Part shown: piece after piece, positions 1 to 64,000 of the stretch
Position numbering within the stretch: position 1 is the stretch's first letter
Layout of the letters: each line of letters begins with the position of its first letter
Assembly: GCA_048816425.1 (NCBI GenBank)
Contig: JBMDZZ010000028.1
Span: forward strand, 24,766 to 88,765
Length of the DNA stretch: 64,000 nucleotides
Direction: 5' to 3'
DNA from: Oligoflexus sp. FD111
GTDB taxonomy: Bacteria > Bdellovibrionota_B > Oligoflexia > Oligoflexales > Oligoflexaceae
Position numbers and translations under genes: made by a program
Notes under the pieces: model-generated
What the model was told of the DNA's origin: nothing
The model's input: only the letters and a program-made list of their open reading frames with translations
The model's database searches: none

Positions 1-3
1 GGA

Positions 4-3000
4 TTGGGAAACCTTCAATTTAGAAATTCCCCACAGACCATTGATCTCTATTCACATAGACACCGGCTTCTGGACATCACAAATAAATCTCTCTATTTTA
101 TTGATATCAATAAGAATGGATATAAAGATATTGTTGCTTTAAGTGAAAGTTATCCCAATATTCTCTATTTTAATGGTGAAGCCTTTACCGAGTACGAGCA
201 ATATGATTTTTTTGATAGCTTTTCTAGAAGTATCTTTACCTTATTAAATATCGATGGCACTCAACTCCCCGAAATTGTACAAGCAGCACGAAATGGGACA
301 GTTAGCTATGTTGATTTTGATCGCCCTGAAGTAGGGAAGCCGAAATTTATTGACGATGGGTATGGTAATCGTCTCAGTTTTACCTGGGATCTTCATACCC
401 CTGTTCCATATGTTGGAAAAACTGCAGTAATTAGCCAATTGATTAAATCATCTAATGGCCAGGATAATTTTTCTACTGTTTATTCATATCATGAACCCCA
501 AATTTCTAGTGAATCTCCCAGGCTCTTAGGTTTTCGCTTGGTAGAAGAAAAAAATGACTTAACACTTTCGCAAGTTACTTATAAGAATTTTGAACATCAA
601 GCTCCTATTGTTGAAAAAACAATTACCAAGGATCAACTTCACAAAAGTGAATTTGAAAAATATGAAGAATTCAAGTTTATATTTGGTGACTATAATGGTG
701 TAAATTTTCAAATTGTTAGTGAAAAAACAGAAGGTTTATCACAGGCTCCCCAGAAGGTCTCGTCGCGGCAGACTTTCCAATACAATGACCACCTTTGCCT
801 AATTGCACATCAACAGATTCATGACAATTCGACATTAACCACTATCCTTAATTACAAGGACAGTATTGATTTAAATCAGCATCCCAAATGTATTTGGGAA
901 AGCAAACAACTAAGTGGAAAACATACAAGACGAGATTATGACTTTGATTACCACCTCAAGGTCAAAAGAAATAATTTTGATCAAATTCAATTAGTTTCAA
1001 TTGGTGACGGAAAAAATTGGATAGACCTTCAGGAGCTTGAATATTCCGACAATGGATTGATGAAAAGCTTAAAAGAACCAACAGGAATCGTTAAGCATTT
1101 TAAATACGAAGAAGAAACACAATTTATTACAGAAATTACCGATAGCCGTGGATATTCTGAGAAAGCAGCACTTGACGAAACTGGCGAGCGTTTATTACAA
1201 ATCAGTCAATTAAATGGATCAACTGACTATACACAACATTTTGGCTATGATGATTATTATCGATTGAATAAGATTTGGGATAATATCTCACAAACTACAA
1301 TGTCAGATCCACTCATCCAATATATTTATCGAAATGCAAGTGATAGTCATCCAGGATATATATCAAGCGCAAAAAAGCTCGATGACTTTGTTAAAAAGCA
1401 AGATGTTCAACTTTTTGAAAGTAATGGAGAGCTAATTACCCAATTCCAAAAGCATGATAATTTTTGGATCGCAAATGAAGTTTTTGACAACAATACACTC
1501 GCTGCCAGCTCTACAACTCGTCAAAGTTTTGCTGTATTTGACGATTTCTCGACATTAGATAAGCAAAATTTAATAAACTCTTCTGCTATAAAAAACACAG
1601 CCCGTTCAAATCCTATACTTGGCACAATAGCAGGCGCCCACACTGTTGAGCAGGGAAAACTTAAGTCCCAGAAGTTTACCTATAGGCTTGCCGACAACCG
1701 ACTTGAAGTAACTGAAAAGATCAATGATCTGCATAGCATTATCCGTTCTTTCGATAAAAATGGCAACTTAACCTCACTGACCGATCAAGAGAAAGCAACT
1801 TTCAAATATGAGTATGATGCTCTCGGACGAATTCGTTACTATGTAAGTCCCAAAGGTCATATTCATAGCGTAAATTTTGACAGTTTTGGTCGAATTGCTG
1901 AAAACACTCGCAAAAATCTCACCAGTGTTCGATATCGATATAAGAACGATTCTACTTTACTTCAAAAGAAAGAATATTTAGATAGAAATGAGAATCTCAG
2001 CCGCACGGTAGAATTCAAATATGACAGTAATGGTCGAATTACAAATCAACTAAATTCAAATTCGACATCAACCGAAGATTTCAGCTTTTACTATGACGGA
2101 CAAACGTCATCTGGCACAAAGATCGATGATCAGATTGGTTTTTTGACAGAAGAAAAAGGTAGCAACTACCAAATCATCAATGATTATCGTGCTGATGGCA
2201 AACTTAAAAAGCAAACTTTAAATCTCTTAGGTAAATATAGCGTCACCCGTCACTATAACTATATGCTTGACGGTAGTCTTAAAGCCGAAAATTTTTTCAT
2301 CGAAAATAAAATAAATGGTAAACGCGTAAAACTTGGACAAGAGTACAAACTCAACACTGATGGTAAACCAAAGCTTATCCATTTGAGTGACGGAACGATA
2401 TTACACATTTTTTATAATGAACAGGGTGACTTAGAAGCAATTGGTCCGTTAGATGATCCTAGCCAAGTAAAATTCGATCCTATAACAAAAAAAATAAAAT
2501 CAATTCAAACTAAGAATAGCTCCTATTCTATCTCGTTTAATACCTTTGGAAATATTGATTTTGAAGAGTTTCAGGTATCTGGCAAAAACAAAAAACGGGA
2601 CTATGATTATAGTGCGAGAGATTTTTTAATATCAGATCATCTGGATACAGAAGATAGCCACTATAGCTATGATTTAGATGGATTGTCGGACGACGAAGAG
2701 TTCCAAAGCTTTAGCATATCAAATATTGACGCTTTAGGTCGGTTAACGAAAAAAAATGGCTGGAAGTTAAAATACGGTCCCGATTCTAATTTGCAAAGCG
2801 CCAGCAAAAATGACGAACATATTGAATTTATCTACGACAGCAACGGGCAAAGACTAGCTAAGTTGAAGAATGATAAGATCTCGTATGTGAAGTGGGGAAA
2901 TCTTTTAATCTATGATGATAAGCCTTACTTGACCATAAAGTTTAATGGTCTTTTGCTTGGTCTTGTCACCGAAGATGAGTTTAAGCCTCTCAATTCCGAT

Positions 3001-3885
3001 ATACGCGGCACGCCGTTTTCTGATTTAAATGGAGAACTTGATCTAGCTAATCCTTGGGGTCTGCGTTCAAAGGCAAATTTCTCTCATGAAATATTGAATT
3101 TTGTGGCTCAAGGACTTGACGCTGACTTGAGGTTGGTGAGGTTCGGGGTACGGGATTATGATCCCGAAATGCTTTCTTTCACTAGTCCTGATCCACTTTT
3201 TCTAGAAAATCTTGAATTGTGTATTGAAAGTCCGATTGAATGTAATTTGTATTCGTATGCGCAGAATAATCCGCTGAAATATACTGACTCAACTGGAATG
3301 TGTACTTCATGTTATGAAGGAAGTCGCCTTCCAGAACACAACCCTGTCGCTATAGCAAATAAGCAAGCGCTAATAGAGTTGCTGTCGCTTGATATATTGG
3401 CGATAGCCTTAAATGAAAGTGAAACGGCGGAAAGAAGAGCTACAGCAAGTCTAGTTTTAGCTTTCGAGGTTGGATTTGGTGCTAAAGCTGTTGGAAAACT
3501 TAGCTCCGCTGGAATGGCACTGATAGACAATGCGGCAGCAAAATTCAGTCGGAATAGCCAGTATGTCCCAGATGCGCCTCTTCTCATGCAGAGAGTTAAA
3601 GGGCAGGATATCCCTTTGCCTGATTCACGTGCTCAAGGTGCATCTCATACGGTTTTAGGAGGAAGAGTTGGGGGTGATGGGGTAAAATATAGACAATCTG
3701 CGACTTTTAGTGGATCAAGTTGGCCTCGTGCCAATAACCAGGATGTTCCATTGAGCCGGGTTGATTGGAGTAATCATGGGCGCCCACATGATCACCCTGA
3801 TGTTCATCAGCATATCTTTTCCTTCGATCGTCAAAACAATATGTGGAAAGAAGGGCCGCCAGCACATTTTTGGAAGGGGAATTAA
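4..3885 (+). CDS. RHS/YD-repeat polymorphic toxin, C-terminal 1293 aa (5' end lies outside the window)
   Basis: ORF is open at the window edge. YD-type repeats are present (FKYEYDALGRI, FKYDSNGRI, YSYDLDGL). The RHS core terminus reads RFGVRDYDPEMLSFTSPDPL...YSYAQNNPLKYTDSTGM and is followed by a 194-aa non-repeat tail (3301-3882). Confidence 0.9.
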   Translation: MGNLQFRNSPQTIDLYSHRHRLLDITNKSLYFIDINKNGYKDIVALSESYPNILYFNGEAFTEYEQYDFFDSFSRSIFTLLNIDGTQLPEIVQAARNGTVSYVDFDRPEVGKPKFIDDGYGNRLSFTWDLHTPVPYVGKTAVISQLIKSSNGQDNFSTVYSYHEPQISSESPRLLGFRLVEEKNDLTLSQVTYKNFEHQAPIVEKTITKDQLHKSEFEKYEEFKFIFGDYNGVNFQIVSEKTEGLSQAPQKVSSRQTFQYNDHLCLIAHQQIHDNSTLTTILNYKDSIDLNQHPKCIWESKQLSGKHTRRDYDFDYHLKVKRNNFDQIQLVSIGDGKNWIDLQELEYSDNGLMKSLKEPTGIVKHFKYEEETQFITEITDSRGYSEKAALDETGERLLQISQLNGSTDYTQHFGYDDYYRLNKIWDNISQTTMSDPLIQYIYRNASDSHPGYISSAKKLDDFVKKQDVQLFESNGELITQFQKHDNFWIANEVFDNNTLAASSTTRQSFAVFDDFSTLDKQNLINSSAIKNTARSNPILGTIAGAHTVEQGKLKSQKFTYRLADNRLEVTEKINDLHSIIRSFDKNGNLTSLTDQEKATFKYEYDALGRIRYYVSPKGHIHSVNFDSFGRIAENTRKNLTSVRYRYKNDSTLLQKKEYLDRNENLSRTVEFKYDSNGRITNQLNSNSTSTEDFSFYYDGQTSSGTKIDDQIGFLTEEKGSNYQIINDYRADGKLKKQTLNLLGKYSVTRHYNYMLDGSLKAENFFIENKINGKRVKLGQEYKLNTDGKPKLIHLSDGTILHIFYNEQGDLEAIGPLDDPSQVKFDPITKKIKSIQTKNSSYSISFNTFGNIDFEEFQVSGKNKKRDYDYSARDFLISDHLDTEDSHYSYDLDGLSDDEEFQSFSISNIDALGRLTKKNGWKLKYGPDSNLQSASKNDEHIEFIYDSNGQRLAKLKNDKISYVKWGNLLIYDDKPYLTIKFNGLLLGLVTEDEFKPLNSDIRGTPFSDLNGELDLANPWGLRSKANFSHEILNFVAQGLDADLRLVRFGVRDYDPEMLSFTSPDPLFLENLELCIESPIECNLYSYAQNNPLKYTDSTGMCTSCYEGSRLPEHNPVAIANKQALIELLSLDILAIALNESETAERRATASLVLAFEVGFGAKAVGKLSSAGMALIDNAAAKFSRNSQYVPDAPLLMQRVKGQDIPLPDSRAQGASHTVLGGRVGGDGVKYRQSATFSGSSWPRANNQDVPLSRVDWSNHGRPHDHPDVHQHIFSFDRQNNMWKEGPPAHFWKGN

Positions 3886-4352
3886 TGAATTCAGCGATCT
3901 TTATTCTAGCTAATAGACCGCGTATTCCTGAACTTAAAGAATCAGCAATATATTTTGACTTGGAAGGGAAATCATATTTACAAGAAATTAACTATGTATG
4001 GAACAATTTAATAGTAATGAAAACTGATATTTTGCCTGATTGGCTTATAAAAAAGCTCCCAAAAGAGCTAATAGAAAACACTAAAGTTTATCTGGTAGAT
4101 AATCACTTTGCTGACTTACTTGAAAACAGTGTGAATAATCAAAGTGCTGATGATGCTAATCAATCTCTTGAACTTGTTTATGAAATTATTAATTCGTCGA
4201 ATGTGTGGGGTTTAGTGTTTTTAGAAAACTGGGATTCTGTTAAGGAAATTAAGGCTTTAAATAGTAATGAAGCTCTTGAAGAGCTTAAAAAGTCTTTGAA
4301 TTGGAATAATGAAAGATTTGGCTTTGCCTATTATCAATTAGAACAAAGCTAG
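3885..4352 (+). CDS. putative cognate immunity protein for the upstream RHS toxin tail
   Basis: ATG at 3885 overlaps the RHS stop codon (TAATG). The product is 155 aa with no signal peptide. The role is inferred only from its position immediately after an RHS toxin tail. Confidence 0.5.
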   Translation: MNSAIFILANRPRIPELKESAIYFDLEGKSYLQEINYVWNNLIVMKTDILPDWLIKKLPKELIENTKVYLVDNHFADLLENSVNNQSADDANQSLELVYEIINSSNVWGLVFLENWDSVKEIKALNSNEALEELKKSLNWNNERFGFAYYQLEQS

Positions 4353-4639
4353 CTGTACTGTCCGAGTAGGGGTGTCACAAACCAGGTCAAAAATTGGAAT
4401 GGTTCTAAACTCGGCCATTTCTTGACTGCTAAATTGAATTTTCGCCTTTCCTTCGCTTTAGTAGGCTGATACCCAAATCGGGAAGGTTTTAAAATGACCT
4501 TTTTGTCAATCTCTCTTGTCTGAAGCATAAGCTTGCTACTAGCTTAAAATACAATAAAAAGTCCCTGGTAAAAATTTCGACTTCCACCTAGGTAACTACA
4601 TATCTCAACGGGCTGGCCTGGATGTCCCGAAATTGTTTC

Positions 4640-4667
4640 TTGACTGTACACTTAAAGAGTGTACAAT
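4640..4667 (+). promoter_or_regulatory. sigma70-like promoter with embedded palindromic operator upstream of a HigBA-like module
   Basis: TTGACT (4640-4645) and TACAAT (4662-4667) are separated by 16 nt. A perfect inverted repeat TGTACAC-N7-GTGTACA (4645-4651 / 4659-4665) spans the spacer. Confidence 0.5.
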
Positions 4668-4695
4668 TCATCTTGATAGGAATGCAGGAGTCGCA

Positions 4696-4957
4696 TGGTA
4701 GTTGTTGAAATCTTTAAGAAAGGCCCCTCAGCATATTGTCCTCTAAAATGAAAGCTTGGATTGAGATGGTCGAACATGATGGTCTAGTTGAAGCTAGAAG
4801 AATTCCTGGTTTCCACGATGAGCCACTTAGAGGTGAGTAAAAGGGAAAACGATCGATTCGATTATCGAAACAATGGCGAGCAATTTATTCAATTGTGAAT
4901 GAAAAGATTGAGTTTGTTTTACTAGAAAAGGTAACGCCCCATGAGTACAAAAAGTAA
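4696..4957 (+). pseudogene. RelE/HigB-family toxin gene, disrupted by a frameshift and an in-frame stop
   Basis: ATG 4696 reads MVVVEIFKK, then the frame must shift near 4715-4722. The second frame reads ...IPGFHDEPLRGE*KGKRSIRLSKQWRAIYSIVNEKIEFVLLEKVTPHEYKK, with TAA at 4838-4840. The pattern G..KG..SIRL..QWR..Y is RelE/HigB-like. The 3' end overlaps the antitoxin start by 17 nt. Confidence 0.65.
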
Positions 4958-5264
4958 GGCAATGAATGCTCTAGAAGGCATGACTGGTGGCCCATTAACT
5001 CTTGGTGAATTGCTTTGCTCGATTCGTGAAGGCGAGGAGATGACTATTACGGTTTTTGCCGAAAATCTGGGTATTTCTAGATCGCATCTTAACGATATTG
5101 AGAAGGGTAATAAGTCTGTTAGTCCTCAAAAGGCTGCTGAATATGCTCAGATTTTAGGATATAGCGAACAACAATTCGTTCGGCTAGCCCTACAAGATTT
5201 ACTTAATAGGTATGAGCTGCCTTATTTAGTAGAAGTGACGAAAATGAAATCTAAAAAGGCTTAG
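4941..5264 (+). CDS. XRE-family HTH antitoxin (HigA-like)
   Basis: 107 aa. The HTH segment is TITVFAENLGISRSHLNDIEKGNKSVSPQKAAEYAQILG. It lies directly downstream of, and overlaps, the toxin remnant. Confidence 0.75.
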   Translation: MSTKSKAMNALEGMTGGPLTLGELLCSIREGEEMTITVFAENLGISRSHLNDIEKGNKSVSPQKAAEYAQILGYSEQQFVRLALQDLLNRYELPYLVEVTKMKSKKA

Positions 5265-5269
5265 CGCCG

Positions 5270-5620
5270 GTGCTTTGCAGAAGCAGATTCGGGGCAGCAT
5301 GCAGTGAAAGTATTGGTTGGATTCACTCAAGTCTGAATGAAGCTGAAAGTCACCGGTGATGTACGCAAGAATCCGATTCGCAAGCTATTGCTGCGCAATC
5401 ATTCCAAGCTGAAAGCATTTGAACGTCGAGCCGTCCGGAAGTGGCTTGAGCTTTACCCTGAAGTGAAAGAGGTCTACGAGACGAAAGAGTTGGTTTGCGC
5501 CTATTCTTGTATCCGTAAGAGCAAAAGGGCTGAAAAGAACATTCGTTGGTCGAGATCATTCTCGTCCCAAGTCAAAATAAAGCCGTCACTTTGTGGGTGA
5601 TTTCAGACGGACTAAATGTG
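5270..5620 (+). pseudogene. ISL3-family transposase remnant (internal/C-terminal pieces only)
   Basis: Translated pieces WIHSSLNEA and VRKNPIRKLLLRNHSKLKAFERRAVRKWLELYPEVKEVYETKE resemble the central region of ISL3 transposases. There is no intact N-terminus and the frame is broken. The 3' flank CTTTGTGGGTGATTT resembles the flank of the second remnant near 22091. Confidence 0.55.
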
Positions 5621-5683
5621 GCGGTTAGTAATTCTTAACTATTTGATAAAGTTAATAAATCTTTGAATTGCTTCGAGATACCA

Positions 5684-5769
5684 CATAAAAAGCGAATTTA
5701 TCCTCGACACAAAAAGCGAATATTAATACAACATAAAAAGCGAATAATCGCACAGCATAAAGAGCGAGA
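5684..5769 (+). repeat. four direct repeats CA(T/C)AAA(A/G)AGCGA(A/G) at exact 24-bp spacing, immediately upstream of the Fic gene
   Basis: Copies start at 5684 (CATAAAAAGCGAAT), 5708 (CACAAAAAGCGAAT), 5732 (CATAAAAAGCGAAT) and 5756 (CATAAAGAGCGAGA). The last copy ends about 10 nt before the ATG at 5779. Confidence 0.85.
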
Positions 5770-5778
5770 AATTCCACG

Positions 5779-7299
5779 ATGGTAAAGCCCTCTGATAAAT
5801 TATCGGAATCCTTGGGAATTCTTCACAGACTACAAACCCAGGACAAGATCGTTATTCGCTCTAGCGATCTGACTAGGACTCATAGAGAGCGCCTCTGCAA
5901 GCATGGATTTCTGCAAGAGGTCATCAGCGGATGGTATATTCCTTCCCGACCAAATGAGCCGGCAGGAGAAAGTACGGCTTGGTATACCTCTTTTTGGCAT
6001 TTTTGTGCTTCCTATCTGCAATTTCTGAAAGGCGACGACTGGTGCCTTTCGCCAGAACAGTCACTTTCTCTGCATGTAGAAAACTGGACAGTGCCTCCGC
6101 AGCTACTAGTGCGTGCGACGAAAGCTAGAAATAACGTCACTTCGTTGCCCCATGGCACGTCTATGTTGGTGATCCGCTCTATCATGCCGGCAAGCAATGA
6201 TATTGTTGAAAAAAATGGCTTACGATTGTTTTCATTGCCAGCAGCGCTTGTAAACTGTTCACCTAGCTTTTTCCAGCAGAATCCAACGGATGCTAGAGCA
6301 GCTTTATTGATCATGCGAGATGTTTCTGAAATCTTGAAAAAACTATTGGAAGGTGGGCACAGCACGGTTGCCGGTCGTCTTGCGGGTGCATTTCGAAGTA
6401 TTGGCCGAGAACGGGAAGCAAATGAGATTGTTCAGACTATGCGGGCAGCCGGATATGATATTAGAGAGAGCGATCCATTTGAAATACCAACTCGGCAAAT
6501 CATGTTACCTCCTAGAGGGGAGTCGCCGCTTGTCAGTCGCTTGCGCCTAATGTGGCAAGATATGCGCGAACCGATCATAAGCCGTTTTCCTAAAGCCCCG
6601 GGTCTTCCTAAAGACATGCATGGATATTTGAATCAGGTCGAGGAAATGTATGCCTCTGATGCCTACAACTCGTTATCGATTGAAGGTTACCGAGTAAATC
6701 CTGAGCTCATCGACAGGGTTCGTGATGGTAACTGGAATCCAATAGGTAATGAGCAGGACCGGGAGCATTCCAATGCTCTTGCAGCACGAGGTTACTGGCT
6801 GGCTTATCAGGCAGTAAAGGAAAGCATTGCGAAGATTCTTAAAGGTGAAAATTCTGGTGCCGTTGTCGATATGGATCATGGAACTTGGTACCGAGAAATG
6901 TTCGCTCCCACTGTGATGGCTGGATTAATGCGTCCAGCAGATCTAGCAGGTTATCGCAATGGGCCAGTCTACATCCGCCAGTCAATGCATGTTCCACCGA
7001 GCCGAGAAGCTGTACGAGATGCAATGTCAGCATTTTTTGACCTTCTGAAAGCTGAGTCAGAGGCAAGTGTTCGAGTCGTACTTGGACATTTTATCTTTGT
7101 CTATATCCATCCCTATTTCGATGGGAATGGCCGTATAGGTCGTTTTTTGATGAATACTATGACGGCAAGCGGCGGATATCCATGGATTGTAGTTCCTCTG
7201 GAAAAGCGTCATCAATATATGGCGGCGTTGGAAGAAGCTAGCGTTGGTAGGAATATTGAGCCATTTGCAGATTTTCTGGCTCGTTTGGCGGAAAGCTAA
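5779..7299 (+). CDS. Fic/DOC-family protein (class II type, internal inhibitory motif) with an AbiEi-like/wHTH N-terminal region
   Basis: The Fic motif is HPYFDGNGRIGR. The upstream sequence YNSLSIEGY fits the S-x-x-x-E-G inhibitory-helix motif. The N-terminal segment LHRLQTQDKIVIRSSDL...LCKHGFLQEVISGWYIP looks like an AbiEi-type wHTH. Confidence 0.85.
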   Translation: MVKPSDKLSESLGILHRLQTQDKIVIRSSDLTRTHRERLCKHGFLQEVISGWYIPSRPNEPAGESTAWYTSFWHFCASYLQFLKGDDWCLSPEQSLSLHVENWTVPPQLLVRATKARNNVTSLPHGTSMLVIRSIMPASNDIVEKNGLRLFSLPAALVNCSPSFFQQNPTDARAALLIMRDVSEILKKLLEGGHSTVAGRLAGAFRSIGREREANEIVQTMRAAGYDIRESDPFEIPTRQIMLPPRGESPLVSRLRLMWQDMREPIISRFPKAPGLPKDMHGYLNQVEEMYASDAYNSLSIEGYRVNPELIDRVRDGNWNPIGNEQDREHSNALAARGYWLAYQAVKESIAKILKGENSGAVVDMDHGTWYREMFAPTVMAGLMRPADLAGYRNGPVYIRQSMHVPPSREAVRDAMSAFFDLLKAESEASVRVVLGHFIFVYIHPYFDGNGRIGRFLMNTMTASGGYPWIVVPLEKRHQYMAALEEASVGRNIEPFADFLARLAES

Positions 7300-7321
7300 G
7301 CTGGTATTGATTAACTTCAGC

Positions 7322-7483
7322 GTGACAGGGGACATTCGTTGCGTTGGACGAACAGCACATACGGCTAAACTTCAAGCTAATGATAGTTACAAGCTTGTAG
7401 GGCTGGACGAGCAGGACATGGTATTGACAGTGATATGCCGGTTATCAACACAGACTGGTGTACTTATCATTACCGTATATTAG
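7322..7483 (+). CDS. 54-codon ORF (GTG start) just upstream of an MqsA-like HTH gene; possible short or decayed toxin partner
   Basis: It ends 12 nt before ATG 7496, and the stop-proximal TAGGAG could serve as the RBS of the next gene. The C-terminus ...MVLTVICRLSTQTGVLIITVY is beta-strand-like, as in small RNase toxins. There is no ATG start and the upstream part of the reading frame overlaps the Fic 3' end. Confidence 0.2.
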   Translation: MTGDIRCVGRTAHTAKLQANDSYKLVGLDEQDMVLTVICRLSTQTGVLIITVY

Positions 7484-7495
7484 GAGATCGACTTT

Positions 7496-7909
7496 ATGAG
7501 TACTTTCAAAACAATCCATTACACACTTTGTGGGCTTGAATATGTCTACATTATCAATGCTCCGATTGGTATTGATGAAGGAGAAGAGTACATTGACCTT
7601 CCTCCTGAACAAATTGATAGGATGATTGCCGCTGAAATTGTCCGTCAAGGCGTACCAATCCGTGGTCGGGAGGTTCTATTTTTGCGGAAGGCTCTCAAGA
7701 TGAACCGCAATCAGTGGGCTGAAAAGCTGGGTGTAACAGCCTCAGGTATTTTGAGATGGGAGCAGGGTAACGACAAGCGCCTTTCCAAAATCAATGAAGT
7801 CGCGATTAGGATGCTGTGTGCTGAGGAATTAGGAGTCGAGCTTGAAGGCAAGTGGTCAGCAGTTGTTACGGGAAATGATCTGCCGGTACGGTTGGAGGTT
7901 GCGGCATAG
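7496..7909 (+). CDS. XRE-type HTH protein with MqsA-like antitoxin architecture
   Basis: 137 aa. An N-terminal beta-rich region is followed by the HTH segment REVLFLRKALKMNRNQWAEKLGVTASGILRWEQGN. It is a paralogue of the 22394-22852 product. Confidence 0.6.
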   Translation: MSTFKTIHYTLCGLEYVYIINAPIGIDEGEEYIDLPPEQIDRMIAAEIVRQGVPIRGREVLFLRKALKMNRNQWAEKLGVTASGILRWEQGNDKRLSKINEVAIRMLCAEELGVELEGKWSAVVTGNDLPVRLEVAA

Positions 7910-7922
7910 ACTATAAATTTTG

Positions 7923-7954
7923 AAAAGACCCGCTGTTTCTTGACTGGTCTTTTT
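7923..7954 (+). terminator. possible rho-independent terminator
   Basis: The stem AAAAGACC (7923-7930) pairs with GGTCTTTT (7946-7953). The loop is 15 nt and the right arm runs into a T-tract (TCTTTTT). It lies 14 nt after the 7909 stop. Confidence 0.45.
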
Positions 7955-7990
7955 AATTCTGTTTTATCTTTCTGATATGATTATAATTTT

Positions 7991-8165
7991 TGGAGGAGGT
8001 GGCGGAAGTCGAAGACTAAATAGTGCATCGGAAAATTTAAGTGATAACTATTAGTTACGCAATCAAAACAGAAACTTAGCTGCTCTGAGATGATCTCACA
8101 AGTTTCCCCTATTTTCCTCAGCTTCTCCGGAAGATGTTCGTGATTTGTTCGCGAAACCAATAGTT
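7991..8165 (-). repeat. ~175-bp repeat, copy 1, ending in a tRNA-Ala/tmRNA-like 3' fragment (att-like scar)
   Basis: The minus strand of 7991-8013 reads TTCGACTTCCGCCACCTCCTCCA: T-loop, 3' T-stem, the acceptor 3' strand CACCTCC with a U70-type T, a discriminator and CCA. There is no 5' T-stem or 5' acceptor strand. The adjacent ~150 nt align by eye with 22213-22360 through the shared blocks GAAGACTAAAT, AAACTTAGCTGCTCT and GATGTTCGT.ATTTGTTCGCGA. Confidence 0.6.
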
Positions 8166-8295
8166 CCGTCAGCTTTTTGCTCAAGAGTTTCTGAAAACCA
8201 TCCAATACCGGGGTGATTGTTTCGCTTATTTCGTATATTTCTAATATTGCGAATAATCGCGATGCCTCTTAAAAATCGCCACCAGGAGTTTAACA

Positions 8296-8754
8296 ATGCA
8301 AGCTTTGGAGATAATGGCTCCGAGTCCCGAAGAAAGAAAAAAGGCCGAGCAAGCGCTCCAAGCATTGGTGCCACTCCTTAAGGTCTTGAATAAAGATTCT
8401 TCATTGTCATTGACCTTTACGAATGACGGAAAGCAGCGGAACGTAGGGATCCCAATGGCTGCTTTTGTCATGTTTGAAGAAATATTGCGCTGTATGTCCG
8501 AGGGCCAAGCCATAACGTTGATTCCCCAGAATAAGTATTTCACGACTCAAGAAGCTGCCGATTTTTTAAATGTCTCAAGGCCCTATGTTGTGAAGCTTCT
8601 GGAGAAAGGTGAGATTCCTTTCGTAAAGATCGGCAAGCATCGTAGGGTAAAAGCTACTGACTTATTTGACTATGCGAAAAAGCAGAACTTGCAGACCGAG
8701 CAAAGCTTAGAAGAACTGGCGAAAACAGCACAAGACTTAGATATGGGTTACTGA
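8296..8754 (+). CDS. excisionase-family (MerR-like) HTH protein, antitoxin-like, with no partner toxin
   Basis: YFTTQEAADFLNVSRPYVVKLLEKGEIPFVKIGKHRRVKATDLFDY is the excisionase-type HTH. The C-terminus is EELAKTAQDLDMGY. Only a 22-codon ORF (MQHVLTARVA...) follows where a PIN-type toxin usually sits. Confidence 0.65.
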   Translation: MQALEIMAPSPEERKKAEQALQALVPLLKVLNKDSSLSLTFTNDGKQRNVGIPMAAFVMFEEILRCMSEGQAITLIPQNKYFTTQEAADFLNVSRPYVVKLLEKGEIPFVKIGKHRRVKATDLFDYAKKQNLQTEQSLEELAKTAQDLDMGY

Positions 8755-8818
8755 TGCAGCATGTACTTACTGCAAGAGTGGCCATGGCATGGTTGTGGGT
8801 TAAAACCACATACGTCGG

Positions 8819-9724
8819 TTGATTGTTGAAGACGAGCAGCAAGGGAAGAACCGTGCAGTTTATGGCAAGCAGCAGCTCCAGCAGCTCTCTGCCCAGCTTA
8901 TTAAGGACTTCGGAAAAGGCTTTAATATTAGAAACTTAAGCAATATGAGGTCATTCTATCAAACTTTTCCAATTTGGAACGCAGTGCGTACCGAATTGAG
9001 CTGGACCCACTATAGAGCCCTGATCCGGGTAGAAAACCCCCAAGCTCGCGCCTGGTGCATGCAAGAGGCTATTGAGCAAAACTGGAGTGCCCGTGCCCTT
9101 GAACGCCAAATTAGCGTTCTTTATTATGAACGCCTGCTTAGCAGTCAGGACAGACCGGCTGTAGAAAAAGAAGGGAGAGAAAAAACTGCGGCTTTGCAAA
9201 GCAACTCAAAAGAATACCTTCGCGACCCATACGTTCTGGACTTTCTCAACTTGCCTAGCGCCAGATATCTGGAGAGTGACCTCGAGCAAGCTCTAATTAA
9301 TAACTTACAAAACTTCTTGCTGGAACTGGGTAAGGGCTTTGCATTTGTCGACCGGCAGCAGCGAATTAGCACGGAAGATCAGGACTTTTATATTGACCTG
9401 GTATTCTACAACTTTAAGCTCAAATGTTTTATGTTGATCGACCTAAAACTAGGCAAGCTTAGCCATCAGGATGTTGGACAAATGGATACTTATATCCGCA
9501 TTTACGACCAGCACAAAAAGGGGAATGATGACAACCCCACCATCGGTCTGATCCTTTGTAGCCAGAAAAGCGAAGCGGTGGTGAAATACTCGGTGTTGAC
9601 AGACAGTCAGCAGCTTTTTGCGGCTAAGTATTTGTCGTACTTGCCAACTGAAGAAGAGTTGAAACGAGAGCTGGAAAAGGAAAGGGCGGAAATTTTAAAA
9701 AGCTTAGGTCAGGATAACGACTAA
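8819..9724 (+). CDS. YhcG/DUF1016-type PD-(D/E)xK nuclease family protein, apparently truncated at the N-terminus
   Basis: The ORF begins with TTG inside the conserved segment ...EDEQQGKNRAVYGKQQLQQLSAQLIKDFGKGFNIRNLSNMRSFY. The nuclease core reads FYIDLVFYNFKLKCFMLIDLKLGKLSHQDVGQMDTY. About 40-50 N-terminal residues expected for this family are missing. Confidence 0.6.
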   Translation: MIVEDEQQGKNRAVYGKQQLQQLSAQLIKDFGKGFNIRNLSNMRSFYQTFPIWNAVRTELSWTHYRALIRVENPQARAWCMQEAIEQNWSARALERQISVLYYERLLSSQDRPAVEKEGREKTAALQSNSKEYLRDPYVLDFLNLPSARYLESDLEQALINNLQNFLLELGKGFAFVDRQQRISTEDQDFYIDLVFYNFKLKCFMLIDLKLGKLSHQDVGQMDTYIRIYDQHKKGNDDNPTIGLILCSQKSEAVVKYSVLTDSQQLFAAKYLSYLPTEEELKRELEKERAEILKSLGQDND

Positions 9725-9990
9725 ACGACTTCACTGCTCGTTGCATGACGACTGGGTCTCGCTTAAATCTGATATGAAAGAGTCAATTGCTTCAAATTAA
9801 TGTGAACGAGGAGTATGTGATAGGTGACCTGAATGGTATTGGGATCACTTGAGCCGGGACTTACTTCGCAGCAGTCTTCCAGACATGCCTTGAGTTCTTG
9901 CAAGAATTCGGTGCACAGAAAGGCCTAAGTTTGGGCTTGGATTGCCTGATCATTTCTTTAGGGACGGGGCATGAGTCCTAATGGCTTTAA

Positions 9991-10035
9991 GATACAAATA
10001 TACCACAAAAAGTCAATATGTGGTAATATTGTATC
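9991..10035. promoter_or_regulatory. 17-bp imperfect inverted repeat upstream of abiEi (candidate autoregulatory operator)
   Basis: GATACAAATATACCACA (9991-10007), then 11 nt, then TGTGGTAATATTGTATC (10019-10035). It lies 27 nt upstream of ATG 10062, which has a GGAG RBS. Confidence 0.5.
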
Positions 10036-10061
10036 ACCATTGCTGAAAGAAGGAGTAATTT

Positions 10062-10640
10062 ATGGGGGCTACGAAGCCATTACTTGCGAAATTAAAGTCC
10101 AGGAAGGTCATGAAAGCCTCTGAGTTAGCACCCTACATTTCCACGCGCACACAATTACGACGTATGGTGGAGGCGGGTAAGCTCATAGCGCTTGGATCTG
10201 GAATCTATGCACATCCTACCTTAGACCCTTTCACAGCATCGCTCATTGCAGCTGCGAAATACTACCCGACAGCCGTAATTTCAAATATTACAGCATTAGT
10301 CATTCACGGATTATCAGATGAAAGGGTCGATCGCATCGATGTCGATATTCCTAGAAACTCTTCAATACGCAATAGACTTCTTTGTACTCATCGTGTGCCG
10401 GATCACAAGATCGTTGGCGCAATAAAACTAGACTATAATGGTCATAAAATCCGAGTTTATTGCCAAGAGCGGGCTCTTTGTGATGCTTACCGAATAGACC
10501 CAGATGGCCCAATTTTTTTGAAGGCGATGAAAAGATATGTCAAAAATGGTGGGACTAATGCTGACCTCATCGCAGAATACGACGAAGTTGTCTCAACGAA
10601 TGTACTTCGATCTTTAAGACAGGAGCTAGCTGATGGCTAA
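10062..10640 (+). CDS. abiEi: AbiEi-family type IV toxin-antitoxin antitoxin
   Basis: 192 aa. The N-terminal wHTH reads MKASELAPYISTRTQLRRMVEAGKLIALGSGIYAHP. There is an 8-nt overlap with the downstream nucleotidyltransferase gene. Confidence 0.85.
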   Translation: MGATKPLLAKLKSRKVMKASELAPYISTRTQLRRMVEAGKLIALGSGIYAHPTLDPFTASLIAAAKYYPTAVISNITALVIHGLSDERVDRIDVDIPRNSSIRNRLLCTHRVPDHKIVGAIKLDYNGHKIRVYCQERALCDAYRIDPDGPIFLKAMKRYVKNGGTNADLIAEYDEVVSTNVLRSLRQELADG

Positions 10641-11412
10641 GAAAAAGAAAACATTTCTTGCTCTGGCCCGATCTTGGATTTCGCGAAATCAATTATATGG
10701 GCCGCACGCTTTCTTGCGATTTGTTATGCTGGCCTATGTTCAACGTCTTAATGAAATAACCGACGAGTTTGTTTTCAAGGGTGGGAATTTATTGTGGCTC
10801 TACATCAAAACACCTCGTTCAACCGTTGATATCGACTTTGTTACTAGGTCGCTTGCTAATCATCAGGAAGTTAGGAATAAGCTTGAAGAGGTATGCCAAA
10901 AATCGGACGGGAATATTCAGTTTTCCATAAAATCCTTCGAACCGGTTACACAGCAGGGAACCATTGGTGCAGCGGTTACAATTCGCTATGTTACTTCTGA
11001 AGGCCAAGAAAACACGTTCGATTTGGATATAGTCTATGCAATTTCATCTTCAATCACAAAAATTGAGTCTCCAATTGATGCCGAAGATCCCATTTATGTT
11101 GCAACTATCGAAAACATTATTAGTGACAAAATCGCAGCATGTCATCGTTTCAAAAGTGGCAACACCAGAATGAAGGATTTTGATGACCTGTGGAGGATCG
11201 CAATGTTTCAGCCGAGTCCGGTGAGATGGGATTTGCTTCGAGAAATACTGGATTCAAGAGCAATATCACCTTTCCTAGACAAGGACTAGATTAATTCGCA
11301 AATGGAGAGATCCTGGAAAGCTCATATTAAACGAAATAAAGGCCTTCCGGCCGATCTTTCGCTCCTAATGGATACTGTCAATAATTGGCTTAAAGCAGGC
11401 CTAGATCAGTAA
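10633..11412 (+). pseudogene. abiEii: AbiEii/DUF1814 nucleotidyltransferase toxin gene interrupted by an in-frame TAG (11287-11289)
   Basis: FVFKGGNLLWLYIKTPRSTVDIDF is the NTase motif. After the TAG the same frame continues for 40 codons (INSQMERSWKAHIKRNKGLPADLSLLMDTVNNWLKAGLDQ) to the TAA at 11410-11412. That segment aligns with KKQWAAFIKRNRAIDIPVSFVEVANAISKFVEP in the second AbiEii. Confidence 0.75.
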
Positions 11413-12064
11413 AGATTAATTCTATTTATGAATTACTGTGCTTGAAGGTTTTCAGGGGCTATTATCATGAAGCTTATAGTATTTCGAAATTTTCAATAAT
11501 CGGTAGCGAATGCATTCTGGGATTAGCTACCGAATTCCGGCATGCTATGTTCACTAAGCGGCAGCAATGTCGAAGTTGAGTTAACTTAACTCTGCATCCG
11601 TTTTTTCCGGGGAAGCTCACAGGATGATATACTGATCTTTGGTCATGGTTCCACTTCTCCTGATAAGATTTTTGTGTGGTAACTTCAATCTTACCGAAGG
11701 GAACCTGACCAACCTCTAGGCAGAAACTACCTGATGTAAATGCTTTTCTAAACTACACCATATCAATCTTTACTTCTATCAGCATGATTTCACATAACCA
11801 ATAATAGCTCAGCGTCTTGTCGGATGTTCTTGTAGAACATTATTTTCTTCCAATAGATATTGGGTCACATCCACTTGATAAGAACGATCTGGTGAATAAA
11901 GTGAAGCCGTTTGATATTTAAGCTGCAAATATCATTGCATTAAATATGTTTTTTATGGTTTTCGCAATATTCTGTTGATAGCAGTGTCCTCCCAATGTAG
12001 AACCGCCTTTTACTAAGCTATTTTGGCATTAAATTCCAGATCCCTAACTTTTGCGGGTAAGCCA

Positions 12065-14014
12065 ATGCGATCTTCACATATTAATATGTTGATTCTATTT
12101 ACTTTTTTTTATCACTTTGGGTGCGGTAAACACAAAGTAGGCGATATCAATCAGCCTATTGACCCTCATAAGGAAGAAAGCCAATTTTTTATCAAAGGCG
12201 ACGTCAACGAGCTGATCGAAGGCACATCACAAAACAGCACTTCGTTTATCACCTTAGAAAATATGAAGTCTTTTGAAGGATTCACGATTGGAAAGACCTA
12301 TGGTTTTATTGAAAAACGCCCCCTTGAAGATAGTGAAAATCTAGTTGTTGATAATCAGCTTACAGAACCTGAACCATTACTTGCAGCAATCAAAAATTCA
12401 GAGATCTTTTTTGATGAATGGAATTACAAGTTTCACGATTTGGGTGACGGTAAGTACGAATACAAAGCACCAGAATCACCACTTGGTACTTTTATTTTCC
12501 AGGAAACCAATGAACGCTTAGAGCTCATTGATATTACGGGCGATGATTGGACTATGGATATCAGTCGCATCGTTCACTATAGCGTCACCCCTGAAATGGA
12601 TGCGTTTTCGATTCTTCTTGAAACAGAAAGTGTCAAAAGCGGAAAAGCATTGGTGGCCTACTATTTCTATCAGCTAGCAAAAGACGAAGAAGATTATTTT
12701 GGATTCTACGATGGTAGCGGGCATAAGTATTCGGATATGACTGCGGATAATATGCCTTGGAAGAAGAATATAAGCTTTGAAATTTGTGGAAAGAAGGCTC
12801 AGGACTATAAAGACACTATTAAAAATGCAATCTCTGCCTGGGACAATGGTTATCCATCTGGATCAATCGGCTGGTTGCGCTACGATATAAAAGAGAATCT
12901 AAACCCTCCACCTTTTACCGACTTGAATCATCACTGCATTTTTGTTGCCGATAATTATAGATTCGAAGATTCTGAAAACAACCAAATCCTAGGAATTGTA
13001 TTTTCACTTCAAAATCGCAGTAGAAAACATATGGTGGCTGCATCAGCATTTATTCCGACCCCGAAAGATCCAGGACACTATGAAAAGATGCCTTTTGAAT
13101 CAGTGATCATTCATGAAATTGGCCATATGTTAGGCCTCGGCCATGAATTAGATATTGATGAAAATCGTAAGCCTTTTGTTGATTCTGTTATGGGATACTT
13201 CGGTATCACAAAACCAACAGATTGGGATTTCGAGGCCATCAACCGTCTTTACACGTTTCCCTATAGCAATCGTGAGTCCATTGTTGATCTAAAGACTCAC
13301 ATTAAAATACCGAATTCTTTGAATGACAAATTATCCATCGTTTCTGCAAATGGAAAAACTGGAACTGCCTGGCTGGATTTGCGACCTCAGCCAAATGAAT
13401 CAGACATTAGAGTGAACCAACGCTACAGGCGCCTTGAACACATTCCGGTAAAGATTGAGAATATAAGCGATGAACACTGGTGTTTTCCATCACTGGAGAT
13501 GTCTGCATCTGATCTATCAGGTAAGGAAACCTTTCATATTCCAATTGAGTTACTAAGCCGAAATCTTTACCAAACGGATGAAGGACTTGTCTCCCATTGC
13601 CTTGAACCAAAAGATGTCGGTTATTTTCAGGTCGATCTCAAGGACCTATACATCAATATGAATAAAATTGTAAATCTTGGAATTTCTGAAGGTGAGGCCG
13701 CCTCTTTCAAAACTGATAAAAATTCAATTTATCATGGACTAAAAACAGAAATATCATGGTTGGAAAATAAGAATATATTTTCAATTGGATTTTTCGAAAA
13801 ACAACCTTCTACCGTCTTAAGTTATGACGTGCGTGCTGCTTACGGCATAAAGGGTCAATTTGATAAGCTTTTAAAAAGACATACTTCTGCAGAATTTCTA
13901 TATAGTGGTGAGTCATATTTAAGATATCCGGCTCTCAAGAATGACAATAATCCCAATAATTATCACTTCTTATTTAAAGTTTCAAAAACAAAGGATTACG
14001 AGGTAGGACTATGA
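12065..14014 (+). CDS. metzincin-type zinc metalloprotease, probable lipoprotein
   Basis: The motif HEIGHMLGLGHE (HExxHxxGxxH) has a downstream Met-turn, DSVMGY. The N-terminus MRSSHINMLILFTFFYHFGC has a lipobox-like Cys. I chose the start at ATG 12065 rather than the alternative start at 12023 in the ORF track. Confidence 0.8.
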   Translation: MRSSHINMLILFTFFYHFGCGKHKVGDINQPIDPHKEESQFFIKGDVNELIEGTSQNSTSFITLENMKSFEGFTIGKTYGFIEKRPLEDSENLVVDNQLTEPEPLLAAIKNSEIFFDEWNYKFHDLGDGKYEYKAPESPLGTFIFQETNERLELIDITGDDWTMDISRIVHYSVTPEMDAFSILLETESVKSGKALVAYYFYQLAKDEEDYFGFYDGSGHKYSDMTADNMPWKKNISFEICGKKAQDYKDTIKNAISAWDNGYPSGSIGWLRYDIKENLNPPPFTDLNHHCIFVADNYRFEDSENNQILGIVFSLQNRSRKHMVAASAFIPTPKDPGHYEKMPFESVIIHEIGHMLGLGHELDIDENRKPFVDSVMGYFGITKPTDWDFEAINRLYTFPYSNRESIVDLKTHIKIPNSLNDKLSIVSANGKTGTAWLDLRPQPNESDIRVNQRYRRLEHIPVKIENISDEHWCFPSLEMSASDLSGKETFHIPIELLSRNLYQTDEGLVSHCLEPKDVGYFQVDLKDLYINMNKIVNLGISEGEAASFKTDKNSIYHGLKTEISWLENKNIFSIGFFEKQPSTVLSYDVRAAYGIKGQFDKLLKRHTSAEFLYSGESYLRYPALKNDNNPNNYHFLFKVSKTKDYEVGL

Positions 14015-15153
14015 AAAAAACAAAGTACCTATATGCCATTGGCATATTACTAATCTCATCCCAGCTTTATGCTCAACAAGAAGATTTACTAAGTGAGAAT
14101 AGATCACTTGAAATCTCATCAATTGAGGAGCTTCGCGAAGGCTGTAAGGAAACGATCTATAACCCAATCGATTTATATGCACCGCGCTCCGTTGCCACAG
14201 ATTTTGGTGTTGATGAATACTTTAGCTGTCTTTACCTTGATCCTCTTGTGTTAGATCCGAACGTTTACCTATATGAAAACAAAGCACACGTTGCAAAATG
14301 GACTGTTGCCAATAATTCTAAGGATAAAATTTATCGTTGCGTAGTTAATGGTGGTGCATTTAGGTCAGTAAAATTTGATGCTATTGCCAACTATGCCGAT
14401 TGCACCAATCCACATCAACTTGCACCTGAATCCATTCTTACACAAGATGAAATTGATGTTCAGCCAGGGGAAATCAAATCACTAAGTAGAGGACTTGATG
14501 TCGAAAATAGAAAAATCTGTTCAATTGAAGGATCTATCAGCTGCCAAGAAATTGAATGTATCGAGGATGGCCCACTTCCGGATAAATTTATTGATCTTGC
14601 ATCGATTTCAGGGATGATTGTGGAAGGTTCAGCCTGTAGCAGAAGAAAAGAAATTAGAACATGTGCTAATGGAAAAATACAAACCAAGCTTGATCATAAT
14701 GATGAGTATGTTGGAATCTATGCTAAAGATTCATCAGGTAATCTTTATTGTGAAAAGACGATTCGTTGTATTGCAGGGAATGAAACGTATACAGTTGGAA
14801 AAGGGTATAGCGAAACTTTTCCCGTCAGATTTACAGGAACTACTCTTAACACGCCTTGCGCTCAATCAAGGGAAACCTTTACTTGTGGCTCAGATGGTCG
14901 TTTTTCTAATTCTGGTTCTCAACCCCTTTTAAGTGGCTATCGCTCAAATTCAGGCAAATGCCTCACTAAAAGGTCTTGCACCAACGGAAAAGACCATGGT
15001 TACCAATCACCGCGAGTTAATAAATATTGTGGCCGGTACCTATATGAAGAAACCTGGGAAACATGCAATGACGGAAAATATGAGTTCAAACGACATCGTC
15101 ACAGACCCTGCGATACTAGTGGTGGTCTTCCTATCCCTGGTCATGCAATTTAA
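14011..15153 (+). CDS. secreted cysteine-rich repeat protein of unknown function
   Basis: The signal peptide is MKKTKYLYAIGILLISSQLYAQQ. A Cys-framed motif recurs: RTCANGK, FTCGSDGR, RSCTNGK, ETCNDGK. ATGA overlaps the metzincin stop. Confidence 0.6.
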   Translation: MKKTKYLYAIGILLISSQLYAQQEDLLSENRSLEISSIEELREGCKETIYNPIDLYAPRSVATDFGVDEYFSCLYLDPLVLDPNVYLYENKAHVAKWTVANNSKDKIYRCVVNGGAFRSVKFDAIANYADCTNPHQLAPESILTQDEIDVQPGEIKSLSRGLDVENRKICSIEGSISCQEIECIEDGPLPDKFIDLASISGMIVEGSACSRRKEIRTCANGKIQTKLDHNDEYVGIYAKDSSGNLYCEKTIRCIAGNETYTVGKGYSETFPVRFTGTTLNTPCAQSRETFTCGSDGRFSNSGSQPLLSGYRSNSGKCLTKRSCTNGKDHGYQSPRVNKYCGRYLYEETWETCNDGKYEFKRHRHRPCDTSGGLPIPGHAI

Positions 15154-15173
15154 GAAAATTTTTAGGTAATGAA

Positions 15174-18100
15174 ATGAACAATATCACAGGTCTCATAGTT
15201 TTAGTCACATACATGCTTTTTTCAGTAAGTGTAAAAGCTGAAAGCGTTGGCGCGTTGCCAGGTTCTTTAGATGTCACGCAAACTGGAGACCTGCGATATC
15301 AAATTCCCATTGATCTGCCTCAGGTTGGAAATGGTTTTAGTCCGCAATTAGGGTTCGGATACAACAGCCTGTCCCCTGCTACATTCTTAGGCCTGGGGTG
15401 GTCATTTTCTGGTATCTCAGAAATTAGACGATGTGCCGCAACAGAAGATCAAGACGGTTTCCAACATCTTCAGAACTTGTCAGTAAAAGATCGATTTTGT
15501 CTTGATGGTCAAAAGTTAATTGCTAATGGCGCTGAGAATTACGGCAAACCAAACAGTGAGTATAGAACGTTTAGAGATTCTTATAGAAAAATCTTGTTAG
15601 ATGAAAATCTAAACTTTTTAGTATTTGATCGATCTGGAGAAATCTCAACCTATGAACCAATTGGGGACGGCCCAACCCATTGGCGGATTCGTGAACACGC
15701 AGATCGCCATGGTAACTATATTAGTTTTCAGTATGCGAAATCCAGTGATACCCCATATATTGATAGCATACCTTTAAGTATAGACTTTGGTGGAAATCGG
15801 ACGTCTGGGCTTTCGCATTATCGATCGGTAAGGTTTGAATATGAAGAACATCATCCGAACGATATCCTCTATCGTTTTGGCAAGGCCTATAAGAGATCGC
15901 CATTATTGAAAAAAATTGCGATTTATTCCTACGAAAACAAAATTTGGGATTATAGATTTCAATATAGGATCGGTCTATCGAAGCAGCTGACATTTCTAGA
16001 ATCAGTGACAAAATGTGTCAGTGACGATGATTGTTTAAAACCCAGTAAATTTGAATACGACAACGACGACAGAGGCGAACCATTTTCTACAAATGGCTTT
16101 CTGAACATATTAGATTCGACAAACCCTGGAGCAACTTGGACAAGGACGACCAGCGTACGCACATTGATTGATCTTAACAAAGATGGCCATCTGGATTTTT
16201 TTGGAATGCGTCCCTTTAAAATGATCATGGCTTACGGAAGCCCAGATGGTTTCTCAGAAGTTCGAGAAATTGAAAGCGAGCTTGCCTATAGATGGCAAGC
16301 TGCACGTTCCCCAGTCAGTTTCGGAGACATCGATAGAGATGGCTACTCCGACATCATTATTTTTACTCCTGACGAAGTTCGGATCGGTTATGGCGATGGC
16401 GAGAGCTTTCCAGACATACTAACGTTTAAAGACCCTGAGCTTGATATGGCCAAAAAGCCTGCTCACGATCAAAACTCACGCTTCCTACAGGATTTTAACA
16501 ACGATGGAATTCTTGATATCCTTGCGATCAATGCAGTAAGTTACACACTTTACATAGGTACAGGTGATCGTGACCGTCCTTTCAATGAAGGTATCACCAC
16601 ACGAAGTGACTTAGGGCATATACCTGCCGATCCAAGGCAGAACCCAAGACATATTATTGATTTAAATCGTGATGGCTTTCCCGATCTTCTCGTTTTCAAA
16701 AACGACGCGGTTGTTGTCGCCTTGGGTTCAGAAACGGGGTTTTTGGAACCAGAGGCTTGGAGTACAGATTTTCTACCAGGGAAAGGCTGGCTCGCTGGAA
16801 ATTCCAGAAGATTTTTCGCCGATGTCAATGCTGATGGCATCCCTGACATTGTAGGCAATAAGCATGACGGGGTTTGGGTAGCTCTTGGAACAGGCTATGG
16901 ATTTGAGCCTGTTAGCTTATGGCTTTCTTATTTCAGAAGGCAAGATGGTTGGTTTCCAAATAGCAATTTTCTAGTTTCCTTTGATGTCAATGGCGACGAT
17001 ATTGCTGATTTTGTCGGCTTTACAGCTCGGAAAATCATCGTTGTGCTTGGCAACGGTGCGTCCCTGTCTTCGCCTGATGGACGAATTTTCGAATACAGCC
17101 TACCCGACAGAACAAGTTGGGACTTTAAAAACGATCTCGTAAACTTTCTAACTGATTTTGATAATGGCCGGCATGGCCCCATTCTTCATACGAGGATGGG
17201 GGACCTGTATTTACGAAACAACAGTCCCAAGAACCTTTTAAATCGCATTACTGATGCCTATGGAAGACAGCACTTGATTGAATGGTCTTCAAGCCTTGAC
17301 CCTGCGATCTATCGTGAAAGTTTCTCTCAGGACTATCCTATTCGGTCCTTAGCTGCCCACAGACCACTCGTTTCTTCAATCCAAAAAACTAACGGTAATG
17401 GTGGTTTAAACAGAGTTAGCTACAAGTATTACGATGGCAAACTCAGTATTCGAGGTGGAGGGTTTCTGGGTTTCGCCAAGGTTGAAGAAACCGATCATGC
17501 ATCGCGAAATCTATCTATTAAACACTACCTTCAAGGCAACATGCCACCAACTCTAGGTCTGCCATCTAAGGTTGAAAATTTTCAGATTATTAAAGGAGAA
17601 AAACGCCTCAAAAGACGCATAAATTACGAATATAGGGTGCGTTCTGACAACAATGGCTACTTCCAGATATATCCGGAATCAATCCTTACTGAAACCTACG
17701 ATGAAAATAAGCAGCTTCTAAGCCAAATGTCAGTAACTGAAGTCCAGGATGTGGTTGGTAATCAACTTTCTTCCAAGACGACAATCACAGATCGCTTTGG
17801 AAGCTATGTAACAGAAATCACCAATCAGTTTGACGAAGATAATTACGAGAATTGGCTAATCGGAAGAGTTACCTTTGCCCAATCTAAAACCCGTGGCCCC
17901 CATGGGCCTGAAATTACTCGTAAGGCGAAGTTTAGTTATGATCAGGAAACCGGAGAAATAATAAAGGAAACTAAATATTCGGGTAGCGATGATGAGCTAA
18001 CAAAGACATTTGCCTACGATCCCGTTTTTGGGCATATCATCACGCAAACTACACGGCTAAAAAATTTCAGCGGCTTTTCAAAGTCCGATATAATCGCTCG

Positions 18101-21100
18101 CTATGAATTCGACGAGCTAGGATTTTTAAAGGCATCTATAAATGCCAAAGGACATAGGACGCATTATAGCTACCACAATGATTTTGGCACTAGGATTCGA
18201 TCAATCGACCCCAATGGCCAAAGCTCGAATATTGACTATGACATGTGGTCGAGAGTTCGCTCAGAATGGACTTCACACGGAAGCTCTTCAAATGTTAGCT
18301 GGGAGTATTGCGACGAGATTAATGGTAGTTGTGAGAAAAATGAGATCATTAAACAAATATCATCAGCAAATGATGGTAGTGAATTGATTAATTATCTTGA
18401 CAGGCTGGAACGGGTTGTACGCGAAGAGACCCTCAACTTTGATGGTAAGCGTGTTTTCAAAAGGTTTGGATTTAGAGATAATGGACTTCAGGAAAAAACA
18501 TCTAAGCCATTTTTTGAAGGGGATTTGGTTTACTGGACGCAGATCGATTATGATGACTACAATCGCGTTGCTATGGTCGAAAACCCCGATGGATCGAAAA
18601 AAAGATTTCGATACCAGGGTTTTGAACGCATCGAAATAGATGATCTAGGTCATGAAACAAGATATCTAACCAACGCTCTGAAGCAGACTCTTTTGGTTAC
18701 AAATGCTAAAGGCGAAAAGGTTAAATACACTTACGATTCCAGAGGTAATCTCACCAAAATCCTAAACCCGGCTGGTCAGCTTACAGAGCTTTTCTATGAT
18801 GAACACGGTAGGATGATCCTTCTTGATGACCCCGCCGCAGGAGTTAGCCGAAAATATTACAACAGCCTGGATATGGTATATCGTTCCCAAGATGCTGACG
18901 GGATCGAAGTTACCTATGGCTTTGATAACCTAGCTCGAAAAGTATCTAAAACTTACTCAAAAGTTGGCAAAATTCTCTCGCAAGAAAGCTGGATTTATGA
19001 CGAGTCGGAAAATGGTATTGGCCAATTATCAGTCGCAAGTAAAGGCAGCTACTCACAAAGCTACCAATATGATGCGAAAGCAAGAATTAAGTCTCTAGCG
19101 ACAAGTTTTGCGGGTCAAAGTTATTTTGATACATATATTTATGACGAGCTTTCTCGGCTTAAGGAAAAAAACTTTGCAAGCGGCGAACATACAGCATATC
19201 AATACGGTCCCCATGGGGATCTGATCGAGATCACTGATAAGCTTCAAAAAAATACGTTATGGTCGTTAAATGAAACCACCGCAAGTGGATCTATCATCGG
19301 CTATAATCTGGGAAAAAATATTTCTATCAAAAATGAATTTGATCCCAAAACAGGACTTCTTCGTTCGACTCAGGCTAAAAATAGCACCGATGCCTTACTC
19401 CACGATTTGAGCTTTGATTTTGATAGTCTCGGAAATCTTCGTGAAAAAAAGGACCAACTAGCAGGCCATCGGGAGTTTTTTGATTATGATCAACTGAATC
19501 GACTCATTGTTGCAGGTTCCAATCTGTTTGGTGAGGAAAGCTATCGATACGATGTACTTGGAAATCTCATTGAAAAGAATAGTTCGTTAAGTCATCTAAG
19601 CCTTAGCTATCAAAGTAATTGTGGCGGCACTACAAATGGACAGAAGTTATGCTATCTTTCAAAGACTAGCTCGACGGGGGCAACAGAAAAACGGAACTTT
19701 TCCTATGACAAATCTGGTAAAATCTTATCAGACGGTGTGCGCAGATTCGAATATGCCCCGGGTGGCAAGCTTTCTAGAGTCGATAGCGTCGGAAAAACAA
19801 CCGGTTTTGTCTATGGCCCTGATGAGCGCCGCATCGAACGCTTTGATGAATTAGGCGGTGACACCACCTTAACACGCTATGTTGGTGATGGATCAGAGCT
19901 TAGCATCAAAGATGGAGAGAGTGTTTGGCGAACGGCTATAGCTCCTGGTGTTATCGCTACTAAAACTGCCAACGCGCGCAAGTTACATTTCCAGCTTACC
20001 GATCATCTTGGCAATATTTTAAAAGTTGTTGATGAGTCTGGAATAATCACTGAGCGCTACGATTACGATCCCTGGGGAGCTAAGCGCAAAGATGCCTTTA
20101 GTGTGGACGAAATTTTCGCGCGCACGAGCTTGCGTGGCTTTACTGGTCATGAACAGATTGATTCACAAAACCTCATCCATATGAATGGCCGGGTGTATCA
20201 TCCTGAAATAGGAAGATTCACTAGCCCTGACGCCTTTATTCAGGATAGTTATAACCTGCAAAGCCTTAACCGATATAGCTACGTTTGGAATAATCCCCTG
20301 ACCAATACTGATCCAAGCGGACATTTTTCTATCGGAAACTTCCTTGGCGGGCTAGCAGGATTTGTCACCGGCTTGGGTGATATGTTGGGAATCAATAGCG
20401 GTCTTGAACGCCTTTCCAGTTGGACTTATGCCAATCGAAGACAAATATACTCTGTAGCGATCATGGCAGCAAGTTGGTACGCAGGTGGATATTTTGGTGC
20501 CATGGAGCCGTGGCTTATGGCAGGTGGCTTTACTTCAGGCTATGTAGCCTCAGACGGAGATGTGGGCGTTGCCATGGTCTCACTTGTCACCGCCGTAGCC
20601 TTTTATGGAGTTGGGGAGGGCTTTCAATCGCCCTATTGGGCAGGCAGTCAACTAGCCGCCCCAGCTAAAGTTGCAAGCCATGGTTTTGTTGGCGGTTCAA
20701 GTTCGGTTCTTTTGGGCGGAGATTTTGAAAGCGGGTTTATGAGTGCGGCGGTCTCGGAAGCCTTTACTCAGTTTGGTACATATGAGGCTCTTGGTGCCAA
20801 AACTAGTGATTTAGGAATTGCCGATGTTGCCTGGAACGCTGTTGTTGCAGGCGCTGTAGGTGGAACAGTTTCTCGAATCACTGGTGGAAGCTTTGAGAAT
20901 GGATTTGCGACGGCTGCCTATGGAAGACTTTTTAATGAACTCTATCACCTGGGTAAACCCCATGATGAGGCCATTACTGTCTACGATGACGAAATAGAAA
21001 TTTGTACTGGTGATGGCATAAAGCATGCTGCTGTAGGGAAAATTTATCGCTCGGGTCTGGCTCTAGAAGATGATATTGTTACAGAAATTGTTGCAACGGG

Positions 21101-21428
21101 ATTTATTGGTGGTGTGCGAGCAGGAGTCAGATCGCTAGTCACATCAAAGAATCCAAATGGACTCGTTACAGTCACCAGATGGGGACGACCAGGATTGGAG
21201 TCGGGTGATTGGGTTATGAAGGGTGGTAAGACGTGGAAGAACTATACGCTATCAGGGAAGGGTCAACCCCAATGGTTGCCAGGGAACAACATCCCAGCAC
21301 CTATTAGCTCAGGTCAAACATTTTTTGTTCCTAAGCAAACCCTAAGATTTCCTATAAATGAAGGTGGGAAGGCTAACCCCCTGAATTACATAAAATATGG
21401 ATTAGGACAGAGACAGTACATACCATGA
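15174..21428 (+). CDS. TcB/TcC-like fusion toxin: signal peptide, SpvB/TcaC N-terminal domain, FG-GAP/VCBS propeller, RHS/YD shell and a C-terminal variable toxin
   Basis: SpvB-type: GALPGSLDVTQTGDLRYQIPIDLPQVGNGFSPQLGFGYNS...GLGWSF. FG-GAP-like: DLNKDGHLDFF, DIDRDGYSDII, DFNNDGILDIL, DLNRDGFPDLL, DVNADGIPDIV. There are many YD repeats. The RHS core end reads YDYDPWGAKR...GFTGHEQID...MNGRVYHPEIGRFTSPDAF...YSYVWNNPLTNTDPSGH and is followed by a 367-aa tail. Confidence 0.9.
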   Translation: MNNITGLIVLVTYMLFSVSVKAESVGALPGSLDVTQTGDLRYQIPIDLPQVGNGFSPQLGFGYNSLSPATFLGLGWSFSGISEIRRCAATEDQDGFQHLQNLSVKDRFCLDGQKLIANGAENYGKPNSEYRTFRDSYRKILLDENLNFLVFDRSGEISTYEPIGDGPTHWRIREHADRHGNYISFQYAKSSDTPYIDSIPLSIDFGGNRTSGLSHYRSVRFEYEEHHPNDILYRFGKAYKRSPLLKKIAIYSYENKIWDYRFQYRIGLSKQLTFLESVTKCVSDDDCLKPSKFEYDNDDRGEPFSTNGFLNILDSTNPGATWTRTTSVRTLIDLNKDGHLDFFGMRPFKMIMAYGSPDGFSEVREIESELAYRWQAARSPVSFGDIDRDGYSDIIIFTPDEVRIGYGDGESFPDILTFKDPELDMAKKPAHDQNSRFLQDFNNDGILDILAINAVSYTLYIGTGDRDRPFNEGITTRSDLGHIPADPRQNPRHIIDLNRDGFPDLLVFKNDAVVVALGSETGFLEPEAWSTDFLPGKGWLAGNSRRFFADVNADGIPDIVGNKHDGVWVALGTGYGFEPVSLWLSYFRRQDGWFPNSNFLVSFDVNGDDIADFVGFTARKIIVVLGNGASLSSPDGRIFEYSLPDRTSWDFKNDLVNFLTDFDNGRHGPILHTRMGDLYLRNNSPKNLLNRITDAYGRQHLIEWSSSLDPAIYRESFSQDYPIRSLAAHRPLVSSIQKTNGNGGLNRVSYKYYDGKLSIRGGGFLGFAKVEETDHASRNLSIKHYLQGNMPPTLGLPSKVENFQIIKGEKRLKRRINYEYRVRSDNNGYFQIYPESILTETYDENKQLLSQMSVTEVQDVVGNQLSSKTTITDRFGSYVTEITNQFDEDNYENWLIGRVTFAQSKTRGPHGPEITRKAKFSYDQETGEIIKETKYSGSDDELTKTFAYDPVFGHIITQTTRLKNFSGFSKSDIIARYEFDELGFLKASINAKGHRTHYSYHNDFGTRIRSIDPNGQSSNIDYDMWSRVRSEWTSHGSSSNVSWEYCDEINGSCEKNEIIKQISSANDGSELINYLDRLERVVREETLNFDGKRVFKRFGFRDNGLQEKTSKPFFEGDLVYWTQIDYDDYNRVAMVENPDGSKKRFRYQGFERIEIDDLGHETRYLTNALKQTLLVTNAKGEKVKYTYDSRGNLTKILNPAGQLTELFYDEHGRMILLDDPAAGVSRKYYNSLDMVYRSQDADGIEVTYGFDNLARKVSKTYSKVGKILSQESWIYDESENGIGQLSVASKGSYSQSYQYDAKARIKSLATSFAGQSYFDTYIYDELSRLKEKNFASGEHTAYQYGPHGDLIEITDKLQKNTLWSLNETTASGSIIGYNLGKNISIKNEFDPKTGLLRSTQAKNSTDALLHDLSFDFDSLGNLREKKDQLAGHREFFDYDQLNRLIVAGSNLFGEESYRYDVLGNLIEKNSSLSHLSLSYQSNCGGTTNGQKLCYLSKTSSTGATEKRNFSYDKSGKILSDGVRRFEYAPGGKLSRVDSVGKTTGFVYGPDERRIERFDELGGDTTLTRYVGDGSELSIKDGESVWRTAIAPGVIATKTANARKLHFQLTDHLGNILKVVDESGIITERYDYDPWGAKRKDAFSVDEIFARTSLRGFTGHEQIDSQNLIHMNGRVYHPEIGRFTSPDAFIQDSYNLQSLNRYSYVWNNPLTNTDPSGHFSIGNFLGGLAGFVTGLGDMLGINSGLERLSSWTYANRRQIYSVAIMAASWYAGGYFGAMEPWLMAGGFTSGYVASDGDVGVAMVSLVTAVAFYGVGEGFQSPYWAGSQLAAPAKVASHGFVGGSSSVLLGGDFESGFMSAAVSEAFTQFGTYEALGAKTSDLGIADVAWNAVVAGAVGGTVSRITGGSFENGFATAAYGRLFNELYHLGKPHDEAITVYDDEIEICTGDGIKHAAVGKIYRSGLALEDDIVTEIVATGFIGGVRAGVRSLVTSKNPNGLVTVTRWGRPGLESGDWVMKGGKTWKNYTLSGKGQPQWLPGNNIPAPISSGQTFFVPKQTLRFPINEGGKANPLNYIKYGLGQRQYIP

Positions 21429-21438
21429 GACTAAAAAA

Positions 21439-21711
21439 ATGAAATATTTTGCGATTTCTTTAATTATTATATTTGTTATTTTTGCAATTAGTCATCTGAT
21501 TTTTGCTTATTTACGTCTTATTAGAAAGAAGAATGGCTATAGCTACGTTCCACTTATTAATGGGCTTATAGGATCAGTTGCGTTAGTTCTTTATCCTAAT
21601 AATGGGTTTTCGGAATATTGGTGGCTTCCATTTGTAGTAGATTGGGGATGTTTACCTTTATTAGTTGAAACGATTGTATTTCGATTCATTGTTCGGAGGA
21701 GGAGGTCATAA
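21439..21711 (+). CDS. small membrane protein, probable immunity partner of the preceding toxin
   Basis: 90 aa with 2-3 hydrophobic helices (ISLIIIFVIFAISHLIFAYL, LINGLIGSVALVLY, WLPFVVDWGCLPLLVETIVF). It starts 10 nt after the toxin stop. The role is inferred from context. Confidence 0.5.
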   Translation: MKYFAISLIIIFVIFAISHLIFAYLRLIRKKNGYSYVPLINGLIGSVALVLYPNNGFSEYWWLPFVVDWGCLPLLVETIVFRFIVRRRRS

Positions 21712-21795
21712 TTAATGAATGAAATTCATTATTTAAATCCTCCCAGTTGTAAAGATTGGTGATACTGAAATTAGAATTGAATACAAAATGGAACT

Positions 21796-22135
21796 TTGTA
21801 TAAAGAAGCAATGAGTCGGCTTTATCACATCAAAGATTACAATCGAGCCAATCGTGTCTTTAAGCTGTTATTGGATACCATGGGGCGCTCTCAACAAAAG
21901 GCTGTTTTGGCAATCCGAGCGATGCTCATTTCTTGGTCAAGCGAGATCACCAATTATTTCAAAACTGGTCTGACAAATGCACGTACTGAGGGGGCAACCT
22001 AATCGATAAACTCATTCAGCGACAAGCGTTTGGTTACAAAAGCTTTCGGAATTATCGTTTGTGTCTTTTGTATGTTTATTCGTGAAAGGGCTTTGTGATT
22101 TGACCCACACTCAAGTGAGGGGAGCCCCAATTTTG
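21796..22135 (+). pseudogene. ISL3-family transposase C-terminal remnant with a frameshift, plus probable terminal inverted repeat
   Basis: ...LYKEAMSRLYHIKDYNRANRVFKLLLDTM...WSSEITNYFKTGLTNARTEGA, then a +1 shift gives NLIDKLIQRQAFGYKSFRNYRLCLLYVYS*. This matches the ISL3 C-terminal consensus (TNG.TEG.NNKIK...AYGY.NF.NFR). It is followed by CTTTGTGATTTGACCCACACTCAAGTGAGGGGAGCC. Confidence 0.6.
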
Positions 22136-22189
22136 CGCGGCGTTTTTCGTAAGTGATTTATGTGATTGATTTATTTTGTGTGCGGCAAA

Positions 22190-22360
22190 TGGAGGTGGCG
22201 GGAATTGAAGACTAAATGGCGCATCCATAAAGTTCAATGATAACAGTAATTTATTTAATTAATACTGAAACTTAGCTGCTCTAGGATTGTCCCTCAATTT
22301 CTTCCTATTTCTCCCAATTTCTCTGGACGATGTTCGTAATTTGTTCGCGATATAGAAACA
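22190..22360 (-). repeat. ~175-bp repeat, copy 2, ending in a tRNA-Ala/tmRNA-like 3' fragment (att-like scar)
   Basis: The minus strand of 22190-22209 reads TTCAATTCCCGCCACCTCCA, very close to the canonical tmRNA 3' end TTCAACTCCCGCCAGCTCCACCA as I recall it for E. coli. There is no 5' half. The interior aligns with copy 1. Confidence 0.6.
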
Positions 22361-22393
22361 GAAAAATTTCGTTCGCCAATTATCGACCGCTTG

Positions 22394-22852
22394 TTATTTT
22401 GCATCATCGTAGTCGATCGATATAGCAAAGGCTTTGACACCGGAACTAGTCAACTGTTGCAAGTTTTCGATATCTGCTTCAGACAACTTGATTTTTCTAT
22501 TGTGGAAGAAAAGAGCTTTCAGGCGAATCAATAGTTCAGTGTGTTGATCCATCCCAGTTGACTTTCCCTTCTGCGCCTCCCATTTCGAGATCAGGCTTCG
22601 ATCCTTGATACCAATTTTTTTTGCAAAGGCTTCTTGGGTCTGTTCCATTGTAGTTCGAATAAACTTGACCTCTGCTCCTGTGAGGCAGGCTGGTTTATTG
22701 ATTATCTCAAGAAAGACTTGGCCCTTGATTGAGGCAGGGTCAATATCGAGAATCTCAGTGTTTCCCAGTTTATGAAAAGGTGCATTGTTGATCATAACGG
22801 GAAAACTAAAGCCCTTGAAGATCATGTCTTTGTGATAGTTGCCTTTCTTCAT
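22394..22852 (-). CDS. XRE-type HTH protein with MqsA-like antitoxin architecture (paralogue of 7496-7909)
   Basis: 152 aa. The HTH segment is GAEVKFIRTTMEQTQEAFAKKIGIKDRSLISKWEAQKG. The N-terminal beta-rich region is similar to that of the 7496 product. Confidence 0.6.
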   Translation of the reverse strand: MKKGNYHKDMIFKGFSFPVMINNAPFHKLGNTEILDIDPASIKGQVFLEIINKPACLTGAEVKFIRTTMEQTQEAFAKKIGIKDRSLISKWEAQKGKSTGMDQHTELLIRLKALFFHNRKIKLSEADIENLQQLTSSGVKAFAISIDYDDAK

Positions 22853-23001
22853 TCACCCGGATCCTTATTCATAATAAGCACGTTAATCACTTTGCTGTGA
22901 ACTACAACAAGACTCGGGCCAATGTACTCGAAGATCCTCGAAGTTGGCCAACTAAACCGCTGGTTGTTAGTTGGGAAGTTGACCCGCTCATTTAGGATCA
23001 T
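22849..23001 (-). CDS. 50-aa ORF coupled by ATGA overlap to the HTH gene; possible C-terminal remnant of an MqsR-like toxin
   Basis: Sequence MILNERVNFPTNNQRFSWPTSRIFEYIGPSLVVVHSKVINVLIMNKDPGE. The stop TGA overlaps ATG 22852. The tail L.VVH...I.VLI..K loosely resembles the MqsR C-terminus (recalled). It is too short to be a full toxin. Confidence 0.25.
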   Translation of the reverse strand: MILNERVNFPTNNQRFSWPTSRIFEYIGPSLVVVHSKVINVLIMNKDPGE

Positions 23002-23203
23002 CCAAACTTTGCGCCAACTTTTTTCCCTTTTTTGTGAGCCGGTATCGCTGTTTGCTACTTTGAGGCTTGCTGGGAATAGTCATCTCAAATAATTTGGCCT
23101 CGAGGGCTGGTTGCAAATATGACGTATGGAAATGCTTTTCATCGATAAGCCCAAGTGCGGTTTGAAGCTCCTGGTGGCTCATTTCACCTTTGAAAACCTC
23201 CAT
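22988..23203 (-). pseudogene. isolated C-terminal wHTH fragment of the kind found at the end of Fic-family/AlbA-type ATPase proteins
   Basis: LGLIDEKHFHTSYLQPALEAKLFEMTIPSKPQSSKQRYRLTKKGKKL matches the recurrent C-terminal module (..drkhfr..yl.Pal..gl.e.t.P.kp.s..QkY.lT.kG). There is no upstream catalytic domain. A TAA lies 12 nt upstream of its ATG in the same frame. Confidence 0.45.
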
Positions 23204-23221
23204 AATTACATGTACTTATTG

Positions 23222-23269
23222 GGTGACTTCGGTGGTGACTTCGGTGGTGACTTCGGTGGTGACTTCGGG
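23222..23269. repeat. 12-bp tandem repeat GGTGACTTCGGT x4 (last unit GGTGACTTCGGG)
   Basis: Units are at 23222, 23234, 23246 and 23258. The repeat lies between the wHTH fragment and the second abiEi promoter region. Confidence 0.9.
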
Positions 23270-23440
23270 GGTAAGGTTGACGCAATATTCTTCGAATACA
23301 TCTTCGAAGCATTATTTTGCTCGCCTTGTCTAGCAGTGGCAACATCTCAATATTTTTAAAAAATAACAGTTAATTAGATAAGCTGGCATAATCGAGACAA
23401 AATACCTGCAAATATTAATAAATGCTGGTATTATGTCTCC

Positions 23441-24058
23441 ATGGGGAAAAAAGGAAATAAAAATCAATTTATAGAAGCAACCACCAAAATCCGGGAGAAA
23501 GGTGGCACTCTTCGCATGTCCGAAGCCCTCCAGATGGGTATCTCTCGCAAGACCCTCTATTCGATGCGCGACGAGGGAGTCTTAGAACAAATTAGTCGGG
23601 GTATTTACCGGCTAACCGAGCTAGCAGACCTTAGCCAGCCTGATCTTGTTACTGTCGCGAATCGAGCACCAAATGGGGTGATATGCTTAATATCTGCCCT
23701 TTCGTATCACGAGCTCACCACTCAAATTCCCCATGAGGTCCACCTAGCTATAGAGCGGGGAGCAGAGACGCCTCGCATCGATTATCCTCCGGTGGCCATT
23801 TACTGGTTTTCAGGAGCAGCTTTCCGCGAAGGAATAGAAGTTCACATGATCGATCAAATGCGCATACGGATCTACAGCCCTGAAAAGACGATCGCTGACT
23901 GCTTTAAATATCGCCATAAGATCGGGATGGATATTGTACTGGAGGCATTGAAGCTTTGGCGGGAAAAACGATCAGATAAAACCGAAGAGCTACTAAAAAT
24001 GGCACGTTTTTGCAGAGTCGAGCGTGTCATTCGACCTTATTTGGAGGCCATCATATGA
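23441..24058 (+). CDS. abiEi: AbiEi-family type IV toxin-antitoxin antitoxin (second copy)
   Basis: 205 aa. The N-terminal segment is LRMSEALQMGISRKTLYSMRDEGVLEQISRGIYRL. ATGA overlaps the downstream gene. Confidence 0.85.
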   Translation: MGKKGNKNQFIEATTKIREKGGTLRMSEALQMGISRKTLYSMRDEGVLEQISRGIYRLTELADLSQPDLVTVANRAPNGVICLISALSYHELTTQIPHEVHLAIERGAETPRIDYPPVAIYWFSGAAFREGIEVHMIDQMRIRIYSPEKTIADCFKYRHKIGMDIVLEALKLWREKRSDKTEELLKMARFCRVERVIRPYLEAII

Positions 24059-25017
24059 CTATAAAAAATCTTCCAGCGTCTGTACGAGCGCGCATCATGC
24101 AAAGGGCTAAAGACACAAACAGGCCTTTCCAAGAAGTCTTGCAATACTATGCCATGGAGCGGTTCTTATACCGATTATCACAGTCATCATACAATCAAAA
24201 CTTTGTTCTCAAAGGCGCATTAATGCTGCGTGCTTGGAATGCAGCGGATACTAGGCCAACACGAGATATTGACTTGCTTGGTCAAATAAATAATGAAACA
24301 GAGTATCTCACTCAAGTCTTTCGAGAAATTTGCGCTGCTAACGTTGAGGCAGATGGTATTTTTTATGACCCAGCGACTGTCAAAGGTGAAATAATCAAAG
24401 AGAATGCGACCTATCATGGAACTCGGATCATATTCCGTGGCAAACTCGAAAATGCTTCAATTCCTATGCAGATCGATATCGGTTTCGGCGATGTTGTTTC
24501 ACCAAAACCTATGGATATTGAATATCCAACTATTCTCGACTTTCCCGCTCCTAAGTTAAATGGATATCGGCCTGAAACCGTGATCGCTGAGAAGTTTCAA
24601 GCTATAGTGGCTCTTGGTACTCTTAACAGCCGTATGAAGGATTTCTATGATATTTGGCTCTTGAGTAGGCAGTTCAATTTTAAAGGCGCAAACATGGCAG
24701 AAGCGCTTGATGCCACCTTTAAGAATCGAAATACCCCAATGCTACAAAATCCTGATGCATTACAGACTCCGTATACTGAAAGTGATTCAGTTAAAAAGCA
24801 ATGGGCAGCGTTTATTAAAAGAAACCGAGCAATTGATATTCCTGTCTCATTTGTGGAAGTAGCGAATGCCATTTCAAAATTTGTGGAGCCATTCAGTGTC
24901 GAGAGAAATGAAGATATTCACAATCTTTTTTGGACGGCACCAGGCCCATGGAATTCGTCCGAGGAGGCTTTGCAGGAATTAGCAAAGATGGCTCAAGAAT
25001 TAGACATGGGATATTGA
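24055..25017 (+). CDS. abiEii: AbiEii/DUF1814 nucleotidyltransferase toxin (second copy) with an atypical 17-aa C-terminal tail
   Basis: The start at ATG 24055 (MTIKNLPASVRARIMQRAKDTNRPFQEVLQYYAMERFLYRL) overlaps the abiEi stop. The NTase motif is FVLKGALMLRAW...RPTRDIDL. The tail is SSEEALQELAKMAQELDMGY. Confidence 0.85.
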   Translation: MTIKNLPASVRARIMQRAKDTNRPFQEVLQYYAMERFLYRLSQSSYNQNFVLKGALMLRAWNAADTRPTRDIDLLGQINNETEYLTQVFREICAANVEADGIFYDPATVKGEIIKENATYHGTRIIFRGKLENASIPMQIDIGFGDVVSPKPMDIEYPTILDFPAPKLNGYRPETVIAEKFQAIVALGTLNSRMKDFYDIWLLSRQFNFKGANMAEALDATFKNRNTPMLQNPDALQTPYTESDSVKKQWAAFIKRNRAIDIPVSFVEVANAISKFVEPFSVERNEDIHNLFWTAPGPWNSSEEALQELAKMAQELDMGY

Positions 25018-25212
25018 TTTGCGAAAATTTTCAATGGAAGTAATATAGTCACAGGACAGCCGAAAGGAAATTTCTAGCCAAAACCAATTGGCAAGAGGAT
25101 TAAAGAATAACAGACCAGCATTCCGGGGTATTCTAGGTAAAAACGGGTTATCTAATGGCCCAGGACTAAGATTTAGATGCGACCTGATCAGTTCGGTCGA
25201 GATTAGGTGACG

Positions 25213-26385
25213 CTATTCGCTCTCCGTTTCAAAATCCCAGAGAAATGGTCTAAATGCATTGACAAATGGATTTGTGTTTTCAAGGAAAAACTTCATGATA
25301 TCAGCCTTGGCTTCCTCAGAATAAATTTCTTTTACAGGCTTTTTAAAAATAATGGTCATGTCTAAGCTTGATTGGTTAGGCCTCCATAAAACTCCATTGG
25401 GAAGAATTTTAAGTATTTCATTCTTATGCTCATCAAGAAGCCTGAAAACTTTTTCATCAAATTGTGCTTTTTTTGTAGCACGAAAATATATCCCGACCTG
25501 TCCTGATGCTGGTGCGAAATACAAAGATATCCATGCTTTGCCAGATGGAGTTAAATTGAAGTAGAGATTCTGGCCTTTAGAAGCTTTAGGAAATGGCTGC
25601 TCAGGGTCGTCTAACCTAATTTTAGACAGGAAGTCAGACCAAAATTCGAAGTAATAGTTGCTTTCTTCACTTGTTTCACTAGACTCGATTTCTTCTTCTA
25701 CTGTAATTTGGCTGTTTTTAAACGAAAGTACGGTTCTTTCGATGATCGAAGTTTTCGCGTGTAATCGCGGGATGATGATTTTTTGCTCATTGTCCGCGTA
25801 TACATCGATTGTGATAAGAGAAAGATTGAAATGAAGATTAATGTGGTTTCTCAGATAGCTTGAAATAGCTGCCGTTTGAGACCGAATTCCATCTCCTGCT
25901 ATGATTAAGTGTAACCTTCCAGCTTGCAGATTATGCGATACATGATCTATGAACTCTGCTTCGTCGATCGTACTATTAGCGGAGTAAATCAACTCGAAAA
26001 GGTGGTTCCCGGATTTTTTATGGTGTCTTGAGACTTCTCTTTGAAGGTCTGCGTAAGACCATTGAGAGAATTCCTTAGCATAGTCTAGAATCTGTGCAAT
26101 GACCTTTCTTCGTGCTTCAGGATTTTTCCAAAGTTTGGTCTCGACCAGAACAATTTGGCCTCTTGGTGTCACGAAAAGTATATCAATCGGTCCAGCAGGT
26201 GTATAGAATTCACGTGCTATAGGCACAAGTTCTGCTAGGCCAGGATCAATCTCTTCAATTGGGATGGTCTCAGGATGCTTGAAAAGGAAATCTTGGAGCC
26301 ATTTCTCACTTAACTCTCCTCTACTACCGGTGGATAGAACTGACGATGATCCATCTGATTTCAATAAACAAAGTTTAAAAACCAT
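25213..26385 (-). CDS. PD-(D/E)xK nuclease-fold protein (NucS/DUF91-like N-terminal domain, DUF4268-like C-terminal part)
   Basis: ...WLQDFLFKHPETI...AGPIDILFVTPRGQIVLVETKLWKN gives a D ... E-x-K arrangement. The C-terminal YYFEFWSDFLSKI region resembles DUF4268 (recalled). Confidence 0.5.
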   Translation of the reverse strand: MVFKLCLLKSDGSSSVLSTGSRGELSEKWLQDFLFKHPETIPIEEIDPGLAELVPIAREFYTPAGPIDILFVTPRGQIVLVETKLWKNPEARRKVIAQILDYAKEFSQWSYADLQREVSRHHKKSGNHLFELIYSANSTIDEAEFIDHVSHNLQAGRLHLIIAGDGIRSQTAAISSYLRNHINLHFNLSLITIDVYADNEQKIIIPRLHAKTSIIERTVLSFKNSQITVEEEIESSETSEESNYYFEFWSDFLSKIRLDDPEQPFPKASKGQNLYFNLTPSGKAWISLYFAPASGQVGIYFRATKKAQFDEKVFRLLDEHKNEILKILPNGVLWRPNQSSLDMTIIFKKPVKEIYSEEAKADIMKFFLENTNPFVNAFRPFLWDFETESE

Positions 26386-27008
26386 TTTGATTCACTTTCA
26401 TTCTGATCTTTTGATGTTATCGGAAGATTTTAAGGGCAGTGCTAGGTAGGGTTTTCCTAACGTCGGGATCGCTAGGCAAGAACCGTTCGGTATATGGTGA
26501 GTAAAGTATTTTTTATAGATAGTTAAAGGCGATATTGAACTAAACCAAGGAAACGAGGAGCTTCGAGGAAGTGTGCAGTACATTAACCGTTGGTACAGAT
26601 TGCAATACGTGCCTGTAGCCACGTTAGTTATTTTTCTCGTGTGATTGTTTGTTTGATTTAGTAGCGAAATTGCCGAAAAATGAAAAAGACTTATTGATGG
26701 TTTATGGATTTGGTCCTGTCAAGACAAAAGCCTTTGATTAGCTTATATTAAAGCATTTAAATGAATTTTTGTTCAATCAAGCAGGATAACTAATCTGTTA
26801 GTTCGAAATCGCGTTTCAGTGTAATCAGGGAAATATTGCGCATGCTGATCGGCATGTCTTAGATCAAGATTTCCGCTCTCTTAAGTTTCTAATCGTAGAG
26901 CTTTTTATAAACAATAACATCAAGTTATATCGGAGTTCGTTAAGAGTCTAGGCAATAGGCCGAATAAACTATTTGCAAGATTTTTTTACCTTAACCGCCA
27001 GGTTCACC

Positions 27009-28157
27009 ATGATCGACCCAAAAAGCCATGACCGACTACGTAAAGAGATTAGTGCACGCCTGGTGGAAGATAAATCTATTCTAGACCTACTTCGGCGAGA
27101 AATATCTATTATCAAGTCGGACGTTCACCCTATTAAATCACAGTCATCAGCTTCGATTGCGCTTGTTGCTGCTGATGGAGGCAATAATAGCCTGAAATTT
27201 GATCCGTTCATGGTGCAGCTCGTACGAGTTGTTGACTCAAGCAATAATGAGTATTGTTTGGAAGCTATTACGCCAACAACCGATGTCATAGCATTAAGTC
27301 GAAGCCAGTTTAAAAAAGATGGAACGCCTAGGACAGCTTTAGGGACTATGATGCAGTTTCTAAATACCCCGACTTTACCCGATCTGTCCTACATGATTAA
27401 GAGTCCAGCTAGTAATGAACCAGTTTCAACTTCTTGGATTAAGGCCTATCGGGAGCTAGTCGAATGGGCCATACTTTTTAATATCGTAAGAACTAAGGAT
27501 TTTGCGACCGACACCCTTTTAATCTTTGACGGACTTTTACGCAGCAAGGTCTTTTCATCAGATAACTTTATAAAGCTTAAGGAAGGTTTTGCTGAGGCAA
27601 TAGAGCATCAACGGGTCAAACATCGCCGTAATATCTACTTGGCGGGCATCGCCAAACATTCGAAAGTCATCGAGCGCTATCGATTAGCTATGCATCTAGA
27701 AAGCATCTTGACCTGTGATTATCCCGCTTATGTCGAAATCCCTAGGGAAATTGAAGAGAAAGCTTATAAATGGTCTGAATATGCCAGGGGCGATGATAAC
27801 GTAGTTGAAGGTGAAGTGAATAGATTTGTCGCTGGTAAGATGTTTTTTGTTAAGTTTGGCACTTCCCTGCGCGATCCAATCTGGCCAATCGATATCTTCA
27901 CATCTCAACTGAGCCAAGCTCCAACCATCTTAGGTTGCATGCTGGAAGACGCTAAAAATGGCTTTCCAGTTCCTCATTATCCCAGATGCCTGCAAAGGGC
28001 TCATGATAATGCAGCTCTGGTCGATTTTGATACACATATTTTGCAAGACGAAATTTTGAATGCTCTACGCCTTGCTTTGGGCGACAGTTGGACAGTCTTG
28101 GATAGTTTTTTGATCCAGGATCACGATCCAGCGAGAGCGCGCTACAGGAAGGCTTGA
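27009..28157 (+). CDS. NurA-like nuclease
   Basis: NurA-type blocks are IALVAADGGNNSL, TLLIFDGLLRSKVF and IYLAGIAKHSKVIE. I chose the start at ATG 27009 (MIDPKSHDRL) rather than the TTG at 26973 in the ORF track. The stop lies 1 nt before the HerA-like start. Confidence 0.6.
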   Translation: MIDPKSHDRLRKEISARLVEDKSILDLLRREISIIKSDVHPIKSQSSASIALVAADGGNNSLKFDPFMVQLVRVVDSSNNEYCLEAITPTTDVIALSRSQFKKDGTPRTALGTMMQFLNTPTLPDLSYMIKSPASNEPVSTSWIKAYRELVEWAILFNIVRTKDFATDTLLIFDGLLRSKVFSSDNFIKLKEGFAEAIEHQRVKHRRNIYLAGIAKHSKVIERYRLAMHLESILTCDYPAYVEIPREIEEKAYKWSEYARGDDNVVEGEVNRFVAGKMFFVKFGTSLRDPIWPIDIFTSQLSQAPTILGCMLEDAKNGFPVPHYPRCLQRAHDNAALVDFDTHILQDEILNALRLALGDSWTVLDSFLIQDHDPARARYRKA

Positions 28158-28158
28158 T

Positions 28159-30294
28159 ATGGGACTAGAACTCTTTCCTAAAGATCGTATTGTAGGCGTG
28201 TTTCGTGGTTTTCAGGAAGGTGGCTATGAGTTTAAAGCTGATTTGGTTCTGCCTTACCAAGCTGACTTTCAAAACCGTCCTATGCATGGGCAGTTTCTCC
28301 TCATTCAATTGGAGACGCCCGACGAAGCGATTATGGGAAGGATTGCCTCACTTTCTTCCGAGGGTAGAATGGCATATGGCAATGGAGAAGAATTCAGTAT
28401 CAGAGCGGTTCAAGAGAGCCGGGATGTACCTGACGATCTTCGTCAGCAATATCTCCGTTATCGGGTAAGTGTCCGGATCTTAGGAGTTCTTAGAAAGACG
28501 GAAGATGATAAGGTCAAGTTTGCGCCGTCGCATCGTAGACTGCCTCATGTTGGTTCTCCAGTAGCATTTCCATCCGACCAAGTGCTCCGTGAAATTGTCG
28601 GTCATAACATTCAGGGGGCAAAAATTGGACACTTTGCACTGGGCGAGTTTGTGTATTGCGGTGATTCAGATGACACCGAACTTGACGGCTGGGCTTTAAA
28701 ATGTGAACCGGAAGTCGAGATCAGATTTTCTATTGATAAGTTAGTAGCGCGCAGAAGTTTTATCTTTGCGCGAGCTGGCTATGGTAAATCGAATCTAAAC
28801 AAGCTTCTCTTTAGCGCCCTATACCAGAATACGCCACTCGTTCAGAAGAGAGACAAGCAAGTTCCAGTAGGGACGGTGATATTCGACCCAGATGGAGAGT
28901 ATTTTTGGCCAGACGATAAAGGGAGGCCTGGTCTCTCCGATGTTCCTCACCTAGAGGACAAGCTTGTTGTATTTACTGACCGGCGGGCTCCAAGTCGCTT
29001 TTACCAATCTTTCGTTGCTGGTGGAATCCGGCTAGATATCAGAAGGTTAAGGCCTGCTGATATCATTGCTATCGCCCTTCCTCCCGAGAAGCAGGACCAG
29101 CAAAATGTTAGTAAATTAAAGGCTTTAGATGACAATCGTTGGGCCGAATTGGTCGATTTGATTTATTTAAATGGCAATGACACGACCATCGAGGATATGT
29201 GCCGTACCCTACGTCTTGAAATCGGTAGACAGGATGCCGAAGCTATTGCCGCTAGATCAAATATGTCTGTCATCGTGCGTCTGTTTCATGATCCCTCAAG
29301 TCAGTTCATGGATAAACTGCTCTATTGCCTCTCTAAAGGTAAACTTTGTGTCGTGGATGTGTCTCAGATGCGTGGGACCCAATCATTGATCCTTTCAGGT
29401 TTGGTTCTGAGACGAATCTTTGATAAGAACCAGGACGAGTTTACCAAGCAGCATCCGCAGACTATTCCGACTATTGCTGTGATTGAAGAAGCTCAATCTG
29501 TTTTAAATGACAAGGCGAGTGCCGCAGCTCCATACGTTGAATGGGTGAAAGAAGGTCGAAAATATGACCTTGGTGCGGTCTTGGTGACTCAGCAGCCGGG
29601 CAGTATACCTGTAGAAATTCTGAGTCAAGGAGATAATTGGTTTGTATTTCATCTGCTCTCATCAGCGGATCTTGCGTCTGCGAAGCATGCCAATGCTCAT
29701 TTCAGCCAAGATATTCTGAACTCGCTTTTAAATGAACCGATTAAAGGGCAGGGGGTTTTCTGGAGTTCAGAAGGCGGAACAGCATATCCGGTGCCTTTGC
29801 GGGTGCTTTCGTTCAATATGATCTACAAGATGACCGATCCGGAGTTCAATCGAAATCCTCATGATACATTCGCCAGTCAAGTCGAGCAACGGTTTGCTAG
29901 CATTGTAAGGCGAACCTCTGACCCGAAAGAGTCTGGTAATGCTAGTAACGGCGGAGCTTTAGGAAACCTGAATCAACCCAATTCCAGTGCGAATACTGAA
30001 AGTATAGTAAAAACTACCCGTGAAGATCCTCTTCGTAGCTTAGAGGAGAAGGCAAGGGAAAGAATTGAAAACGACGAATTTATTATGAACGCTATCAATA
30101 GCGAACAAGGTGTGGCCTGGGGAAGAATCAAAGCTGCGATAAAGGAAGTGGTTCCTGATGAGATGGATGATCCCGGAAAAATCGCTTATAACCTCGTGCC
30201 TTACGTCTTAGCTTCTCTATTAGGGGAAAAAAATAGCAAATGGGAGACTTATCGGCATGAAACCCGGAATACTACGTATGTGCGGGCAAAGTAA
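28159..30294 (+). CDS. HerA/FtsK-superfamily ATPase (DUF87-type) with a ~150-aa C-terminal extension
   Basis: Walker A FARAGYGKSNL, Walker B TIAVIEEAQSV, and LGAVLVTQQPGSI. The N-terminal barrel-like region reads IVGVFRGFQEGGYEFKADLVLPY...GQFLLIQL...IMGRIASL. Confidence 0.8.
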   Translation: MGLELFPKDRIVGVFRGFQEGGYEFKADLVLPYQADFQNRPMHGQFLLIQLETPDEAIMGRIASLSSEGRMAYGNGEEFSIRAVQESRDVPDDLRQQYLRYRVSVRILGVLRKTEDDKVKFAPSHRRLPHVGSPVAFPSDQVLREIVGHNIQGAKIGHFALGEFVYCGDSDDTELDGWALKCEPEVEIRFSIDKLVARRSFIFARAGYGKSNLNKLLFSALYQNTPLVQKRDKQVPVGTVIFDPDGEYFWPDDKGRPGLSDVPHLEDKLVVFTDRRAPSRFYQSFVAGGIRLDIRRLRPADIIAIALPPEKQDQQNVSKLKALDDNRWAELVDLIYLNGNDTTIEDMCRTLRLEIGRQDAEAIAARSNMSVIVRLFHDPSSQFMDKLLYCLSKGKLCVVDVSQMRGTQSLILSGLVLRRIFDKNQDEFTKQHPQTIPTIAVIEEAQSVLNDKASAAAPYVEWVKEGRKYDLGAVLVTQQPGSIPVEILSQGDNWFVFHLLSSADLASAKHANAHFSQDILNSLLNEPIKGQGVFWSSEGGTAYPVPLRVLSFNMIYKMTDPEFNRNPHDTFASQVEQRFASIVRRTSDPKESGNASNGGALGNLNQPNSSANTESIVKTTREDPLRSLEEKARERIENDEFIMNAINSEQGVAWGRIKAAIKEVVPDEMDDPGKIAYNLVPYVLASLLGEKNSKWETYRHETRNTTYVRAK

Positions 30295-30353
30295 ACTTAG
30301 CTATTTTTACGGTCGAAACTTGTGCCACTGGGACTTTTCATTTTAAGGTATGA

Positions 30354-30824
30354 TCAAACGGCATTGGGCACTTGGTTTTCCAGCTTTAATCGAAATAGAA
30401 TTTGTTGCAAAAGATCTTCTCCCATCATCTCCGGTTCTGATTCAAGGTCAACCGCAATCTGATGAATCCAGTAATCGGCTTCTCCAACAGAAATTTCAAT
30501 ACTTCGTATTTTTTCGTTTTTCTGCTTATTTGCATTAGGATAAATTAGCCAAGCATTTTTCGATCCACTTGCAACCATATAAGCCAACATTTGATAGGCG
30601 TCTGCTGTGTTAATAGTATCCTTTTCAAAACTAGCTTTATACTTTGTATCTAAAATGGTGGACGATATAGGTTCTTGCCTCAGGCTGATTTGTAGGTCAG
30701 GGTAGCATTTCACATGGCTTGTGCGGTCCAAATACATTGACTTTTGCAAATGCAGATCAATACCATATGCAGATGCCGCTCGACTTAGACTTTTACTGAC
30801 ATAGCGCTCAAATAATGAAGCCAT
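30354..30824 (-). CDS. stand-alone McrC-like PD-(D/E)xK nuclease domain (156 aa)
   Basis: LFERYVSKSL ... STILDTKYKA ... ADAYQMLAYMV matches the McrC/LlaJI-type C-terminal nuclease block (FE.fv ... DtKYK ... yQ..aY). It lacks the N-terminal half of McrC. Confidence 0.5.
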   Translation of the reverse strand: MASLFERYVSKSLSRAASAYGIDLHLQKSMYLDRTSHVKCYPDLQISLRQEPISSTILDTKYKASFEKDTINTADAYQMLAYMVASGSKNAWLIYPNANKQKNEKIRSIEISVGEADYWIHQIAVDLESEPEMMGEDLLQQILFRLKLENQVPNAV

Positions 30825-30934
30825 ATTGTAAACGCCCCATTAACAAACGTCTAGCCCACCCAAAAGGAAAATCCTAGACTTGTCCTAGCAAGCCGGGCAT
30901 CCATTCAGCCTGAGTTGTTAGCCAGTCTACGAAT

Positions 30935-32032
30935 TTAAAGATTAGATGGGTAACCTATAAAATTTATTGGCTTTAGCTGACTATGCTTATCAACGGATCC
31001 TTTTAGTACATATATTCTACCGCCAATACTAAATTCGAATACTCTGTAGATACGGTATGACTCTCCGAAGATCTTTGATTTCTCAATTTCATTTAAAGAA
31101 ATTTTATACGGAGTGTTGATTCCGCCGTTAGTTGTTTTTACTTCTATGTAAATCACTGAACCATTTTCATCGAAAGACTCAATGTCGTAACCTAAACCGT
31201 CGCCTTCTTTATCAGATACCCACTTTACCCTTTCTGCTAGATCGGGACGTCCTATAGAGCTCAGCTTAATTTTCTCAGTTTCATAAACGAATTTTTCACC
31301 TAAATTACCTAGCTCCTTATTTGTTGCATATAGAGCGTCATATTCAGGTTTTGAAGAATTAAAGTTCCTGTTTTGTTCTGCAGGCAATTGCAGGATTGGA
31401 GGGTCAACAAATATTTCCTTTGAAGCATACTTTGGTACGATGATGAAACCAAGTTCCGACAATATTCTAAAGCATTTGGTCCCTCGGCCTCCTTTAAAAC
31501 CAAAAAGAACTTGCCCAGTCACGTACCTAGCAGCTAAGCCAACAAGTGCTTTAGGAGGATAACGTCGTTCGTTATATAGGACGTCATATCCTGTCGACTC
31601 TTTAAATTTGTGCGAAATTTTTTGCTCGTCAAAATCCCTGATGGCGTCGATAATATGCTCGTACGTTATATTGTCTGGAATTTCGCTATCAGGAAGATAC
31701 TCTCTCTTTTTATCAATGCGATTCTGTCCTGGGTCGAATTCGTCATTTAACCACCTTTCGACCTTACTATGTGTCGTTGTACTTATCTCAAGCAATACCC
31801 GAACTGCACGAATCACTTCGTAAACCCAAGTGTTTCGATGACTTAGGGAATAAGGTATGTTTGTAAACGGATTTATTCCAAAGGCATGTTTGCTTAGATA
31901 AATATCCCAGAGTTTTCTATCAGATTCTTTTTGAGTCTTTTTTAAAGCAAGGTCATATATAAGCTTCTGTATTTCTCTATCAGGAAAAGCTTCACGTATT
32001 GGAGTTGGAAGTTTCAATGATTCAAAATTCAT
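30935..32032 (-). CDS. DUF3883 (restriction-endonuclease-like) protein with a central domain resembling the ScoMcrA-type sulfur-binding/DNA-reader domain
   Basis: DUF3883: GEKFVYETEKIKL...VKWVSDKEGDGLGYDIESFDENGSVIYIEVKTTNG...YKISLNEIEKSK...YRIYRVFEF. The central segment YDVLYNERRYPPKALVGLAARYVTG...FKGGRGTKCFRILSELGFIIV contains Y-P-x-x-A, which I recall as the sulfur-pocket residues of the SBD. Confidence 0.65.
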   Translation of the reverse strand: MNFESLKLPTPIREAFPDREIQKLIYDLALKKTQKESDRKLWDIYLSKHAFGINPFTNIPYSLSHRNTWVYEVIRAVRVLLEISTTTHSKVERWLNDEFDPGQNRIDKKREYLPDSEIPDNITYEHIIDAIRDFDEQKISHKFKESTGYDVLYNERRYPPKALVGLAARYVTGQVLFGFKGGRGTKCFRILSELGFIIVPKYASKEIFVDPPILQLPAEQNRNFNSSKPEYDALYATNKELGNLGEKFVYETEKIKLSSIGRPDLAERVKWVSDKEGDGLGYDIESFDENGSVIYIEVKTTNGGINTPYKISLNEIEKSKIFGESYRIYRVFEFSIGGRIYVLKGSVDKHSQLKPINFIGYPSNL

Positions 32033-32089
32033 GATTAGCTCCTTAATTCTGTATTGCCACGGAGTTCGACGTCAAAAAAATTTCCCATT

Positions 32090-32745
32090 TAATGTGAGAC
32101 ACATACACCTCGCCTATCTCAAAGTTTTTTTGCCAGCTCCGTGGCTGTAATTTCACCGTCGATCTTCTCCTTTACCTGCTGTGTCCATGCACTTGAGTAT
32201 CTGCGTTGGTTTCCCATGAACATATACGCCATCCGGAGTCATCGGATTACCACCTCGCTTGGGTATCAATGTCTAGCGCGGACGATGGGAGTTATAGCGA
32301 TGCTTGAATTTGGCCAATCTCTCGTACTGCAAACGGTGAATCGGAGATTTTCCAGTAAACCTCTTCCTGTTTAAATGTCTGATGGAATCGCTCAAGAAGG
32401 CGTAGCTGTTGTGGCGTTCGATACTGAATGCGCACATATGTGAAATTGTCGTTATTTAATTATCCAGCAAATCGCCTCGGTACAAAGTATGGACCATTAT
32501 CAGTCACCAGGAATACAGGAGCATTCAGCTTGCTGCAAATCCTTTCTGCCTAGGCTTTCGCCACTTGCAAAGCTTCGCAGCAGCCAGCCGCCCCATAGCT
32601 AGGTGGGGAGTGGCATACAAATAGATAATGCGAGAAATAGTCAATCTCTGTCACTGCATTTCACCTGCCATGATCTGATGCATACACATATGTAATATCA
32701 TCCTGCCAGAACTGATTTGGACGCACAGGCAAGAGTTCATAAAGT
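32090..32745 (-). pseudogene. IS481/IS3-type DDE (rve) transposase pseudogene
   Basis: The minus-strand translation reads PVRPNQFWQDDITYVYASDHGR*NAVTEIDYFSHYL...A*AERICSKLNAPVFLVTDNGPYFVPRRFAG*. The DDE landmarks (W..DIT, DNGP.F) are interrupted by several stops. Confidence 0.65.
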
Positions 32746-32761
32746 TTTTGAGCTTGATACA

Positions 32762-32975
32762 TGAGGTGCGTTGAACATAATTGGAGAAAATCGAATCTTT
32801 TGCTAAGCTACTATAATTGCGAAGGAGATTCGGTAGATGCAAAAGAATAGGCTCCATCGTTCTTTCGCAACCTAGCAAAAAACCGACATTGTTCGCTGTG
32901 TACAGTCCGACTCATCAATCCAGCAAGGGCTTTTTCAAGTACCTAGAGGTTGAAAATAGCCAGTTCAAAGAGGGT
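32762..32975 (+). mobile_element. solo left-end fragment (copy C) of the IS3-family element found at 33747 and 54741
   Basis: It starts TGAGGTGCGTTGAACATAATTGGAGAAAATC, nearly identical to the left ends of copies A and B. It carries the orfA start (MQKNRLHRSFAT*QKTDIVR...) with a stop and an internal deletion of ~130 nt, and it ends near CAGTTCAAAGAGG. Confidence 0.6.
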
Positions 32976-33032
32976 CTCTGATGAGAAAGTGTTTTTTATA
33001 AACTATGTTGTTTTCGATAGGGGATCAAGCGC

Positions 33033-33620
33033 TTGGATTCAGTTCGTTGGTACGATCAGCATGCCCAAGATTTTTTTGATAGTACGATCAATGTAGAAAT
33101 GGGTGGTCTTTACTCCCGGTTTCTCAAAACGATGCAGCCAAAAGCAAAAATTTTGGATGCCGGTTGCGGAGCTGGACGGGATACTCTTTTTTTCTCAATG
33201 CAAGGGTATGACGTGCAGGCCTTTGATGCGGCACCCATATTGGTCGAGCTAGTCAGAAAGCATACCGGCATTAATGTGCAAGTCATGAGGTTTGAAGATC
33301 TCAAATGCCAAGATGAGTTCGATGGAGTATGGGCATGCGCCTCATTACTCCACTTTGATAAACATGAACTTGAAAGGGCATTAGCAAGGTTGTTTGCAGC
33401 CCTCAAGGTCGGTGGAGTACTTTATACTAGTTTTAAATATGGTACGGAAATATACGAACGTGATGGAAGGCAGTTTTATCCTTTTAACGAAGAAAGTTTT
33501 ATTGAGGTGATTACAGCTCATATGCATGTTGAACTCGATAGCATTTGGATAACTCATGATGTGCGTAAGGAAAGAACTGACGAGAAGTGGCTCAATTGTT
33601 TAGTACGACGTATTGAATAA
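33033..33620 (+). CDS. small class I SAM-dependent methyltransferase
   Basis: The SAM-binding motif is KILDAGCGAGRDTLFF, followed by VQAFDAAP and GVWACASLLH. The protein is 195 aa with a TTG start. The gene is sandwiched between IS fragments. Confidence 0.7.
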   Translation: MDSVRWYDQHAQDFFDSTINVEMGGLYSRFLKTMQPKAKILDAGCGAGRDTLFFSMQGYDVQAFDAAPILVELVRKHTGINVQVMRFEDLKCQDEFDGVWACASLLHFDKHELERALARLFAALKVGGVLYTSFKYGTEIYERDGRQFYPFNEESFIEVITAHMHVELDSIWITHDVRKERTDEKWLNCLVRRIE

Positions 33621-33746
33621 TTCCTGGAAATTTCCAGAATGGATGGCCGATTGTGATGTAGCGACGAGAGCTACCTCAAATATAACCATGTCACCACAAG
33701 TATCCCGTCCAGAAACAAACGATGACGCTGCTACAGGCTCATATTT

Positions 33747-35198
33747 TGAGGTGCGTTGAACATAATTGGAGAAAATCAAATCTTTTACTAAGCTATCATA
33801 ATTGCGAAGGAGATTCGATCGATACAAAAGATGATACCCCGTCGTTCTTTCATACACCCCAGCAAAAAGCCGACATTGTTCGCGGTGTCCAGTCGGCTTC
33901 ATCAATCCAGCAAGCGCTTGACCAGATTGGATTTACCAGCAGCTTATACTACAAATGGTCGAGGCAGCTTGAGGTTGGAATCAACACTAGCCTTCGCAAC
34001 TCAAAACCCCTAAATTCTGTCGAATTGAAGCGCCTAATGGCTGAAAATAGGCAGTTCAAAGAGGTTGTTCTCAACCAATCACTGGAATTGACCATTTTAA
34101 AAAAAGATTGAGTTTGGATCCATGAAGGAGGGCTTCAGAGTGAGCTACGAATATAAAGTCGCAGTGATTGAATTTGTCGAACGCTAACTGGAGCTTGGTC
34201 AATCGCGGAGCAATACTTTGGCAACTTTAAAGATTTCGCCTTCAACTTACTATATAGCTGGAATAAGGCTGTCCTTAATGCAGAAAAGCCTAAGAAACCA
34301 GCCAAGCCACATCCTATGAAATTGACTCCAGGTGAAAAAGAGCTCATCCTCGCAACAAAAAAAAACTATCCAACGATGAGGCATAGGCAGATATAGGACG
34401 TGATGCAAGGTGAAGGCTGCAAAATTTCGCCAAGTTCAGTTTTTACCGTCTTAAAAGCTAACGGAAAGGTTGAACCTTTTAAGCGGCGTGAAGCACCGTG
34501 GAAAGAGCCTAAATACGAAGTGCGAGCTAGAAACCTTATTTGGGGAAAGGATTGGACGAAGATCAAGATCAATCACGAAACCTGGCAGCTTTTGGCTCTC
34601 ATCGTTTTTTCTAGAAAAGTCATTGCATGGGATATCCAGCCAAGCATCAATGCGGGCCATATCAAGGCGATCTATAGCCAAGCACTTGCGGCCGAGCAAC
34701 TAACGCACAAAAAGCAAAAGCTCAAGTGACGGGTGGATCAAGGTTCGCCCAATACCTCTTGGTCATCAATGAGTTTATTGCAAGCCTTGCAGGTGAGCTA
34801 TCGCTTGCGCGAGTCAGAAGGCCTATCGACAATGCAATAACAGGGCGGTTTTACGGCACGATAAAGCAAGAAGAGATTTTTGTAGTTGGTAGCTATCCTG
34901 ACCTGTGATCAGCTAAATCTGAAATAGGAAACTACATCGAATTTTATAATGAATACAGGCCACATCAAGCAATATGGTATTTACGCCCGACTATATGCAT
35001 GAGCTGTACAATAAATCGAAAGCATTGGCTGAGCTAGGGGTCATGAAACATGCCACTAAACGTCGCCACCGCGAGTACTGAGAGTTGAGGGAAGCTTATG
35101 ATTTATAGCAGAAATTCAGGCAAGAGTTGACGAATGTGCCAAGCCAGGATATCACACAAACCTGATCGGCTTTCTCCAAGTTCGACTTAAGCACCACA
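33747..35198 (+). mobile_element. IS3-family insertion sequence, copy A (1452 bp), with orfA and orfB both pseudogenised
   Basis: Left end TGAGGTGCGTTGAAC, right end ...GTTCGACTTAAGCACCACA (reverse complement TGTGGTGCTTAAGTCGAAC, IR-like). The orfA-like segment is QQKADIVRGVQSASSIQQALDQIGFTSSLYYKWSRQLE. The orfB rve landmarks W..DWTKI, FSRKVIAWDI, DQGSPNTS and DNAITGRFYGTIKQEEIF are interrupted by several stops and frameshifts. Confidence 0.75.
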
Positions 35199-35400
35199 GA
35201 GTTACCAATTAATGAGTCAGAAACGCATTCAATTGGAATGGAGTTGACATTCGAAAGCCTTTTTTTAGAAGATAAGTCTATTTGAATTCGCTTTACTTAT
35301 TTATTTATCTTTTAGATGATGAGTTTGTATGCGGGCTTGACTTCCTCTATAATACTCTCGCATTATTTCACTAAATCGCAAACCAGCATGATGGGTCAAA

Positions 35401-36285
35401 ATGAAACTAGGTGGGCATCAGACTTTTCACCTCAGAGAGTCATGGCTTCATAAGGGCATGGCCTCTCTAGTGAACGACCATAGAATTTTCCAAGACGCCA
35501 TGGCGTCAAGTAGGCTTGGAGTTGGCAAGAACATGGTCGAAGCCATGCGGTATTGGCTTCAGGCATGTCAACTTGTAAAGATTGATGACGAATATAGCCT
35601 AAGTAAAGTTGGATCGAAAATCTATGAAGCTGATCCTTTTTTTGAGCTAGATGGTACAGTGCTATTGCTACATTATTTACTCGCAACAAACGAGAGGCAA
35701 GCAACTGCATGGCACTGGTTTTTTAATAAGTTTGGTGCGACCGACTTCGACATAGATGGAGTCCAAGTATACTTAACGACCTATCTTGCAAACACACTGA
35801 AGAAAAATAGTAGCCCAAATGTTATTAGGCGAGAGATACAATGTTTGCTCAAGATGTATACGGATGTCGAGTACAGGATACGGGAAACCCCAGAAACAGA
35901 AAACCCCTCTCCATTTTGTAGGTTTAAAAGCATTCAAAAGGATGGTGAGAAATATCGTAAAGTTGGATTTGACGTTAACTTGATCGATCCACTTATTTAT
36001 AGCTACTGCTTATATCTATTCTGGATAATGACTGAACGCCCAGCAACAATTTCTTTCGAAAATATTTGCAAGCAGCCGGGTTCACCAGGGGTTATCTTTG
36101 GACTTTCGAGTGATAGCAATATCTATATTCTCGAATTAGCAAAGGAAATCGATTCTGCTCCGATAGCAATTAGCAGGAGTGGAGGGTATTTTTCGATATC
36201 AATTGATGAAGAAAAAGCCGCTAAAACACTAGATTTTTATTACGATAAATATTCTGATCTTTTGCAGGAATCAAGATGGCTATAA
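35401..36285 (+). CDS. sspB: SspB-like DUF4007 protein (phosphorothioation-system nickase family)
   Basis: The N-terminus MKLGGHQTFHLRESWLHKG matches the DUF4007 signature as I recall it (GHETF.LR..WL.KG). It is the first gene of a 4-gene block with an ATPase, a PAPS-reductase-like protein and a cysteine desulfurase. Confidence 0.7.
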   Translation: MKLGGHQTFHLRESWLHKGMASLVNDHRIFQDAMASSRLGVGKNMVEAMRYWLQACQLVKIDDEYSLSKVGSKIYEADPFFELDGTVLLLHYLLATNERQATAWHWFFNKFGATDFDIDGVQVYLTTYLANTLKKNSSPNVIRREIQCLLKMYTDVEYRIRETPETENPSPFCRFKSIQKDGEKYRKVGFDVNLIDPLIYSYCLYLFWIMTERPATISFENICKQPGSPGVIFGLSSDSNIYILELAKEIDSAPIAISRSGGYFSISIDEEKAAKTLDFYYDKYSDLLQESRWL

Positions 36286-39200
36286 ATATTGAACTTCTTC
36301 CTTATTTGGCTGATGAGATTTCACTCGCACCTAGTTTTGACCGATCGACAAATCTAGAGGCAGATTTTAATAACAAGAAAAAGATAGATACGATTTATAT
36401 TTCCGAAAAATTTGCATCTACTTTAATTGATATTATTCATTCCGTCCTAAACGAAGATAGCAATCAGCGTGTACGGGTTTTTTCTGGCTCCCCAGGGCTC
36501 GGTAAGTCAACATTTGCGCTTCTACTCTTGAAGATATTATCTAAGAATCAAACCACAAATATAAGACAGCTCTTAGCTAAGGCTGAAACAAATAACGTCG
36601 AAGAACTTAGTGAGCTTTTGGAATCCTTCATCACCAAGAAAAGAGGAAACAAACTTCTTCCAATTATTATTAATGGCTATGAAGGCGACATCGAAAAAGC
36701 TTTTTTACATAAGCTTGAAAAGGCATTTAGTGATGCTGATTTAGCCAATGAGTGGAAAGAGCTCTTGGTAAAAACAACTGACTTGACTAGTATTATAAGA
36801 GACTGGAAAAAAAATTATCCTAGGGTCTATGATCAATATTTAAGTAGCTTAAATGAAAACTTATTGATCCAGAAATCATTTGAAAGTGGATTAAGGAAAG
36901 GGCAACTGAAGAATAGGGAAAAGTTTCTCGAAATTTGTGAACAAGTGACAGGCAGGACAAATGCAAATACCCCGTCTTCTGATGTCATTCACCTGTATAA
37001 AAGCGCCACCAAATTATTGTCTGAGCGTGGTTACGGGGGAGTTTTCGTTGTTTATGATGAATTCGGAAAATACTTAGAAAAAGGTATTCACTCACCGTCT
37101 AGTCTGAATGTTCAGTTTCTTCAAGACTTTGCTGAGTTTTGTGATCGTTCTGGTGAATATCAGTGTCATTTGGTCTTAATAACTCATATGTCGGTTAGTC
37201 AATATGCCTCGCAATTACCGATAAACATCCAAAACGAATGGGCGAAAATTGAAGGACGTTTCCAAGAAAATAGCTTCTATGATAGATCCGTAAATTACTA
37301 CCGCCTTATAGAAAAAGTTTTTGAAAAGAAACTTTCAGATAACAAGAGGTCTAAGCTTTATCGTAAAGCTAGGTCGTTCTATTCTAACTTTGTTGAGGTA
37401 TTTAACAAAGTTTCGGGCCTAGAAGGCTTTTTAGATGCCGTTAGCGTTGATCTCATCATTAATTGCTTTCCACTTCACCCTATTTCTTTAGCCTTTCTTC
37501 CATTTCTTTCACAAAAAGTGTCACAAAATGAAAGGACATTGTATACCTTTCTAACTAGAGAAGAAGATCATTCTTTAAATAGCTTTTTGCAGCAGAGTTA
37601 TGCTGAAGATGAAATACCATTGCTAATGCCGTCCAGATTGTATTTATATTTTAGTAATTCGATCAAAAGAGACCTTGGGCCTGGTGGTGTCTATCGGATA
37701 GGTTTAATCGCCGAAGAGGCGCTTAACACTGTTTCAGCTAAAGACAGCTTAGCTCACGAACTATTGTCCATTATTGCCCTGTCAGAAGTTATTAAGATGC
37801 CAAGACTTGCACCAGTTAATGAAGAGTTTCTAAAGGCAAGTTTGATAGGCCTGTATACTCATAAAGATGTAGCGAAGAAATTAAAGGAGCTTCAAGAACA
37901 GAAGTTGATTTTCTATAATCGCTTTAGGGAGCGCTTTGAGCTACGACAAGGATCCTCGGTGGATCTGCAAGAAGAGCTTGATAAAGGGCGAGAAATCAAA
38001 TTAACGAGCAAAGATCTTGTTGGTATTATTAAAAAATATAATAATTATGACTATATAATCACAAAAAAATATAATTTTAGCCATAATATTTGTAGATTCT
38101 ATGAAACATGTTTGATTTCTGTAGAAGAGCTGAAGGGAAAGAAATTTAGGTTATCTCCAGATTACGATCAAACAGATGGAATTGTTTACTACATTTTGCC
38201 TTTTGATCAAGATGAGCTTGCTGTAGCTAGGGAGTTAGTTGATCAAGTAAAATCCGAATTGGTTGTGTTTATACTTCCTAATAAGTTCATTGAATGCCGC
38301 AAGGATATCGAAGAACTAAATGCGATTAATAGTCTTTATAGCAATAAAGAACTGCTCGCTACAGGCCCCCTAGTCCGCAAGGAACTCGACTTCCATAAAT
38401 CAACCGTCTTAAAATCGATTGAGAGAGTTCTAGATCCGGTCGTCGGAAGGTTTGGCATTGACGTAACCCTAAAGTATAATAAAATCTTTGATAATGTAAA
38501 ATGCCGGTCTTTCATCGAACTGCAAAGGTATCTCGGAGAAGTATTCACACACGCATATAGCTCTTCTATTGATATAAATTCTGAGCTTATAAATAAACAT
38601 AAAGTTTCCTCGTCTGTTACTCTTGCTCGGCGGATTTTTATTCAACACCTTATTGAAAATCCAGATAAGAATGAATTAGCAATCGAGGGCAATGGCCCAG
38701 AAAAGGCACTTTATTATGCTATTAAAGAAGTTAGCGATGTTGTATGGGATAATACTTCAAACAAGTTGAAGCTCGGACCTAAAAACAAATTAGACCAATT
38801 ATACAAGATGTATCAGAAAATGCTTGCAAAAAGCTCCTCAGGCGTAAGCTTTGAAACAATTATAGATACATTTAGTAAACCACCATTTGGACTGAGAAAA
38901 GCCGTTATTCCATGTTATATCGCAATTTTTGATTTAATATCGGAAAACCAGGTTAATCACTATTTTCAGGACGCGTACGTCTCTAATCCAGACGGAGAAC
39001 ACTACGATTTAATCTTCCGCCATCCGAAACTATCTCGCATTCAAATGACTAAAATAACAGACGTCCATGAAGTGTACCTTAGAACTGTAGCTACTGCTTT
39101 CGGAGCAAAGCAAGTCGACAGTATTCCCGATATCGTCAGTGCAATCTTCAACTGGAGAAAGGCCATTCCTGAATATGTCAAATATTCGGATGAAGTGTCT

Positions 39201-39947
39201 ATCAAAGCAAGGCGAATCCTTGTAGCCATCGACAGCGCTGAAGAACCTGATAAACTTCTCTTCAAAAGTCTTCCCGAATCATTAAGATTTAATACAGAAA
39301 ATGAAGATTACCTGCGGAAACCATTGTTAGTGGAAAAAGAGTTGCAGGAAGCTTTGATTGACGCTAAGCAAGCATATTCAAATCTACTTTTTAAAATTAG
39401 AGATCACCTCGAAGAGGCTATTCAGATACTAAATGACAAATGTCTATCCAAGAAACTCAGAATCGATACCAAAAAAGATCTAGCTGGTTCCTATAAACTT
39501 ATTTTTTCAGCTCTTGAAAGCAGGATTAGAAACCATAAGTTTTCGAAAGTAACGACTCATTTTATAGAACGATTTATGACTTTCGATACCACCAGCCATA
39601 AGCAGTATTTTGTAGAAACTATTGGAGATGTCTTAACTGGAGCCAGTCCTCGAGTTTGGGAGGGTAAGACGATAAACTTATTTCTTTTCACGCTTCATAA
39701 AGTCATGGAGGAAATAATCCATGTTTCTTCGACTGTATCATCAGAACTCGAAGGACATTCTGTAGTTGCAATTACTAATATTAGCAATAACCAGAGTAGA
39801 TACATTGATTTAGGTGCAAAGCAGGGGCTTAAGACTAAGCATCTAAAGCTTAAAAATGAGATACTTGAAAAATTCGAAGATGACTGGTCACCAACAGATA
39901 TCAAAATTCTCCTAGTTGATTTGTTATCGACATTGGATTTAAACTAG
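36276..39947 (+). CDS. sspC: SspC-like large P-loop ATPase (BrxC/DUF499-style)
   Basis: 1223 aa with Walker A FSGSPGLGKST and Walker B-like VFVVYDEFGKY. The start overlaps the sspB-like stop by 10 nt. Confidence 0.65.
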   Translation: MAINIELLPYLADEISLAPSFDRSTNLEADFNNKKKIDTIYISEKFASTLIDIIHSVLNEDSNQRVRVFSGSPGLGKSTFALLLLKILSKNQTTNIRQLLAKAETNNVEELSELLESFITKKRGNKLLPIIINGYEGDIEKAFLHKLEKAFSDADLANEWKELLVKTTDLTSIIRDWKKNYPRVYDQYLSSLNENLLIQKSFESGLRKGQLKNREKFLEICEQVTGRTNANTPSSDVIHLYKSATKLLSERGYGGVFVVYDEFGKYLEKGIHSPSSLNVQFLQDFAEFCDRSGEYQCHLVLITHMSVSQYASQLPINIQNEWAKIEGRFQENSFYDRSVNYYRLIEKVFEKKLSDNKRSKLYRKARSFYSNFVEVFNKVSGLEGFLDAVSVDLIINCFPLHPISLAFLPFLSQKVSQNERTLYTFLTREEDHSLNSFLQQSYAEDEIPLLMPSRLYLYFSNSIKRDLGPGGVYRIGLIAEEALNTVSAKDSLAHELLSIIALSEVIKMPRLAPVNEEFLKASLIGLYTHKDVAKKLKELQEQKLIFYNRFRERFELRQGSSVDLQEELDKGREIKLTSKDLVGIIKKYNNYDYIITKKYNFSHNICRFYETCLISVEELKGKKFRLSPDYDQTDGIVYYILPFDQDELAVARELVDQVKSELVVFILPNKFIECRKDIEELNAINSLYSNKELLATGPLVRKELDFHKSTVLKSIERVLDPVVGRFGIDVTLKYNKIFDNVKCRSFIELQRYLGEVFTHAYSSSIDINSELINKHKVSSSVTLARRIFIQHLIENPDKNELAIEGNGPEKALYYAIKEVSDVVWDNTSNKLKLGPKNKLDQLYKMYQKMLAKSSSGVSFETIIDTFSKPPFGLRKAVIPCYIAIFDLISENQVNHYFQDAYVSNPDGEHYDLIFRHPKLSRIQMTKITDVHEVYLRTVATAFGAKQVDSIPDIVSAIFNWRKAIPEYVKYSDEVSIKARRILVAIDSAEEPDKLLFKSLPESLRFNTENEDYLRKPLLVEKELQEALIDAKQAYSNLLFKIRDHLEEAIQILNDKCLSKKLRIDTKKDLAGSYKLIFSALESRIRNHKFSKVTTHFIERFMTFDTTSHKQYFVETIGDVLTGASPRVWEGKTINLFLFTLHKVMEEIIHVSSTVSSELEGHSVVAITNISNNQSRYIDLGAKQGLKTKHLKLKNEILEKFEDDWSPTDIKILLVDLLSTLDLN

Positions 39948-39979
39948 TACCTATACAAAAGTATTGGGGTCCGTTTTTT

Positions 39980-40798
39980 ATGTCACAATTCTTATACGAC
40001 GCAAATAGGCGTCAAATTTGTCCACTGTCTGGAGGAAAAGATTCAACTGCACTCGCAATTTTTCTGAAAGACAAGATTCCAAATCTAGAGTACGTCTTTA
40101 CTGATACGGGTGCCGAACTCCCTGAGACTTATGAGTATCTCGATAAATTAGAGGCTTTTTTAGGTAAACCAATCGTCCGATTAAATTCTGACAAACCGTT
40201 TGATTATCTTTTGAAAAGGCATGGTGATTACCTACCCTCTCCTAGAGCCCGCTGGTGTACTATTGAAATGAAAATAAAGTCGTTTGAGAAGTTTATCGGT
40301 GATGATCCTATTGAAAGTTATATTGGAATTCGAGCAGACGAAAATCGTGATGGTTATATTTCAAAGAAAGAATCCATAAAACCCCGCTATCCCTTTAAAG
40401 AGCTCGGAATAGACCTTGGGGGAGTGAATAAACTACTCGACCAAGCAGGAATCGGACTGCCTAAATACTATGAATGGCGATCAAGATCGGGGTGCTATTT
40501 CTGTTTCTTTCAAAGAAAAATCGAATGGGTAGGTTTAAAAGAAAGACATCCCGATCTATTTGAAAAAGCAAAAGAATACGAAACCCGAAGCTACAGGGGG
40601 GACGGGGTGAAATTCACTTGGGTTCAAGACTCCCCACTAGAGGAGATCGCGACTAACGCGGAATTTATAAAAGAAAATCATGCCAAAAGAATGGAGAGAG
40701 AGACTAAGAAGCAATCCAACAAACGCCTTTCCGATATTTTTAAAGATGTAGTGTCAGATGACGATATGGAAGACTCTTGTCTAATTTGTGACCTTTAG
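39980..40798 (+). CDS. sspD: SspD-like PAPS-reductase/ATP-pyrophosphatase family protein (DndC-related)
   Basis: The PP-loop is CPLSGGKDST. C-terminal cysteine clusters are SGCYFCFF and SCLICDL. The protein is 272 aa, shorter than canonical DndC. Confidence 0.75.
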   Translation: MSQFLYDANRRQICPLSGGKDSTALAIFLKDKIPNLEYVFTDTGAELPETYEYLDKLEAFLGKPIVRLNSDKPFDYLLKRHGDYLPSPRARWCTIEMKIKSFEKFIGDDPIESYIGIRADENRDGYISKKESIKPRYPFKELGIDLGGVNKLLDQAGIGLPKYYEWRSRSGCYFCFFQRKIEWVGLKERHPDLFEKAKEYETRSYRGDGVKFTWVQDSPLEEIATNAEFIKENHAKRMERETKKQSNKRLSDIFKDVVSDDDMEDSCLICDL

Positions 40799-40933
40799 CA
40801 TCACTATTTCGCGCTAGTACACTAGCGCAATGTCTTTTCCTGCTTGAGTTGTGATCTCAAAAGTAATACTTTGCCATTAGTCTTACTGCATCGCTTCTTG
40901 CGATGAAAAACTTCCAAATTCGAAGCAGATCAG

Positions 40934-42058
40934 ATGGTTGATGCGATTTATCTAGATTACAATGCCACGAGCCCGCTTTCTCCTTCCGTTATAAATTATA
41001 TTAAGGAAGGCATGATTAGAGATTGGGCTAATCCCTCCTCAGAGCATGATGCTGGCTATGAAAAAGCTATTGAAATACGGAAGAGCCGAAGCCGAATAGC
41101 CGATTTTCTTGGGTGCTCGACTAGCCAAATCACATTTACCAGTGGCGCTACAGAATCAATCAATACTGTATTGAGTGCTGATACGCTAGCAAGTCTAGGT
41201 GTTAAAACGGTCATTACCTCACCTATGGAGCATCACGCCACCCTTGATAGGGCGAAATACCTTGAAACAAAGGGTTTTCATATTAAAATGGTCCGGACTT
41301 TACCCACAGGTTCTTTGGATTACGATCATTTAGATCATCTCGCAAGTTTTAGTAAAAAAGCCATTATTTCCCTTCTATATACTAACAACGAGACTGGCAT
41401 AATCAATGATGTTAAAAAAATTTCTTCAATATCTCAACGTCACGGATGTCTAGTTCATATTGATGCCGTGCAGGCTCTTGGCAAAATCAAGTTTAGCTTA
41501 AACGAGCTGGAGGTGGATTTTGCCAGCTTTTCCGGCCATAAAATTGGATCACTTAAAGGAATCGGTATGCTGTATAGAAAGCAGCATGAAATTGTCCCCT
41601 TGATGCATGGAGGCGGACAAGAAAAAGCGCTTCGTCCAGGTACATACAATTTACCAGGTATCAAGTCGATAGAAATGGCGATATCAGATATCGATTTTGA
41701 TGCTATTGAAAAACGAGGATATGAGGCTCGCTTCGCTATCGAACAGCTGTTCAAACAGATCTTTCCTAGCGCCATAGTGAATGGCGCAGAGTGCGATAGA
41801 GTTTATAACACTATCAGTCTCGCCATACCCGAACATTCGAGCAAGGCAATTATGTTAGGAATGTCAAGGAGTGGTATTTATATTTCAACAGGTTCAGCCT
41901 GCTCATCAGGAATTGAAGTTGGAAGCCATGTACTAAAAGAGTTTACTGAGTTTGAAAAGAATTCTATCAGAATTTCGTTTTCTATATCGATGCTGGATCC
42001 ATCTGTAATACATACAATTTCGATGAAATTAAATGATTACAAGGTAAAGTCAATTTGA
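40934..42058 (+). CDS. sspA: cysteine desulfurase (NifS/IscS/DndA-SspA type)
   Basis: Class V aminotransferase fold. The PLP-lysine motif is SFSGHKIGSLKGIG and the catalytic Cys loop is STGSACSSG. Confidence 0.8.
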   Translation: MVDAIYLDYNATSPLSPSVINYIKEGMIRDWANPSSEHDAGYEKAIEIRKSRSRIADFLGCSTSQITFTSGATESINTVLSADTLASLGVKTVITSPMEHHATLDRAKYLETKGFHIKMVRTLPTGSLDYDHLDHLASFSKKAIISLLYTNNETGIINDVKKISSISQRHGCLVHIDAVQALGKIKFSLNELEVDFASFSGHKIGSLKGIGMLYRKQHEIVPLMHGGGQEKALRPGTYNLPGIKSIEMAISDIDFDAIEKRGYEARFAIEQLFKQIFPSAIVNGAECDRVYNTISLAIPEHSSKAIMLGMSRSGIYISTGSACSSGIEVGSHVLKEFTEFEKNSIRISFSISMLDPSVIHTISMKLNDYKVKSI

Positions 42059-42383
42059 TTATCGATTTTGAATTTAAGAGCTTCCCATATGCGTATAGTT
42101 TACCTTCTAAATCTTAAAGTAGCTATGAGAAAAAAAACGCACCAAAGGTGCCCAGGTGGTTTTCTAAAGATGTTCTATTAGCCAAACATTTTTATAAAGC
42201 GTGCCATAAAGAAATTTATTTCAGTGTTAAGTGTTTTGAGGCAGTTGATGATGCGCAATTAGAAATAACTTCATTTCGCTAATTGGGTTGCATCTCAATC
42301 TTGACAGAGTAAAAACTTAGTAATCAAAGGTGTTACTATGAAAATGGTATGGCCTTGCTGATAAATTCTTTAAATGTGATCAA

Positions 42384-42848
42384 ATGATTCTATTTGCAAC
42401 ATCTGCTGATAAAGCAATGATCGCTCTTTTATTTGCTAGCACTGCTATCAGCATTACGCCGAGGGTCAAAAAAATTTCGGAAAATCATGAACACATGGGG
42501 TCTGTTCGAGTTTTAGCAGGCAAAAATCAATTTAGCTTAGATAAGCTTGATATGAGATTCACTTGGCTTTCTAAGAGAAAACTTAAGTCTTTTAAAGTGT
42601 TAAATTGGATCTACAACATGACTAGCTACTTTCACACTAAAAGAGAAATAAGCAGCCACGAGAAAAAATCCCCACCAAAAGCTTATACATTCCCTACAAT
42701 AGAAAGTTCTGCAATCTCCACTAAAAACAAAGATATTATGAAAAGAGAGGAAGTAGGATCTGAGTTCAAATTCACTTTCGAAGTGAAAACTGAGGACTTC
42801 ATGCCGAATTCTAAAGAGAATGACATTTTACAAGGCTCCCGCTCTTAG
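42384..42848 (+). CDS. doubtful hypothetical ORF in the 870-bp spacer between the modification and restriction-like genes
   Basis: 154 aa, Lys/Ser-rich, with one N-terminal hydrophobic stretch. I see no recognisable motif or convincing RBS. Confidence 0.15.
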   Translation: MILFATSADKAMIALLFASTAISITPRVKKISENHEHMGSVRVLAGKNQFSLDKLDMRFTWLSKRKLKSFKVLNWIYNMTSYFHTKREISSHEKKSPPKAYTFPTIESSAISTKNKDIMKREEVGSEFKFTFEVKTEDFMPNSKENDILQGSRS

Positions 42849-42927
42849 ATGGATATGGAGCATCTTTTACATGAGAACAATCCTTCTGACACAAAATAAA
42901 AAATTATAACCTCTTAAGGATGCTTCC

Positions 42928-44700
42928 ATGAGATGGAAAGAAAATAATTGGATAAAGTTTTTAGAAGGATACTGCAAAGGCAATGGGCAGATCCAGGACG
43001 AATATGTCCGGAAAATAGCTTCTGCACTTAGACTCGATGAGCCGCTTGAAATAAAATTTCCTTGGCAAGAAGAAATTCTCCAAAAATTTAAGGATCCAAA
43101 CAATCTGCAAGTTATTATATTGACTGGGACTGCTGGGGATGGAAAAACACGCCTATGTAGAGAAATATACCAGGAAGTTTGTGGAACCAGCTTTTCTGAA
43201 GAGTCATGGAACTCAAAAAGCTATTTTAGTAATGAATTAAGCACGATCGTTAAAGATTTTTCTGAACTGAAGGATGAGAAATCAAAGGTAATTGGTGAAT
43301 TGATAGAAGTGTTAAAAAATGGATTTGCTACAAAACAAATTCTAATCGCAGTGAATGACGGAGTGTTCATAGAAGCTCTAGATAGTTATATTGATGACGC
43401 TAATTTAGCAGATCATAAAAAGGAAGCTAAGTTATTAAAAGAGATAGTAGAAGATAAAATAAACATTGGAATTAGTAATTGTGAAAAGCAGGGACTTATA
43501 AATTTAATAAACCTTTCAAAATTGGATGCAAAAGAAAACTTCAAGTTAATTTTTAAAGCTATCCTTGACAATAGTGGATGGAATCAATGCAAAGATTGTA
43601 TTGGATCTATCGAAAATAGTTGCCCTATCTACTCTAAATATCAGATTTTTAAATCTCGCGCTGAAACAATCGAAAATTTGGCAAATATCATCTTGCTGCT
43701 GCAACTCAATAACCAGCATTTCACAATTAGAGAGCTACTCAATCTTGTATCGAATACTTTAGTGTCATCTATTCCTAAAAGCAAAAAATACCGGATCACA
43801 GACTTTGAGCATTCTAATAGCATTTTTACTTGCAAAACTATATCAACTATAAACGAAATCAACAAAGCGAATATAGAATCTAGCATAGAAGTAGGTTTTT
43901 GGGGCTTGAACCTCGGTCCTCAAAAGTCCTTATCTAAAAGGCCTTATTCAGAGATAAATAAACTGAGGTTTGGTGATACTTCCAGCAATTACTGGGATAG
44001 CCAGATATCTAAGCCGGAAGAAAGGCATTTTACTATACCAATTGATGAATTTCTTCGAGGAAGCGAAAAATCTGCTATTTACAGCGAATCTAGCAAAACA
44101 TGGATGCCAACTCTTCGTCGATCAAGAATGCAATTATATGCTTTTTGCAAAGACAATGATGAAAAGCTGTTTCATCTACAAAAGTATCCTTCATATGGCA
44201 TATATAAGGAAAAAATTTATAATCAGCTCACGGCAAAAAAAATGTGTAGTGATTTAAAGGTCAAAACGTCAATAATTCTTGCCTTGAACAGGGCTTTTCA
44301 TGGGCGCTTTATATCTGATAAAGCCGGGGAACTTTTCATTCCCGAGAAAGGCCAGGGATCTTTAGTATCTACTACAGTATTTCATGGTGAAGAAATTCGT
44401 GAAAAATATATTACGATTGAAACTTTAGGCAACGATTTTTCGTTATCGGGCGCTAGAATTGAACCAATAGTAAAAATATTTGTAGATAAGCAAGAAGTAA
44501 AAGTTTCGTTAACTGTTGAGGTCTTTGACTACCTTGATCAAGTATCCAAAGGTGCCCCACCTAATACAGCTGATCCACGAATCTATAAAAAACTTTGTAT
44601 TCTTCGATCTAAGCTAGCTTCAATGATTCGACCTAATAGAAGAATTGAAACCTATAAAATTAGTAATGGCCAATTTAAAATTGTCCCAATGGAGTTTTGA
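42928..44700 (+). CDS. DptF/SspF-like P-loop protein (first gene of a DndFGH/SspFGH-type PT-dependent restriction trio)
   Basis: 590 aa with an N-terminal Walker A ILTGTAGDGKTRLC. The assignment rests on its position, size and the identity of its two downstream partners. Confidence 0.55.
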   Translation: MRWKENNWIKFLEGYCKGNGQIQDEYVRKIASALRLDEPLEIKFPWQEEILQKFKDPNNLQVIILTGTAGDGKTRLCREIYQEVCGTSFSEESWNSKSYFSNELSTIVKDFSELKDEKSKVIGELIEVLKNGFATKQILIAVNDGVFIEALDSYIDDANLADHKKEAKLLKEIVEDKINIGISNCEKQGLINLINLSKLDAKENFKLIFKAILDNSGWNQCKDCIGSIENSCPIYSKYQIFKSRAETIENLANIILLLQLNNQHFTIRELLNLVSNTLVSSIPKSKKYRITDFEHSNSIFTCKTISTINEINKANIESSIEVGFWGLNLGPQKSLSKRPYSEINKLRFGDTSSNYWDSQISKPEERHFTIPIDEFLRGSEKSAIYSESSKTWMPTLRRSRMQLYAFCKDNDEKLFHLQKYPSYGIYKEKIYNQLTAKKMCSDLKVKTSIILALNRAFHGRFISDKAGELFIPEKGQGSLVSTTVFHGEEIREKYITIETLGNDFSLSGARIEPIVKIFVDKQEVKVSLTVEVFDYLDQVSKGAPPNTADPRIYKKLCILRSKLASMIRPNRRIETYKISNGQFKIVPMEF

Positions 44701-44704
44701 TATT

Positions 44705-46195
44705 ATGAAACAATTAGAATTCAGAGATATCAGAAAGGACTATAAACCCAACCTTAACCATGCAATTATAGAACAAATTTGGGGACATCGATTCAGAGTA
44801 GAGCAAAACCCAATGCTACTCCTTTGTGAGCTTTTGTGCGTACTTGAAAATCAGTTTTTCTCTAAAGAAACTGGAGAGATTCAGCAAGTTTTTTCTCCAG
44901 AACATACCCATCTAAAATACAAACATTCAGATAAGATTGGTTTACGATTTTTATTATATAAAAATGATAAATTGGAAAGCATTAAGAAAAGTAGTCAAAA
45001 TGAAAAAGAAAAATTTAAGATGCAAATTGAATATTTGAAAACTTCTGACCAACTTTCAGATTCGGACATCACTCATCTAGAGAAACAGTTCGACTCATTT
45101 GATAGCTTCTATAATTCATGCAAGATTTTGAGCTCATTAACTTTCGATCCATTGTCAAATAAACGATGGGGATCTAAGTTTGTATATCCCTTAAGTCGTG
45201 ATCTTTTATGGAGTGACTACAACAACATTAAGAAAAACTTCGATAGGCGATTTTTCGCTAGAGGAGGAGAACTTATCTATTTGATGCTTTCTAGAACATC
45301 GGAAACCAAAAGAGATGAACTAGAGCAGCTATTCGATGATTGGATGAAGAGCAAAGAGGATTCTTATTCTAAACTGGTCAAGATTATATATCCGGCGGTT
45401 ACCGAGCGTGATAAAGTAAACAAGCCTACCAGGCTTGGGCACCTACCATATGTTAGTTCAAGCTGCTTTGAAACACTTGCCGATGATCTTATTACAATCC
45501 TAAAGCTTGATTTAGAAAGGCTAGATAAAGCTAAACTTATGGCTGACATGATTGGTTTTCATATAGGCAATTATATTTTAACTATAGGTGAGATGTTCTC
45601 GGATAGCAATTCATCTGTCATAGAAAAGAAACCTCATTTCATTGTTGAGATTCCACTAAAGTCTTCAAACAGCATCAGGAAAAGTTCTATTGAAAGTATT
45701 TCCAGGCAAAAGAACAAATTAAAAAATACACTTAACAATCTCTTCCCCGCAATTGTGAATAATTATTTTTTTGAAAGCTTAGATGTCGAAGGTATAGATC
45801 AAGAAAAAAAAGAGGCAAAAAAATCAGCTGAAAAATACCTCTCAGACCACATTATGCCTTACCCTAATGCGTGTTTTCGGCACATTGGTTTTGTTTCAAA
45901 AAAACATTCGAGAAGCTATAGATACGTGTTTTCAGAAGATTTTCTTCAATCTATTGTTATAACAGTTCTTGGCGCAGGGAAAAGACTAGAATTTTCCAAA
46001 TTCATTAAGACTCTTGAGTATCGCTATAATATCTTTGTCGACAGAGTCCCGGATTCTAGCTATTCGATTTTACAAACCGACCTGAATAAAAACACGAAAA
46101 ACTTGTCAAATCTACTCTATCAAATGGGAATGCTTCGCCACCTCTCGGATGCATGTAGCTATGTTATCAACCCATATAGAGAGGATGCAATTTGA
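44705..46195 (+). CDS. DptG/SspG-like protein (middle gene of the trio)
   Basis: ATG 44705 lies 5 nt after the previous stop, with GGAG 11 nt upstream. 496 aa with no motif I can name. Its stop overlaps the next start (ATTTGA). Confidence 0.45.
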   Translation: MKQLEFRDIRKDYKPNLNHAIIEQIWGHRFRVEQNPMLLLCELLCVLENQFFSKETGEIQQVFSPEHTHLKYKHSDKIGLRFLLYKNDKLESIKKSSQNEKEKFKMQIEYLKTSDQLSDSDITHLEKQFDSFDSFYNSCKILSSLTFDPLSNKRWGSKFVYPLSRDLLWSDYNNIKKNFDRRFFARGGELIYLMLSRTSETKRDELEQLFDDWMKSKEDSYSKLVKIIYPAVTERDKVNKPTRLGHLPYVSSSCFETLADDLITILKLDLERLDKAKLMADMIGFHIGNYILTIGEMFSDSNSSVIEKKPHFIVEIPLKSSNSIRKSSIESISRQKNKLKNTLNNLFPAIVNNYFFESLDVEGIDQEKKEAKKSAEKYLSDHIMPYPNACFRHIGFVSKKHSRSYRYVFSEDFLQSIVITVLGAGKRLEFSKFIKTLEYRYNIFVDRVPDSSYSILQTDLNKNTKNLSNLLYQMGMLRHLSDACSYVINPYREDAI

Positions 46196-49100
46196 AAAGC
46201 TTAGCCCGTTACTATTTCAACAAAATCGTGAGAGAATACCAAGATTGGCTTCCTACCAATTCTACCCACGGTACACCCGGTAGAGTCATTCTCAGTGAGT
46301 TTGATTCAGATATTGTTAGTGAGATCTTTGATACATTCCATTCTTCTGACCTGAAGATTTCAGAGCCAGGGAGCGAGGATGGCATAATACTCCTTCTAGA
46401 AGATCATGAAATATATGTAGACATCAAAGAAAAAAAATATTCATTCGCCGACTTAACCCGAGAGCGAAATCGGGCCGGCAAGTTTTTTTGTGTCATGTTT
46501 ATAGCTGAAACAAAGCCTACTCACGAACAAGTTGCTAGTATTCATCAAGAAAGTATCTACGAAGAAGGAGAACTTGAAGAATGGGTAAATATATCGCTGT
46601 CCTATCATGCAAAAAGAGATCACTTCCCAATATCTCATACACGAGATATCGCTAAATTTCTAAACGAGTTGACACATAAAAAGTGGAATCATAGACCATC
46701 TATAAAGTTGAAGGAAATTAGCAGTTTCATTGCATCGGTAATTGATGACACTATCCAAGATGGTCTATTCTGGGATGCGCTTGGAAGAAATTTTACTAAA
46801 TTGGGAGGAATAAATCGCCTTGATAATTGTAGGAAGTTAGAAGGTGCAAAGTCTAAGTATAGATCTATTTTTCGAAAAGAGATCTCAAATACTCTCATTC
46901 CCGATCAGAACTTTTGGAGAGCTGTATACAAAGATCGGGAAGTAGAAAAATCAGAAATAGAAGATAACTTAAAAGACATTCTAGAAGAAGACTCAATTGA
47001 TTACTCATGTTTCTGTCAATCAATATCTGCATATTTCGAAAGCTACTTTGCTAACAGACCAGATACAAGTCTCCTTCAGCAGGAGATAAAAGACAAGTTC
47101 GATTCAACCTTTCCCTTCACCTCTGTACTTCATGCAAAAAAAACTAAATCTAAACTTCAGATTGGTGGGGAGACAAAAAAATTCTTATTAGAAAATGATG
47201 TAAATATTTCGGAAAATGATGAACTACTCCTTGAAAGCTTAGACTCCCGAGATAACAAGCCCGATAGGAATGAAATTAGGAGTTTCTACTTCCCTCGGCA
47301 GAGGCTACTTTCTACTGATCCTAAGTTAGATAAAGCATGGAAGAAAGAAGTCAGCTCAAGCAAAGATGTGGAATGTAGTAATTTACTTGATGGTATTCTC
47401 AAAGTATTGTCTAGCTACATACTTTTGACTGATATTGGCAACGATTCAGTATTGTTACGACAAAGAAGGGATAGAAGAAAGTCATCTCTTCAAAAAAAGA
47501 ACGTTGATGCCCTAAATTTCTTTCTTCATGAATATAAAGACCTCGACAAATTCTGGAGTCTTTTTGGTGATAAATTTGAACTCGATATAAAAGTATTTGA
47601 GTATGCTAATGATTTAGCCGATGAAAAACTAAAAGTTAGGAGTGGTAAACAAGCAAATATACTTGAATTTGAAATACTTCTTTATTCCATAGATCCGAAA
47701 TCGCCCTCTCAAGTATGGCACCTAAAATGGATCTTTGATCACAATGGCTTCGAAAGCATCAAACATTATGAATTGAATCATCTAAAATCAAGAAGAGGCT
47801 ACTACCACAAGCATGAATTAGCAATCGATCCTCTGTTTGTAAAACGTGCAGATAAGAACCCAAGTATAAAAAACAAAGAGATGTTTCAGGCGAGCGGGGC
47901 ATCGCGAAAACCTGGTTCAGTGGTCAAGAAAACAGATAAGCCAGATGATCTAATTTCAAAATTCCTTAAAGATCTTCAAAAGCACGGTCGACTATCAGAA
48001 CATGACCTAAATATACTAGAAAATTCTTATGAGAAATTTTATGAAGATTGGAAGCAGGCAATAGATCTGAATTCGACTACACCTATTACATCTGACCTTA
48101 CTTTCTTCAATTCTAGTTTCAATAGCTTTATTGACCTTATTGATAAAAAAACCTTAGAAGCTGAACACAAGAGAGAATTGTTTAAGCATATAAAAGCTGC
48201 CCACACTATTTCAGTAAAAGACACTCCTAATTATCTTTTATATCTTCCCTGGTCGCCCTTTAGTCTGCTAATGACATGGATGAAAAACAAAATTTTTCAT
48301 CAGATCGCAGGTTCTTATAAAAATGGATCGTTTAGAATTGGAAATCTTGATGATGGGGTGTTTCCTGATATTATAACAGAACTGGTGGAAAGCTTCGGCA
48401 ATACTTTTTATATAAATGATCACTCCGCCCCTCTTATATCAACGGCTTCGATCTGTGGCTATTATGAGTTTAGCTCTCTTGCTGATTCTAGAAATTCACT
48501 TTCAATCAAAGAAATAAAAAACGTCATGAATTCGGTGCTTCAAAAATTTTTGGAAGTCTATCCAAATCAGCGAGATCATATCGATATACTATTCGAGGGA
48601 ATAGGTTCATTTGAGCATCTTTTTGCTATCTATGAAGAAGCCTTAAAATTCTCAAGTGAACAAGAAGATCATTTTTCGATTCGAATACTATTCCACAGCA
48701 AGAATAATCGGGAGTTTTTAGATCTTTCATATGAAAGAATTACCGAAACATTCAACTCTCATTTATTAGACACTGATATTAAGATAGTGATAGTTGACAA
48801 CATTGAGTCCATTGAAGAGAACGAACTTGATTTAATTTTTAGCTTTGATCCTTTGTCTGTTGAAAAAAAATTGGCCCAGGACTCTGAAAAATTCTGCCTT
48901 TCGAATGAAAATTATGCGTTTTGGGAATATTGCAATACTAGAAAACTACCCTCAAACAAACTGTCTTTAAAAAGCTCTTTTGCGGTAAATAATCATAGAA
49001 TGGATTCAGTTTCAGCTGTCTTTCACAAGATTTCGATGATAACAGCTGCTAGGGATCGAACTGAGTCTTATTGTTTTGAAGTCTCACAGGACGTCATTAA

Positions 49101-51396
49101 GAATGAATTTTCCAAATCACTAAAAAAGTGCACCTGGCTAATAGTGTACGACTATTTATTGTCAAAAGAAACCTGCGCTGGAACTGCAACCGGGGCCAAT
49201 TCAAATAGAGTTTTACGATACGTTCAGGGAGAGGGCACAAAACGCTCCATGGCGATTGTTACTAGCAAGGACATTGACACCATAAAATCCAAGATATCAA
49301 ATAAGCTTCGGGATTTAAACCTTTCCACTGCCGGCAAAGTATCGAGCCTATGTGAGGAGCTATTTTCTATTTCTAATTCCTTCAGTGGCGATACTTTACT
49401 TAAAACCAGCGGTAATGGAAATTTTTCTCACGACCTTATAGGTAATGTCGGAACTATTCGATTAGTGGAAAGCCTGTTTGAGAATGCAAGAAAAATTGCT
49501 CCAATTTTTTGGGTTCACTTAGATGATTATGTCAATTGGTTTAAGTCATCAACTGAAGACGATTCCTTTAGGTATTTGGGGAAAAAGCGTTCATATATTT
49601 CTGATCTTTTAGGAATATTTTTAGATAGAACTGACGATAAAATAAGTCTCAATCTTATCGTTTGTGAATCCAAGTTGACAAATGGTTCGGATGATCAAAA
49701 GATTAAATCATGCAAGCAACTAGTAGCGACGTGTAGTTTAATCAAAGGTATGTTAGCTAGCTCGAAACTCTTCGATTACAAATATTGGGTAAATAAATTT
49801 TTGGAATTTGTTATTGAGAACTTTGACTTCAATCCTAATTTGCTGTCGTTTCATGATCTTATGAAAGTAAATGCGGAGGATATGGACATTTTTCTATCAG
49901 GAATTTCTTCAATACTGCTGTATGGAGATAATTCAGAAGAAACGAGATTTGAGAAAGTGAAAGAGGAAAACTATTTGCGACAGATTATTGTCTCTACAGA
50001 AGACACTAGAAAGATTTTTGATTCGATAAGTCGTGGTGAACATCCTGTAATTAAAGACCTCTACAACAACTTAGAGCCCATAAAACTAAATAGCTCTTCC
50101 CTATTAGGACATATAGTAGCTTATCCAAAAATCGATAACACTCAGAAAATTCCTGAAAGACCATCTTCTGAAGTTAAAGAAGTAAATGAAACAGACAACT
50201 TAGATAATACAACCGAAGAGGCGCTCCCGGTCTCTCGATGCTTGAGCCTTTTAAATAAAGCGATAAATTTTCTAGACGAAAATACTCTCACTGTTCAAGA
50301 TACAGACCCGGTTAATATCGATAGAGTTCAAGAAGGCATACGAACAATATTCTCTCATCATAACTTACCATCCAAGTTTTTAGAATCGCAAACTACTCCT
50401 AACTCAGTCGTAATAAAAGTAGCCGGAAACATAAAAATATCTGCAAAAAAAGTTCTTTCTATGCGAGATAATTTTGTCTCGGTAGCGAGTTTACATCTTC
50501 GAAAGGTTTATCCAGAACCAGGCTGCATGGTCTTGGTTTTCGATCGCAATACCAGAGAACGAGTCCTCTATGTTTCTCTTTTAAGAGAATCTTTAAAAAA
50601 TCGAAGAACAACCCTCGAATTAGACTTCAACAACAAAATCATTCTTGGTCTAGATGAGTTTAAAAAAAATATCTGTTACTATAGGCTGGATGGCCCAAGC
50701 CCTCATGCTCTAGTCGGAGGACAGACAAAGTCAGGAAAATCGGTTTTGATGAATAATATGATCATGGATCTTATTCTGACTAACGATCCAAAATATCTTA
50801 AACTCAGACTATTTGATCCAAAACAAGTTGAATTTTCGTCCTACAGCGAAGCGCCACATCTCGCACACCCAGTGGTAGTCGATAAGCAAGAAGCTGTTCA
50901 CTGGCTTAAAGATATCGAAGACTTAATGAACGCACGCTACGAAAGCTTCTCTAAACTAAACTTAAAAGACATAGAGTCTTACAATAATAAATACCCAGAG
51001 AATAGGATGTCTCGACACATCGTTTTCTTTGATGAGTTAGCTGACTGGATTTTGGACGATCATTTTAAGGAGAATGCTAAGGATATTATAATTAGAGTTT
51101 CTTCCAAAGGGAGAGCTGCAGGTGTACATCTAGTAATAGCAACTCAAAGGCCAAGCAATGATGTCGTCTTCCCACTTCTAAGGGCGAATTTGGATACTAA
51201 AATTGCATTGAAAGTCGATCGAGATCAAAACTCGGTTATCATTTTAGGGGAATCTGGCGCCGAAGACCTTTTAGGGTATGGGCATGGTATAATTAAAACA
51301 GAGGGTGAAACCCACTATATTCAAGGTGGCTTTACTGAGGCCTCAATTTTTGAGCAGCTTATAGACCTAGCTATTGAATTTTGGAGAAACCAATAA
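46192..51396 (+). CDS. DptH/SspH-like giant protein with a C-terminal FtsK/HerA-type motor ATPase
   Basis: 1734 aa with a TTG start overlapping the upstream stop. C-terminal motifs are Walker A VGGQTKSGKSV, Walker B IVFFDELAD and HLVIATQRPS (the FtsK/SpoIIIE hallmark). Confidence 0.7.
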   Translation: MKSLARYYFNKIVREYQDWLPTNSTHGTPGRVILSEFDSDIVSEIFDTFHSSDLKISEPGSEDGIILLLEDHEIYVDIKEKKYSFADLTRERNRAGKFFCVMFIAETKPTHEQVASIHQESIYEEGELEEWVNISLSYHAKRDHFPISHTRDIAKFLNELTHKKWNHRPSIKLKEISSFIASVIDDTIQDGLFWDALGRNFTKLGGINRLDNCRKLEGAKSKYRSIFRKEISNTLIPDQNFWRAVYKDREVEKSEIEDNLKDILEEDSIDYSCFCQSISAYFESYFANRPDTSLLQQEIKDKFDSTFPFTSVLHAKKTKSKLQIGGETKKFLLENDVNISENDELLLESLDSRDNKPDRNEIRSFYFPRQRLLSTDPKLDKAWKKEVSSSKDVECSNLLDGILKVLSSYILLTDIGNDSVLLRQRRDRRKSSLQKKNVDALNFFLHEYKDLDKFWSLFGDKFELDIKVFEYANDLADEKLKVRSGKQANILEFEILLYSIDPKSPSQVWHLKWIFDHNGFESIKHYELNHLKSRRGYYHKHELAIDPLFVKRADKNPSIKNKEMFQASGASRKPGSVVKKTDKPDDLISKFLKDLQKHGRLSEHDLNILENSYEKFYEDWKQAIDLNSTTPITSDLTFFNSSFNSFIDLIDKKTLEAEHKRELFKHIKAAHTISVKDTPNYLLYLPWSPFSLLMTWMKNKIFHQIAGSYKNGSFRIGNLDDGVFPDIITELVESFGNTFYINDHSAPLISTASICGYYEFSSLADSRNSLSIKEIKNVMNSVLQKFLEVYPNQRDHIDILFEGIGSFEHLFAIYEEALKFSSEQEDHFSIRILFHSKNNREFLDLSYERITETFNSHLLDTDIKIVIVDNIESIEENELDLIFSFDPLSVEKKLAQDSEKFCLSNENYAFWEYCNTRKLPSNKLSLKSSFAVNNHRMDSVSAVFHKISMITAARDRTESYCFEVSQDVIKNEFSKSLKKCTWLIVYDYLLSKETCAGTATGANSNRVLRYVQGEGTKRSMAIVTSKDIDTIKSKISNKLRDLNLSTAGKVSSLCEELFSISNSFSGDTLLKTSGNGNFSHDLIGNVGTIRLVESLFENARKIAPIFWVHLDDYVNWFKSSTEDDSFRYLGKKRSYISDLLGIFLDRTDDKISLNLIVCESKLTNGSDDQKIKSCKQLVATCSLIKGMLASSKLFDYKYWVNKFLEFVIENFDFNPNLLSFHDLMKVNAEDMDIFLSGISSILLYGDNSEETRFEKVKEENYLRQIIVSTEDTRKIFDSISRGEHPVIKDLYNNLEPIKLNSSSLLGHIVAYPKIDNTQKIPERPSSEVKEVNETDNLDNTTEEALPVSRCLSLLNKAINFLDENTLTVQDTDPVNIDRVQEGIRTIFSHHNLPSKFLESQTTPNSVVIKVAGNIKISAKKVLSMRDNFVSVASLHLRKVYPEPGCMVLVFDRNTRERVLYVSLLRESLKNRRTTLELDFNNKIILGLDEFKKNICYYRLDGPSPHALVGGQTKSGKSVLMNNMIMDLILTNDPKYLKLRLFDPKQVEFSSYSEAPHLAHPVVVDKQEAVHWLKDIEDLMNARYESFSKLNLKDIESYNNKYPENRMSRHIVFFDELADWILDDHFKENAKDIIIRVSSKGRAAGVHLVIATQRPSNDVVFPLLRANLDTKIALKVDRDQNSVIILGESGAEDLLGYGHGIIKTEGETHYIQGGFTEASIFEQLIDLAIEFWRNQ

Positions 51397-51586
51397 GAAT
51401 CTCGTGATTTCTAAATTTTCATATCCAAGTTTAAGGTGAAGGGTGTTTGAATGGTTTTGCATTGGTATGCTTCCCTCGAAAAAATTCTCCTAAATCACGT
51501 CGCGACGTATGCCGTCGGTAATTGGCATTAGCTTGGCAAGGTTAACATCTCCGGTAGAAAGGTATATTTGTTAAGATGCAAATAAT

Positions 51587-53620
51587 TTACACTCTAGTAG
51601 TGGTTTCATTCCTCAATGTAAAAAATCTAAATCCCTTAATCTCTAAATCTTTTTCACTTAGTGCCTGGTTTAACTCTTCGAAGTTTTTCGGCTCTCGTCC
51701 TTCCAATATCTTCATTAGCCTCGCGTCAAAATTTCTTTGTTTTTCATATTCTAAGAACGAACTATCCATAAATAAAGACTTGTTATATAGCGCAGTTGGC
51801 TTGAATTGGCCGGAGTAATCAAAAAAACTTATTTCTTGTGTCGCTAGATTGACTTTTACCCTTTCTTTTAAAGCTGGGACTGATTGACTATCAAAACAAT
51901 CGTATTTCAAAAATGTACATTTATGTGAGCCTATATGGACTTTAATTAAGTCAATATTATCGAGATCCCCAAATAGTTTTTCAGCACAGCCTACATATAT
52001 TCTGATCAATAAGGGTAGACGTCCAAGAAATTTTCTGTGAAAAGTATAGGATTTATGTGGCAAAAATAAACCGCTGTTGATTTCTCCTAATGAATCTCTA
52101 CAACACTTATCAATATCATTAACATTTGCAATTTTACTCAATTCTTGCAAACCGCGTTCTTTGGCGCGACTGTAACTTCCAAAAAACTCGCTAACATCCT
52201 TTTGCAGAGAATCAGGTAAATTTTTATATGGCTTATTTTTGCCAAAGTGAGACAATGCAAAATATAGTATTAAATCTTCAATTCTTTCTTCGCGAGCCTT
52301 TTTGAATAGTGAAGTGTCATAATAATTGCTTATAACTTTAAAAATTTTCTTAGGTGGACCAATTAATTCTGATAATCGTTCGATTTTTTGCACTTCTTGG
52401 ATCGCAGGTATTCGTCCAAGATTAAGACAAGTCTTCCAAAATTGATCAACTTGATCTTTGTTTTCATCAATTTTGAGTTTGAGTTGATCCAATTTTTCCT
52501 TAGGAAATGAACTTAAAGTTTCCCACTTGGAATGCCGTCTATTTCTTTTTTCGTAAAATAATTGCTCTTCGTTCTTATCTTTAAAAACAAAGAATATACC
52601 AGGGGATATGGGAATTACTGGATCAGCAAGAATTTCTTCAAGAAAATTCTTAAGTTCCGCTTGGGTATAGTATTTTTGGAAAGTATTTCTTGATGTGATG
52701 ATACCATCTTTGTAAGGAGTATATCTATTGACGAAAGACTCTGTGCCTATCATAGCTGAAATAACTAAAAGTTTATCTGTTAAATGATAGGCTTTTTTTA
52801 TAGCTTCTATTCGTTCTTTTTTTTCTTCAATTACGTTAATGACAAATCCCAAATTTACGATATCAGCAGATCTAATATCGGAATCAGGATTAAAGTGAGG
52901 ATCCCATCCTTCCGCTTTAATACCGAATGCTTTTAGTTCACGTAGGTCATCACCTCTACCACACCCATAGTCAAAAACTGTATACCTTCCATCAAGATAG
53001 CCATGCTTGCCAAGGCACTTAATGGGAGCTGAAAAATCACTGCGTGAGATTGCCGTTTTATATCTATGAATATCAGTATCTAACGAGGACTTTCTGAAAA
53101 GCCGACCATCTAATATTTGGTAGCCTTTACTCTGTATTAAGTGTTCCCAATTTTTTTTGAATCCAATGTTCTTAGTATCCTCATAGAGACCAGCATTTAC
53201 TCCTTCTTGAGTAATTTCTGAGAATTCTAGATAGTAAGGATGGTCATTAGGAACAAAAAGCTCTTTGCGATGAAGGATTGGCGGATTAAAAGACGATTTG
53301 AATGATAACTCCCGCATCTTACCTGATGTGAGATCAACCGTGACGCTTTTTTCAAGAGTTGGATATGCATCTTCAAAAAAACTTGGGTAGTATAGCAGTG
53401 TGATTTTGAATACAAACTTGTGAATTTTTAGAACATTCCAGTTGGGGTCTTTCAATTCAAGTTGCGCCGTCACCTCTTCAAGAAATCGGTTTAAAGAGGC
53501 TGGAATTCTGCACAACGCGTCTTTGTGCAAATATATTGAATCTGGTAAGTGTTTTCCAATTTTGATAGATTTAATCAGATTAGAAAAATTTTCATGTTTT
53601 AAGCTTAAATGAAACATCAT
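51587..53620 (-). CDS. large SAM-dependent methyltransferase-like protein of the 'DNA phosphorothioation-associated putative methyltransferase' type
   Basis: 677 aa. The central class I SAM motif is VFDYGCGRGDDLRELKAFGIKAEGWDP, with long flanking regions. It is convergent with the DptH-like gene. The family name is recalled from NCBIfam/TIGRFAM naming. Confidence 0.55.
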   Translation of the reverse strand: MMFHLSLKHENFSNLIKSIKIGKHLPDSIYLHKDALCRIPASLNRFLEEVTAQLELKDPNWNVLKIHKFVFKITLLYYPSFFEDAYPTLEKSVTVDLTSGKMRELSFKSSFNPPILHRKELFVPNDHPYYLEFSEITQEGVNAGLYEDTKNIGFKKNWEHLIQSKGYQILDGRLFRKSSLDTDIHRYKTAISRSDFSAPIKCLGKHGYLDGRYTVFDYGCGRGDDLRELKAFGIKAEGWDPHFNPDSDIRSADIVNLGFVINVIEEKKERIEAIKKAYHLTDKLLVISAMIGTESFVNRYTPYKDGIITSRNTFQKYYTQAELKNFLEEILADPVIPISPGIFFVFKDKNEEQLFYEKRNRRHSKWETLSSFPKEKLDQLKLKIDENKDQVDQFWKTCLNLGRIPAIQEVQKIERLSELIGPPKKIFKVISNYYDTSLFKKAREERIEDLILYFALSHFGKNKPYKNLPDSLQKDVSEFFGSYSRAKERGLQELSKIANVNDIDKCCRDSLGEINSGLFLPHKSYTFHRKFLGRLPLLIRIYVGCAEKLFGDLDNIDLIKVHIGSHKCTFLKYDCFDSQSVPALKERVKVNLATQEISFFDYSGQFKPTALYNKSLFMDSSFLEYEKQRNFDARLMKILEGREPKNFEELNQALSEKDLEIKGFRFFTLRNETTTRV

Positions 53621-54155
53621 GTTCGCTAATCCTTACGGGATGTAATCTGCCATTTTTTTCTTTGAGCCAGTATATTTCTCGTGAACAGTCTTCACCTAGA
53701 CTAACATGGATAGGACGGTCCTTTCCGTAGTAGTATATGCGATCAAAATGGCAGTTACCTGTAATCCAATCTAAGACAATTCTCATGTCACTGTTAGCTA
53801 CAATGAAATCACAGGCTGCACCGCCCCTTTTACAGATTCTATTTCCATGATTGTTACACTCGTATCCAGCATGTTGATCTCGATCTGGAGCTATACGGGG
53901 GCGCTTATTTTTCTTAATTCTGTTAGCCAAGCTTGACGAGCAAAAACCGTAAGTCAAATGTAGTTCGCCAAATGCCTCCCATACAGGATCTAGAATCGTA
54001 CGGCCTAGATCTTGTATTGCGCTCCAAGTCCTCGGGTCTGATGGCAAATTACTTATCGTTGTCTTCTTCCATGTTTCACTACATTCAAAAAAGTCTCTAA
54101 AAGTAAAATATTTGCAACAGTGCTCATCAGGATCAAAGGGAAATGGAGGTGGCAC
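53592..54155 (-). CDS. peptidase M15/LAS-fold (zinc D-Ala-D-Ala-carboxypeptidase-like) small protein, coupled to the methyltransferase-like gene
   Basis: GTG start with AGGA 9 nt upstream. The pattern FTFRDFFEC ... ILDPVWEAFGELHLTYGF ... DQHAGYE ... GAACDFIV ... DRPIHVSL fits the H...D...H arrangement of M15-like proteins. It overlaps the downstream gene by 29 nt. Confidence 0.4.
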   Translation of the reverse strand: MPPPFPFDPDEHCCKYFTFRDFFECSETWKKTTISNLPSDPRTWSAIQDLGRTILDPVWEAFGELHLTYGFCSSSLANRIKKNKRPRIAPDRDQHAGYECNNHGNRICKRGGAACDFIVANSDMRIVLDWITGNCHFDRIYYYGKDRPIHVSLGEDCSREIYWLKEKNGRLHPVRISEHDVSFKLKT

Positions 54156-54503
54156 TTAGCTATTCCTTTTATATCAATCATCAATCAACAGTCTTTGTAT
54201 TCTGTTTGAACAACTACAAGTCATATCTAGAAAGGTAATTGTGAAATTATCATTATTAAAAAACTGACGATAGAAAGAAAGCTGGACATAAAATGCGTAT
54301 TATTTTAGTGAGGTGTAATTCAGACATGTGTTGAAATGGGGTGGCATTTCGTTAGCTCCTGGTAAAATTCACGATATTATTCATGCCAAAACTAAATCCC
54401 CCTCGTTTTAGTAATCTTATTTTGCAGGCTACCAAGAAATCGTCAAGAATAGTGTTCCCCATTTGATGCAGACCACATTTACTGCTAAATATAGGAGGCA
54501 ATT

Positions 54504-54716
54504 ATGGCAGTGAATGAGGTTTCAAATATGTCAGATGTGAAGCGCTGGACCGGAAAGAAGAAGGCAGAAGCAACACTGGGCAATATTAAGGGCAAGTGCG
54601 CCCTGGTAGACTTTTGTCGGGCCAATGACCTCAAGCAGCCTGAAGTAGAAAAGTGGATAGATGATTGTGTGAAGTTTGGAACGGACGGTCTGAAAACTAA
54701 CCCAAAGGGGCAGTAG
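54504..54716 (+). CDS. IS orfA-like HTH protein (DUF1153-like), probably the 5' part of another IS truncated by IS copy B
   Basis: KRWTGKKKAEATLGNIKGKCALVDFCRANDLKQPEVEKWIDDCVKFGTDGLK resembles transposase orfA/DUF1153 HTH proteins. The RBS is AGGAGG. The ORF ends 24 nt before the IS left end at 54741. Confidence 0.45.
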   Translation: MAVNEVSNMSDVKRWTGKKKAEATLGNIKGKCALVDFCRANDLKQPEVEKWIDDCVKFGTDGLKTNPKGQ

Positions 54717-54740
54717 ATTGAGTATAGAAAGCAGATCAAT

Positions 54741-56179
54741 TGAGGTGCGTAGAACATAATTGGAGAAAATCGACTCTTTAACTAAGCTATTATAATTGTG
54801 AAGGAGATTCGATCGATGCAAAAGTAGAGACCCCCGTCGTTCTATCCCACCCCAGCAAAAAGCCGACATTGCCTGCGATGTCCAGCCCGCTTCATCAATC
54901 CAGCAAGGGCTTGACCAGTTTGGAATTACCAGTAGCTTGTATTACAAATGGTCAAGACTGCTTGAGGTTGGAATGAACGATAGCCTTCGCAACTCAAAAC
55001 CCCTAAAATCTGTCGACTTGAAGCGCCTAGAGGCTGAAAATAGGCAGTTCTCAACCAATCACTGGAATTGACAAGTTTAAAAAAAGATTGAGCTTGGATC
55101 CATGAAGGAGGGCCTCAGAGTGAGCTACGAATATAAAGTTGAAGTAATCGAATTTGTCGAACACCAACAGGAGCTTGGTTAATCGCAGAGCAAGACTTTT
55201 GGAACTCTAGAGATTTCGCCTTCTACTTACTATAGCTGGAATAAGGCTATCCTTAATGCAGAAAAGCCTAAGAAACCAGCCAAGCCACATCATATGAAAT
55301 TGACTCCAGATGAAAAAGAACTCATCATCGCAACAAAAAAGACAATCCAACGATGAGGCATAGGCTGATACAGGGCTTGAACCAAGCTGAAGGCTGCTAT
55401 ATTTCGCCAAGCTCGGTTTTTACCGTCCTAAAGGCCAATGGGTTGGTTGAGCCTTTTGAGCGGCGTGAAGCGCCGTGGAAAGAGCCTAAATATGAAGTGC
55501 GAGCAAGGAACTTGTTGTGGGGAACAGATTGGACGAAGTTCAAGATCAATCACGAAACCTGGCAGCTTTTGACTCTCATTGACTTTTTTTCCAGAAAAGT
55601 CATCGCTTGGGATATTCAGCCTAACATCAGTGCGGGCCATATCAAGGCACTATAGCCAAGCGCTTGCAGCCCGGCAACTAACGAACAAAAAGCAAAAGCC
55701 GAAGCTTCGGGCGGATAAAGGTTCCCCCTAACACTTCTTGGGTCATCAAGGAGTTTATTGCAAACCTTGCAGGCTAGCTATCGCTTGCGCTTGTCAGAGG
55801 TCCTGCCGACAATGCAATAACAGAGCGGTTTTACGGCACCAAAAAGCAAGAAGAGATCTTTGTGGTTGGTAGCTACAATCAGCTAAAACTGAAATAGGAA
55901 ACTATATCGAATTTTATAATGAATATAGGTCACATCAAGTGATATGGAATTTTACGCCCGACTATGTTCATGAGCTGAACAATAAATCGAAAGTATAGGC
56001 CGAGCTAGAGACCATGAAATATGACACCAAACGTCGTCGCCGTGAGTGCTGGTAATTAAAAGAAGTTTACGAATTACAGCAGAAATTCAAGCAAGAGTTG
56101 ACGAAGGCGTCAAGTCAGAATATCACACAAACTTGATCGATTCTCTCCAAGTTCGACTTAAGCACCACATAATATCGTT
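54741..56179 (+). mobile_element. IS3-family insertion sequence, copy B (1439 bp), pseudogenised, same orientation as copy A
   Basis: It has the same termini as copy A (TGAGGTGCGTAGAAC ... GTTCGACTTAAGCACCACA). orfA reads MQK* and carries an internal deletion. The orfB-like frame (REAPWKEPKYEVRARNLLWGTDWTKFKINHETWQLLTLIDFFSRKVIAWDI) is broken by stops. Confidence 0.75.
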
Positions 56180-56323
56180 TAGTATGGATAGGATTTAGAT
56201 TATATATTGAAAATGAGGGAGATTAATGTAAACTGCTGCACTAAGTGAAGTGCTGAAATATAATCTACCAGAATTTGAACTATTACCAAAGTTTCTGTCA
56301 TCTTGATGGATCTAATAAATACT

Positions 56324-58465
56324 TCATGGTAGCAGCGCGAGCTGGAGCCCATACTCGGCAATTATATCGTTAAGTACCTCCACTGTATCAGAAAAGTTGA
56401 CTGAATGTTCTGCAAACTCTTTTACACGTTTAAGCTCTTGTTCAATTAGTTTTCTTTCATGGTGTCGATCAAGAACGTTATTTGGCAGTCGGATGAAAAA
56501 GTCAAATATCCTTGCTTTGTCTTTTCCTGGTGCTTTTCTGAGAACGCGCCCTCTTCTTTGTATGTACTGCCTTGGATTTCGGCTGCTAGCAAGTATATAG
56601 GCATCCTGGCAAGCAGGAATGTCAACCCCTTCATCAAGACACCTAATTGCAGCTAAAACAAGTACGTTCCCTTGGTTGAATTCTTTTAAAATCATTTGGC
56701 GTTGGAGGCTTGACTCTCGAGATGTGTAACGAGAAGCGCGGTAACCAATTGAATCTATTGCTGAAGTCACAGCATCTATTTGTCGCGATGATTCGTTAAT
56801 TTCCTCATCGCCAACAGAACCGTCACCACAATATATGAGTGTTCGCGACGTGATACCCCGCTGTTTGATCTGCTCTATAAGGGATACTAGCTTGTTCTTT
56901 GCACTCCCTAAAATCCGTGATCGCTCGAACATAAGCAGCTCAAGTCCGCCTGCTCTTGAGCTAATAGCCCTATCGATATTTCCCCCACTTGAAGCTAGCG
57001 CTTTAGCGATTCTGTCCGATAGCTCCTGATATTCTTCATACTCGCTATCTGTAAGTTCAACTATCTCAATATGATATTCGTAAGGGCACAGAACACCTAA
57101 ACTGAGCGCTTCTTCTATTCCAAATGTGTAGACGACGTCCCCATAGAAGTCTTCCAGCCTTGCAGTGCCTTCTTGATCCCCATATCGCTCGTATGTTGCT
57201 GAAAGACCCATTCTCCACTCGCTATGGGAAGGAAGCGATTTGTAATAGTTTTCAGTACCATGATAATGACACTCATCACCAATAAACAACAAACTTTCCC
57301 CTGGAACTCTATGTATTGCTTTTTGAAACTCGCCAGATAAAAAACTCTTATTTACAACAACCACAGCTTCAAAATTTGTGCGACTACTAATAAATGCATT
57401 AACACCATTATTTAACTCTTCCAGCCATTTCATCTTTCCTCCGAAACATTTAACTGGAAATATGTTAAAATCACGTAATTCTTCTACCCATTGTTCTACA
57501 AGATTTTGGTATGGTACTGCGATCACGATGAACAATCGACGTCTATTCTCGAAGACCTTTGCAGCGCCATAGATTGCGGTTAAGGTTTTTCCAGCTCCTG
57601 TTGCCATATTGAAAATACCTTGGAAATTATGGGACTTCCACGAATTTAGAGCCGATCTTTGATGAGGCCGTATTTCAAAACTAACCGGAATCTCGGGGCC
57701 ATAGATTTTTTCTTCACGGAGTGCTTTATATTTCAACGCTAGCGCGACTTCATTGTCAGGTCCGATTTCATTACGAGGTTTATGTAACTCGAGAATTTTT
57801 TCTGCGACAGCTTTAGGAAAGTCGAGTGTTATGGTTCCCTTTGAATTCCCATTCCACAAATCTTCAAACATCTGTTTATAAGGCTGAGAGTGTGCAGTTT
57901 CTGCCTGATTCCAGCTCCTGAAGACATTGATCACTTCATAGTTGAAACCAGATTCTAGAGCATGTAGAGAGTCATTTGCTGACCCTTGGAATACAATTAC
58001 GTTGTCCAACTCATCAGTCATTATGCCAATTTTTGCATGAAACATTCCCTTTGCTCTGAGTGCAACTTTAATTTCGATCAACTCTTTTTCAACCAGATAG
58101 CTAAGAGCTTCCCACCTCATTTTTATCAGATCGTTTCCAGTAGATCCTTGCACAATCTGGATGAACTGCTCTGTCAGGGACTCATTACAGCGAATAAGAA
58201 CTTCTTCTCTGCTTTTGTATCCCTTTGAGATAGCCTCCCGATCTCTCTCGTCCAGCACTGCCCCTACTAGTAGACGCATGCGTCCATTATTTCGTATAAA
58301 CGCAGTTAATCCTTGTGTAGCAAGAGAGATCATAGATGCTGAAAAGAACCCTACCGCGCGATCAAATCTGACGCTTTGGCTCAAAGATGGTATATAGAAT
58401 TCTCTGAGGATATCATCAGTCTCAGAACTGTATACTGCTTTCAAATTCGAAAATCTGTAGCTCAA
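56324..58465 (-). CDS. PLD-nuclease + SF2 (type III restriction res-like) helicase fusion, of the 'DNA phosphorothioation system restriction enzyme' type
   Basis: HKD motif FHAKIGIMTDELDNVIVFQGSAN. Helicase motifs are I NMATGAGKT, II FIGDECHY, III LGLSAT and VI QRRGRVLR. The TTG start overlaps the upstream stop. Confidence 0.75.
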   Translation of the reverse strand: MSYRFSNLKAVYSSETDDILREFYIPSLSQSVRFDRAVGFFSASMISLATQGLTAFIRNNGRMRLLVGAVLDERDREAISKGYKSREEVLIRCNESLTEQFIQIVQGSTGNDLIKMRWEALSYLVEKELIEIKVALRAKGMFHAKIGIMTDELDNVIVFQGSANDSLHALESGFNYEVINVFRSWNQAETAHSQPYKQMFEDLWNGNSKGTITLDFPKAVAEKILELHKPRNEIGPDNEVALALKYKALREEKIYGPEIPVSFEIRPHQRSALNSWKSHNFQGIFNMATGAGKTLTAIYGAAKVFENRRRLFIVIAVPYQNLVEQWVEELRDFNIFPVKCFGGKMKWLEELNNGVNAFISSRTNFEAVVVVNKSFLSGEFQKAIHRVPGESLLFIGDECHYHGTENYYKSLPSHSEWRMGLSATYERYGDQEGTARLEDFYGDVVYTFGIEEALSLGVLCPYEYHIEIVELTDSEYEEYQELSDRIAKALASSGGNIDRAISSRAGGLELLMFERSRILGSAKNKLVSLIEQIKQRGITSRTLIYCGDGSVGDEEINESSRQIDAVTSAIDSIGYRASRYTSRESSLQRQMILKEFNQGNVLVLAAIRCLDEGVDIPACQDAYILASSRNPRQYIQRRGRVLRKAPGKDKARIFDFFIRLPNNVLDRHHERKLIEQELKRVKEFAEHSVNFSDTVEVLNDIIAEYGLQLALLP

Positions 58466-58926
58466 AATGTTATAGTTCCTTGCATTGGAGTAACTTCACT
58501 ACCAATGAAATTATTTTTAGCTAAATTAGTTACGATAGTTTCTAGGCCTATGAGATCTTGTGGCATTTCATCATGCCATGATTTGATGATGGATAGTCCA
58601 CCATTTGCAAATTCCTCAAAGCAACGTACCATTTCATCACTATTTTCTTCTTTGAATATAGTTATACTTTTTGAAGCCGCTAGCGCAATTAGATATATGA
58701 CTCTCATGGCCTCCTTATCTTTTGAAAATATAAACTCCTGTATATCATCTTTTGGTTCACCATGGTCGAACGGAACTCTCTTATTTTTTGCATAACCAAG
58801 AACAGCGGCGAAACATAGAAAATCCTTGATAGTAGCAAACACACTCTTTCCTGTGAGTTCAGTAGGCTTCTTAGTAAACATATCATATAGATCATCGTAT
58901 CTTTTAGATCGAAATATGTTCCGCAA
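58462..58926 (-). CDS. small helical protein between the ATPase and the PLD-helicase (possibly 'dnd system-associated protein 4'-like)
   Basis: 154 aa from a TTG start (or 139 aa from ATG 58881). It is tightly coupled on both sides. I can name no catalytic motif. Confidence 0.45.
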   Translation of the reverse strand: MRNIFRSKRYDDLYDMFTKKPTELTGKSVFATIKDFLCFAAVLGYAKNKRVPFDHGEPKDDIQEFIFSKDKEAMRVIYLIALAASKSITIFKEENSDEMVRCFEEFANGGLSIIKSWHDEMPQDLIGLETIVTNLAKNNFIGSEVTPMQGTITF

Positions 58927-58927
58927 T

Positions 58928-60976
58928 TTAAGTTACCTCCTCAATCGAGACGTCACCTGAATCTCCAAGCTGACTTAATGCATTTAGAGTTATTGCACCA
59001 AGGTGGTACCTTGTCTCATTGATGCTAGTAGTATCACTTCCTACCGATGATAAGACTAAAATATATTCCTTACCAATAAACTGCTTAGTTCTAGATGACT
59101 GCAAACCTGCCGACTGAAAGTCGGAAACAAGAATTACTACTTGCTCAGCGAGCTCCGGAATTGATTCAACAATTACTGACTGAAAAGTACTATCAAGTTG
59201 ACCGAAAGGCGCGTCGAGTACAAGAGGTGCCACAGTTCCTGGTATAAATAAACGACTAGATTCATGTAATCTCTTAGAGCAAAAATTTATTAACGCGGCT
59301 GTGAAAGCAAGTGTTAACATTTGGTTTTCACCTGTACTTCTCGATCCATAAAAGTTAGTCTCTTTGTTTCTCAGCTGTAGATTGAAATCCGAATCGAATT
59401 CAGCATCATAGCTTCGATGCATTTTACTTACGTACTGATTCAAAATTTTTCCGATTTCATTGCGAGCAATTAACTCATGCTCATTTGCTACGTCTTCCAA
59501 ATACGTGGCTAAATTTCCACAGATATCTCTTAGTTTTTTTTGCTTTATCTTCCTGGGAACTGTTGCTGTCATCTTATCGTAGTCTTCCTGCTGCTTTTTA
59601 AGAAGTGGTTTCAACTCCATCTTGATCTTTCGACTTATATCACCAGTTTCCGATGTCAATTGTTTTATAATTTCCAAGCTCTTTTGTTTTTTCTCGTTAG
59701 CGTCCCTAACTGCTTCGATGTCTACTTTTCTCAATTTTTCCTGTAATTCATCGATTTCGTCATCTAATTTTTTAATTTTACTGTGTGACGCCTCAATCCT
59801 TTTAGAGATTTGCTGATATGAGTGTCTTGCAGGCCTATACCTATCCTGAAAATATTTGACAGCAGATTGGGCTTCAATTGCTTTTTCTTGAATGTTCTTG
59901 TCTCCGGCATCAGTTAAAAGTGAACGGATTTTTTCATATTCAATTTCTCCTTCAGAAAATGAACGACCACAAATACATTCTAGGCTATTTAGAATATTCA
60001 TAATAAAAGGCTCTTGATAATCAGCGGGTAGCTTACCTCTAATCTCAGGAAGATCAATCAGATCCTCAGTATCGTTTGCTAAGGAAAAAGACATGCTATA
60101 GATAGCGTCTTTTCTTAGCCACTCGAAAAGTAAAACCTTATTCTCATTGAGCTCCCGAGTTTGTCCCTGCAAATCAATTATTTTAGATTGTAGAGATTCT
60201 TGAATTTCCTTACTCCCAGCATTATTTTCTAAAACCTTGTCTGCGTCAGACATAGCATCTTGCGCTAGATCAATTTGGGATTTCTTTTTTTCAATTGTGC
60301 TTTCAAGTTCGGAAATTCGATCCAGTATACTTTCGATATTTCTGGCAAGATCTTTTATTTGTTGATCGTCTAAATCATCTGACAGTTCCTTGTTGAATTT
60401 TCTTTCGACTTGGCGCAAATCTGCAATCGTAGTATCTAATGTAGTACTCCCAAGTATTTGTCGAATGGCTGTTTTTACATTCTTTTTATTTGCATTGCCT
60501 TGCATAGATTGAGCCTTTTTTTCACCATGAAAGAAAAATTGACTCGACATCTCGGGAGGTACTACTCTGTTGACTAGAGCTTCGATTCTAGGAACTGGAG
60601 TGCTGCTTCCAAATTCTGATTTTTCGTATAGGGTGCAGGAATGTTTCGACTTAAACTTGCCATTCCCTAGAAAAGTGTATTCAACCAATCGATTTATCTC
60701 ATATATTTTTTGCTCGAATTCGAACTGTAAGTTAACACTAGAGGTTGACCCACCATTTTTCTGGGCGTTGAAGTTTAGCAACATGTCTGGATTCTCGAAG
60801 TCAGGTTGAGTTTTCCCATGTAGAGCCCAGCAAATTGCATTCAGAATTGTGGATTTACCAAAGCTATTCATTCCATAGATGACAGTCACATTCTGGTTTT
60901 CTCCAGAAGCAAATTCTATGGTGTTTTGGCCCCTGAACTGTCTAAAGTCCGTCAGAGTTAATTTCTTTAGTCGCAT
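58928..60976 (-). CDS. DndD-like SMC/ABC-type ATPase
   Basis: I chose the start at ATG 60976 (MRLKKLTLTDFRQFRG). Walker A is YGMNSFGKSTILNAICWALHG. A long coiled-coil middle region follows, then GENQMLTLAF (signature-like) and Walker B/D-loop PLVLDAPFGQLDS. Confidence 0.8.
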   Translation of the reverse strand: MRLKKLTLTDFRQFRGQNTIEFASGENQNVTVIYGMNSFGKSTILNAICWALHGKTQPDFENPDMLLNFNAQKNGGSTSSVNLQFEFEQKIYEINRLVEYTFLGNGKFKSKHSCTLYEKSEFGSSTPVPRIEALVNRVVPPEMSSQFFFHGEKKAQSMQGNANKKNVKTAIRQILGSTTLDTTIADLRQVERKFNKELSDDLDDQQIKDLARNIESILDRISELESTIEKKKSQIDLAQDAMSDADKVLENNAGSKEIQESLQSKIIDLQGQTRELNENKVLLFEWLRKDAIYSMSFSLANDTEDLIDLPEIRGKLPADYQEPFIMNILNSLECICGRSFSEGEIEYEKIRSLLTDAGDKNIQEKAIEAQSAVKYFQDRYRPARHSYQQISKRIEASHSKIKKLDDEIDELQEKLRKVDIEAVRDANEKKQKSLEIIKQLTSETGDISRKIKMELKPLLKKQQEDYDKMTATVPRKIKQKKLRDICGNLATYLEDVANEHELIARNEIGKILNQYVSKMHRSYDAEFDSDFNLQLRNKETNFYGSRSTGENQMLTLAFTAALINFCSKRLHESSRLFIPGTVAPLVLDAPFGQLDSTFQSVIVESIPELAEQVVILVSDFQSAGLQSSRTKQFIGKEYILVLSSVGSDTTSINETRYHLGAITLNALSQLGDSGDVSIEEVT

Positions 60977-60998
60977 GATATAGATCCATACAAGTATA

Positions 60999-61139
60999 TT
61001 AATCGAGTGAGTTAAGGATAATTTCCTGGATTTTTTTTTGACGTTCTTGTGGTGATGTATTTTCTGCAATCAACGTACGAATCGTATCAACAATCAATTC
61101 TGCTAAGCTAATCAAATCATCATCTATCTCAAAGGGCAT
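60999..61139 (-). CDS. 46-aa acidic ORF heading the DndD-like operon
   Basis: Sequence MPFEIDDDLISLAELIVDTIRTLIAENTSPQERQKKIQEIILNSLD. GGGGAG lies 9 nt upstream of the ATG, and the ORF ends 22 nt before the DndD-like start. Confidence 0.3.
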   Translation of the reverse strand: MPFEIDDDLISLAELIVDTIRTLIAENTSPQERQKKIQEIILNSLD

Positions 61140-61299
61140 ATTGATTACTCCCCAGTAATTCACTACATAAATGGTATCGGAGCTTATTGAGGATAACTTT
61201 AGAAGAAGCCTCATGATTCCGCTTCTTTCCGCCGGGCATATTTTCCTTTGCGTTGCGATGAGCTTTCTCGTGCCCCATCGGAAACAAAAAATAATTCTG

Positions 61300-61480
61300 G
61301 TATATGGAATCGGCCGGAGTGTAGGCTGCGAAACCTCCCCGTAACCGAGTCGTATCCTCTCTTATCATGGTAAAGCTTCTGCGAGCTATCCGGTGAGCAA
61401 GTGTCTCTGTTGCTTTGTTCATACCAAATTTAGCCTTAAGAGGAGCAGCCCAAGTTCGGTTCGGACGTATCTCTCCTTGA
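61300..61480 (-). pseudogene. possible IS110-family transposase C-terminal remnant
   Basis: The minus-strand peptide ...LKAKFGMNKATETLAHRIARRSFTMIREDTT loosely resembles the IS110 C-terminal block (..A.vAvArKLarii..ml..g). No N-terminal domain was found. Confidence 0.25.
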
Positions 61481-62395
61481 TGAGGGCATCAGGGTGGTGC
61501 ACCAGAGATTTCAAAACTGATTCGAATATGCATTTTTTTTCATGTTATTGTGGTAACGTATAAGAGATTTTCAGTCTTTATGTAAGGTTCTTCTTTCTGA
61601 TCGCTTGGTAAACAGCTTTTGCTCGATGGCATCGATCGCAAGCTGCATTTACGAGATCAACTCTGCAAGCCACCGACGACTAGATTTTTTGGATTTTTCC
61701 TTCATATCATCAAACACTTACATGTGTCAGTTCTTCAACAAGAAATGGACCGTGGCCCTTTGCGATCAAGAAAGTTTCTGGTGAATCAACCCCTGCACGA
61801 AAAAATTATAATTGCCAGCCATCTAAAACCGTAGTTATGCTGCTTGCAATCGGAATGAGTCATATCACAAATGAAAGCTAACAATCATATCAACCTCAGT
61901 TTGCGACACCAAAAAAACTTAGGTTAGTATGACTAAAAATAGTTAAACGATATGCCCTGGACTAGTTTGAAGTGCTGCCAGCTTGTCAAATTAAGTCCTT
62001 TTTTGATGTTGAAGTGATACAGCTAATTCATTGGCAGCAACTTTCCTCTCTAGCTCGATAGGGATGACTGAGATTGCAGTTAATTTATGGTATCAAAATA
62101 ACGCTCAGTCTTTGTGGGGTCCAACTTCTAGTTAAAGCGACGTATTAGTCGTGCATATCAATTCCTCAAGAAAATTCTAGCTAGAAAGTGCAATAAATCG
62201 TTTGGTCTGTTGTCTGAGCTTTCAGGAGATGATTTTCGTGAGATCTGAATGGCGCAATTATTTCCAAAGCATTTAATGGAAAAACTGCCCACTGACTTTC
62301 CAACTAAGGAAACGCATTTTGATCAAGAAATATTCATTTTAACTTCTCAAAATCATCCAAATAATCGTTTGTTTATTCAATGTGGAGCTTACATT

Positions 62396-62977
62396 ATGAA
62401 ACGCCTTAATTTCTCATTTTTGATACTCAGTGCCTTATCGTTAACTGAGTTAAAAGCAGAAACTTTTCTAACTAATCCTAATTTTAGCTTGGGAAAAAAT
62501 GAGTGGTCATCTGGTTGGCCAAGTGAAGTTGTGCGCTATACTGAAGAAGATCAAGGAGTTACAATTCGAGATCAATATTTGGCCCTCCAGCACAACAATG
62601 GTGTGAATTGGAATCCCTTAGTAACTGGCAGAGCAACTAATTTTTATGAAGGAACGCCGCTGTATTTTTATATCGAGGCGAGTCATTCCGAACAATGTGA
62701 AGAGGTTGAATTGATGGTTCGGATTGTTGATACCGGAAATGGCAGAGGTGGGATTCTCGATGAGAAGACTGTTATTCTAAATGATCATACCCGCTGGCAT
62801 GCGATTAGATCCGACTACGTAGTATATACTCCATATGATACTGATCGCATCTCTTTGCAATTGTGGTACTGGCCTAAAAACTGTGAGAACGGAACTTTCG
62901 ATGTGAATTTTGCACAAATAGGCACTGACGTCACGGAGCTTTCACTTCTGGTCAGGGGCAGAAGGTCAAGAAATTAA
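62396..62977 (+). CDS. secreted protein of unknown function
   Basis: I chose the start at ATG 62396 because it gives the signal peptide MKRLNFSFLILSALSLTELKAE. The protein is 193 aa and beta-rich, with a basic tail RGRRSRN. Confidence 0.5.
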   Translation: MKRLNFSFLILSALSLTELKAETFLTNPNFSLGKNEWSSGWPSEVVRYTEEDQGVTIRDQYLALQHNNGVNWNPLVTGRATNFYEGTPLYFYIEASHSEQCEEVELMVRIVDTGNGRGGILDEKTVILNDHTRWHAIRSDYVVYTPYDTDRISLQLWYWPKNCENGTFDVNFAQIGTDVTELSLLVRGRRSRN

Positions 62978-63069
62978 ATCAATCCCCAATTATCAATTGT
63001 TTGTGTAATTCTGACATCAAGAAAAATTGAAAAATATAGTTAAACAAGTTCTATAAGTACTTTTTTGAG

Positions 63070-63852
63070 GTGAAAATGAAACCCTTGATCATCCTTCTGG
63101 CTTTGTTCTTTCCCCATATAACTTTGGCCAGTGTAGTTCCCGATGTTATTGATAATCGGGGTGGATTTATAGAGGGAACACTTGTATGGACTCCTTGGGG
63201 GCCAACTGAGATTCAGAGGTTGAAAAAAGGTGATGTAGTTATCAGCTATGACCTTGAAAGTGGTCAGATAGTTGAGACTAAAGTCACTGATAACCACATT
63301 TTTCAAGAGTCAAAAGTTGTCGAGCTTAAAGCTGGTGGGGAAGTGTTCCTTGTTAACCCAGATCATCGATTTTATAATCCTGAGTCTGCAAATTGGATTG
63401 ATGCTCAAGACCTGATCCCTGGCCAGGATATTCTCCTATCTAAAGAACATACTCACATTAAAGTCGAAAGCGTTCGGGAAATTTGGAGAAACCGCTGGTT
63501 ATATGAGTTGACGGTAGAGAAAAATCATAATTTCTTTATCGGTCAGGAAGGCCTGCTTGCGCATAACTTCGCCTTCGTGATTCCAATAGGAGCTTGGGTC
63601 ATTGGGCAGGGATGGGTTTGGACATCGGGTGCATTATTGGCCGCTGGTGTTACGACGGCAATCATTCTAGAAAGAAATGACGGTACTCCCGGATGCAATG
63701 CAGCCCAAAATAAGCAATTTAGCGATGCAACAAGAGGCCTAACAAAGGATGAAAAGCGCCGAGTTCATGATGAAATAAGTGGTTGCAACTTAGACTATCA
63801 TGAGATTAAACGCATTGCTGATGAGATTAAACGTGGGCGAGGAAGAAAATAA
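63070..63852 (+). CDS. Hint-domain (PT-HINT type) polymorphic toxin with a short C-terminal effector
   Basis: Signal peptide first. The Hint module reads GFIEGTLVWTPWGPTEIQRLKKGDVV...VNPDHRFY...WIDAQDLIPGQDILL...ELTVEKNHNFFIGQEGLLAHN. A hydrophobic segment follows, then a ~70-aa basic tail (QNKQFSDATRGLTKDEKRRVHDEISG...). Confidence 0.7.
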   Translation: MKMKPLIILLALFFPHITLASVVPDVIDNRGGFIEGTLVWTPWGPTEIQRLKKGDVVISYDLESGQIVETKVTDNHIFQESKVVELKAGGEVFLVNPDHRFYNPESANWIDAQDLIPGQDILLSKEHTHIKVESVREIWRNRWLYELTVEKNHNFFIGQEGLLAHNFAFVIPIGAWVIGQGWVWTSGALLAAGVTTAIILERNDGTPGCNAAQNKQFSDATRGLTKDEKRRVHDEISGCNLDYHEIKRIADEIKRGRGRK

Positions 63853-63858
63853 AAAGAT

Positions 63859-64000
63859 ATGAAGCTTGAACGAATAAAAAAAGAATTCAAGCCTGTATGG
63901 CAGGCTAAAAAAGGTCATGGTAGCTTTTTAACCTTCGACATGGGTGAAAAAATAGAGCGTACCTATGAGACTAAGGCTGGCTCATACTTGGTTGGTAGCG
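63859..64000 (+). CDS. partial ORF (runs off the window), possibly immunity for the Hint toxin
   Basis: ATG 63859 lies 6 nt after the toxin stop. The sequence reads MKLERIKKEFKPVWQAKKGHGSFLTFDMGEKIERTYETKAGSYLVGS... The role is inferred from position only. Confidence 0.25.
   Translation, partial: MKLERIKKEFKPVWQAKKGHGSFLTFDMGEKIERTYETKAGSYLVGS

Follow-up and report, generated by a model that had tools for sequence, protein, structure and literature searches.

Does a nuclease-ATPase gene pair located in a bacterial defence island act in immunity or in DNA repair, and, in the case of an immune module, how is the DNA of its own host spared? This question is raised by a locus of Oligoflexus sp. 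FD111, lying in a stretch of 64,000 nucleotides that was analysed as a whole (the window). A first-pass annotation had read the two genes as a candidate NurA/HerA defence module of a kind that had not been characterised; this last point is outdated, since the phosphorothioate (PT)-based TdpABC restriction-modification system includes such a HerA-like/NurA-like complex, TdpAB, already described and solved (An et al., Nat Chem Biol 2025, as cited in PMC12914056). On the basis of homology and context, the locus is probably an intact two-gene restriction-type module, still active in defence, that belongs to a mobile family of nuclease-ATPase-SPPY methyltransferase cassettes.

At the gene level, the two ORFs occupy the plus strand at 26973-28157 and 28159-30294 as annotated, and it is only the start of the upstream one that changes. 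Because all homologues start with M-I/L-D/E-P at the Met corresponding to the ATG at 27009, the upstream TTG at 26973 is probably unused and gene 1 is likely to extend from 27009 to 28157 (plus strand, 382 aa), followed by gene 2 at 28159..30294 (plus strand, 711 aa). The proposed coupling of both genes is borne out by inspection of their junction (28141..28161, plus strand), where the TGA at 28155-28157 is separated by one base from the ATG at 28159 and a Shine-Dalgarno-like AGGAAGG, a new element, lies 7-13 nt 5' of this ATG, an arrangement that indicates translational coupling of gene 1 and gene 2. Both genes are real and intact, far beyond chance, since more than 2,870 homologous protein clusters exist at 90% identity, and the window copy keeps every family-invariant residue in both proteins according to the family alignments. 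The search for promoter or terminator signals of the pair revealed none that was convincing above background. Regarding base composition, the GC content of about 50% against 30-42% nearby given previously must be revised, as the pair measures 45.0% (gene 1, 43.4%; gene 2, 45.9%) against 41.5-41.8% in the flanks and 39.8% in the whole window, a value at the 98.7th percentile among 3.3-kb windows.

The product of gene 1 is predicted, by transitive and structural evidence, to be a TdpB-like nuclease of the NurA superfamily with an RNase-H/PIWI-like fold. The protein itself has no match in Pfam, NCBIfam or PADLOC, even at E<=1, and PF09376 (NurA) is among the profiles not matched; its NurA membership is transitive because it is 17 of its 52 aligned relatives that match PF09376 (best 3.2e-12). 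The profile searches suggested by the first-pass annotation therefore recovered HerA/DUF87 in the window ATPase, and NurA in the relatives of the nuclease only. In searches of the PDB, TdpB was matched at E=0.049 with the single sequence and at E=1.1e-12 with the family profile A2, to be compared with E=0.45 for Sulfolobus NurA (2ygk) against the same profile. The AF2 model (pLDDT 90.6, pTM 0.88) has TdpB (8wfd_G) as its top Foldseek match over the full length (E=5.4e-11, TM 0.62/0.66), the next matches being Argonaute PIWI domains at E>=1.5e-3 and also EndoV. Identity to TdpB in the structural alignment is only 19%, and for this reason the mechanistic details of TdpB may not be transferable to the window nuclease.

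The NurA catalytic motif set (DGG/S, E, DG-L and YP..L..AH) is complete in this protein and aligns with those of NurA 2ygk and TdpB. The three blocks that had been pointed out from the sequence (AADGGN, LLIFDGLL and GIAKHSKV) are present and coincide with nearly invariant columns of the family. AADGGN (aa 54-59; 27168..27185, plus strand) aligns with vAiDGgs of 2ygk and carries D56, the predicted first catalytic Asp of an RNase-H-like site; D56, G57 and G58 are conserved in at least 90% of the 52-sequence alignment, and T. kodakarensis NurA loses its activity when the corresponding residue is changed (D49A; PMC12977600). The predicted catalytic Glu, E152, is found in RELVEWA (aa 148-154; 27450..27470, plus strand), a block aligning with RdvlEWA of TdpB in which R148, E152, W153 and A154 are fully or almost fully conserved in the same alignment. 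LLIFDGLL (aa 170-177; 27516..27539, plus strand), with D174 as predicted second catalytic Asp, aligns with lfikDGrL of TdpB and shows nearly invariant columns at G175, L177 and R178, and GIAKHSKV (aa 213-220; 27645..27668, plus strand), whose G213 is nearly invariant, aligns with lAGVtKrSrll of TdpB. Family conservation further delimits a C-terminal active-site-type block, the YPRCLQRAH block YPRCLQRAHDNA (aa 324-335; 27978..28013, plus strand), which aligns with YPfPLlkAH of 2ygk and in which P325 and A331 are invariant and Q329 and A335 nearly invariant among the 52 sequences.

The product of gene 2 is, by sequence comparison, a HerA/DUF87-type ATPase of the HerA/FtsK superfamily, as originally proposed. 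It matches Pfam DUF87 (PF01935) over residues 184-420 with a score of 68.9 bits (cut-off 23.2; E=8.7e-19) and PADLOC HerA at 1.8e-18. TdpA, its best match in the PDB, scores 2.7e-20 for the single sequence and, with the family profile A3, 1.4e-36 versus 9.6e-20 for archaeal HerA (4d2i). Walker A (ARAGYGKSN, aa 204-212; 28768..28794, plus strand) is invariant in A3 from A204 to S211, and so are E443, E444 and A445 of Walker B (VIEEA, aa 441-445; 29479..29493, plus strand). The arginine-finger-type motif of HerA ATPases is represented by EGRKYDLG (aa 465-472; 29551..29574, plus strand), with E465-K468 invariant, and aligns with keGRkygiG of TdpA. The C-terminal extension noticed earlier does exist, beginning past the end of TdpA (equivalent to about aa 559), and resolves into two parts. 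A low-complexity variable linker (about aa 571-630; 29869..30045, plus strand), in which 71 family members show an identity of 0.12-0.14 to the window sequence and up to 32% gaps, is followed by a conserved domain of ~80 aa (about aa 630-711; 30046..30291, plus strand) with the motifs GVAWG..KA, LP, AYNLVP and W-E/H-S/T. This domain is absent from TdpA, has no match in Pfam or in a PDB sequence search, and is kept family-wide, including those loci that lack a methyltransferase.

Each member of the family encodes a nuclease and an ATPase that are orthologous to those of the other members, with about 55-65% identity for either protein, and both window proteins are 58-64% identical to those of at least 160 loci; in the family tree the window copy is nested inside the family as sister to the locus L085. 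A DNA methyltransferase accompanies the pair in 98 of 117 informative loci (84%), and in 86 of those 98 it lies directly downstream on the same strand. The enzyme is of the SPPY type (PF01555), with DPFCGRGT followed by SPPY in all ten cassette methyltransferases examined, and is probably an N4-cytosine methyltransferase. Only the nuclease, the ATPase and the methyltransferase are the recurrent genes of 88 clustered neighbourhoods, and the trio, complete for example in Acaryochloris marina MBIC11017 and Methylococcus capsulatus Texas, is also found in L088, a relative only about 31% identical; we infer that the usual trio is a restriction-modification system with a motor-nuclease complex in place of the classical endonuclease. 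PADLOC 2023 contains no model for the cassette nuclease, and a literature search returned no searchable paper describing the nuclease-ATPase-methyltransferase cassette. The minor recurrent neighbours of the cassette (Type III Mod/Res, HsdM, UvrD-PDDEXK, Sacsin/NOV_C and WYL) belong to other defence systems; some cassettes (L001, L004, L087), on the other hand, have plain housekeeping surroundings, which speaks against a defence role.

In the window, the slot that the methyltransferase occupies in 84% of relatives (30295..30353) consists of 59 bp of spacer, after which comes an unrelated gene on the minus strand, and neither a methyltransferase nor a remnant was detected anywhere in the window (tblastn, E<=10; hmmsearch --max). 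The gene is also missing from 19 of the 117 informative loci, and methyltransferase-less loci group into clades in the family tree. Their dN/dS is 0.02-0.09 versus 0.04-0.12 in methyltransferase-linked loci and, because other lineages of this kind are under strong purifying selection, pairs without the enzyme are being maintained and not decaying. Since L085, 64% identical to the window copy, is likewise intact without a methyltransferase, the loss is old and the genes have been retained ever since. With respect to its distribution, the family is present in 237 species genomes from a dozen or more phyla with a near-constant identity of about 60%, and dS between cassettes of different orders is 0.09-0.17, supporting horizontal mobility of the cassette and, with it, the horizontal acquisition suggested by the first-pass annotation; no homologues were found in 72,556 plasmids and 50,697 phage genomes.

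The neighbours of the pair are confirmed as defence genes, with two AbiE pairs, PDC-S11, PDC-S36, Ssp, Pbe and PDC-S02 in the island. A complete Ssp system (SspBCDA-SspFGH) and Pbe genes are located 5-30 kb downstream; sspBCD-sspA, the sole PT-synthesis genes of the window, form a separate operon that starts 5.1 kb downstream of the pair, and SspFGH, placed at 42928-51396 by the defence-gene annotation of the window, includes an SspH of 1,734 aa that carries a REase domain. The region just downstream of the pair holds transposase HTH fragments as well as a short McrC-like ORF whose similarity to the McrBC family is confined to the C-terminal third.

If the pair works like TdpAB and archaeal HerA-NurA, a HerA-like hexamer would carry a NurA-like dimer (6:2) and pump duplex DNA into the nuclease at the expense of ATP, leading to its degradation. 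In the usual cassette, methylation would shield the host's own DNA, with loading, translocation or cleavage as the step that is probably blocked. The window copy and L085 represent a deep lineage without a linked methyltransferase, and this speaks against the proposal insofar as an unmarked genome ought to be at risk from a motor-nuclease that nothing else holds in check. Self-damage might be avoided by means of an unlinked methyltransferase encoded elsewhere in the genome, or through a need for free DNA ends, absent from a circular chromosome.

The missing gene can also be taken as a sign that the pair is a dead remnant of the trio, silenced or inactive after an island rearrangement in which the methyltransferase was lost. 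The traceless absence of the enzyme, the short McrC-like ORF and the transposase fragments just downstream, suggestive of rearrangement, and the lack of convincing promoter or terminator signals would all agree with such a fate, but we regard it as unlikely in view of two full-length ORFs with intact invariant residues and catalytic motifs, of the intact sister locus and of the low dN/dS in the other methyltransferase-less clades. It is quite improbable that the pair is an end-resection machine for DNA repair like archaeal/Deinococcus-Thermus HerA-NurA. Both proteins do fall into the HerA and NurA superfamilies, some methyltransferase-less pairs sit amid housekeeping genes (L087), and the genes on either side of one very distant relative, L089 (27% identity, with a Pfam NurA match), encode an SMC/Rad50-like ATPase and a RecQ helicase. 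However, synteny with SbcCD/Mre11-Rad50, named beforehand as the observation that would point to repair, was not seen in the close family, where no Mre11/Rad50/SbcCD-type gene recurs in the 88 neighbourhoods, nor is there any near the pair in the window. The prevailing methyltransferase linkage, the patchy spread over phyla, dS values near 0.1 between orders, the restriction complex as closest characterised relative (1.4e-36 for TdpA versus 9.6e-20 for archaeal HerA) and the position of the window copy in a defence island argue in the same direction, and a role in defence rather than repair fits the comparative data.

A different solution to the problem of the self mark would be that the pair has switched to the PT written by the neighbouring SspABCD, in the way TdpAB reads the marks of TdpC. 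TdpA and TdpB, its closest characterised relatives, come from a PT-based system, the usual methyltransferase is absent, and the island offers a complete SspBCD-SspA 5 kb downstream as well as SspFGH and PbeA/PbeC, both of them restriction modules linked to PT. In that case the marks of a single PT writer would be read in one island by SspFGH, by Pbe and by a TdpAB-like motor-nuclease, each with a mechanism of its own. In a milder form of the idea, the methyltransferase-less lineages would be modification-independent, end-dependent DNA shredders. Nevertheless, we give this reading very little credit: in 170 related loci, 19 methyltransferase-less ones and L085 among them, no Ssp or Pbe genes occur within 10 kb, so that the linkage of the pair to PT genes is unique to the window; transposase fragments and unrelated opposite-strand genes lie between the pair and ssp; and SspFGH is already the cognate reader.

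The restriction-type module that we favour shares features with several known systems. Sir2-HerA (Nezha) and DUF4297-HerA are also two-gene defence operons with a HerA-type hexamer and an effector, and PADLOC HerA models match the window ATPase; they differ in that the window effector is of the NurA type, with no Sir2 or DUF4297 domain in the ORFs adjoining the ATPase, and in that they have no linked methyltransferase, and the NCBIfam anti-phage HerA models score 55.9, far below their cut-off of 800. Like the window pair, SspFGH and DndFGH are restriction modules that combine a HerA/FtsK-type motor with a nuclease, and they read a DNA modification (PMC10853773), but their architecture (SspH, SspF and SspG) is wholly different and includes no NurA-type nuclease. 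Archaeal/Deinococcus-Thermus HerA-NurA (Sulfolobus 2ygk, 4d2i) represents the same two superfamilies with the same DGG/DG-L catalytic motifs and joins a hexameric motor to a dimeric nuclease, as predicted for the window pair; in T. kodakarensis, the complex degrades dsDNA on both strands and has been proposed to act in defence (PMC12977600). The similarity is, however, much weaker than to TdpAB on both the NurA (0.45 vs 1.1e-12) and the HerA side, and the window family has no mre11-rad50 operon, is methyltransferase-linked and is horizontally mobile. In Type I and Type III restriction-modification, too, self DNA carries the mark of a methyltransferase and the nuclease works together with a translocase driven by ATP; the window family, in which no specificity subunit was identified, differs in having a ring-shaped HerA/FtsK ATPase instead of an SF2 helicase and an RNase-H/PIWI-like nuclease instead of a PD-(D/E)xK one.

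TdpAB is the best solved match of both window proteins by sequence, and of the nuclease by fold. In both cases a HerA-type ATPase and a NurA-type nuclease are encoded together, the window genes being adjacent and coupled, and the linkage of a DNA-modification gene in Tdp follows the same restriction-modification logic as the usual cassette. Three PDB entries (8wet, 8wfd, 8y1k) contain 18 TdpA and 6 TdpB chains, hence a 6:2 assembly. PT reportedly inhibits TdpAB, TdpC is said to be a single-gene PT synthase, and the system has reportedly been found in extremophiles, in contrast to the dozen or more mostly mesophilic phyla of the window family. The relationship is distant, with 19% identity for the nuclease and an ATPase match confined to the core, and TdpA does not have the linker and the ~80-aa C-terminal domain. 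The modification partner of the window family is an SPPY-type methyltransferase and not a PT-writing TdpC, and the window copy is partnerless, with no TdpC-like third gene in its operon as judged from gene content, without a TdpC reference sequence. The cassette constitutes a widespread and horizontally mobile restriction-like family, apparently uncharacterised, with TdpAB as its nearest studied relative.

The nuclease-ATPase pair is a distant homologue of TdpAB, the motor-nuclease complex of the TdpABC system, and represents a divergent lineage within the NurA and HerA superfamilies, since both proteins match TdpAB by sequence and by profile, and the nuclease also by fold. The downstream protein (herA, ORF 28159-30294, + strand) is, as judged from its sequence, a HerA/FtsK-type ATPase that scores 68.9 bits against Pfam DUF87 (cut-off 23.2) and is matched by the PADLOC HerA models at 1e-18. 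The NCBIfam HerA equivalogs, repair and anti-phage alike, give scores far under their cut-offs, and therefore the ATPase falls outside those named subfamilies. Its best PDB match is TdpA (2.7e-20), and TdpB, from the same complex, is the sole PDB sequence match of the upstream nuclease used as a single query (E=0.049); searches of Pfam, NCBIfam and PADLOC with this nuclease return nothing, even at a threshold of E<=1. An exhaustive HMMER search for its relatives recovered 491 cluster representatives at E<=1e-3, and a profile built on 52 aligned sequences matched TdpB at 1.1e-12, the second match being Sulfolobus NurA (2ygk) at 0.45. Pfam NurA is matched individually by 17 of these 52 relatives (best 3.2e-12). 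The ATPase family profile retrieves TdpA at 1.4e-36, archaeal HerA at 9.6e-20 and Sir2-HerA at 5e-18. AlphaFold2 on a shallow 16-sequence alignment of the nuclease gave an unusable model (pLDDT 50), a problem fixed by the 52-sequence alignment (pLDDT 90.6, pTM 0.88). When this model was compared to the PDB with Foldseek, the only strong match was TdpB (8wfd_G, from TdpAB with AMPPNP and DNA; E=5.4e-11, TM 0.62/0.66, full length, 19% identity); the next matches, Argonaute PIWI domains and EndoV, reflect the predicted RNase-H-like fold, as expected of NurA. Catalytic Asp/Glu motifs, Walker motifs and an arginine-finger-type motif are all conserved in the pair. The first-pass annotation had held that no HerA system with a NurA effector was characterised in defence; TdpAB is a known defence complex of this NurA/HerA type, and therefore that central claim of novelty fails.

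The ORF listing opens the nuclease gene (26973-28157, + strand) at a TTG. All its homologues begin at the Met equivalent to ATG 27009, which makes TTG 26973 an unlikely start. Its stop codon (TGA, 28155-28157) is separated by one base from the ATG of herA at 28159 and AGGAAGG lies just upstream, an arrangement that makes translational coupling of the two genes plausible. The sequence blocks initially singled out in the nuclease (AADGGN, LLIFDGLL and GIAKHSKV) and in the ATPase (ARAGYGKSN and VIEEA) were found at their reported positions and fall where the family alignments are most strongly conserved. The initial estimate of about 50% GC was overstated; nevertheless, the pair, with 45.0% versus 41.5-41.8% in the flanks and 39.8% in the window, still ranks at the 98.7th percentile of 3.3-kb windows. 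No direct or inverted repeats marking an insertion flank the pair, and a promoter and terminator scan returned signals at background level.

Homologues of the nuclease form more than 2,870 clusters, and its exact sequence is found annotated in an Oligoflexus sp. MAG. A survey with one genome for each species located relatives of the window protein (58-63% identity) in 237 species. Going by record titles, the phyla represented are Bacteroidota, Chloroflexota, Planctomycetota, Cyanobacteriota, Latescibacterota, Gemmatimonadota, Verrucomicrobiota, Pseudomonadota, Abditibacteriota, Acidobacteriota, Desulfobacterota, Actinomycetota, Nitrospirota and Binatota. The pair is followed directly by a DNA methyltransferase (MTase, PF01555), amid unrelated flanks, in the three contexts inspected first. 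Among 117 informative, non-redundant loci, the MTase lies immediately downstream on the same strand in 86, downstream on the opposite strand in 3, immediately upstream in 3 and elsewhere within 10 kb in 6, amounting to linkage in 84% of loci, and is missing from 19. In all 10 cassette MTases examined, DPFCGRGT is found around residue 40 and SPPY around residue 238, the latter presumably denoting N4-cytosine methylation if amino-methyltransferases in general are a guide. When the flanking ORFs of 88 loci were clustered, the only genes to recur were those for the nuclease, in 86 loci, the ATPase, in 81, and the MTase, in 62. The next commonest neighbours, each present in at most 9 loci, are other defence genes: Type III Mod and Res, HsdM, WYL regulators, DUF3223, a UvrD-PDDEXK helicase-nuclease and a Sacsin/NOV_C protein. 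The ATPase of the family also extends past TdpA, whose C-terminus corresponds to about aa 559. In 71 family members, the stretch corresponding to aa 571-630 is a variable, gap-rich linker and aa 630-711 form a small conserved domain, which is also present in MTase-less loci and finds no match in Pfam or PDB sequence searches.

Linkage to SbcCD/Mre11-Rad50-type repair genes had been named at the outset as an observation that would speak against a defence module. No Mre11/Rad50/SbcCD-type gene recurs in the clustered neighbourhoods of the 88 loci, and so this objection does not apply to the family. More distant relatives differ in their partners. In one very distant relative (L089, 2452-9465, 27% identity), the NurA and HerA genes are flanked by an SMC/Rad50-like ATPase gene and by RecQ in what looks like a bacterial repair-type operon, unlike the MTase-linked family; it is also the only relative examined with Pfam NurA in its recorded annotation. 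Of the other distant relatives, L088 (about 31% identity) holds the full trio, L090 is preceded by a methyltransferase and followed by DUF6119, and L087 is a bare pair amid housekeeping genes.

Two further associations were observed in Proteobacteria. In five loci of a proteobacterial clade (L030, L037, L047, L050 and L065, at about 1400-9900), the pair is immediately preceded by three conserved genes, which encode a Mod methyltransferase of Type III-like kind, a helicase-nuclease of about 970 aa (UvrD-PDDEXK) and a Sacsin/NOV_C protein of about 1,100 aa and may make up a further defence system that is as yet uncharacterised; L047 retains the second and third of these genes as well as the cassette MTase. 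In three MTase-less loci from Proteobacteria (L032 5359-6105, L034 7073-7819 and L055 3549-4295), the gene just 3' of herA encodes a conserved DUF3223 protein of 248 aa.

At the evolutionary level, cassettes from different orders (L032/L055 and L034/L037, comparing Gammaproteobacteria MAGs with Ectothiorhodospira and with Bordetella genomosp. 2) differ by a dS of only 0.09-0.17, and this near-identity of synonymous sites indicates very recent horizontal transfer of the cassette. No homologues were found in 72,556 plasmids and 50,697 phage genomes. Values of dN/dS are 0.04-0.12 in MTase-linked pairs versus 0.02-0.09 in MTase-less pairs. The MTase-less lineages, the window's included, are puzzling because strong purifying selection conserves them although no gene for self-protection is obvious.

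The window copy is an atypical, MTase-less form of the family. Neither a family-type MTase nor a remnant of one is present in the whole 64 kb. In a neighbour-joining tree of concatenated proteins, it forms a deep two-member clade with its sister locus L085 (64% identity), which also lacks the MTase, and the tree contains two further MTase-less clades; a scan of metagenomes for further members of the window's clade yielded no relative above 62% identity. The two loci share no flanking sequence. In L085, the 1.9 kb after herA (13279-15155) is geneless and without an MTase remnant, and MITE-like repeats of about 60-70 nt (CTCCATGAGGGCGAGGTTTCGTCCTCACCCACGAGCATGAATC...), in several copies and both orientations, occupy the place where the MTase would be expected. 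Signs of rearrangement are seen in the window between the pair and the ssp genes (30354-34729). Four unrelated features lie there: a 156-aa ORF (- strand) whose similarity to McrC is confined to the C-terminal third of the latter, a gene of NOV_C/PDC-S36 type, a TehB-like SAM methyltransferase of the small-molecule type, and HTH fragments of transposases. This NOV_C gene was compared with the Sacsin/NOV_C proteins of the proteobacterial clade and is unrelated to them. Because both window proteins keep every family-invariant residue, the pair is read here as a maintained, probably active MTase-less variant rather than debris.

The pair is embedded in a dense defence island. It includes two separate AbiEi/AbiEii pairs (toxin-antitoxin, abortive infection; 10062-11289 and 23441-25017, + strand), a DUF4268/NucS-like PDC-S11 gene (25213-26385, - strand), YhcG/PDC-S02 (8819-9724), a Fic protein (5779-7299) and RHS/Tc-type toxins (4-3885 and 15174-21428). 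Polymorphic-toxin genes are interleaved with the defence genes: the stretches 4-3885, 12023-21428 and 63070-63852 encode giant proteins of RHS/Tc-toxin type (FG-GAP, SpvB, TcdB and RHS repeats), a metallopeptidase resembling matrixin, and a pretoxin domain of PT-HINT type. No tRNA genes were detected in the window. Downstream of the pair, PADLOC identified a complete Ssp system for single-strand phosphorothioation defence (35401-51396, E-values 1e-57 to 1e-240), composed of SspB-SspC-SspD-SspA (35401-42058, + strand; SspB with DUF4007, SspC of 1223 aa, SspD a PAPS reductase, SspA a cysteine desulfurase) and SspF-SspG-SspH (42928-51396, + strand; the 1734-aa SspH contains an FtsK domain); an unassigned ORF of 154 aa separates SspA from SspF. 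Two genes of the Pbe system for phosphorothioate (PT)-dependent restriction follow on the - strand, PbeA (56324-58465; PLD and SF2 helicase, E=3e-236) and PbeC (58928-61069; DndD-like ABC ATPase, E=7e-137), again with a 154-aa ORF in between; neither PbeB nor PbeD was identified. One PT writer is thus adjoined by two PT-linked restriction modules, SspFGH and Pbe. Between Ssp and Pbe (51587-54155, - strand), a 677-aa ORF with weak Methyltransf_23 and faint PDC-M04B matches is overlapped by a 187-aa ORF without matches.

This vicinity raises the possibility that the window pair reads PT. TdpAB belongs to a PT-based system (PMC12914056, PMC13223576), and for that reason PT linkage was tested across the family. 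Ssp or Pbe homologues occur within 10 kb in none of 170 related loci; therefore, the simplest explanation for the adjacency of the pair to ssp is chance packing within the island, and PT reading by the window pair has a low probability.

At the mechanistic level, a HerA-like hexamer would carry a NurA-like dimer, as suggested by the TdpAB structures (18 TdpA and 6 TdpB chains over three entries) and by archaeal HerA-NurA, which is organised likewise as hexamer plus dimer. ATP would power the translocation of duplex DNA into the nuclease. The complex from T. kodakarensis digests both DNA strands (PMC12977600). Methylation would constitute the self mark of the cassette. In the Tdp system, PT in self DNA reportedly inhibits translocation and cleavage by TdpAB. 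MTase-less copies might be spared self-damage through an unlinked methyltransferase or through dependence on free DNA ends.

The cassette family appears to be undescribed within the searchable literature and PADLOC 2023: the former yielded no description of a NurA/HerA/methyltransferase system, although An et al. 2025 may mention such homologues, and the latter contains no model for the cassette nuclease. If the family works as we infer, it would be a widespread type of restriction-modification, spanning hundreds of species, in which a ring ATPase and an RNase-H-fold nuclease substitute for the classical endonuclease and methylation, not phosphorothioation, is the self mark. The Tdp principle would then reach well past extremophiles and PT chemistry, and its three forms, as a trio, as a lone pair and as a pair with different partners, would offer a natural comparison that could reveal how a processive motor-nuclease spares self DNA. 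The finding is a good candidate for experiments, a judgement moderated by the precedent of Tdp and by the atypical form of the window copy. Compared with TdpABC, it differs in having a methyltransferase as its modification partner instead of the PT writer TdpC, in the additional C-terminal domain of its ATPase relative to TdpA, and in its presence in a dozen or more phyla.

Follow-up and report, generated by a model that had tools for sequence, protein, structure and literature searches.

Does Oligoflexus sp. FD111 carry a phosphorothioate-dependent restriction enzyme next to a system that writes phosphorothioates, and would the cell thereby face a self-targeting paradox? The question arises from two ORFs of 365 and 156 aa on the same strand, here called P0001 and P0002, which lie exactly where they had been predicted and are separated by 110 nt (Table 1). 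Positions refer to the window, the whole stretch of 64,000 nt analysed here. The phosphorothioate-writing Ssp cluster is indeed nearby, with sspB starting at 35401, 3.4 kb from the start of P0001. The cluster encodes SspB, C, D, A, F, G and H and is a complete SspBCDA-SspFGH system. The explanation that we favour, with a joint probability of about 0.7, is that P0001 would be a three-module restriction-type nuclease that does not read phosphorothioates, that P0002 is a remnant of McrC, and that both lie in a scrambled setting. P0001 would act as a single polypeptide that joins a helical module, a head domain and a DUF3883 nuclease domain.

Table 1. Features of the P0001-P0002 locus (positions in the window)
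Feature	Position	Strand	Extent	Remarks
P0001 ORF	30935-32032	minus	365 aa	three modules; from ORF and translation
P0002 ORF	30354-30824	minus	156 aa	5'-truncated McrC, C-terminal PD-(D/E)xK nuclease domain only
N-terminal helical module	31724..32032	minus	P0001 residues 1-103	
ScoMcrA_N (PF26345) head domain	31418..31696	minus	P0001 residues 113-205	carries YPPKA / FKGG / LGF motifs
DUF3883/NOV_C PD-(D/E)xK nuclease domain	30956..31345	minus	P0001 residues 230-359	
Shine-Dalgarno AAGGAG	32039..32044	minus		6 nt ahead of P0001 ATG; read from sequence
Promoter-like TTGACG-18-CAGAAT	32046..32075	minus		upstream of P0001; consensus match only
Short dispersed intergenic repeat	30827..30913	.	55-86 nt	between P0001 and P0002

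The C-terminal nuclease module of P0001 was predicted correctly. Residues 245-335 match Pfam NOV_C/DUF3883 (PF13020, E 4.6e-21), and the score of 75.1 bits, where the gathering cut-off is 22.1, places the protein in this family. The predicted catalytic site (E246, D283 and E297-V-K299) is intact, and all of these residues fall in nearly invariant family columns. In Foldseek searches, the domain resembles other PD-(D/E)xK nucleases weakly but consistently. PADLOC searches matched the candidate model PDC-S36, as well as TmtA and PD-T4-1. DUF3883 is the assigned catalytic PD-(D/E)xK domain of YenY4I, a tested modification-dependent enzyme, and also occurs in DUF3427-DUF3883 fusions of the McaZI type (PMC6765204); in Tiamat and HmaA it is likewise the nuclease domain (bioRxiv 10.64898/2026.09.30.754977). 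The DUF3883 domain of P0001 would be expected to nick or cut DNA with a metal cofactor.

The central part of P0001 is a small α/β domain, which we call the head. PF26345, named ScoMcrA_N, and PF13020 constitute the precomputed Pfam annotation of P0001; our local Pfam copy predates PF26345, and the local Pfam scan consequently gave no head match. Local Pfam, NCBIfam and PHROGs searches with the central and N-terminal parts returned no match, a single-sequence PDB search with P0001 found nothing relevant, and word searches confined to the N-terminal or the head region yielded next to nothing. A profile built from 47 homologues gave a single match to 5zmm_A (561 residues), the chain of ScoMcrA from Streptomyces coelicolor, at residues 3-96 (hmmsearch, E 1.3e-15). 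The structural model of the head (pLDDT 93.2) contains three helices and four short strands in about 90 aa, and ScoMcrA is its sole credible Foldseek match in the PDB (probability 0.99-1.00, TMq 0.57-0.58, 83-85 aligned columns with 23-25% identity, rmsd ~3 Å). As profile and structure both match ScoMcrA residues ~1-96, the profile locating the structural match at residues 3-96, we assign the domain to ScoMcrA_N; all nearly invariant head residues are kept. Searches for other folds against the PDB and BFVD yielded nothing significant besides ScoMcrA, and the repeated ParB/sulfiredoxin-type matches (probability ≤0.08) were taken as noise.

This result decides the phosphorothioate question. The original prediction, built on the strings YNERRYPPKALVGLAARY and FKGGRGTKCFRILSELGFIIV (both found in the translation), took the central YPPKA...GG...LGF segment for a ScoMcrA-type sulfur-binding domain (SBD), which would make P0001 a phosphorothioate-dependent type IV enzyme and P0002 a deliberate stand-alone McrC-like nuclease. 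It named the right protein and the wrong domain. The Y-P-x-x-A string and the GG...LGF block do exist, the segment is truly homologous to a part of ScoMcrA, and the Ssp writer is close by; however, the homologous part is the head, and in the profile and structure comparisons with the SBD that had been called for, only the ScoMcrA head was matched. The profile found no second stretch on full-length 5zmm_A, which includes the SBD, and no other PDB chain of the SBD-enzyme kind, even at E ≤ 10. The SBD consists of 10 α-helices and a peripheral three-stranded sheet and holds Y164/P165 and the S187RGRR191 loop (PMC6224610), a fold that the P0001 domain does not share. Y158-P159 and G181GRGTK of P0001 therefore sit in a non-homologous domain. 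In the profile alignment, the ScoMcrA head itself reads Y-D-S-K-A...SGG...EGF at the equivalent motif, so that the Y-P of P0001 does not represent a conserved sulfur pocket. Moreover, the Ssp system already has SspFGH as its restriction partner. Domain homology already refutes this model, which we consider very improbable as a whole. Domain-model searches of P0001 found no recognised modification reader (SBD, SRA, PUA/EVE, DUF3427 or winged helix). Without an SBD, P0001 is, as far as its sequence tells, not a phosphorothioate reader. The depositors of the ScoMcrA structure assigned no function to its head domain (5ZMM, Liu et al. 2018, PMC6224610). With no reported function for the head, phosphorothioate reading is unsupported, and the proposed paradox with the Ssp cluster falls away.

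We compared P0001 with 119 homologues. The head-mid-DUF3883 layout is found in 47 of them, and a helical mid domain (DWSxxEV...KHQNISAVL...GYKP) in 97. P0001 lacks this mid domain; its head is joined directly to DUF3883, and its architecture occurs only once in the set. It also forms a singleton cluster in a collection of 5.8 billion proteins and is present as a single copy in its own genome. The PDC-S36 model, about 280 positions long, comprises the mid domain and DUF3883; the linker and DUF3883 of P0001 match positions 118-277 only (E 2.8e-46), the mid part being absent. On its domains, P0001 belongs to the ScoMcrA_N/NOV_C family, which figures in PADLOC-DB v2 as the single-gene phage defence candidate PDC-S36; with its partial match to that model, it is an architectural outlier within the family. 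Its relatives are found in a primase/AlpA-type mobile element, beside prophage genes, in Vibrio prophage elements, beside Vsr/Dcm and in a toxin-antitoxin/SRA island. Our literature search on PF26345 and PDC-S36 found no paper.

Several known or candidate systems resemble P0001 in part. ScoMcrA (Sco4631), a type IV phosphorothioate/5mC-dependent endonuclease with the layout head-SBD-SRA-HNH (PDB 5ZMM, PMC6224610), likewise carries the head upstream of a nuclease domain. P0001 differs from it in having neither SBD, where the phosphorothioate reading of ScoMcrA resides, nor SRA, in using a DUF3883 PD-(D/E)xK domain instead of HNH, and in its extra front module of 103 aa. The heads of the PDC-S36 family, itself a computational candidate, are 22-53% identical to that of P0001. 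Like the members of this family, P0001 is a stand-alone gene in a mobile or defence setting; it deviates from them by the missing middle domain and the addition of a foreign N-terminal module. The closest heads (56-58% identity) belong to putative mini-nucleases of 207-222 aa from metagenomes (P0107, P0113, P0272 and P0273). They share with P0001 the minimal layout, in which the nuclease directly follows the head, but their nuclease is HNH rather than PD-(D/E)xK. The modification-dependent endonucleases McaZI and YenY4I, with DUF3427-DUF3883 and PUA-DUF3427-DUF3883 layouts, have the same catalytic DUF3883 domain, which there follows a putative sensor domain within one polypeptide (Lutz et al. 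2019, PMC6765204). P0001 lacks their DUF3427 and PUA readers; some of its relatives are head-DUF3427-DUF3883 proteins. The head thus recurs as an N-terminal module on nucleases. Judging only from these domain partners, we infer for it a role in targeting or sensing, probably through binding to nucleic acid.

Given the missing mid domain and the gene fragments around it, P0001 could itself be a dead mosaic, that is, a non-functional in-frame assembly of three gene pieces that has not yet been hit by stop codons. The singleton architecture and singleton cluster are what such a mosaic would show, as are the clean loss of a domain kept in most homologues, an N-terminus shared with an otherwise unrelated protein, and flanks in which a truncated mcrC and a dispersed repeat lie together with IS3 debris and with a HerA cassette that lacks its methyltransferase. 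Searches of Pfam, PADLOC, NCBIfam and PHROGs gave no match to the N-terminal module, and the only relative found is P0021, a 246-aa protein of an Oligoflexus MAG, whose residues 1-103 are 69% identical to it; the similarity ends there. With third codon positions 46% identical, a dN of 0.205 and a saturated dS, the comparison of the two indicates purifying selection on the module. The DNA upstream of the two modules is unrelated. Together, these observations indicate that the fusion is old and not a fresh accident. The gene also has a strong Shine-Dalgarno sequence and an open frame of 365 codons, it keeps the catalytic and the nearly invariant DUF3883 and head residues, and both domains are confidently folded in the models. 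With its AAGGAG, its intact catalytic columns and this substitution pattern, the P0001 gene looks live, and we regard the dead mosaic as unlikely.

P0002 is a different case. As predicted, it corresponds to the catalytic part of McrC only, matching positions 216-318 of the 318 of Pfam McrBC (PF10117, E 4.9e-17); it is the only PF10117 match in its genome. It covers residues ~253-400 of McrC proteins of ~405 aa, its residue 1 corresponding to residue ~253-258 of full-length relatives. The FE...PD...DxK...QxxxY pattern of the C-terminal PD-(D/E)xK domain is conserved, and in the alignment the predicted catalytic residues E6, P42-D43, D59-T-K61, Q78 and Y82 are kept. The nearest relative, P0122, is full length (408 aa), is 38% identical over its residues 253-398 and is encoded directly after a McrB of 928 aa. 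Compared with such a full-length McrC, P0002 has the nuclease domain and lacks both the ~250 N-terminal residues that engage McrB and an adjacent mcrB. A tblastn search found neither the McrC N-terminus nor McrB elsewhere in the window; a genome-wide search with the McrB partner of P0122 found no relative either, but it was run without a positive control and is weak. The repeat between the two ORFs ends in ...GGGGCGTTTAC, 3 nt ahead of the start codon (ATG) of P0002, and McrC homology starts where the repeat stops. The end of the repeat thus marks the apparent breakpoint of the mcrC truncation. Three further copies of the repeat exist in the genome (C18, 94% over 86 nt; the contig end of C16, 98% over 53 nt; C3, 86%), and the repeat showed no significant fold and matched no Rfam family. 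Because the repeat boundary abuts the ATG, the McrC N-terminus and McrB were not found, IS3 debris lies close to P0002, and the HerA cassette nearby lacks its usual methyltransferase, we interpret P0002 as a truncation remnant and most probably no working McrC. The 5' two-thirds of mcrC and its mcrB partner would have been lost in a rearrangement with its breakpoint at this short dispersed repeat.

P0002 might instead be a functional stand-alone McrC-type PD-(D/E)xK nuclease that starts at a conserved internal Met and is perhaps co-transcribed with P0001. Its frame is open with every invariant catalytic residue in place, no terminator-like site was found between P0001 and P0002, and about a dozen relatives of ~140-175 aa begin at the same Met; one of these lies in the interior of two metagenome contigs, where a PDDEXK_1/RNase_H_2/AAA gene is found downstream of it. 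However, any 5'-truncated copy would have the conserved internal Met as its earliest usable start codon. P0002 also has no recognisable Shine-Dalgarno sequence, its McrC homology begins exactly at the repeat boundary, its protein cluster is a singleton, and its nearest relative is the full-length protein described above. In E. coli McrBC, McrC activity requires the N-terminal part of McrC together with McrB, neither of which our searches found here. A stand-alone nuclease is therefore improbable, and the pseudogene alternative that the original prediction itself had allowed for fits P0002 better than the designed stand-alone enzyme. Still less probable is that P0001, with or without P0002, serves as an accessory effector of the adjoining NurA-like/HerA cassette; we give this idea next to no credence. 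It is suggested by one metagenome locus (L016), whose NurA-like and HerA genes are 53% and 56% identical to the pair in the window and which carries a head-mid-DUF3883 gene ~1 kb downstream of the cassette methyltransferase and at a distance of about 2 kb from HerA. Against it stands a census of 80 HerA loci (HerA 57-62% identical in the best segment, positive controls working), in which no head, mid, DUF3883 or McrC-like ORF occurs within up to 10 kb, and three other contexts of the P0001 family have no HerA. We reject on this count both a functional linkage of P0001 to the cassette and the McrC-like gene as a cassette component. The usual methyltransferase of the cassette is present in 59 of the 80 related loci and not in the window, where no remnant of it was found either; the HerA cassette here has lost its methyltransferase.

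Thus, P0001 and P0002, in the reading that we prefer a candidate restriction-type nuclease and a McrC remnant, lie in a rearranged, IS-scarred stretch of a defence island, with the HerA cassette on one side and SspBCDA-SspFGH on the other. The stretch documents defence-island rearrangement through its truncated mcrC, its HerA cassette without methyltransferase, a mosaic nuclease, IS debris and a dispersed repeat. A false lead is also removed: there is no phosphorothioate-dependent restriction enzyme beside a phosphorothioate writer here and no paradox to explain. Attention shifts to the head domain, to which no function has been assigned since the ScoMcrA structure of 2018 and which recurs before both HNH and PD-(D/E)xK nucleases. 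A further reading, which we regard as rather improbable, is that the head itself senses nucleic acid or a DNA modification and is sufficient on its own to aim a nuclease, in the head-HNH proteins of ~210 aa as in P0001, the sole direct fusion of a head to DUF3883 that was seen. If this is true, these proteins would represent a minimal form of type IV-like restriction enzyme that uses a new class of reader, and the extra N-terminal module of P0001 would supply a second input. P0001 and the head-HNH proteins are the simplest constructs for finding the ligand of the head.

Both predicted ORFs are present on the minus strand, separated by a 110-nt spacer (see the table). An AAGGAG sequence lies 6 nt ahead of the ATG of the 365-aa protein (P0001), with a promoter-like site also upstream. 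The motifs from which the original prediction had assigned the central segment of P0001 to the sulfur-binding domain (SBD) of ScoMcrA are found in the protein, and the phosphorothioate-reader interpretation is wrong: the profile and structure comparisons proposed with it matched the ScoMcrA head, not the SBD. In a search of every PDB chain (E<=10), the profile built from 47 homologues matched full-length ScoMcrA (5zmm_A, 561 residues) in a single stretch, residues 3-96 (E 1.3e-15), and left the SBD unmatched, although it is on the same chain. [quoted passage not shown] The AlphaFold model of P0001 residues 113-205 (pLDDT 93.2, pTM 0.85) has 3 helices and 4 short strands. In a Foldseek search of the PDB, it matched ScoMcrA chains only (probability 0.91-1.00, TMq 0.49-0.58, 74-85 columns, 23-25% identity), with no credible match elsewhere. 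The YPPKA...KGG...LGF block of P0001 aligns with YDSKA...SGG...EGF in the ScoMcrA head. The head-only profile match, the fold and this alignment led us to reject the SBD identity. Judged by the alignment, a real ScoMcrA motif block had been named and assigned to the wrong domain, and the likeness of the Y-P dipeptide to the SBD pocket is a coincidence. By homology, P0001 contains a ScoMcrA_N head domain. The precomputed Pfam pair on its homologues is PF26345+PF13020, PF26345 being named ScoMcrA_N in the contig look-ups; our Pfam scan of P0001 gave no head match because the older release used lacks PF26345.

Features of the P0001 neighbourhood and copies of the spacer repeat
Feature	Position	Strand	Remark
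RHS-type giant protein	15174-21428
AbiEi/AbiEii	23441-25017
PDC-S11-like NucS/DUF4268 protein	25213-26385
NurA-like/HerA pair	26973-30294
P0002 and P0001 together	30354-32032
P0002, McrC-like ORF	30354-30824	minus	156 aa
Spacer repeat	30827-30913
P0001	30935-32032	minus	365 aa
Decayed IS3-family copy	32070-32960
Small SAM methyltransferase	33033-33620		195 aa, TTG start, intact; weak PADLOC mad2 match
Second decayed IS3-family copy	33720-35100
sspB, C, D, A and sspF, G, H	35401-51396
ORF between sspA and sspF	42384-42848		154 aa; no Pfam or PADLOC match
Spacer repeat, other contigs of the genome	C18:71844-71928; C16:1-53; C3:42196-42258

The predicted DUF3883 module of P0001 was confirmed by Pfam (NOV_C/DUF3883, residues 245-335, E 4.6e-21). 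In PADLOC, the single-gene candidate PDC-S36 scored best (2.8e-46), with P0001 residues 205-360 aligned to positions 118-277 of the 280-position model; TmtA (Tiamat) and PD-T4-1 matched more weakly. With the whole P0001 model, Foldseek ranked ScoMcrA top and then generic PD-(D/E)xK nucleases. DUF3883 has been named as the catalytic PD-(D/E)xK domain of the modification-dependent YenY4I and is also present in McaZI-type DUF3427-DUF3883 fusions (PMC6765204); Tiamat and HmaA likewise have it as their nuclease domain (bioRxiv 10.64898/2026.09.30.754977). The set E246...D283...E297-V-K299 occupies nearly invariant columns in the alignment of 47 homologues; by homology, the catalytic domain of P0001 is of the PD-(D/E)xK type and its active site is intact.

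We scanned the 119 listed homologues with three HMMs, one each for DUF3883, the head and the helical middle domain (mid) of the family. Mid-DUF3883 proteins (the ~275-aa PDC-S36 type) account for 50 and head-mid-DUF3883 proteins for 47, while 17 have DUF3883 with other N-termini and two are head-HNH proteins. Only three combine head and DUF3883 without mid: two head-DUF3427-DUF3883 proteins and P0001. In tblastn with P0004, a typical family member, residues 2-88 matched 31687-31430 and residues 217-369 matched 31408-30968; the residues between were left uncovered, and mid is therefore cleanly absent from P0001. The heads most similar to that of P0001 (56-58%) belong to head-HNH proteins 207-222 aa long. 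Genes of the head-mid-DUF3883 type occur as stand-alone genes in a primase/AlpA-type mobile element, adjoining prophage genes, beside a 794-aa gene together with Vsr and a C5-methyltransferase, and in an island (L016) that also carries a PIN toxin-antitoxin pair and SRA_ScoMcrA as a gene of its own. Relatives are also present in Vibrio prophage elements. These settings fit a stand-alone candidate defence-type nuclease. In the L016 metagenome island (8001-10864), the head-mid-DUF3883 protein P0012 is followed by an 80-aa ORF and a separate 305-aa gene with PF26348, the ScoMcrA-type SRA domain, so that two ScoMcrA domains lie on neighbouring genes; this may represent a split type IV system.

P0021 (246 aa), encoded in an Oligoflexus MAG from the same family as our organism, has a counterpart of P0001 residues 1-103 in its own N-terminal 103 residues (69% identity); past residue 103 the two are unrelated. 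Over this module, third codon positions are 46% identical, dN is 0.205 and dS is saturated, and the DNA upstream of the two genes is unrelated. On these values the module is an old domain kept by purifying selection, not a fresh recombination scar. The module matched nothing in the family libraries, and a search for relatives found none besides P0021. Next to this sole other carrier (L005, 265-5681) lie a divergent Fic gene and a gene pair, McrBC-like in look, that encodes AAA_5 (292 aa) and a 551-aa protein; the C-terminal part of P0021 matched no family.

The L016 island also has a NurA-like/HerA pair, which raised the possibility that P0001 belongs to the adjacent NurA-like/HerA cassette. 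The cassette is widely and horizontally spread, with 80 genome loci in many phyla (L017-L096; HerA 57-62% identical, best segment). ORFs of the head, mid, DUF3883 or McrC-like kind were absent from all of these (0/80) within the fetched flanks of up to 10 kb, where positive controls worked; P0001 is therefore not part of the cassette. In L016 (2593-7007), NurA-like and HerA are 53% and 56% identical to the pair in the window, and a ~380-aa methyltransferase directly follows HerA. This type of methyltransferase lies within the fetched flanks of 59 of the 80 loci and left no trace in the window; thus, the cassette is clipped at its 3' side here. The McrC remnant starts 60 nt past the HerA stop. 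On the other side of P0001, the two decayed IS3-family copies bracket the 195-aa SAM methyltransferase and share 5'-end repeats (32762-32973 versus 33747-34064, 83-88% identity).

P0002 does contain only the McrC catalytic part, as predicted, and reads as a 5'-truncated relic, not as a stand-alone nuclease. Its match to the McrBC model of Pfam (318 positions) covers only 216-318. An exhaustive phmmer search of 1.84 billion representatives gave as best relative a 408-aa protein (38% identity, its residues 253-398) that directly follows a 928-aa McrB; other matches are mostly ~400-aa McrC proteins aligned from residue ~255. Met1 of P0002 coincides with the internal Met conserved in the 'MAxLFExYV' block (alignment A3), and no Shine-Dalgarno sequence is evident. 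There is no McrC N-terminus or McrB in the window and no further PF10117 match in the organism's genome, where a search for relatives of the 928-aa McrB, run without a positive control, was also empty. The 110-nt spacer holds a repeat of 55-86 nt that recurs at three other places in the genome, once at a contig end. It ends at ...GGGGCGTTTAC, 3 nt ahead of the P0002 ATG, where McrC homology starts. The repeat (core AGTCTAGGATTTTCCTTTTGGGTGGGCTAGACGTTGGTTAATGGGGCGTTTAC) has no significant fold or Rfam match; the two other copies with readable flanks are intergenic, downstream of a gene and in the same orientation. It may be a REP/MITE-like element or an att-like scar. P0002 keeps all invariant residues (F5, E6, Q27, D43, D59, K61, Y62, K63, Q78, Y82, L93), and a residual stand-alone role is a minor possibility, given a similar 151-aa McrC tail inside two metagenome contigs. 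This C-terminal-only ORF (P0135), identical in L009 (265-3493) and L010 (360-1776), immediately precedes a large gene (>845 aa) with PDDEXK_1, RNase_H_2 and AAA/IstB-like regions; it may be a further remnant or else a genuine small nuclease acting as a partner. P0002 itself is most likely a relic.

A phosphorothioate-reading nuclease beside Ssp had appeared paradoxical. P0001 lacks a phosphorothioate reader and Ssp has its own restriction partner; thus, the paradox is gone. Within a known family of candidate defence nucleases, P0001 stands out as an unusual variant. The head always precedes a nuclease, and head-HNH proteins have no other non-catalytic domain; from this we infer that in P0001 the head would aim or gate the DUF3883 nuclease, perhaps helped by the N-terminal module, which would take over from the absent mid domain.

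Follow-up and report, generated by a model that had tools for sequence, protein, structure and literature searches.

A putative PT defence island of Oligoflexus sp. FD111 in which a single Ssp writer may serve both SspFGH and a Pbe-type cassette

The 64,000-nucleotide stretch of Oligoflexus sp. FD111 DNA analysed here (the window) probably carries a horizontally acquired PT defence island made of two units that differ in origin. The first, unit 1 (35.4-54.2 kb), is a canonical Ssp locus lying between two decayed direct copies of an IS3 element; unit 2 (56.3-61.1 kb) is a complete PbeB-C-D-A cassette with intact motifs. It is plausible, and is proposed here tentatively, that the latter is a second PT-conditioned effector acting on the sole available mark, that of Ssp. 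Of the four PT-linked modules that a first-pass annotation had suggested from the sequence, three are present and intact, namely SspB-C-D-A (35401-42058), SspF-G-H (42928-51396) and PbeB-C-D-A (61139-56324, reverse strand; table 1). Catalytic motifs are conserved in every case checked (Ssp, SspFGH and Pbe), so that these are not the pseudogene clusters that had been considered as a possibility, and the modules are presumably expressed.

Table 1. Features identified in and around the island (window coordinates).
Feature	Position	Strand	Evidence or remark
McrC C-terminal fragment, 156 aa	30354..30824	-	Pfam McrBC, profile positions 216-318 of 318 only
Stand-alone nuclease, 365 aa	30935..32032	-	ScoMcrA_N + NOV_C/DUF3883
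Third, shorter IS fragment	32762-32973		
Small class-I SAM methyltransferase, TehB-like, 195 aa	33033..33620	+	between IS remnants
IS3-family remnant, copy A	33747..35198	+	broken transposase; left bracket of Ssp block
SspB (DUF4007), writer subunit for DNA recognition and nicking	35401..36285	+	Pfam DUF4007 219 bits; PADLOC SspB 191 bits
SspC, ORC/Cdc6-type ATPase, 1223 aa	36276..39947	+	PADLOC 515 bits; Walker A GSPGLGKS
SspD, PAPS-reductase-fold sulfurtransferase	39980..40798	+	PADLOC SspD 366 bits; PP-loop SGGKDS
SspA, cysteine desulfurase	40934..42058	+	PADLOC 307 bits; PLP lysine SGHK, active cysteine TGSAC
154-aa ORF, maybe not a gene	42384..42848	+	
SspF, P-loop protein	42928..44700	+	PADLOC SspF 795 bits, full length; Walker A GTAGDGKT
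SspG	44645..46195	+	PADLOC SspG 634 bits
SspH, 1734 aa, C-terminal FtsK/SpoIIIE motor	46192..51396	+	PADLOC 529 bits; Pfam FtsK_SpoIIIE 118 bits
TIGR04096 'DNA phosphorothioation-associated putative methyltransferase', 677 aa	51587..53620	-	618 bits (cutoff 150)
LAS/M15-like zinc-hydrolase-fold protein, 187 aa	53592..54155	-	H95, D116, H150 invariant
IS3-family remnant, copy B	54741..56169	+	direct repeat of copy A; right bracket
PbeA, HKD (PLD) endonuclease fused to SF2 helicase	56324..58465	-	PADLOC PbeA 784 bits
PbeD, DndE cognate, 154 aa	58462..58926	-	TIGR04062 (dnd_assoc_4) 76.0 bits vs cutoff 74.25
PbeC, CxC-type ABC ATPase, 682 aa from ATG at 60976	58928..60976	-	PADLOC PbeC 456 bits
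PbeB-like acidic ORF, 46 aa (MPFEIDDDLISLAEL...)	60999..61139	-	22 nt upstream of pbeC

The ssp-like writer recognized in the first-pass annotation at 35.4-42.1 kb is a single SspBCDA set encoded by contiguous genes, that of the desulfurase included, and all four motifs sought in it (SGGKDS, GSPGLGKS, SGHK and TGSAC) were found. SspC is divergent, with only approximately 25% identity to the SspC of related loci. Sulfur would be supplied by SspA and a single-strand PT would be installed by SspB, SspC and SspD, presumably, by family inference, at CCA sites (5'-CpsCA-3'). A search of the genome for other writers and effectors revealed no DndC and no DUF262/SspE, and each Ssp and Pbe gene is present only once.

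The FGH-like trio was also correctly recognized, as three co-linear genes beside sspBCD in the order found in related SspFGH loci, with the Walker A motif of SspF and a C-terminal FtsK/SpoIIIE ATPase in SspH, the Walker A (GKS) and Walker B (DE) motifs of which are invariant in the alignment. The true start of SspG is probably downstream of 44645, since the profile begins at ORF residue 41; the 154-aa ORF that precedes sspF has no homologue and is missing from related SspFGH loci. The block shares with SspABCD-SspFGH of Vibrio anguillarum FF-93 (Wang et al. 2021, PMC8092258) the seven families, the order sspBCD then sspFGH, the SspF Walker A motif and the C-terminal motor of SspH, the window SspH being approximately 50% identical to its Vibrio, Marinomonas and Thalassotalea homologues. 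It differs from FF-93, which uses iscS, in that sspA is found in the cluster, between sspD and sspF, and also in the very divergent SspC, the IS3 bracket and the second candidate effector alongside. In V. anguillarum FF-93, the only strain for which this was shown, SspFGH damages unmarked DNA, being toxic without the Ssp mark and conferring phage protection with it (PMC8092258); by analogy, the SspFGH of the window would damage DNA that lacks the Ssp mark. Among 15 metagenomic SspH loci, SspF-G-H are present in 14, and SspB-C-D are adjacent in every locus with a sufficiently long upstream flank (all three in 11 loci); none of the 15 contains Pbe.

The GC content of all PT blocks (35.6-39.1%) is below that of the genome (45.4%) and below the 5th percentile of its 5-kb windows. 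The blocks themselves, for which a difference in base composition had been suggested, are only approximately 3 points apart. The IS scars noted between blocks are real: the two IS3 copies, in direct orientation and 84-95% identical, enclose SspBCDA-SspFGH along with the convergent TIGR04096 methyltransferase and the LAS-like protein, and leave Pbe outside, copy B separating it from the Ssp block and adjoining pbeA. The gene order of the bracketed block recurs on marine metagenome contigs, where the IS copies are absent. Stepwise accretion of the blocks, as first proposed, is supported by this bracket and by the distinct ancestry of Pbe discussed below. At the left edge, the McrC fragment has no McrB partner and is a remnant outside the PT system; homologues of the TehB-like methyltransferase recur in six Ssp-Pbe loci.

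The DndD-like/PLD-helicase cassette, for which a PT link had been surmised, proved to be a complete PbeABCD/CxC-ABC system. PbeA contains PLDc_2, ResIII and Helicase_C domains and invariant HxK...N (H143, K145, N164), GxGKT and DECH motifs, and scores 491 bits with TIGR04095, under the curated cutoff of 600. PbeC exhibits a Walker A motif (GMNSFGKST), the CxC of the zinc hook (LECICGR, ORF residues 365-367) and a Walker B motif (VLDAPFGQLD). PbeD is named as in PMC10853773, and the 46-aa ORF is a putative PbeB that fits by position and size only, with a role taken by analogy from the same work. The reference system is DndCDEA-PbeABCD of Haloterrigena jeotgali A29 (Xiong et al. 2019, PMC6459918), which corresponds to the CxC ABC ATPase-DndE system of Rakesh et al. 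(2024, PMC10853773). The four components, namely an HKD-SF2 PbeA, a small acidic PbeB-like ORF, a CxC-type PbeC and a DndE-like PbeD (TIGR04062), are the same in the two cases, whereas in the window the gene order is B-C-D-A and the adjacent DndCDEA writer of the system as first described is missing, the genome being devoid of DndC and the nearest and sole PT writer being SspBCDA, 14 kb away. Furthermore, archaeal PbeA was reported to be without DNA-cleavage activity (PMC6459918), whereas the HKD residues are conserved in the window PbeA.

By taking into account the neighbourhoods of Pbe genes in other genomes, an association with PT writers is evident. Among the best 80 PbeA loci, 37 adjoin SspBCD, 27 adjoin DndBCDE and 16 neither, the latter mostly on short contigs; when only the 51 loci with full 10-kb flanks are considered, 25 are Ssp-linked, 22 Dnd-linked and 4 neither, so that a PT writer is found beside Pbe in 47 of them (92%), about half of the writers being SspBCD. 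The gap between Pbe and Ssp genes has a median of 309 bp, the identity of SspB, SspC and SspD was verified with PADLOC in the Brevundimonas diminuta and Alteromonas genovensis loci (266-1370 bits), and, apart from SspA/B/C/D and PbeA/C/D, no gene family is conserved throughout the 37 Ssp-linked loci. No paper describing an Ssp-Pbe link was found in the literature. The combination of SspFGH with Pbe is absent from the 95 comparison loci (the best 80 PbeA loci plus the 15 metagenomic SspH loci).

Because the Pbe family almost always adjoins DndBCDE or SspBCD, the Ssp clade of the window included, the cassette may act on the Ssp mark as a second effector. The window SspD falls in a clade (100/99 support) with eight FGH-linked and three Pbe-linked SspD, and elsewhere in the SspD tree FGH- and Pbe-linked proteins are sisters on branches shorter than 0.1. 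The proposal is kept tentative because the nearest relatives of the cassette itself are Dnd-linked. In the tree, the window PbeA is placed on a long branch and has two Dnd-linked Acidobacteria as its sister group (95% SH-aLRT), and the best matches of PbeC and PbeD are Dnd-linked, too; forcing PbeA into the Pbe clade that accompanies the relatives of its writer costs 49 lnL units (p-AU 0.03). With this grouping, the window Pbe may be tuned to double-strand PT of the Dnd type. Further points against the proposal are the 14 kb, with an IS remnant in between, that separate Pbe from the writer, compared with approximately 0.3 kb in natural pairs, the lack of a precedent for SspFGH with Pbe among the 95 loci, and the argument made in PMC10853773 that CxC/Pbe systems are able to act independently of PT.

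The Dnd-linked ancestry also argues for a different reading, which is possible if somewhat doubtful, namely that the cassette is an orphan that lost its Dnd writer, for example as a consequence of an IS-mediated rearrangement, and that only SspFGH reads the Ssp mark. The orphan cassette could be a PT-independent abortive-infection or self-triggered nuclease, as proposed by Aravind's group for CxC systems, or it could be idle. In addition to the Dnd-linked ancestry and the outcome of the AU test, the lack of DndC in the genome and the IS remnant abutting pbeA are in keeping with an orphan, as is the occurrence of 4 of the 51 full-flank loci without a nearby writer; CxC systems have also been reported to occur without PT genes (PMC10853773). 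However, intact motifs throughout argue against long disuse, a writer abuts Pbe in nearly all full-flank loci, defence by the archaeal PbeABCD required PT (PMC6459918), and the writer type changed at least seven to eight times on the PbeA tree.

For the reading of Pbe as a partner of the Ssp mark, the methyltransferase placed between SspH and Pbe also needs to be considered. The TIGR04096 protein scores well above the curated cutoff and sits in a PT gene neighbourhood, where its gene is convergent on sspH, as it is in 9 of the 15 metagenomic SspH loci (in one of them as a partial match where the contig ends). The LAS-like gene is next to it in three of these, overlaps it by 29 nt in the window, and in Dnd-linked loci encodes a domain fused to the methyltransferase C-terminus. 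The methyltransferase tree follows the writer type (Ssp versus Dnd) rather than the effector, with the window copy in the Ssp-associated clade (100/99). On these comparative grounds the two proteins are regarded as a conserved part of the Ssp/SspFGH block, a connection that the first-pass annotation had not drawn, and they travel with loci of this type. It is improbable that methylation by this enzyme, instead of PT, provides the self-marking partner of Pbe in a restriction-modification-like system that merely neighbours Ssp. Such a pairing would agree with the reported occurrence of CxC/Pbe systems with cytosine methylases (PMC10853773), with the position of the gene on the same strand as Pbe and with its presence in 18 of the best 80 Pbe loci, but the gene is missing from the other 62, is found in nine SspFGH loci that lack Pbe, is enclosed together with Ssp by the IS copies, which leave Pbe outside, tracks the writer in its phylogeny and encodes no recognizable DPPY/SPPY-type DNA-methylase motif IV.

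Finally, it is very improbable that the ScoMcrA_N-DUF3883 protein is a PT reader attacking modified DNA, so that the cell would hold opposing PT-dependent and PT-protected nucleases, and the protein was rejected as an SBD-type reader. At the N-terminus it has a region specific to the lineage (1-103), followed by a ScoMcrA_N 'head' (approximately 120-200) and a NOV_C/DUF3883 domain (245-335; 75 bits) with restriction-endonuclease-like fold matches; among defence-family models, the nearest to it are PDC-S36 and PD-T4-1. The PT-dependent type IV enzyme ScoMcrA (PDB 5ZMM/5ZMO, PMC6224610) is indeed the top Foldseek hit, and an RRYPPKA string (Y-P-x-x-A) bears a superficial likeness to its Y164-P165...A168. 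However, the family profile matches only residues 3-94 of ScoMcrA (E 7e-16), that is the head domain 'with an unknown function', and not the SBD at 91-260 (cavity H116/R117/Y164/P165), which reads YPFWAL at the site of the likeness (PMC6224610). Pfam names the central domain ScoMcrA_N (PF26345), solved SBDs are matched neither by sequence (phmmer) nor by fold (Foldseek), and the neighbourhoods of three homologues (prophage, integrative element and RHS) contain no PT genes. Besides the shared head, the 365-aa protein has none of the SBD, SRA and HNH domains of ScoMcrA, its fused nuclease domain being of the DUF3883/restriction-endonuclease fold, and it is a nuclease encoded by a single gene of the defence island and unrelated to the PT modules. 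The DUF3883 assignment itself was right, and the PT connection of the PLD-helicase cassette is genuine; because the supposed reader does not hold up, the conflict envisaged between modules attacking unmodified and modified DNA has no basis.

With Pbe as the second candidate effector, the island would resemble the 36 genomes in which SspBCD is accompanied by both SspE and SspFGH, with additive protection (PMC8092258), in having more than one effector module for one Ssp writer, the difference being that here, in a genome without a DUF262 protein, the second would be Pbe instead of SspE. At the level of the family, the repeated switches of writer type on the PbeA tree indicate that re-pairing is common, and the gene neighbourhoods compared show that Pbe-type cassettes regularly accompany Ssp writers.

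The locus is a canonical Ssp-SspFGH unit bracketed by insertion sequences (IS), with its conserved methyltransferase and LAS companions, together with an independently acquired and intact Pbe cassette. The gene map comes from open reading frames compared with Pfam, PADLOC and NCBIfam. One IS3-family element is present twice in direct orientation (84-95% identity), at a distance of about 20,980 bp; the copies enclose the single-strand DNA phosphorothioate (PT) writer genes sspBCDA, the effector genes sspFGH, the gene of the PT-associated TIGR04096 putative methyltransferase and its 187-aa neighbour; the Pbe cassette and the DUF3883 gene lie outside the bracket. All PT blocks are foreign in composition, the GC content being 38.1% for the SspBCDA block, 35.6% for the SspFGH block, 35.8% for the methyltransferase pair and 39.1% for the Pbe block (IS copies, 43.9%), with a genome value of 45.4% and 5th and 1st percentiles of 5-kb windows at 40.9% and 38.4%. 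Thus, the blocks do differ in base composition as the first-pass annotation had it, but only modestly (35.6-39.1% GC).

Features of the window (window coordinates)
Feature	Position	Strand	Remarks
RHS/FG-GAP/SpvB-type polymorphic toxin gene	4-3885		
Fic-domain protein	5779-7299		
YhcG PD-(D/E)xK nuclease	8819-9724		
RHS/FG-GAP/SpvB-type polymorphic toxin gene	15174-21428		
AbiEi/AbiEii pair	23441-25017		
DUF4268/NucS-like protein	25213-26385		
NurA-like/HerA-like gene pair	26973-30294	+	
McrC C-terminal fragment, 156 aa	30354-30824	-	
365-aa protein	30935-32032	-	C-terminal NOV_C/DUF3883
IS3 fragment	32762-32973		shorter than the two copies
Small SAM methyltransferase (TehB-like)	33033-33620	+	IS3-type scraps on either side
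IS3 copy	33747-35198		
SspB	35401-36285	+	writer
SspC	36276-39947	+	writer
SspD	39980-40798	+	writer; PP-loop SGGKDS
SspA	40934-42058	+	PLP lysine and active cysteine present
154-aa ORF without match		+	between writer and sspF
SspF	42928-44700	+	effector
SspG	44645-46195	+	effector
SspH	46192-51396	+	effector; Walker A and Walker B
TIGR04096 putative methyltransferase, 677 aa		-	convergent on sspH; 618 bits (cutoff 150)
187-aa gene	53592-54155	-	overlaps the TIGR04096 gene
IS3 copy	54741-56169		
PbeA, HKD nuclease-SF2 helicase fusion	56324-58465	-	beyond the second IS3 remnant
PbeD, DndE cognate, 154 aa	58462-58926	-	TIGR04062
PbeC, CxC ABC ATPase	58928-60976	-	CxC motif LECICGR
Putative PbeB, 46-aa acidic ORF	60999-61139	-	small protein; from the DNA; 22 nt ahead of the pbeC start codon (ATG)

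According to the re-annotation of these systems as a small protein (PbeB), a CxC ABC ATPase (PbeC), a DndE cognate (PbeD) and PbeA (PMC10853773), the Pbe set is complete, since all four components are found. A 97-aa ORF (61129-61422) was discarded as a Pbe component, being basic, without matches and overlapping the start of the 46-aa ORF. The modules are not the pseudogene clusters that had been envisaged as a possible outcome: protein lengths agree with those of homologues, and all catalytic motifs checked are intact, including the Walker A motifs of SspC, SspF, SspH and PbeC and the HxK...N, GxGKT and DECH motifs of PbeA. A promoter and terminator scan gave fewer hits than in shuffled sequence and was set aside. 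SspC shares only about 24-26% identity with its counterparts in loci in which SspD is about 50% and SspF, SspG and SspH are about 48-55% identical, and it exceeds the PADLOC SspC profiles by 100-170 aa; apparently this ATPase either evolved far more rapidly or was exchanged. In the whole genome (6.2 Mb, 96.6% complete) neither DndC nor any DUF262/GmrSD_N protein was found, the latter result implying that SspE and DndB are missing, and no Ssp or Pbe gene has a second copy. A PbeA homologue (45% identity) is present in only one member of the family, a relative (comparison locus L054) labelled Oligoflexales.

The genomic company of Pbe was established with a PbeA alignment, a single PbeA query having retrieved no related loci. 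The 80 best PbeA loci, from species genomes of several phyla, were typed by tblastn with the window proteins and with DndB, DndC and DndD from an Azospirillum locus in which their identity had been verified. An Ssp writer is linked to 37 of them and Dnd to 27, the remaining 16, mostly on short contigs, having neither; among the 51 loci with full 10-kb flanks the figures are 25, 22 and 4, so that 47 of 51 are writer-linked, which bears out the PT connection proposed for the PLD-helicase cassette in the first-pass annotation. The Ssp-linked loci cover at least 18 families, and the gap between Pbe and Ssp genes has a median of 309 bp, with 24 of 37 at 500 bp or less. The Ssp writers beside Pbe are genuine: PADLOC recognized SspB, SspC and SspD at 266-1370 bits beside PbeC, PbeD and PbeA in Brevundimonas diminuta and Alteromonas genovensis, and unsupervised clustering of all ORFs of the 37 loci returned only SspC, PbeA, SspB, PbeC, SspD, PbeD and SspA as widely conserved. 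TIGR04096 occurs in seven of these loci, and a small methyltransferase resembling the TehB-like one next to sspB in the window in six (L048:15511-16152, L050 and L061 among them), so that the latter may be a recurrent Ssp accessory rather than a passenger. Loci of like writer type cluster strongly on the PbeA tree, 8 changes being required versus 27 with shuffled labels, yet the type has switched several times. Our literature search found no paper on the Ssp-Pbe pairing, although Krishnan et al. 2020 (PMC7544218, on the classification of ABC ATPases) or Xiong et al. 2020 might mention an Ssp-CxC link; a 2025 review draws dndFGH/sspFGH, sspE and pbeABCD as separate branches.

SspFGH is too rare to be found by sampling, and a search for SspF in 400 Gammaproteobacteria gave no match; scanning metagenomes with an alignment of SspH yielded 15 loci. 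SspF, SspG and SspH are together in 14 of them, and SspB, SspC and SspD adjoin wherever the upstream flank suffices (all three in 11). In nine loci TIGR04096 follows sspH directly and convergently, as in the window (in one of the nine as an incomplete match at the end of a contig), and in three the 187-aa gene comes next. In the methyltransferase tree an Ssp-associated clade (support 100/99), comprising seven FGH-linked and five Pbe-linked enzymes and the window copy, stands apart from the Dnd-associated ones, so that the enzyme follows the writer and not the effector. The confident model of the 187-aa protein (pLDDT 86) finds its best match in 1LBU, a zinc DD-peptidase of Streptomyces (probability 0.91, TM 0.42), and then in LAS-type endolysins, and H95, D116 and H150 are invariant. 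In Dnd-linked loci (L009:18148-20904, L011, L056) the LAS/M15-fold part is fused to the C-terminus of the methyltransferase in ORFs of 849-952 codons, whereas in Ssp loci it is a separate neighbouring gene; from this arrangement, the two proteins probably act together.

The phylogenies of writer and effector bear on whether SspFGH and Pbe could share a mark. The clade of the window SspD (support 100/99) holds eight SspFGH-linked and three Pbe-linked sequences, and in other parts of the tree FGH-linked SspD occur as sisters of Pbe-linked ones on branches shorter than 0.1, indicating that closely related Ssp writers pair with either effector. Of the indirect evidence that both effectors recognize one kind of mark, this intermixing is the strongest. 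The window PbeA itself forms a long branch next to a pair of Dnd-linked Acidobacteria (SH-aLRT 95%); all of its closest rows on the tree are Dnd-linked, as are the best matches of PbeC and PbeD. A constraint that places it in the relevant Ssp-linked clade lowers the likelihood by 49 lnL units (p-AU 0.03), a value obtained on a reduced set of 31 rows under LG+G4, which is weaker than a mixture model, and with long branches involved, so that long-branch effects on the placement are possible. As judged from these trees, the window cassette does not appear to derive from the Pbe clades that accompany the relatives of its writer.

The combination of SspFGH and Pbe is rare: no SspF, SspG or SspH gene was found within 10 kb of any of the 80 Pbe loci, and neither PbeA nor PbeC in any of the 15 SspFGH loci, three of which have 10 kb of downstream sequence. 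Genome-wide, an SspF-like gene was detected in none of 7 and in two of 30 Ssp-Pbe genomes, in both at only 27% identity. SspE and SspFGH are known to coexist in 36 genomes with additive protection (PMC8092258), and an SspE-like DUF262-DUF1524 gene was found in approximately nine of the 37 Ssp-Pbe loci (L016:19889-22060, L036, L062, L063, L068, L069 and L084 among others) and in two SspFGH loci (L089:15508-17592 and L093:14812-16899). To judge from gene content, two effectors stacked on one Ssp writer is a common pattern.

Very probably SspFGH would read the Ssp mark in this organism. That Pbe reads it too is plausible, since cassettes of this family nearly always occur with a writer and change partners readily, and no other writer is available here; we hold the question to be about evenly balanced, given the Dnd-like ancestry of the cassette and its 14-kb separation from the writer behind an IS remnant. 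The broader proposal is put forward tentatively, the balance leaning somewhat against it: Pbe cassettes would form a third, widespread and undescribed class of effectors for SspBCD, interchangeable with SspE and SspFGH on one writer lineage and stackable with them, with both SspFGH and Pbe depending on one Ssp mark in the window.

The 365-aa protein had been taken for a possible SBD-DUF3883 reader, that is, one with a sulfur-binding domain (SBD). A profile of 46 family sequences matches ScoMcrA (5ZMM) only at residues 3-94 (E 7e-16), and the AlphaFold model, with pLDDT above 90 in this ScoMcrA_N domain (PF26345 in precomputed Pfam annotation), has the same 83-column stretch as its best PDB match. 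In ScoMcrA residues 1 to approximately 90 form a 'head domain' of 'unknown function', the SBD spanning residues 91-260 with the site sequence YPFWAL (PMC6224610). The profile places the RRYPPKA string, initially likened to Y164-P165...A168 of ScoMcrA, in the head domain, so that the Y-P-x-x-A match is coincidental; a search of residues 1-103 for SBD likeness gave no match. These residues (30935-31243) share 69% identity with the N-terminal end of an Oligoflexus protein of 246 aa whose C-terminal part differs, and are missing from almost all family members, so that they look like a lineage-specific, swappable module. None of three homologue neighbourhoods inspected (an integrative element carrying a VapE-type primase, an Azospirillum prophage and a locus beside an RHS toxin) holds PT genes. 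On present evidence the protein is not a PT reader; the most fitting description is that of a defence nuclease encoded by a single gene, of the PDC-S36/PD-T4-1 kind, with a putative DNA-binding head. With no SBD, the supposed clash between PT-protected and PT-attacking modules falls away, and the idea of self-conflict, in which a reader that attacks PT DNA would accompany the writer, can be given up.

The McrC fragment beside the DUF3883 gene, with neither McrB nor the N-terminal part of McrC nearby, looks like a degraded McrBC remnant. For the HerA-like ATPase of the NurA-like/HerA-like pair, the nearest protein of known structure is TdpA from TdpABC, a PT-based system (8WET; E 2.7e-20, over the C-terminal 200 residues only); its partner matches TdpB only weakly (E 0.05). 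The first part of the window (1-26400) is also rich in conflict systems.

If the broader proposal is true, the window would be one of the rare instances in nature of SspFGH and Pbe relying on one and the same Ssp mark, and would allow a direct test of how machines unrelated to each other recognize one sparse backbone modification. The window has one writer and two effectors that are intact and unrelated, with neither Dnd nor SspE to compete, which makes for clean combinatorial reconstitution. The adjacency of SspBCD and Pbe also bears on a disputed point, Pbe/CxC systems having been described both as dependent on PT (PMC6459918) and as autonomous (PMC10853773). Furthermore, about 84% of sspBCD clusters are reported to have no known restriction partner (PMC8092258), and such a recurrent and tight adjacency would provide part of them with a candidate effector.

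Follow-up and report, generated by a model that had tools for sequence, protein, structure and literature searches.

Among the described systems with which the locus analysed here can be compared, SspABCD-SspFGH of Vibrio anguillarum FF-93 (Wang et al. 2021, mBio, PMC8092258) likewise has sspBCD beside co-transcribed sspF-G-H, and its SspF carries a Walker A motif and its SspH a C-terminal FtsK/SpoIIIE-like domain, as at this locus. Damage to DNA free of phosphorothioate (PT), toxicity without sspBCD and phage protection make up an SspFGH phenotype that is known only for FF-93 (PMC8092258). The PT motif in characterised Ssp systems is 5′-CpsCA-3′. By analogy, SspABCD-SspE of Vibrio cyclitrophicus FF75 and E. 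coli 3234/A would use the same four-protein modification chemistry as the genes described here, but SspE is stimulated by PT, whereas SspFGH at this locus would attack PT-free DNA. DndABCDE-DndFGH follows the same logic, a PT mark being paired with a restriction complex from three genes that includes a motor and damages DNA lacking the mark. Dnd clusters combine DndC with the SMC-like ATPase DndD, DndE and usually DndB; SspFGH has no significant sequence identity to DndFGH (PMC8092258). BREX type 4 (BrxP-BrxC-PglZ-BrxL) has a homologous PT-making core, in which BrxC is homologous to SspC and BrxP amounts to SspD fused to SspB (PMC12914056).

The window, i.e. the whole stretch of 64,000 nt that was analysed, belongs, in contrast to the FF-93 system, to a contig that its source labels as an Oligoflexus MAG (Bdellovibrionota). 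The locus is very probably a complete SspABCD-SspFGH PT restriction-modification-like defence system, mosaic and bracketed by IS3 elements, with its modification half at 35401-42058. Its genes are laid out in two co-oriented units, sspB-C-D-A (35401-42058) and sspF-G-H (42928-51396), and all seven proteins match PADLOC Ssp profiles with E-values of 5e-57 to 9e-240. As judged from the sequences, the seven genes are a further member of an anti-phage system already published, rather than a system of a new kind.

Modification genes sspB, sspC, sspD and sspA

The four-part block of the original prediction, including its 10-nt first overlap, was found as described, with all four genes on the plus strand. 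The DUF4007 protein SspB (35401..36285, 294 aa), a nickase in the published system, is followed by SspC (36276..39947, 1223 aa), a large BrxC-like P-loop ATPase whose gene overlaps sspB by 10 nt and whose length falls in the range of ~1100-1250 aa that is typical of SspC. SspD (39980..40798, 272 aa) is a PP-loop ATP pyrophosphatase with the PAPS-reductase fold, and SspA (40934..42058, 374 aa) a dedicated PLP cysteine desulfurase. The predicted position of the desulfurase gene, contiguous with and downstream of sspD, was likewise confirmed, sspA starting 135 nt 3′ of sspD on the same strand. Both quoted strings were present: GGHQTFHLRESWLHKG occupies residues 4-19 of SspB, and the PP-loop motif SGGKDS is intact at residue 17 of SspD.

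The profile searches proposed with the prediction returned Pfam DUF4007 for SspB (1.2e-64), PAPS_reduct for SspD (9e-9) and Aminotran_5 for SspA (2e-58). In PADLOC, SspB matched its Ssp model at 4.9e-57 (191 bits versus 22 bits for BrxP), and the protein also matched the solved SspB structures 6JUF/6LB9 in the PDB (3e-14). SspC, with an intact Walker A motif GSPGLGKS at residue 71, matched the SspC model at 8.9e-155 (515 bits) versus 1.1e-61 (207 bits) for BrxC. SspD matched its model at 3.9e-110 (366 bits versus 32 bits for BrxP and 21-22 bits for DndC), and its residues Cys93, 172, 175, 267 and 270 are invariant in seven homologs. The component set is thus that of SspABCD and not of DndABCDE, as had been proposed, the PADLOC Ssp models standing well above the BREX and Dnd models. 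The NCBIfam searches gave less: no NCBIfam model recognised SspB or SspC, and the desulfurase matched the NifS and DndA models below their cut-offs.

For SspA the PADLOC scores lie close together (SspA 5.6e-92, DndA 1.3e-89). Its best NCBIfam match is NifS TIGR03402 (277 bits), in line with the NifS-type desulfurase that had been proposed, and DndA TIGR03235 is next (242 bits), both under their curated cut-offs. The SspA score alone does not separate SspA from DndA or NifS. With both NCBIfam scores under their thresholds, it is gene position that supports a dedication of SspA to PT. The catalytic residues are intact: the PLP lysine is Lys203 in SGHK and the catalytic cysteine Cys323 in GSAC, counterparts of Lys201 and Cys314 of FF75 SspA (PMC7188994).

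Assignment to a BREX-like or other non-PT system had been named beforehand as refuting, and the profiles gave no such assignment, with the Ssp models far ahead. A BREX type 4-like identity is very improbable, even though BrxC is a homolog of SspC, and the two halves of BrxP are homologs of SspB and SspD (PMC12914056): at this locus sspB and sspD are not fused, for SspC and SspD the Ssp models score at least 300 bits above the Brx models, and the window ORFs scanned contained neither a PglZ or BrxL domain nor a fused BrxP.

Restriction genes sspF, sspG and sspH

The sspFGH genes start 869 nt 3′ of sspA, co-oriented with sspBCDA. SspF (42928..44700, plus strand) is a P-loop NTPase that matches the PADLOC SspF profile over its full length (9.1e-240) and has the Walker A motif GTAGDGKT at residue 67. 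Its AF2 model (pLDDT 82) resembled PDB entries weakly and only of the AAA+ class (clamp-loader, ORC, ClpC), so that the comparison of this model with the PDB gave no informative fold match. SspG (44645..46195, plus strand) matches its profile at 3.6e-191 over residues 41-511, and the true sspG start is probably the ATG at 44666 or 44705. The SspG C-terminus resembles MAD7 (NCBIfam NF047733, 5e-8). The sspG and sspH genes overlap by 4 nt. SspH (46192..51396, plus strand, 1734 aa; PADLOC SspH 6.5e-159) has a C-terminal FtsK/SpoIIIE-type translocase ATPase, which was identified by Pfam FtsK_SpoIIIE at residues 1481-1655 (3.7e-34), by a match to FtsK 2IUS in the PDB (5e-32) and by the Walker A motif GQTKSGKS at residue 1510. 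Domain searches with SspG and with the SspH N-terminus were without a match, and the nuclease of SspFGH was not found.

Alignments of all three proteins to 15 related loci run over the full length and show no frameshift. SspF is 50-56% identical to gammaproteobacterial SspF, and SspG and SspH are 49-54% and 44-48% identical to their relatives. In every related sspFGH locus where flanking DNA is present, sspBCD adjoins sspFGH. FF-93 uses the housekeeping IscS; this locus instead has a dedicated sspA between sspD and sspF, a gene order (sspD-sspA-sspF) that all 15 related sspFGH loci lack.

The original prediction had implied a modification module without a reader. It overlooked sspFGH at 42928-51396, and the readerless-module picture is therefore incorrect; the earlier reading is incomplete, not wrong. 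Its statement that SspE (DUF262/DUF1524) is absent from the window held in ORF scans and in tblastn: neither a gene nor a remnant of SspE (DUF262/GmrSD_N + DUF1524) was found in the window, the scanned ORFs being without a Pfam match of this kind, and tblastn with the SspE-like proteins (GmrSD domain) encoded at the related loci L020 and L021 had no match there. Solitary sspBCD modules are common, since about 84% of the sspBCD clusters surveyed had neither SspE nor SspFGH (PMC8092258), and a related cluster in Bacteriovorax sp. Seq25_V, without both in the same survey, is listed as orphan sspBCD (Table S2, PMC8092258). A purely epigenetic sspBCDA module without cognate restriction is nevertheless hardly credible here, as it is contradicted by the intact, co-oriented sspFGH 869 nt downstream.

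PT, its motif and its strandedness at the locus can be proposed from the published systems. By this analogy SspA with PLP on Lys203 would strip sulphur from L-cysteine and form a persulfide on Cys323, and the sulphur would be handed to SspD, a PP-loop ATP pyrophosphatase in which five cysteines are invariant. SspB would nick one strand while the SspC ATPase would drive or target the reaction, and sulphur would replace a non-bridging phosphate oxygen in a short motif, in one strand only. SspFGH, composed of the P-loop NTPase SspF, SspG and the 1734-aa SspH with its C-terminal FtsK-type motor, would patrol DNA and damage PT-free DNA, by which phage replication would be blocked. With identities of only 21-46% between its SspB and SspC and those of all relatives seen, the locus may have a specificity other than CCA.

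The 869-nt sspA-sspF spacer contains a 154-aa orphan ORF (42384..42848, plus strand) that is probably not a gene. Family searches with it gave no match, a homolog is absent from every related locus, and a search of 1.84 billion representative proteins returned the ORF itself and one marginal match (2.6e-4). Promoter-like and terminator-like matches were not above chance.

Relatives, mosaic origin and IS3 brackets

The closest SspB, SspC, SspD and SspA proteins are from Bacteriovorax- and Halobacteriovorax-type clusters (40-76% identity). With the Bdellovibrionota-type loci the identity is 40-42% for SspB (L020-L022), 44-46% for SspC and 43-51% for SspA, and SspD is 74-76% identical to L020-L022. 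The nearest SspC homologs are 41-46% identical, and the named ones are from Bacteriovorax, Halobacteriovorax or Bdellovibrionales. With the gammaproteobacterial sspFGH loci, identity is 24-36% for SspB, 21-25% for SspC and 31-33% for SspA, while SspF, SspG and SspH are 44-56% identical to these loci, marine Gammaproteobacteria being closest. Unlike in FF-93, SspB and SspC are of a different, Bdellovibrionota-type lineage, 21-36% identical to the proteins of gammaproteobacterial sspFGH loci. To judge from these identities the unit looks mosaic, with Bacteriovorax/Halobacteriovorax-type modification genes and marine gammaproteobacterial-type restriction genes.

In the Bdellovibrionota-type sspBCD...sspA clusters, too, sspA follows sspD in the same orientation. 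These clusters differ from this locus in having one variable gene between sspD and sspA; in L020-L023 it encodes about 500 aa on the opposite strand, and in L020-L022 it is a homolog of the TIGR04096-core methyltransferase. They pair with GmrSD proteins, PLD-helicase-HATPase cassettes or a pbe-like trio, and sspFGH was present in none of the five such loci examined, unlike at this locus. A chimeric assembly of two organisms would account for the different nearest taxa of the modification and restriction halves. It is just as improbable as the BREX reading, since a second, independent assembly (Logan L001) covers sspB to sspG at 100% identity and crosses the sspA-sspF junction identically, and GC on the two sides of the junction is similar (0.38 versus 0.36).

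Decayed IS3-family elements lie in direct orientation on either side of the unit. The left copy (33746..35198, plus strand) has an HTH_Tnp_1 fragment and broken reading frames, and the right copy (54740..56169, plus strand) an NF033516 IS3 transposase fragment (1.7e-10). The two copies are 85% identical over 1460 nt, and both are pseudogenes. The IS3-bracketed unit sits in a defence island.

A truncated McrC fragment lies near the locus. A LexA-like regulator gene is present upstream of sspB in L020, L021 and L024 and is missing at this locus.

The pseudogenised IS flanks and the 869-nt spacer mean that expression or coupling may be lost. It is distinctly unlikely that the locus is a decaying, non-functional relic, an island between IS copies in which expression or coupling of the genes has ceased. 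The two pseudogenised IS3 copies, the McrC fragment, the missing LexA-like gene and the spacer without explanation are consistent with it, whereas the seven ssp ORFs are full length with intact motifs. SspFGH without PT is furthermore toxic in E. coli (PMC8092258), so that selection would keep the modification genes active.

Pbe-like trio and methyltransferase genes

The original prediction had also stated that no DndB- or DndE-like gene is present. This holds for the block, as DndB, DndD and DndE are absent from 35401-42058, but not for the window, in which dnd_assoc_4 (58462-58926) and a DndD-like CxC ATPase (58928-61069) were found. These DndD-like and DndE-like genes (58.4-61.1 kb) match Pbe/CxC models better than Dnd models and form, with a pbeA-like gene, a minus-strand trio that lacks the linkage to dndCDEA described in the literature. 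The pbeA-like gene (56324..58465) encodes a fusion of HKD nuclease and SF2 helicase (PADLOC PbeA 3.2e-236; TIGR04095 491 bits, under the cut-off of 600), with the motifs HAK...GSAN (residue 143) and DECH (residue 397). The dnd_assoc_4 protein (PbeD; TIGR04062 76 bits, cut-off 74.25) is described as the DndE cognate (PMC10853773) and is 37% identical to the same-position gene in L021. In the pbeC-like CxC ABC ATPase (PADLOC PbeC 6.9e-137, DndD 1.6e-39) the profile match begins at residue 32, with a Walker A motif (residue 66) and a CIC motif (residue 365). The PbeB candidate is a 71-aa ORF (60999-61214) without homology support.

With its CxC hook, HKD motif and DECH motif the trio (56324-61069) is intact, and it sits just outside the right IS copy. 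In L021, which has the closest SspC relative examined (46% identity), the genes that immediately precede sspB, in its orientation, are pbeC, dnd_assoc_4 and pbeA. It is possible, if doubtful, that the sspBCDA PT mark has the trio as its ancestral and chief reader and that sspFGH is a later add-on, giving one writer and two restriction modules. However, a trio was present in only one of the five Bdellovibrionota-type loci, the window trio is only 29-38% identical to that of L021, and it lies on the opposite strand with an IS between it and ssp. In experiments, moreover, Pbe has been linked to PT only in its Dnd double-strand form (PMC6459918), and CxC systems are argued also to occur and act independently of PT genes (PMC10853773). 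The preferred reading remains that SspFGH is the restriction half of the system.

On the minus strand, convergent on sspH, lies a two-gene methyltransferase cassette. Its first gene (53592..54155) encodes a 187-aa partner, for which family searches were without a match; homologs with 35-46% identity lie directly upstream of the TIGR04096 gene in L006, L010, L011, L014, L017, L018 and L019. The second (51587..53620) encodes a 677-aa protein that matches NCBIfam TIGR04096, 'DNA phosphorothioation-associated putative methyltransferase', at 618 bits (cut-off 150), and the central domain of its AF2 model is a class I SAM methyltransferase. Of 13 distinct sspFGH loci related to this one, 10 have a TIGR04096 gene that follows sspH in convergent orientation, and TIGR04096 genes also adjoin dnd and other ssp clusters. 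A small TehB/TPMT-like methyltransferase gene is at 33033-33620. It is conceivable but unlikely that one single-strand PT writer (sspBCDA) licenses several unrelated readers (SspFGH and the Pbe-like trio) in an island of about 28 kb, with the methyltransferases as PT accessories. If so, the methyltransferases (the 187-aa and TIGR04096 cassette and the gene at 33033-33620) may methylate sulphur species or the PT sulphur, or tune the PT level. The methyltransferase folds are like those of small-molecule O-/S-methyltransferases and unlike those of DNA base methyltransferases, and these methyltransferase genes are found repeatedly next to ssp clusters and dnd clusters of two phyla.

Modification and restriction genes of the ssp locus

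The four plus-strand genes sspB (35401-36285, 294 aa), sspC (36276-39947, 1223 aa), sspD (39980-40798, 272 aa) and sspA (40934-42058, 374 aa) were found exactly where the original prediction of a phosphorothioate (PT) modification module had placed them, with an overlap of 10 nt between the first two open reading frames. The quoted motifs are likewise present, GGHQTFHLRESWLHKG at residues 4-19 of SspB and SGGKDS at residue 17 of SspD, and SspC additionally carries the Walker A motif GSPGLGKS at residue 71. In the profile searches proposed there as a check, Pfam matched DUF4007 in SspB (1.2e-64), PAPS_reduct in SspD (9e-9) and Aminotran_5 in SspA (2e-58); the Pfam scan gave no match for the large ATPase SspC, and no NCBIfam model matched SspB or SspC. 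For the desulfurase SspA the NifS-like model of NCBIfam ranked first (277 bits) and the DndA-like model second (242 bits), both under their cut-off. Judged from the sequence, the PADLOC models were decisive for the identity of the block as SspB (4.9e-57), SspC (8.9e-155), SspD (3.9e-110) and SspA (5.6e-92), with far weaker matches to the rival models BrxC (1.1e-61), BrxP (22-32 bits) and DndC (21-22 bits). The predicted Ssp component set was thereby confirmed; the profiles did not assign the block to BREX or another non-PT system, and neither a PglZ nor a BrxL domain was detected in any of the window ORFs scanned.

The crystallised SspB (6JUF, 6LB9) was matched by the window protein at 3e-14, and a PDB sequence search with SspC returned nothing. 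SspA retains the PLP-binding Lys203 (SGHK) and the catalytic Cys323 (GSAC), the counterparts of Lys201 and Cys314 in SspA of Vibrio cyclitrophicus (PMC7188994). SspD retains its PP-loop, together with five cysteines that do not vary among seven homologs representing two lineages. Its sole match among solved structures was a chain named 'PptA' (entry 21fy, 1.5e-5), which may be a recently solved PT-related enzyme of the PAPS-reductase fold.

The window does not contain SspE, as had been predicted and as ORF scans and tblastn agree, but the absence of SspE does not imply the absence of a reader of the mark. The description of the modification module held, while the picture of a module without a reader did not, due to the fact that sspFGH, co-oriented and beginning 869 nt downstream of sspA, had been overlooked. 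These plus-strand genes are sspF (42928-44700, 590 aa; PADLOC SspF 9.1e-240 over the full length; Walker A GTAGDGKT at residue 67), sspG (44645-46195, 516 aa as listed, with a likely start at 44666 or 44705; PADLOC SspG 3.6e-191) and sspH (46192-51396, 1734 aa; PADLOC SspH 6.5e-159) with a C-terminal FtsK/SpoIIIE motor (Pfam 3.7e-34; PDB 2IUS 5e-32). When Wang et al. described the first SspFGH, that of V. anguillarum FF-93 (PMC8092258), a Walker A motif in SspF and the FtsK/SpoIIIE motor in SspH were all that they could recognise, and the window proteins carry both. All sequence-level defining features of SspABCD and SspFGH that could be tested were found, and those of Dnd, BREX type 4 and SspE were searched for and not found. 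By its sequence, the locus is a further SspABCD–SspFGH system of the known kind, complete on the strength of the SspF, SspG and SspH assignments and motifs.

In the proposed mechanism, SspA would form a persulfide from cysteine, and the sulphur would be accepted by SspD, an ATP pyrophosphatase reported to form a complex with SspA (PMC7188994). The DNA would be nicked by SspB, ATPase activity would come from SspC, and the PT would be placed on one strand; the PT site in known cases is CpsCA. PT-free DNA would then be damaged by SspFGH; for the published SspFGH, toxicity in E. coli cells lacking PT and a 10^2-10^3-fold protection against phages T1, T4, JMPW2 and EEP have been reported (PMC8092258).

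No nuclease domain was found in SspFGH by Pfam, PDB searches or the fold comparison of SspF. PDB sequence searches with SspF and SspG gave no matches, and relaxed Pfam scans of SspG and of three N-terminal segments of SspH returned only noise. The AF2 model of SspF is confident (pLDDT 82, pTM 0.85) and showed only a weak AAA+ resemblance in the PDB (clamp-loader, ORC, ClpC; E >= 0.014). The C-terminus of SspG matches MAD7 (NF047733, 5e-8) and the SspH motor matches PADLOC mad8 (5.8e-18), a hint that MADS, the methylation-associated defence system, has effector components in common with SspFGH. A literature search for a link between MADS and PT and for recent work on SspF, SspG and SspH was empty or uninformative.

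Origin of the writer and reader genes

Oligoflexus is a member of the phylum Bdellovibrionota, and an independent Logan contig from SRR31093534 spans sspB to sspG with an identical sequence. The closest relatives of SspF are only 50-56% identical, and all named ones belong to marine Gammaproteobacteria. A scan of genome contigs recovered relatives with an alignment as the query and none with the single SspF protein. The closest SspC relatives are 41-46% identical, the named ones being Bacteriovorax, Halobacteriovorax, Halobacteriovoraceae or Bdellovibrionales. Compared with 15 gammaproteobacterial sspFGH loci, identities were 50-56% for SspF, 49-54% for SspG, 44-48% for SspH and 31-51% for SspD, and 24-36%, 21-25% and 31-33% for SspB, SspC and SspA, respectively. 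Against three loci of Bdellovibrionota type they amounted to 40-42% (SspB), 44-46% (SspC), 74-76% (SspD) and 43-51% (SspA). Five loci of Bdellovibrionota type were examined, and sspFGH is absent from all of them; their writers are instead accompanied by GmrSD/SspE-like proteins, by a PLD-SNF2-HATPase cassette or, in one case (the metagenomic locus L021), by a pbe-like trio. On these identities the window system is a mosaic, its writer being of Bdellovibrionota type and its reader of gammaproteobacterial type.

The mosaic shows modular exchange of the writing and the reading half of Ssp systems across phyla. The locus extends the set of SspABCD–SspFGH systems by one, from a lineage labelled Oligoflexus (Bdellovibrionota) by its source. 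Moreover, the combination of divergent SspB and SspC (at most 46% identity to any relative seen) with a conventional SspFGH offers a natural test case for specificity, since a comparison of their PT motif with CCA would reveal the specificity-setting protein.

Gene order, spacers and IS3 elements

Among the related loci, the order sspB-C-D-A-F-G-H was seen only in the window. The sspFGH relatives show three other arrangements: sspBCD-FGH without sspA, and sspDCB divergent from sspFGH with sspA located either beyond sspD or after sspH. Loci of Bdellovibrionota type also have sspA after sspD, but with one variable gene between them that has no counterpart at this position in the window.

A 154-aa ORF in the sspA–sspF spacer was considered as an eighth gene, but it is probably not a gene: a comparison with 1.84 billion representative proteins left it an orphan, all related loci lack it, and a relaxed Pfam scan gave only noise. 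Promoter and terminator scans did not exceed the shuffled expectation, the only suggestive sites being a TTGACT-18-CATTAT match at 35337-35366 and a hairpin 3' of sspD at 40811-40828. No gene relics were found in six intergenic spacers by tblastx and blastn against all fetched loci.

Two full-length but pseudogenised IS3-family elements in direct orientation (33746-35198 and 54740-56169), 85% identical over 1460 nt and both full of indels and stop codons, bracket a segment of about 19.5 kb with sspBCDA, sspFGH and a minus-strand methyltransferase cassette. An origin of this segment as a composite transposon is unsupported because no convincing target-site duplications were found at the copies, and transposition as a unit therefore cannot be claimed. 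In L020 (8888-9124), L021 (8889-9125) and L024 (8888-9124), all of Bdellovibrionota type, the start of sspB lies within the end of a 78-aa gene for a winged-helix LexA_DNA_bind protein; this gene has no tblastn match in the window, where an IS3 copy occupies the upstream position instead.

Methyltransferase and defence genes in the neighbourhood

In the bracketed minus-strand cassette a 187-aa gene (53592-54155) precedes a 677-aa gene (51587-53620) that matches TIGR04096, 'DNA phosphorothioation-associated putative methyltransferase', with 618 bits against a cut-off of 150. Ten of 13 distinct related loci have the TIGR04096 gene in convergent orientation to sspH, and the two-gene cassette, with a ~180-aa protein of no known family, is conserved in L006, L010, L011, L014, L017, L018 and L019. 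In V. cyclitrophicus this cassette borders dndBCDE, in Rheinheimera sspBCD, and in Methylomarinum a desulfurase together with BREX genes. A core version of ~500 aa lies between sspD (or a GmrSD gene) and sspA in L020-L022. AF2 models the core of the TIGR04096 protein (pLDDT 81, pTM 0.46) as a class I SAM methyltransferase, and the closest folds are small-molecule O-/S-methyltransferases (ChlM, DhpI, the bacillithiol S-methyltransferase NmbA, TehB and Hen1). In the 677-aa form the N-terminal domain is homologous to the C-terminal domain of the same protein. A PDB sequence search with it gave nothing meaningful, a relaxed Pfam scan of the 187-aa protein only noise, and a full-text literature search for the TIGR04096 family one passing mention in a genome paper and nothing on function. 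The cassette, recurrent beside PT clusters, is worthy of experimental study.

Just left of the left IS, a 195-aa class I methyltransferase (33033-33620; Pfam Methyltransf_25, TehB 2e-9, weak TPMT) was observed. Three further loci, with both lineages represented, encode homologs of 38-44% identity no more than ~2 kb from their ssp modification genes (L013, 2635-3192; L015, 2667-3266, 80 nt upstream of sspA; L020, 17696-18265).

Immediately beyond the right IS, the minus strand encodes a pbe-like trio of a CxC ABC ATPase (pbeC-like, 58928-61069; PADLOC PbeC 6.9e-137; CIC at residue 365), dnd_assoc_4/PbeD, a DndE cognate (58462-58926; 76 bits against a cut-off of 74.25), and an HKD-SF2 helicase (pbeA-like, 56324-58465; PADLOC PbeA 3.2e-236), with a 71-aa candidate PbeB ORF at 60999-61214. 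The trio adjoins an Ssp and not a Dnd system. Since a like trio in L021 (4167-8798) abuts sspB directly, a functional Ssp–Pbe link with the trio as a second reader of the mark is conceivable; CxC systems have been argued to occur also independently of PT genes (PMC10853773). An IS-mediated inversion parting the trio from sspB was dropped, as the IS copies are direct and not inverted.

A further cassette of PLDc_2, SNF2/DEAD helicase and HATPase_c_3 genes, absent from the window, recurs directly beside sspBCD in L020 (1431-6626), L024 (3574-8762) and L019 (12257-16634), with Bacteriovorax, Halobacteriovorax and Rheinheimera as hosts and an extra protein of ~265 aa in L020 and L024; it may represent another PT-linked effector set. 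Upstream, window region 26973-32032 encodes other proteins of defence type. A 394-aa protein without family match precedes a 711-aa HerA-type ATPase (DUF87; PADLOC HerA 2e-18) as a HerA pair, and the region further holds a McrC gene truncated to 156 aa and a NOV_C/DUF3883 protein matching PADLOC PDC-S36 (2.8e-46).

The rest of the window (4-25017 and 62249-63852) is a conflict island, to which the HerA pair, the McrC fragment and the NOV_C protein are also counted. Its two AbiE pairs are marked by AbiEii toxin genes at 10633-11289 and 24010-25017, with an AbiEi_4 antitoxin gene (23441-24058) in front of the latter. The island also encodes a PT-HINT pretoxin fragment, a Fic protein, a YhcG PDDEXK nuclease, a DUF4268/NucS-like protein and two Rhs/FG-GAP toxins, one of 1293 aa that reaches the left edge of the window and is maybe truncated and one of 2084 aa with SpvB/TcdB domains.
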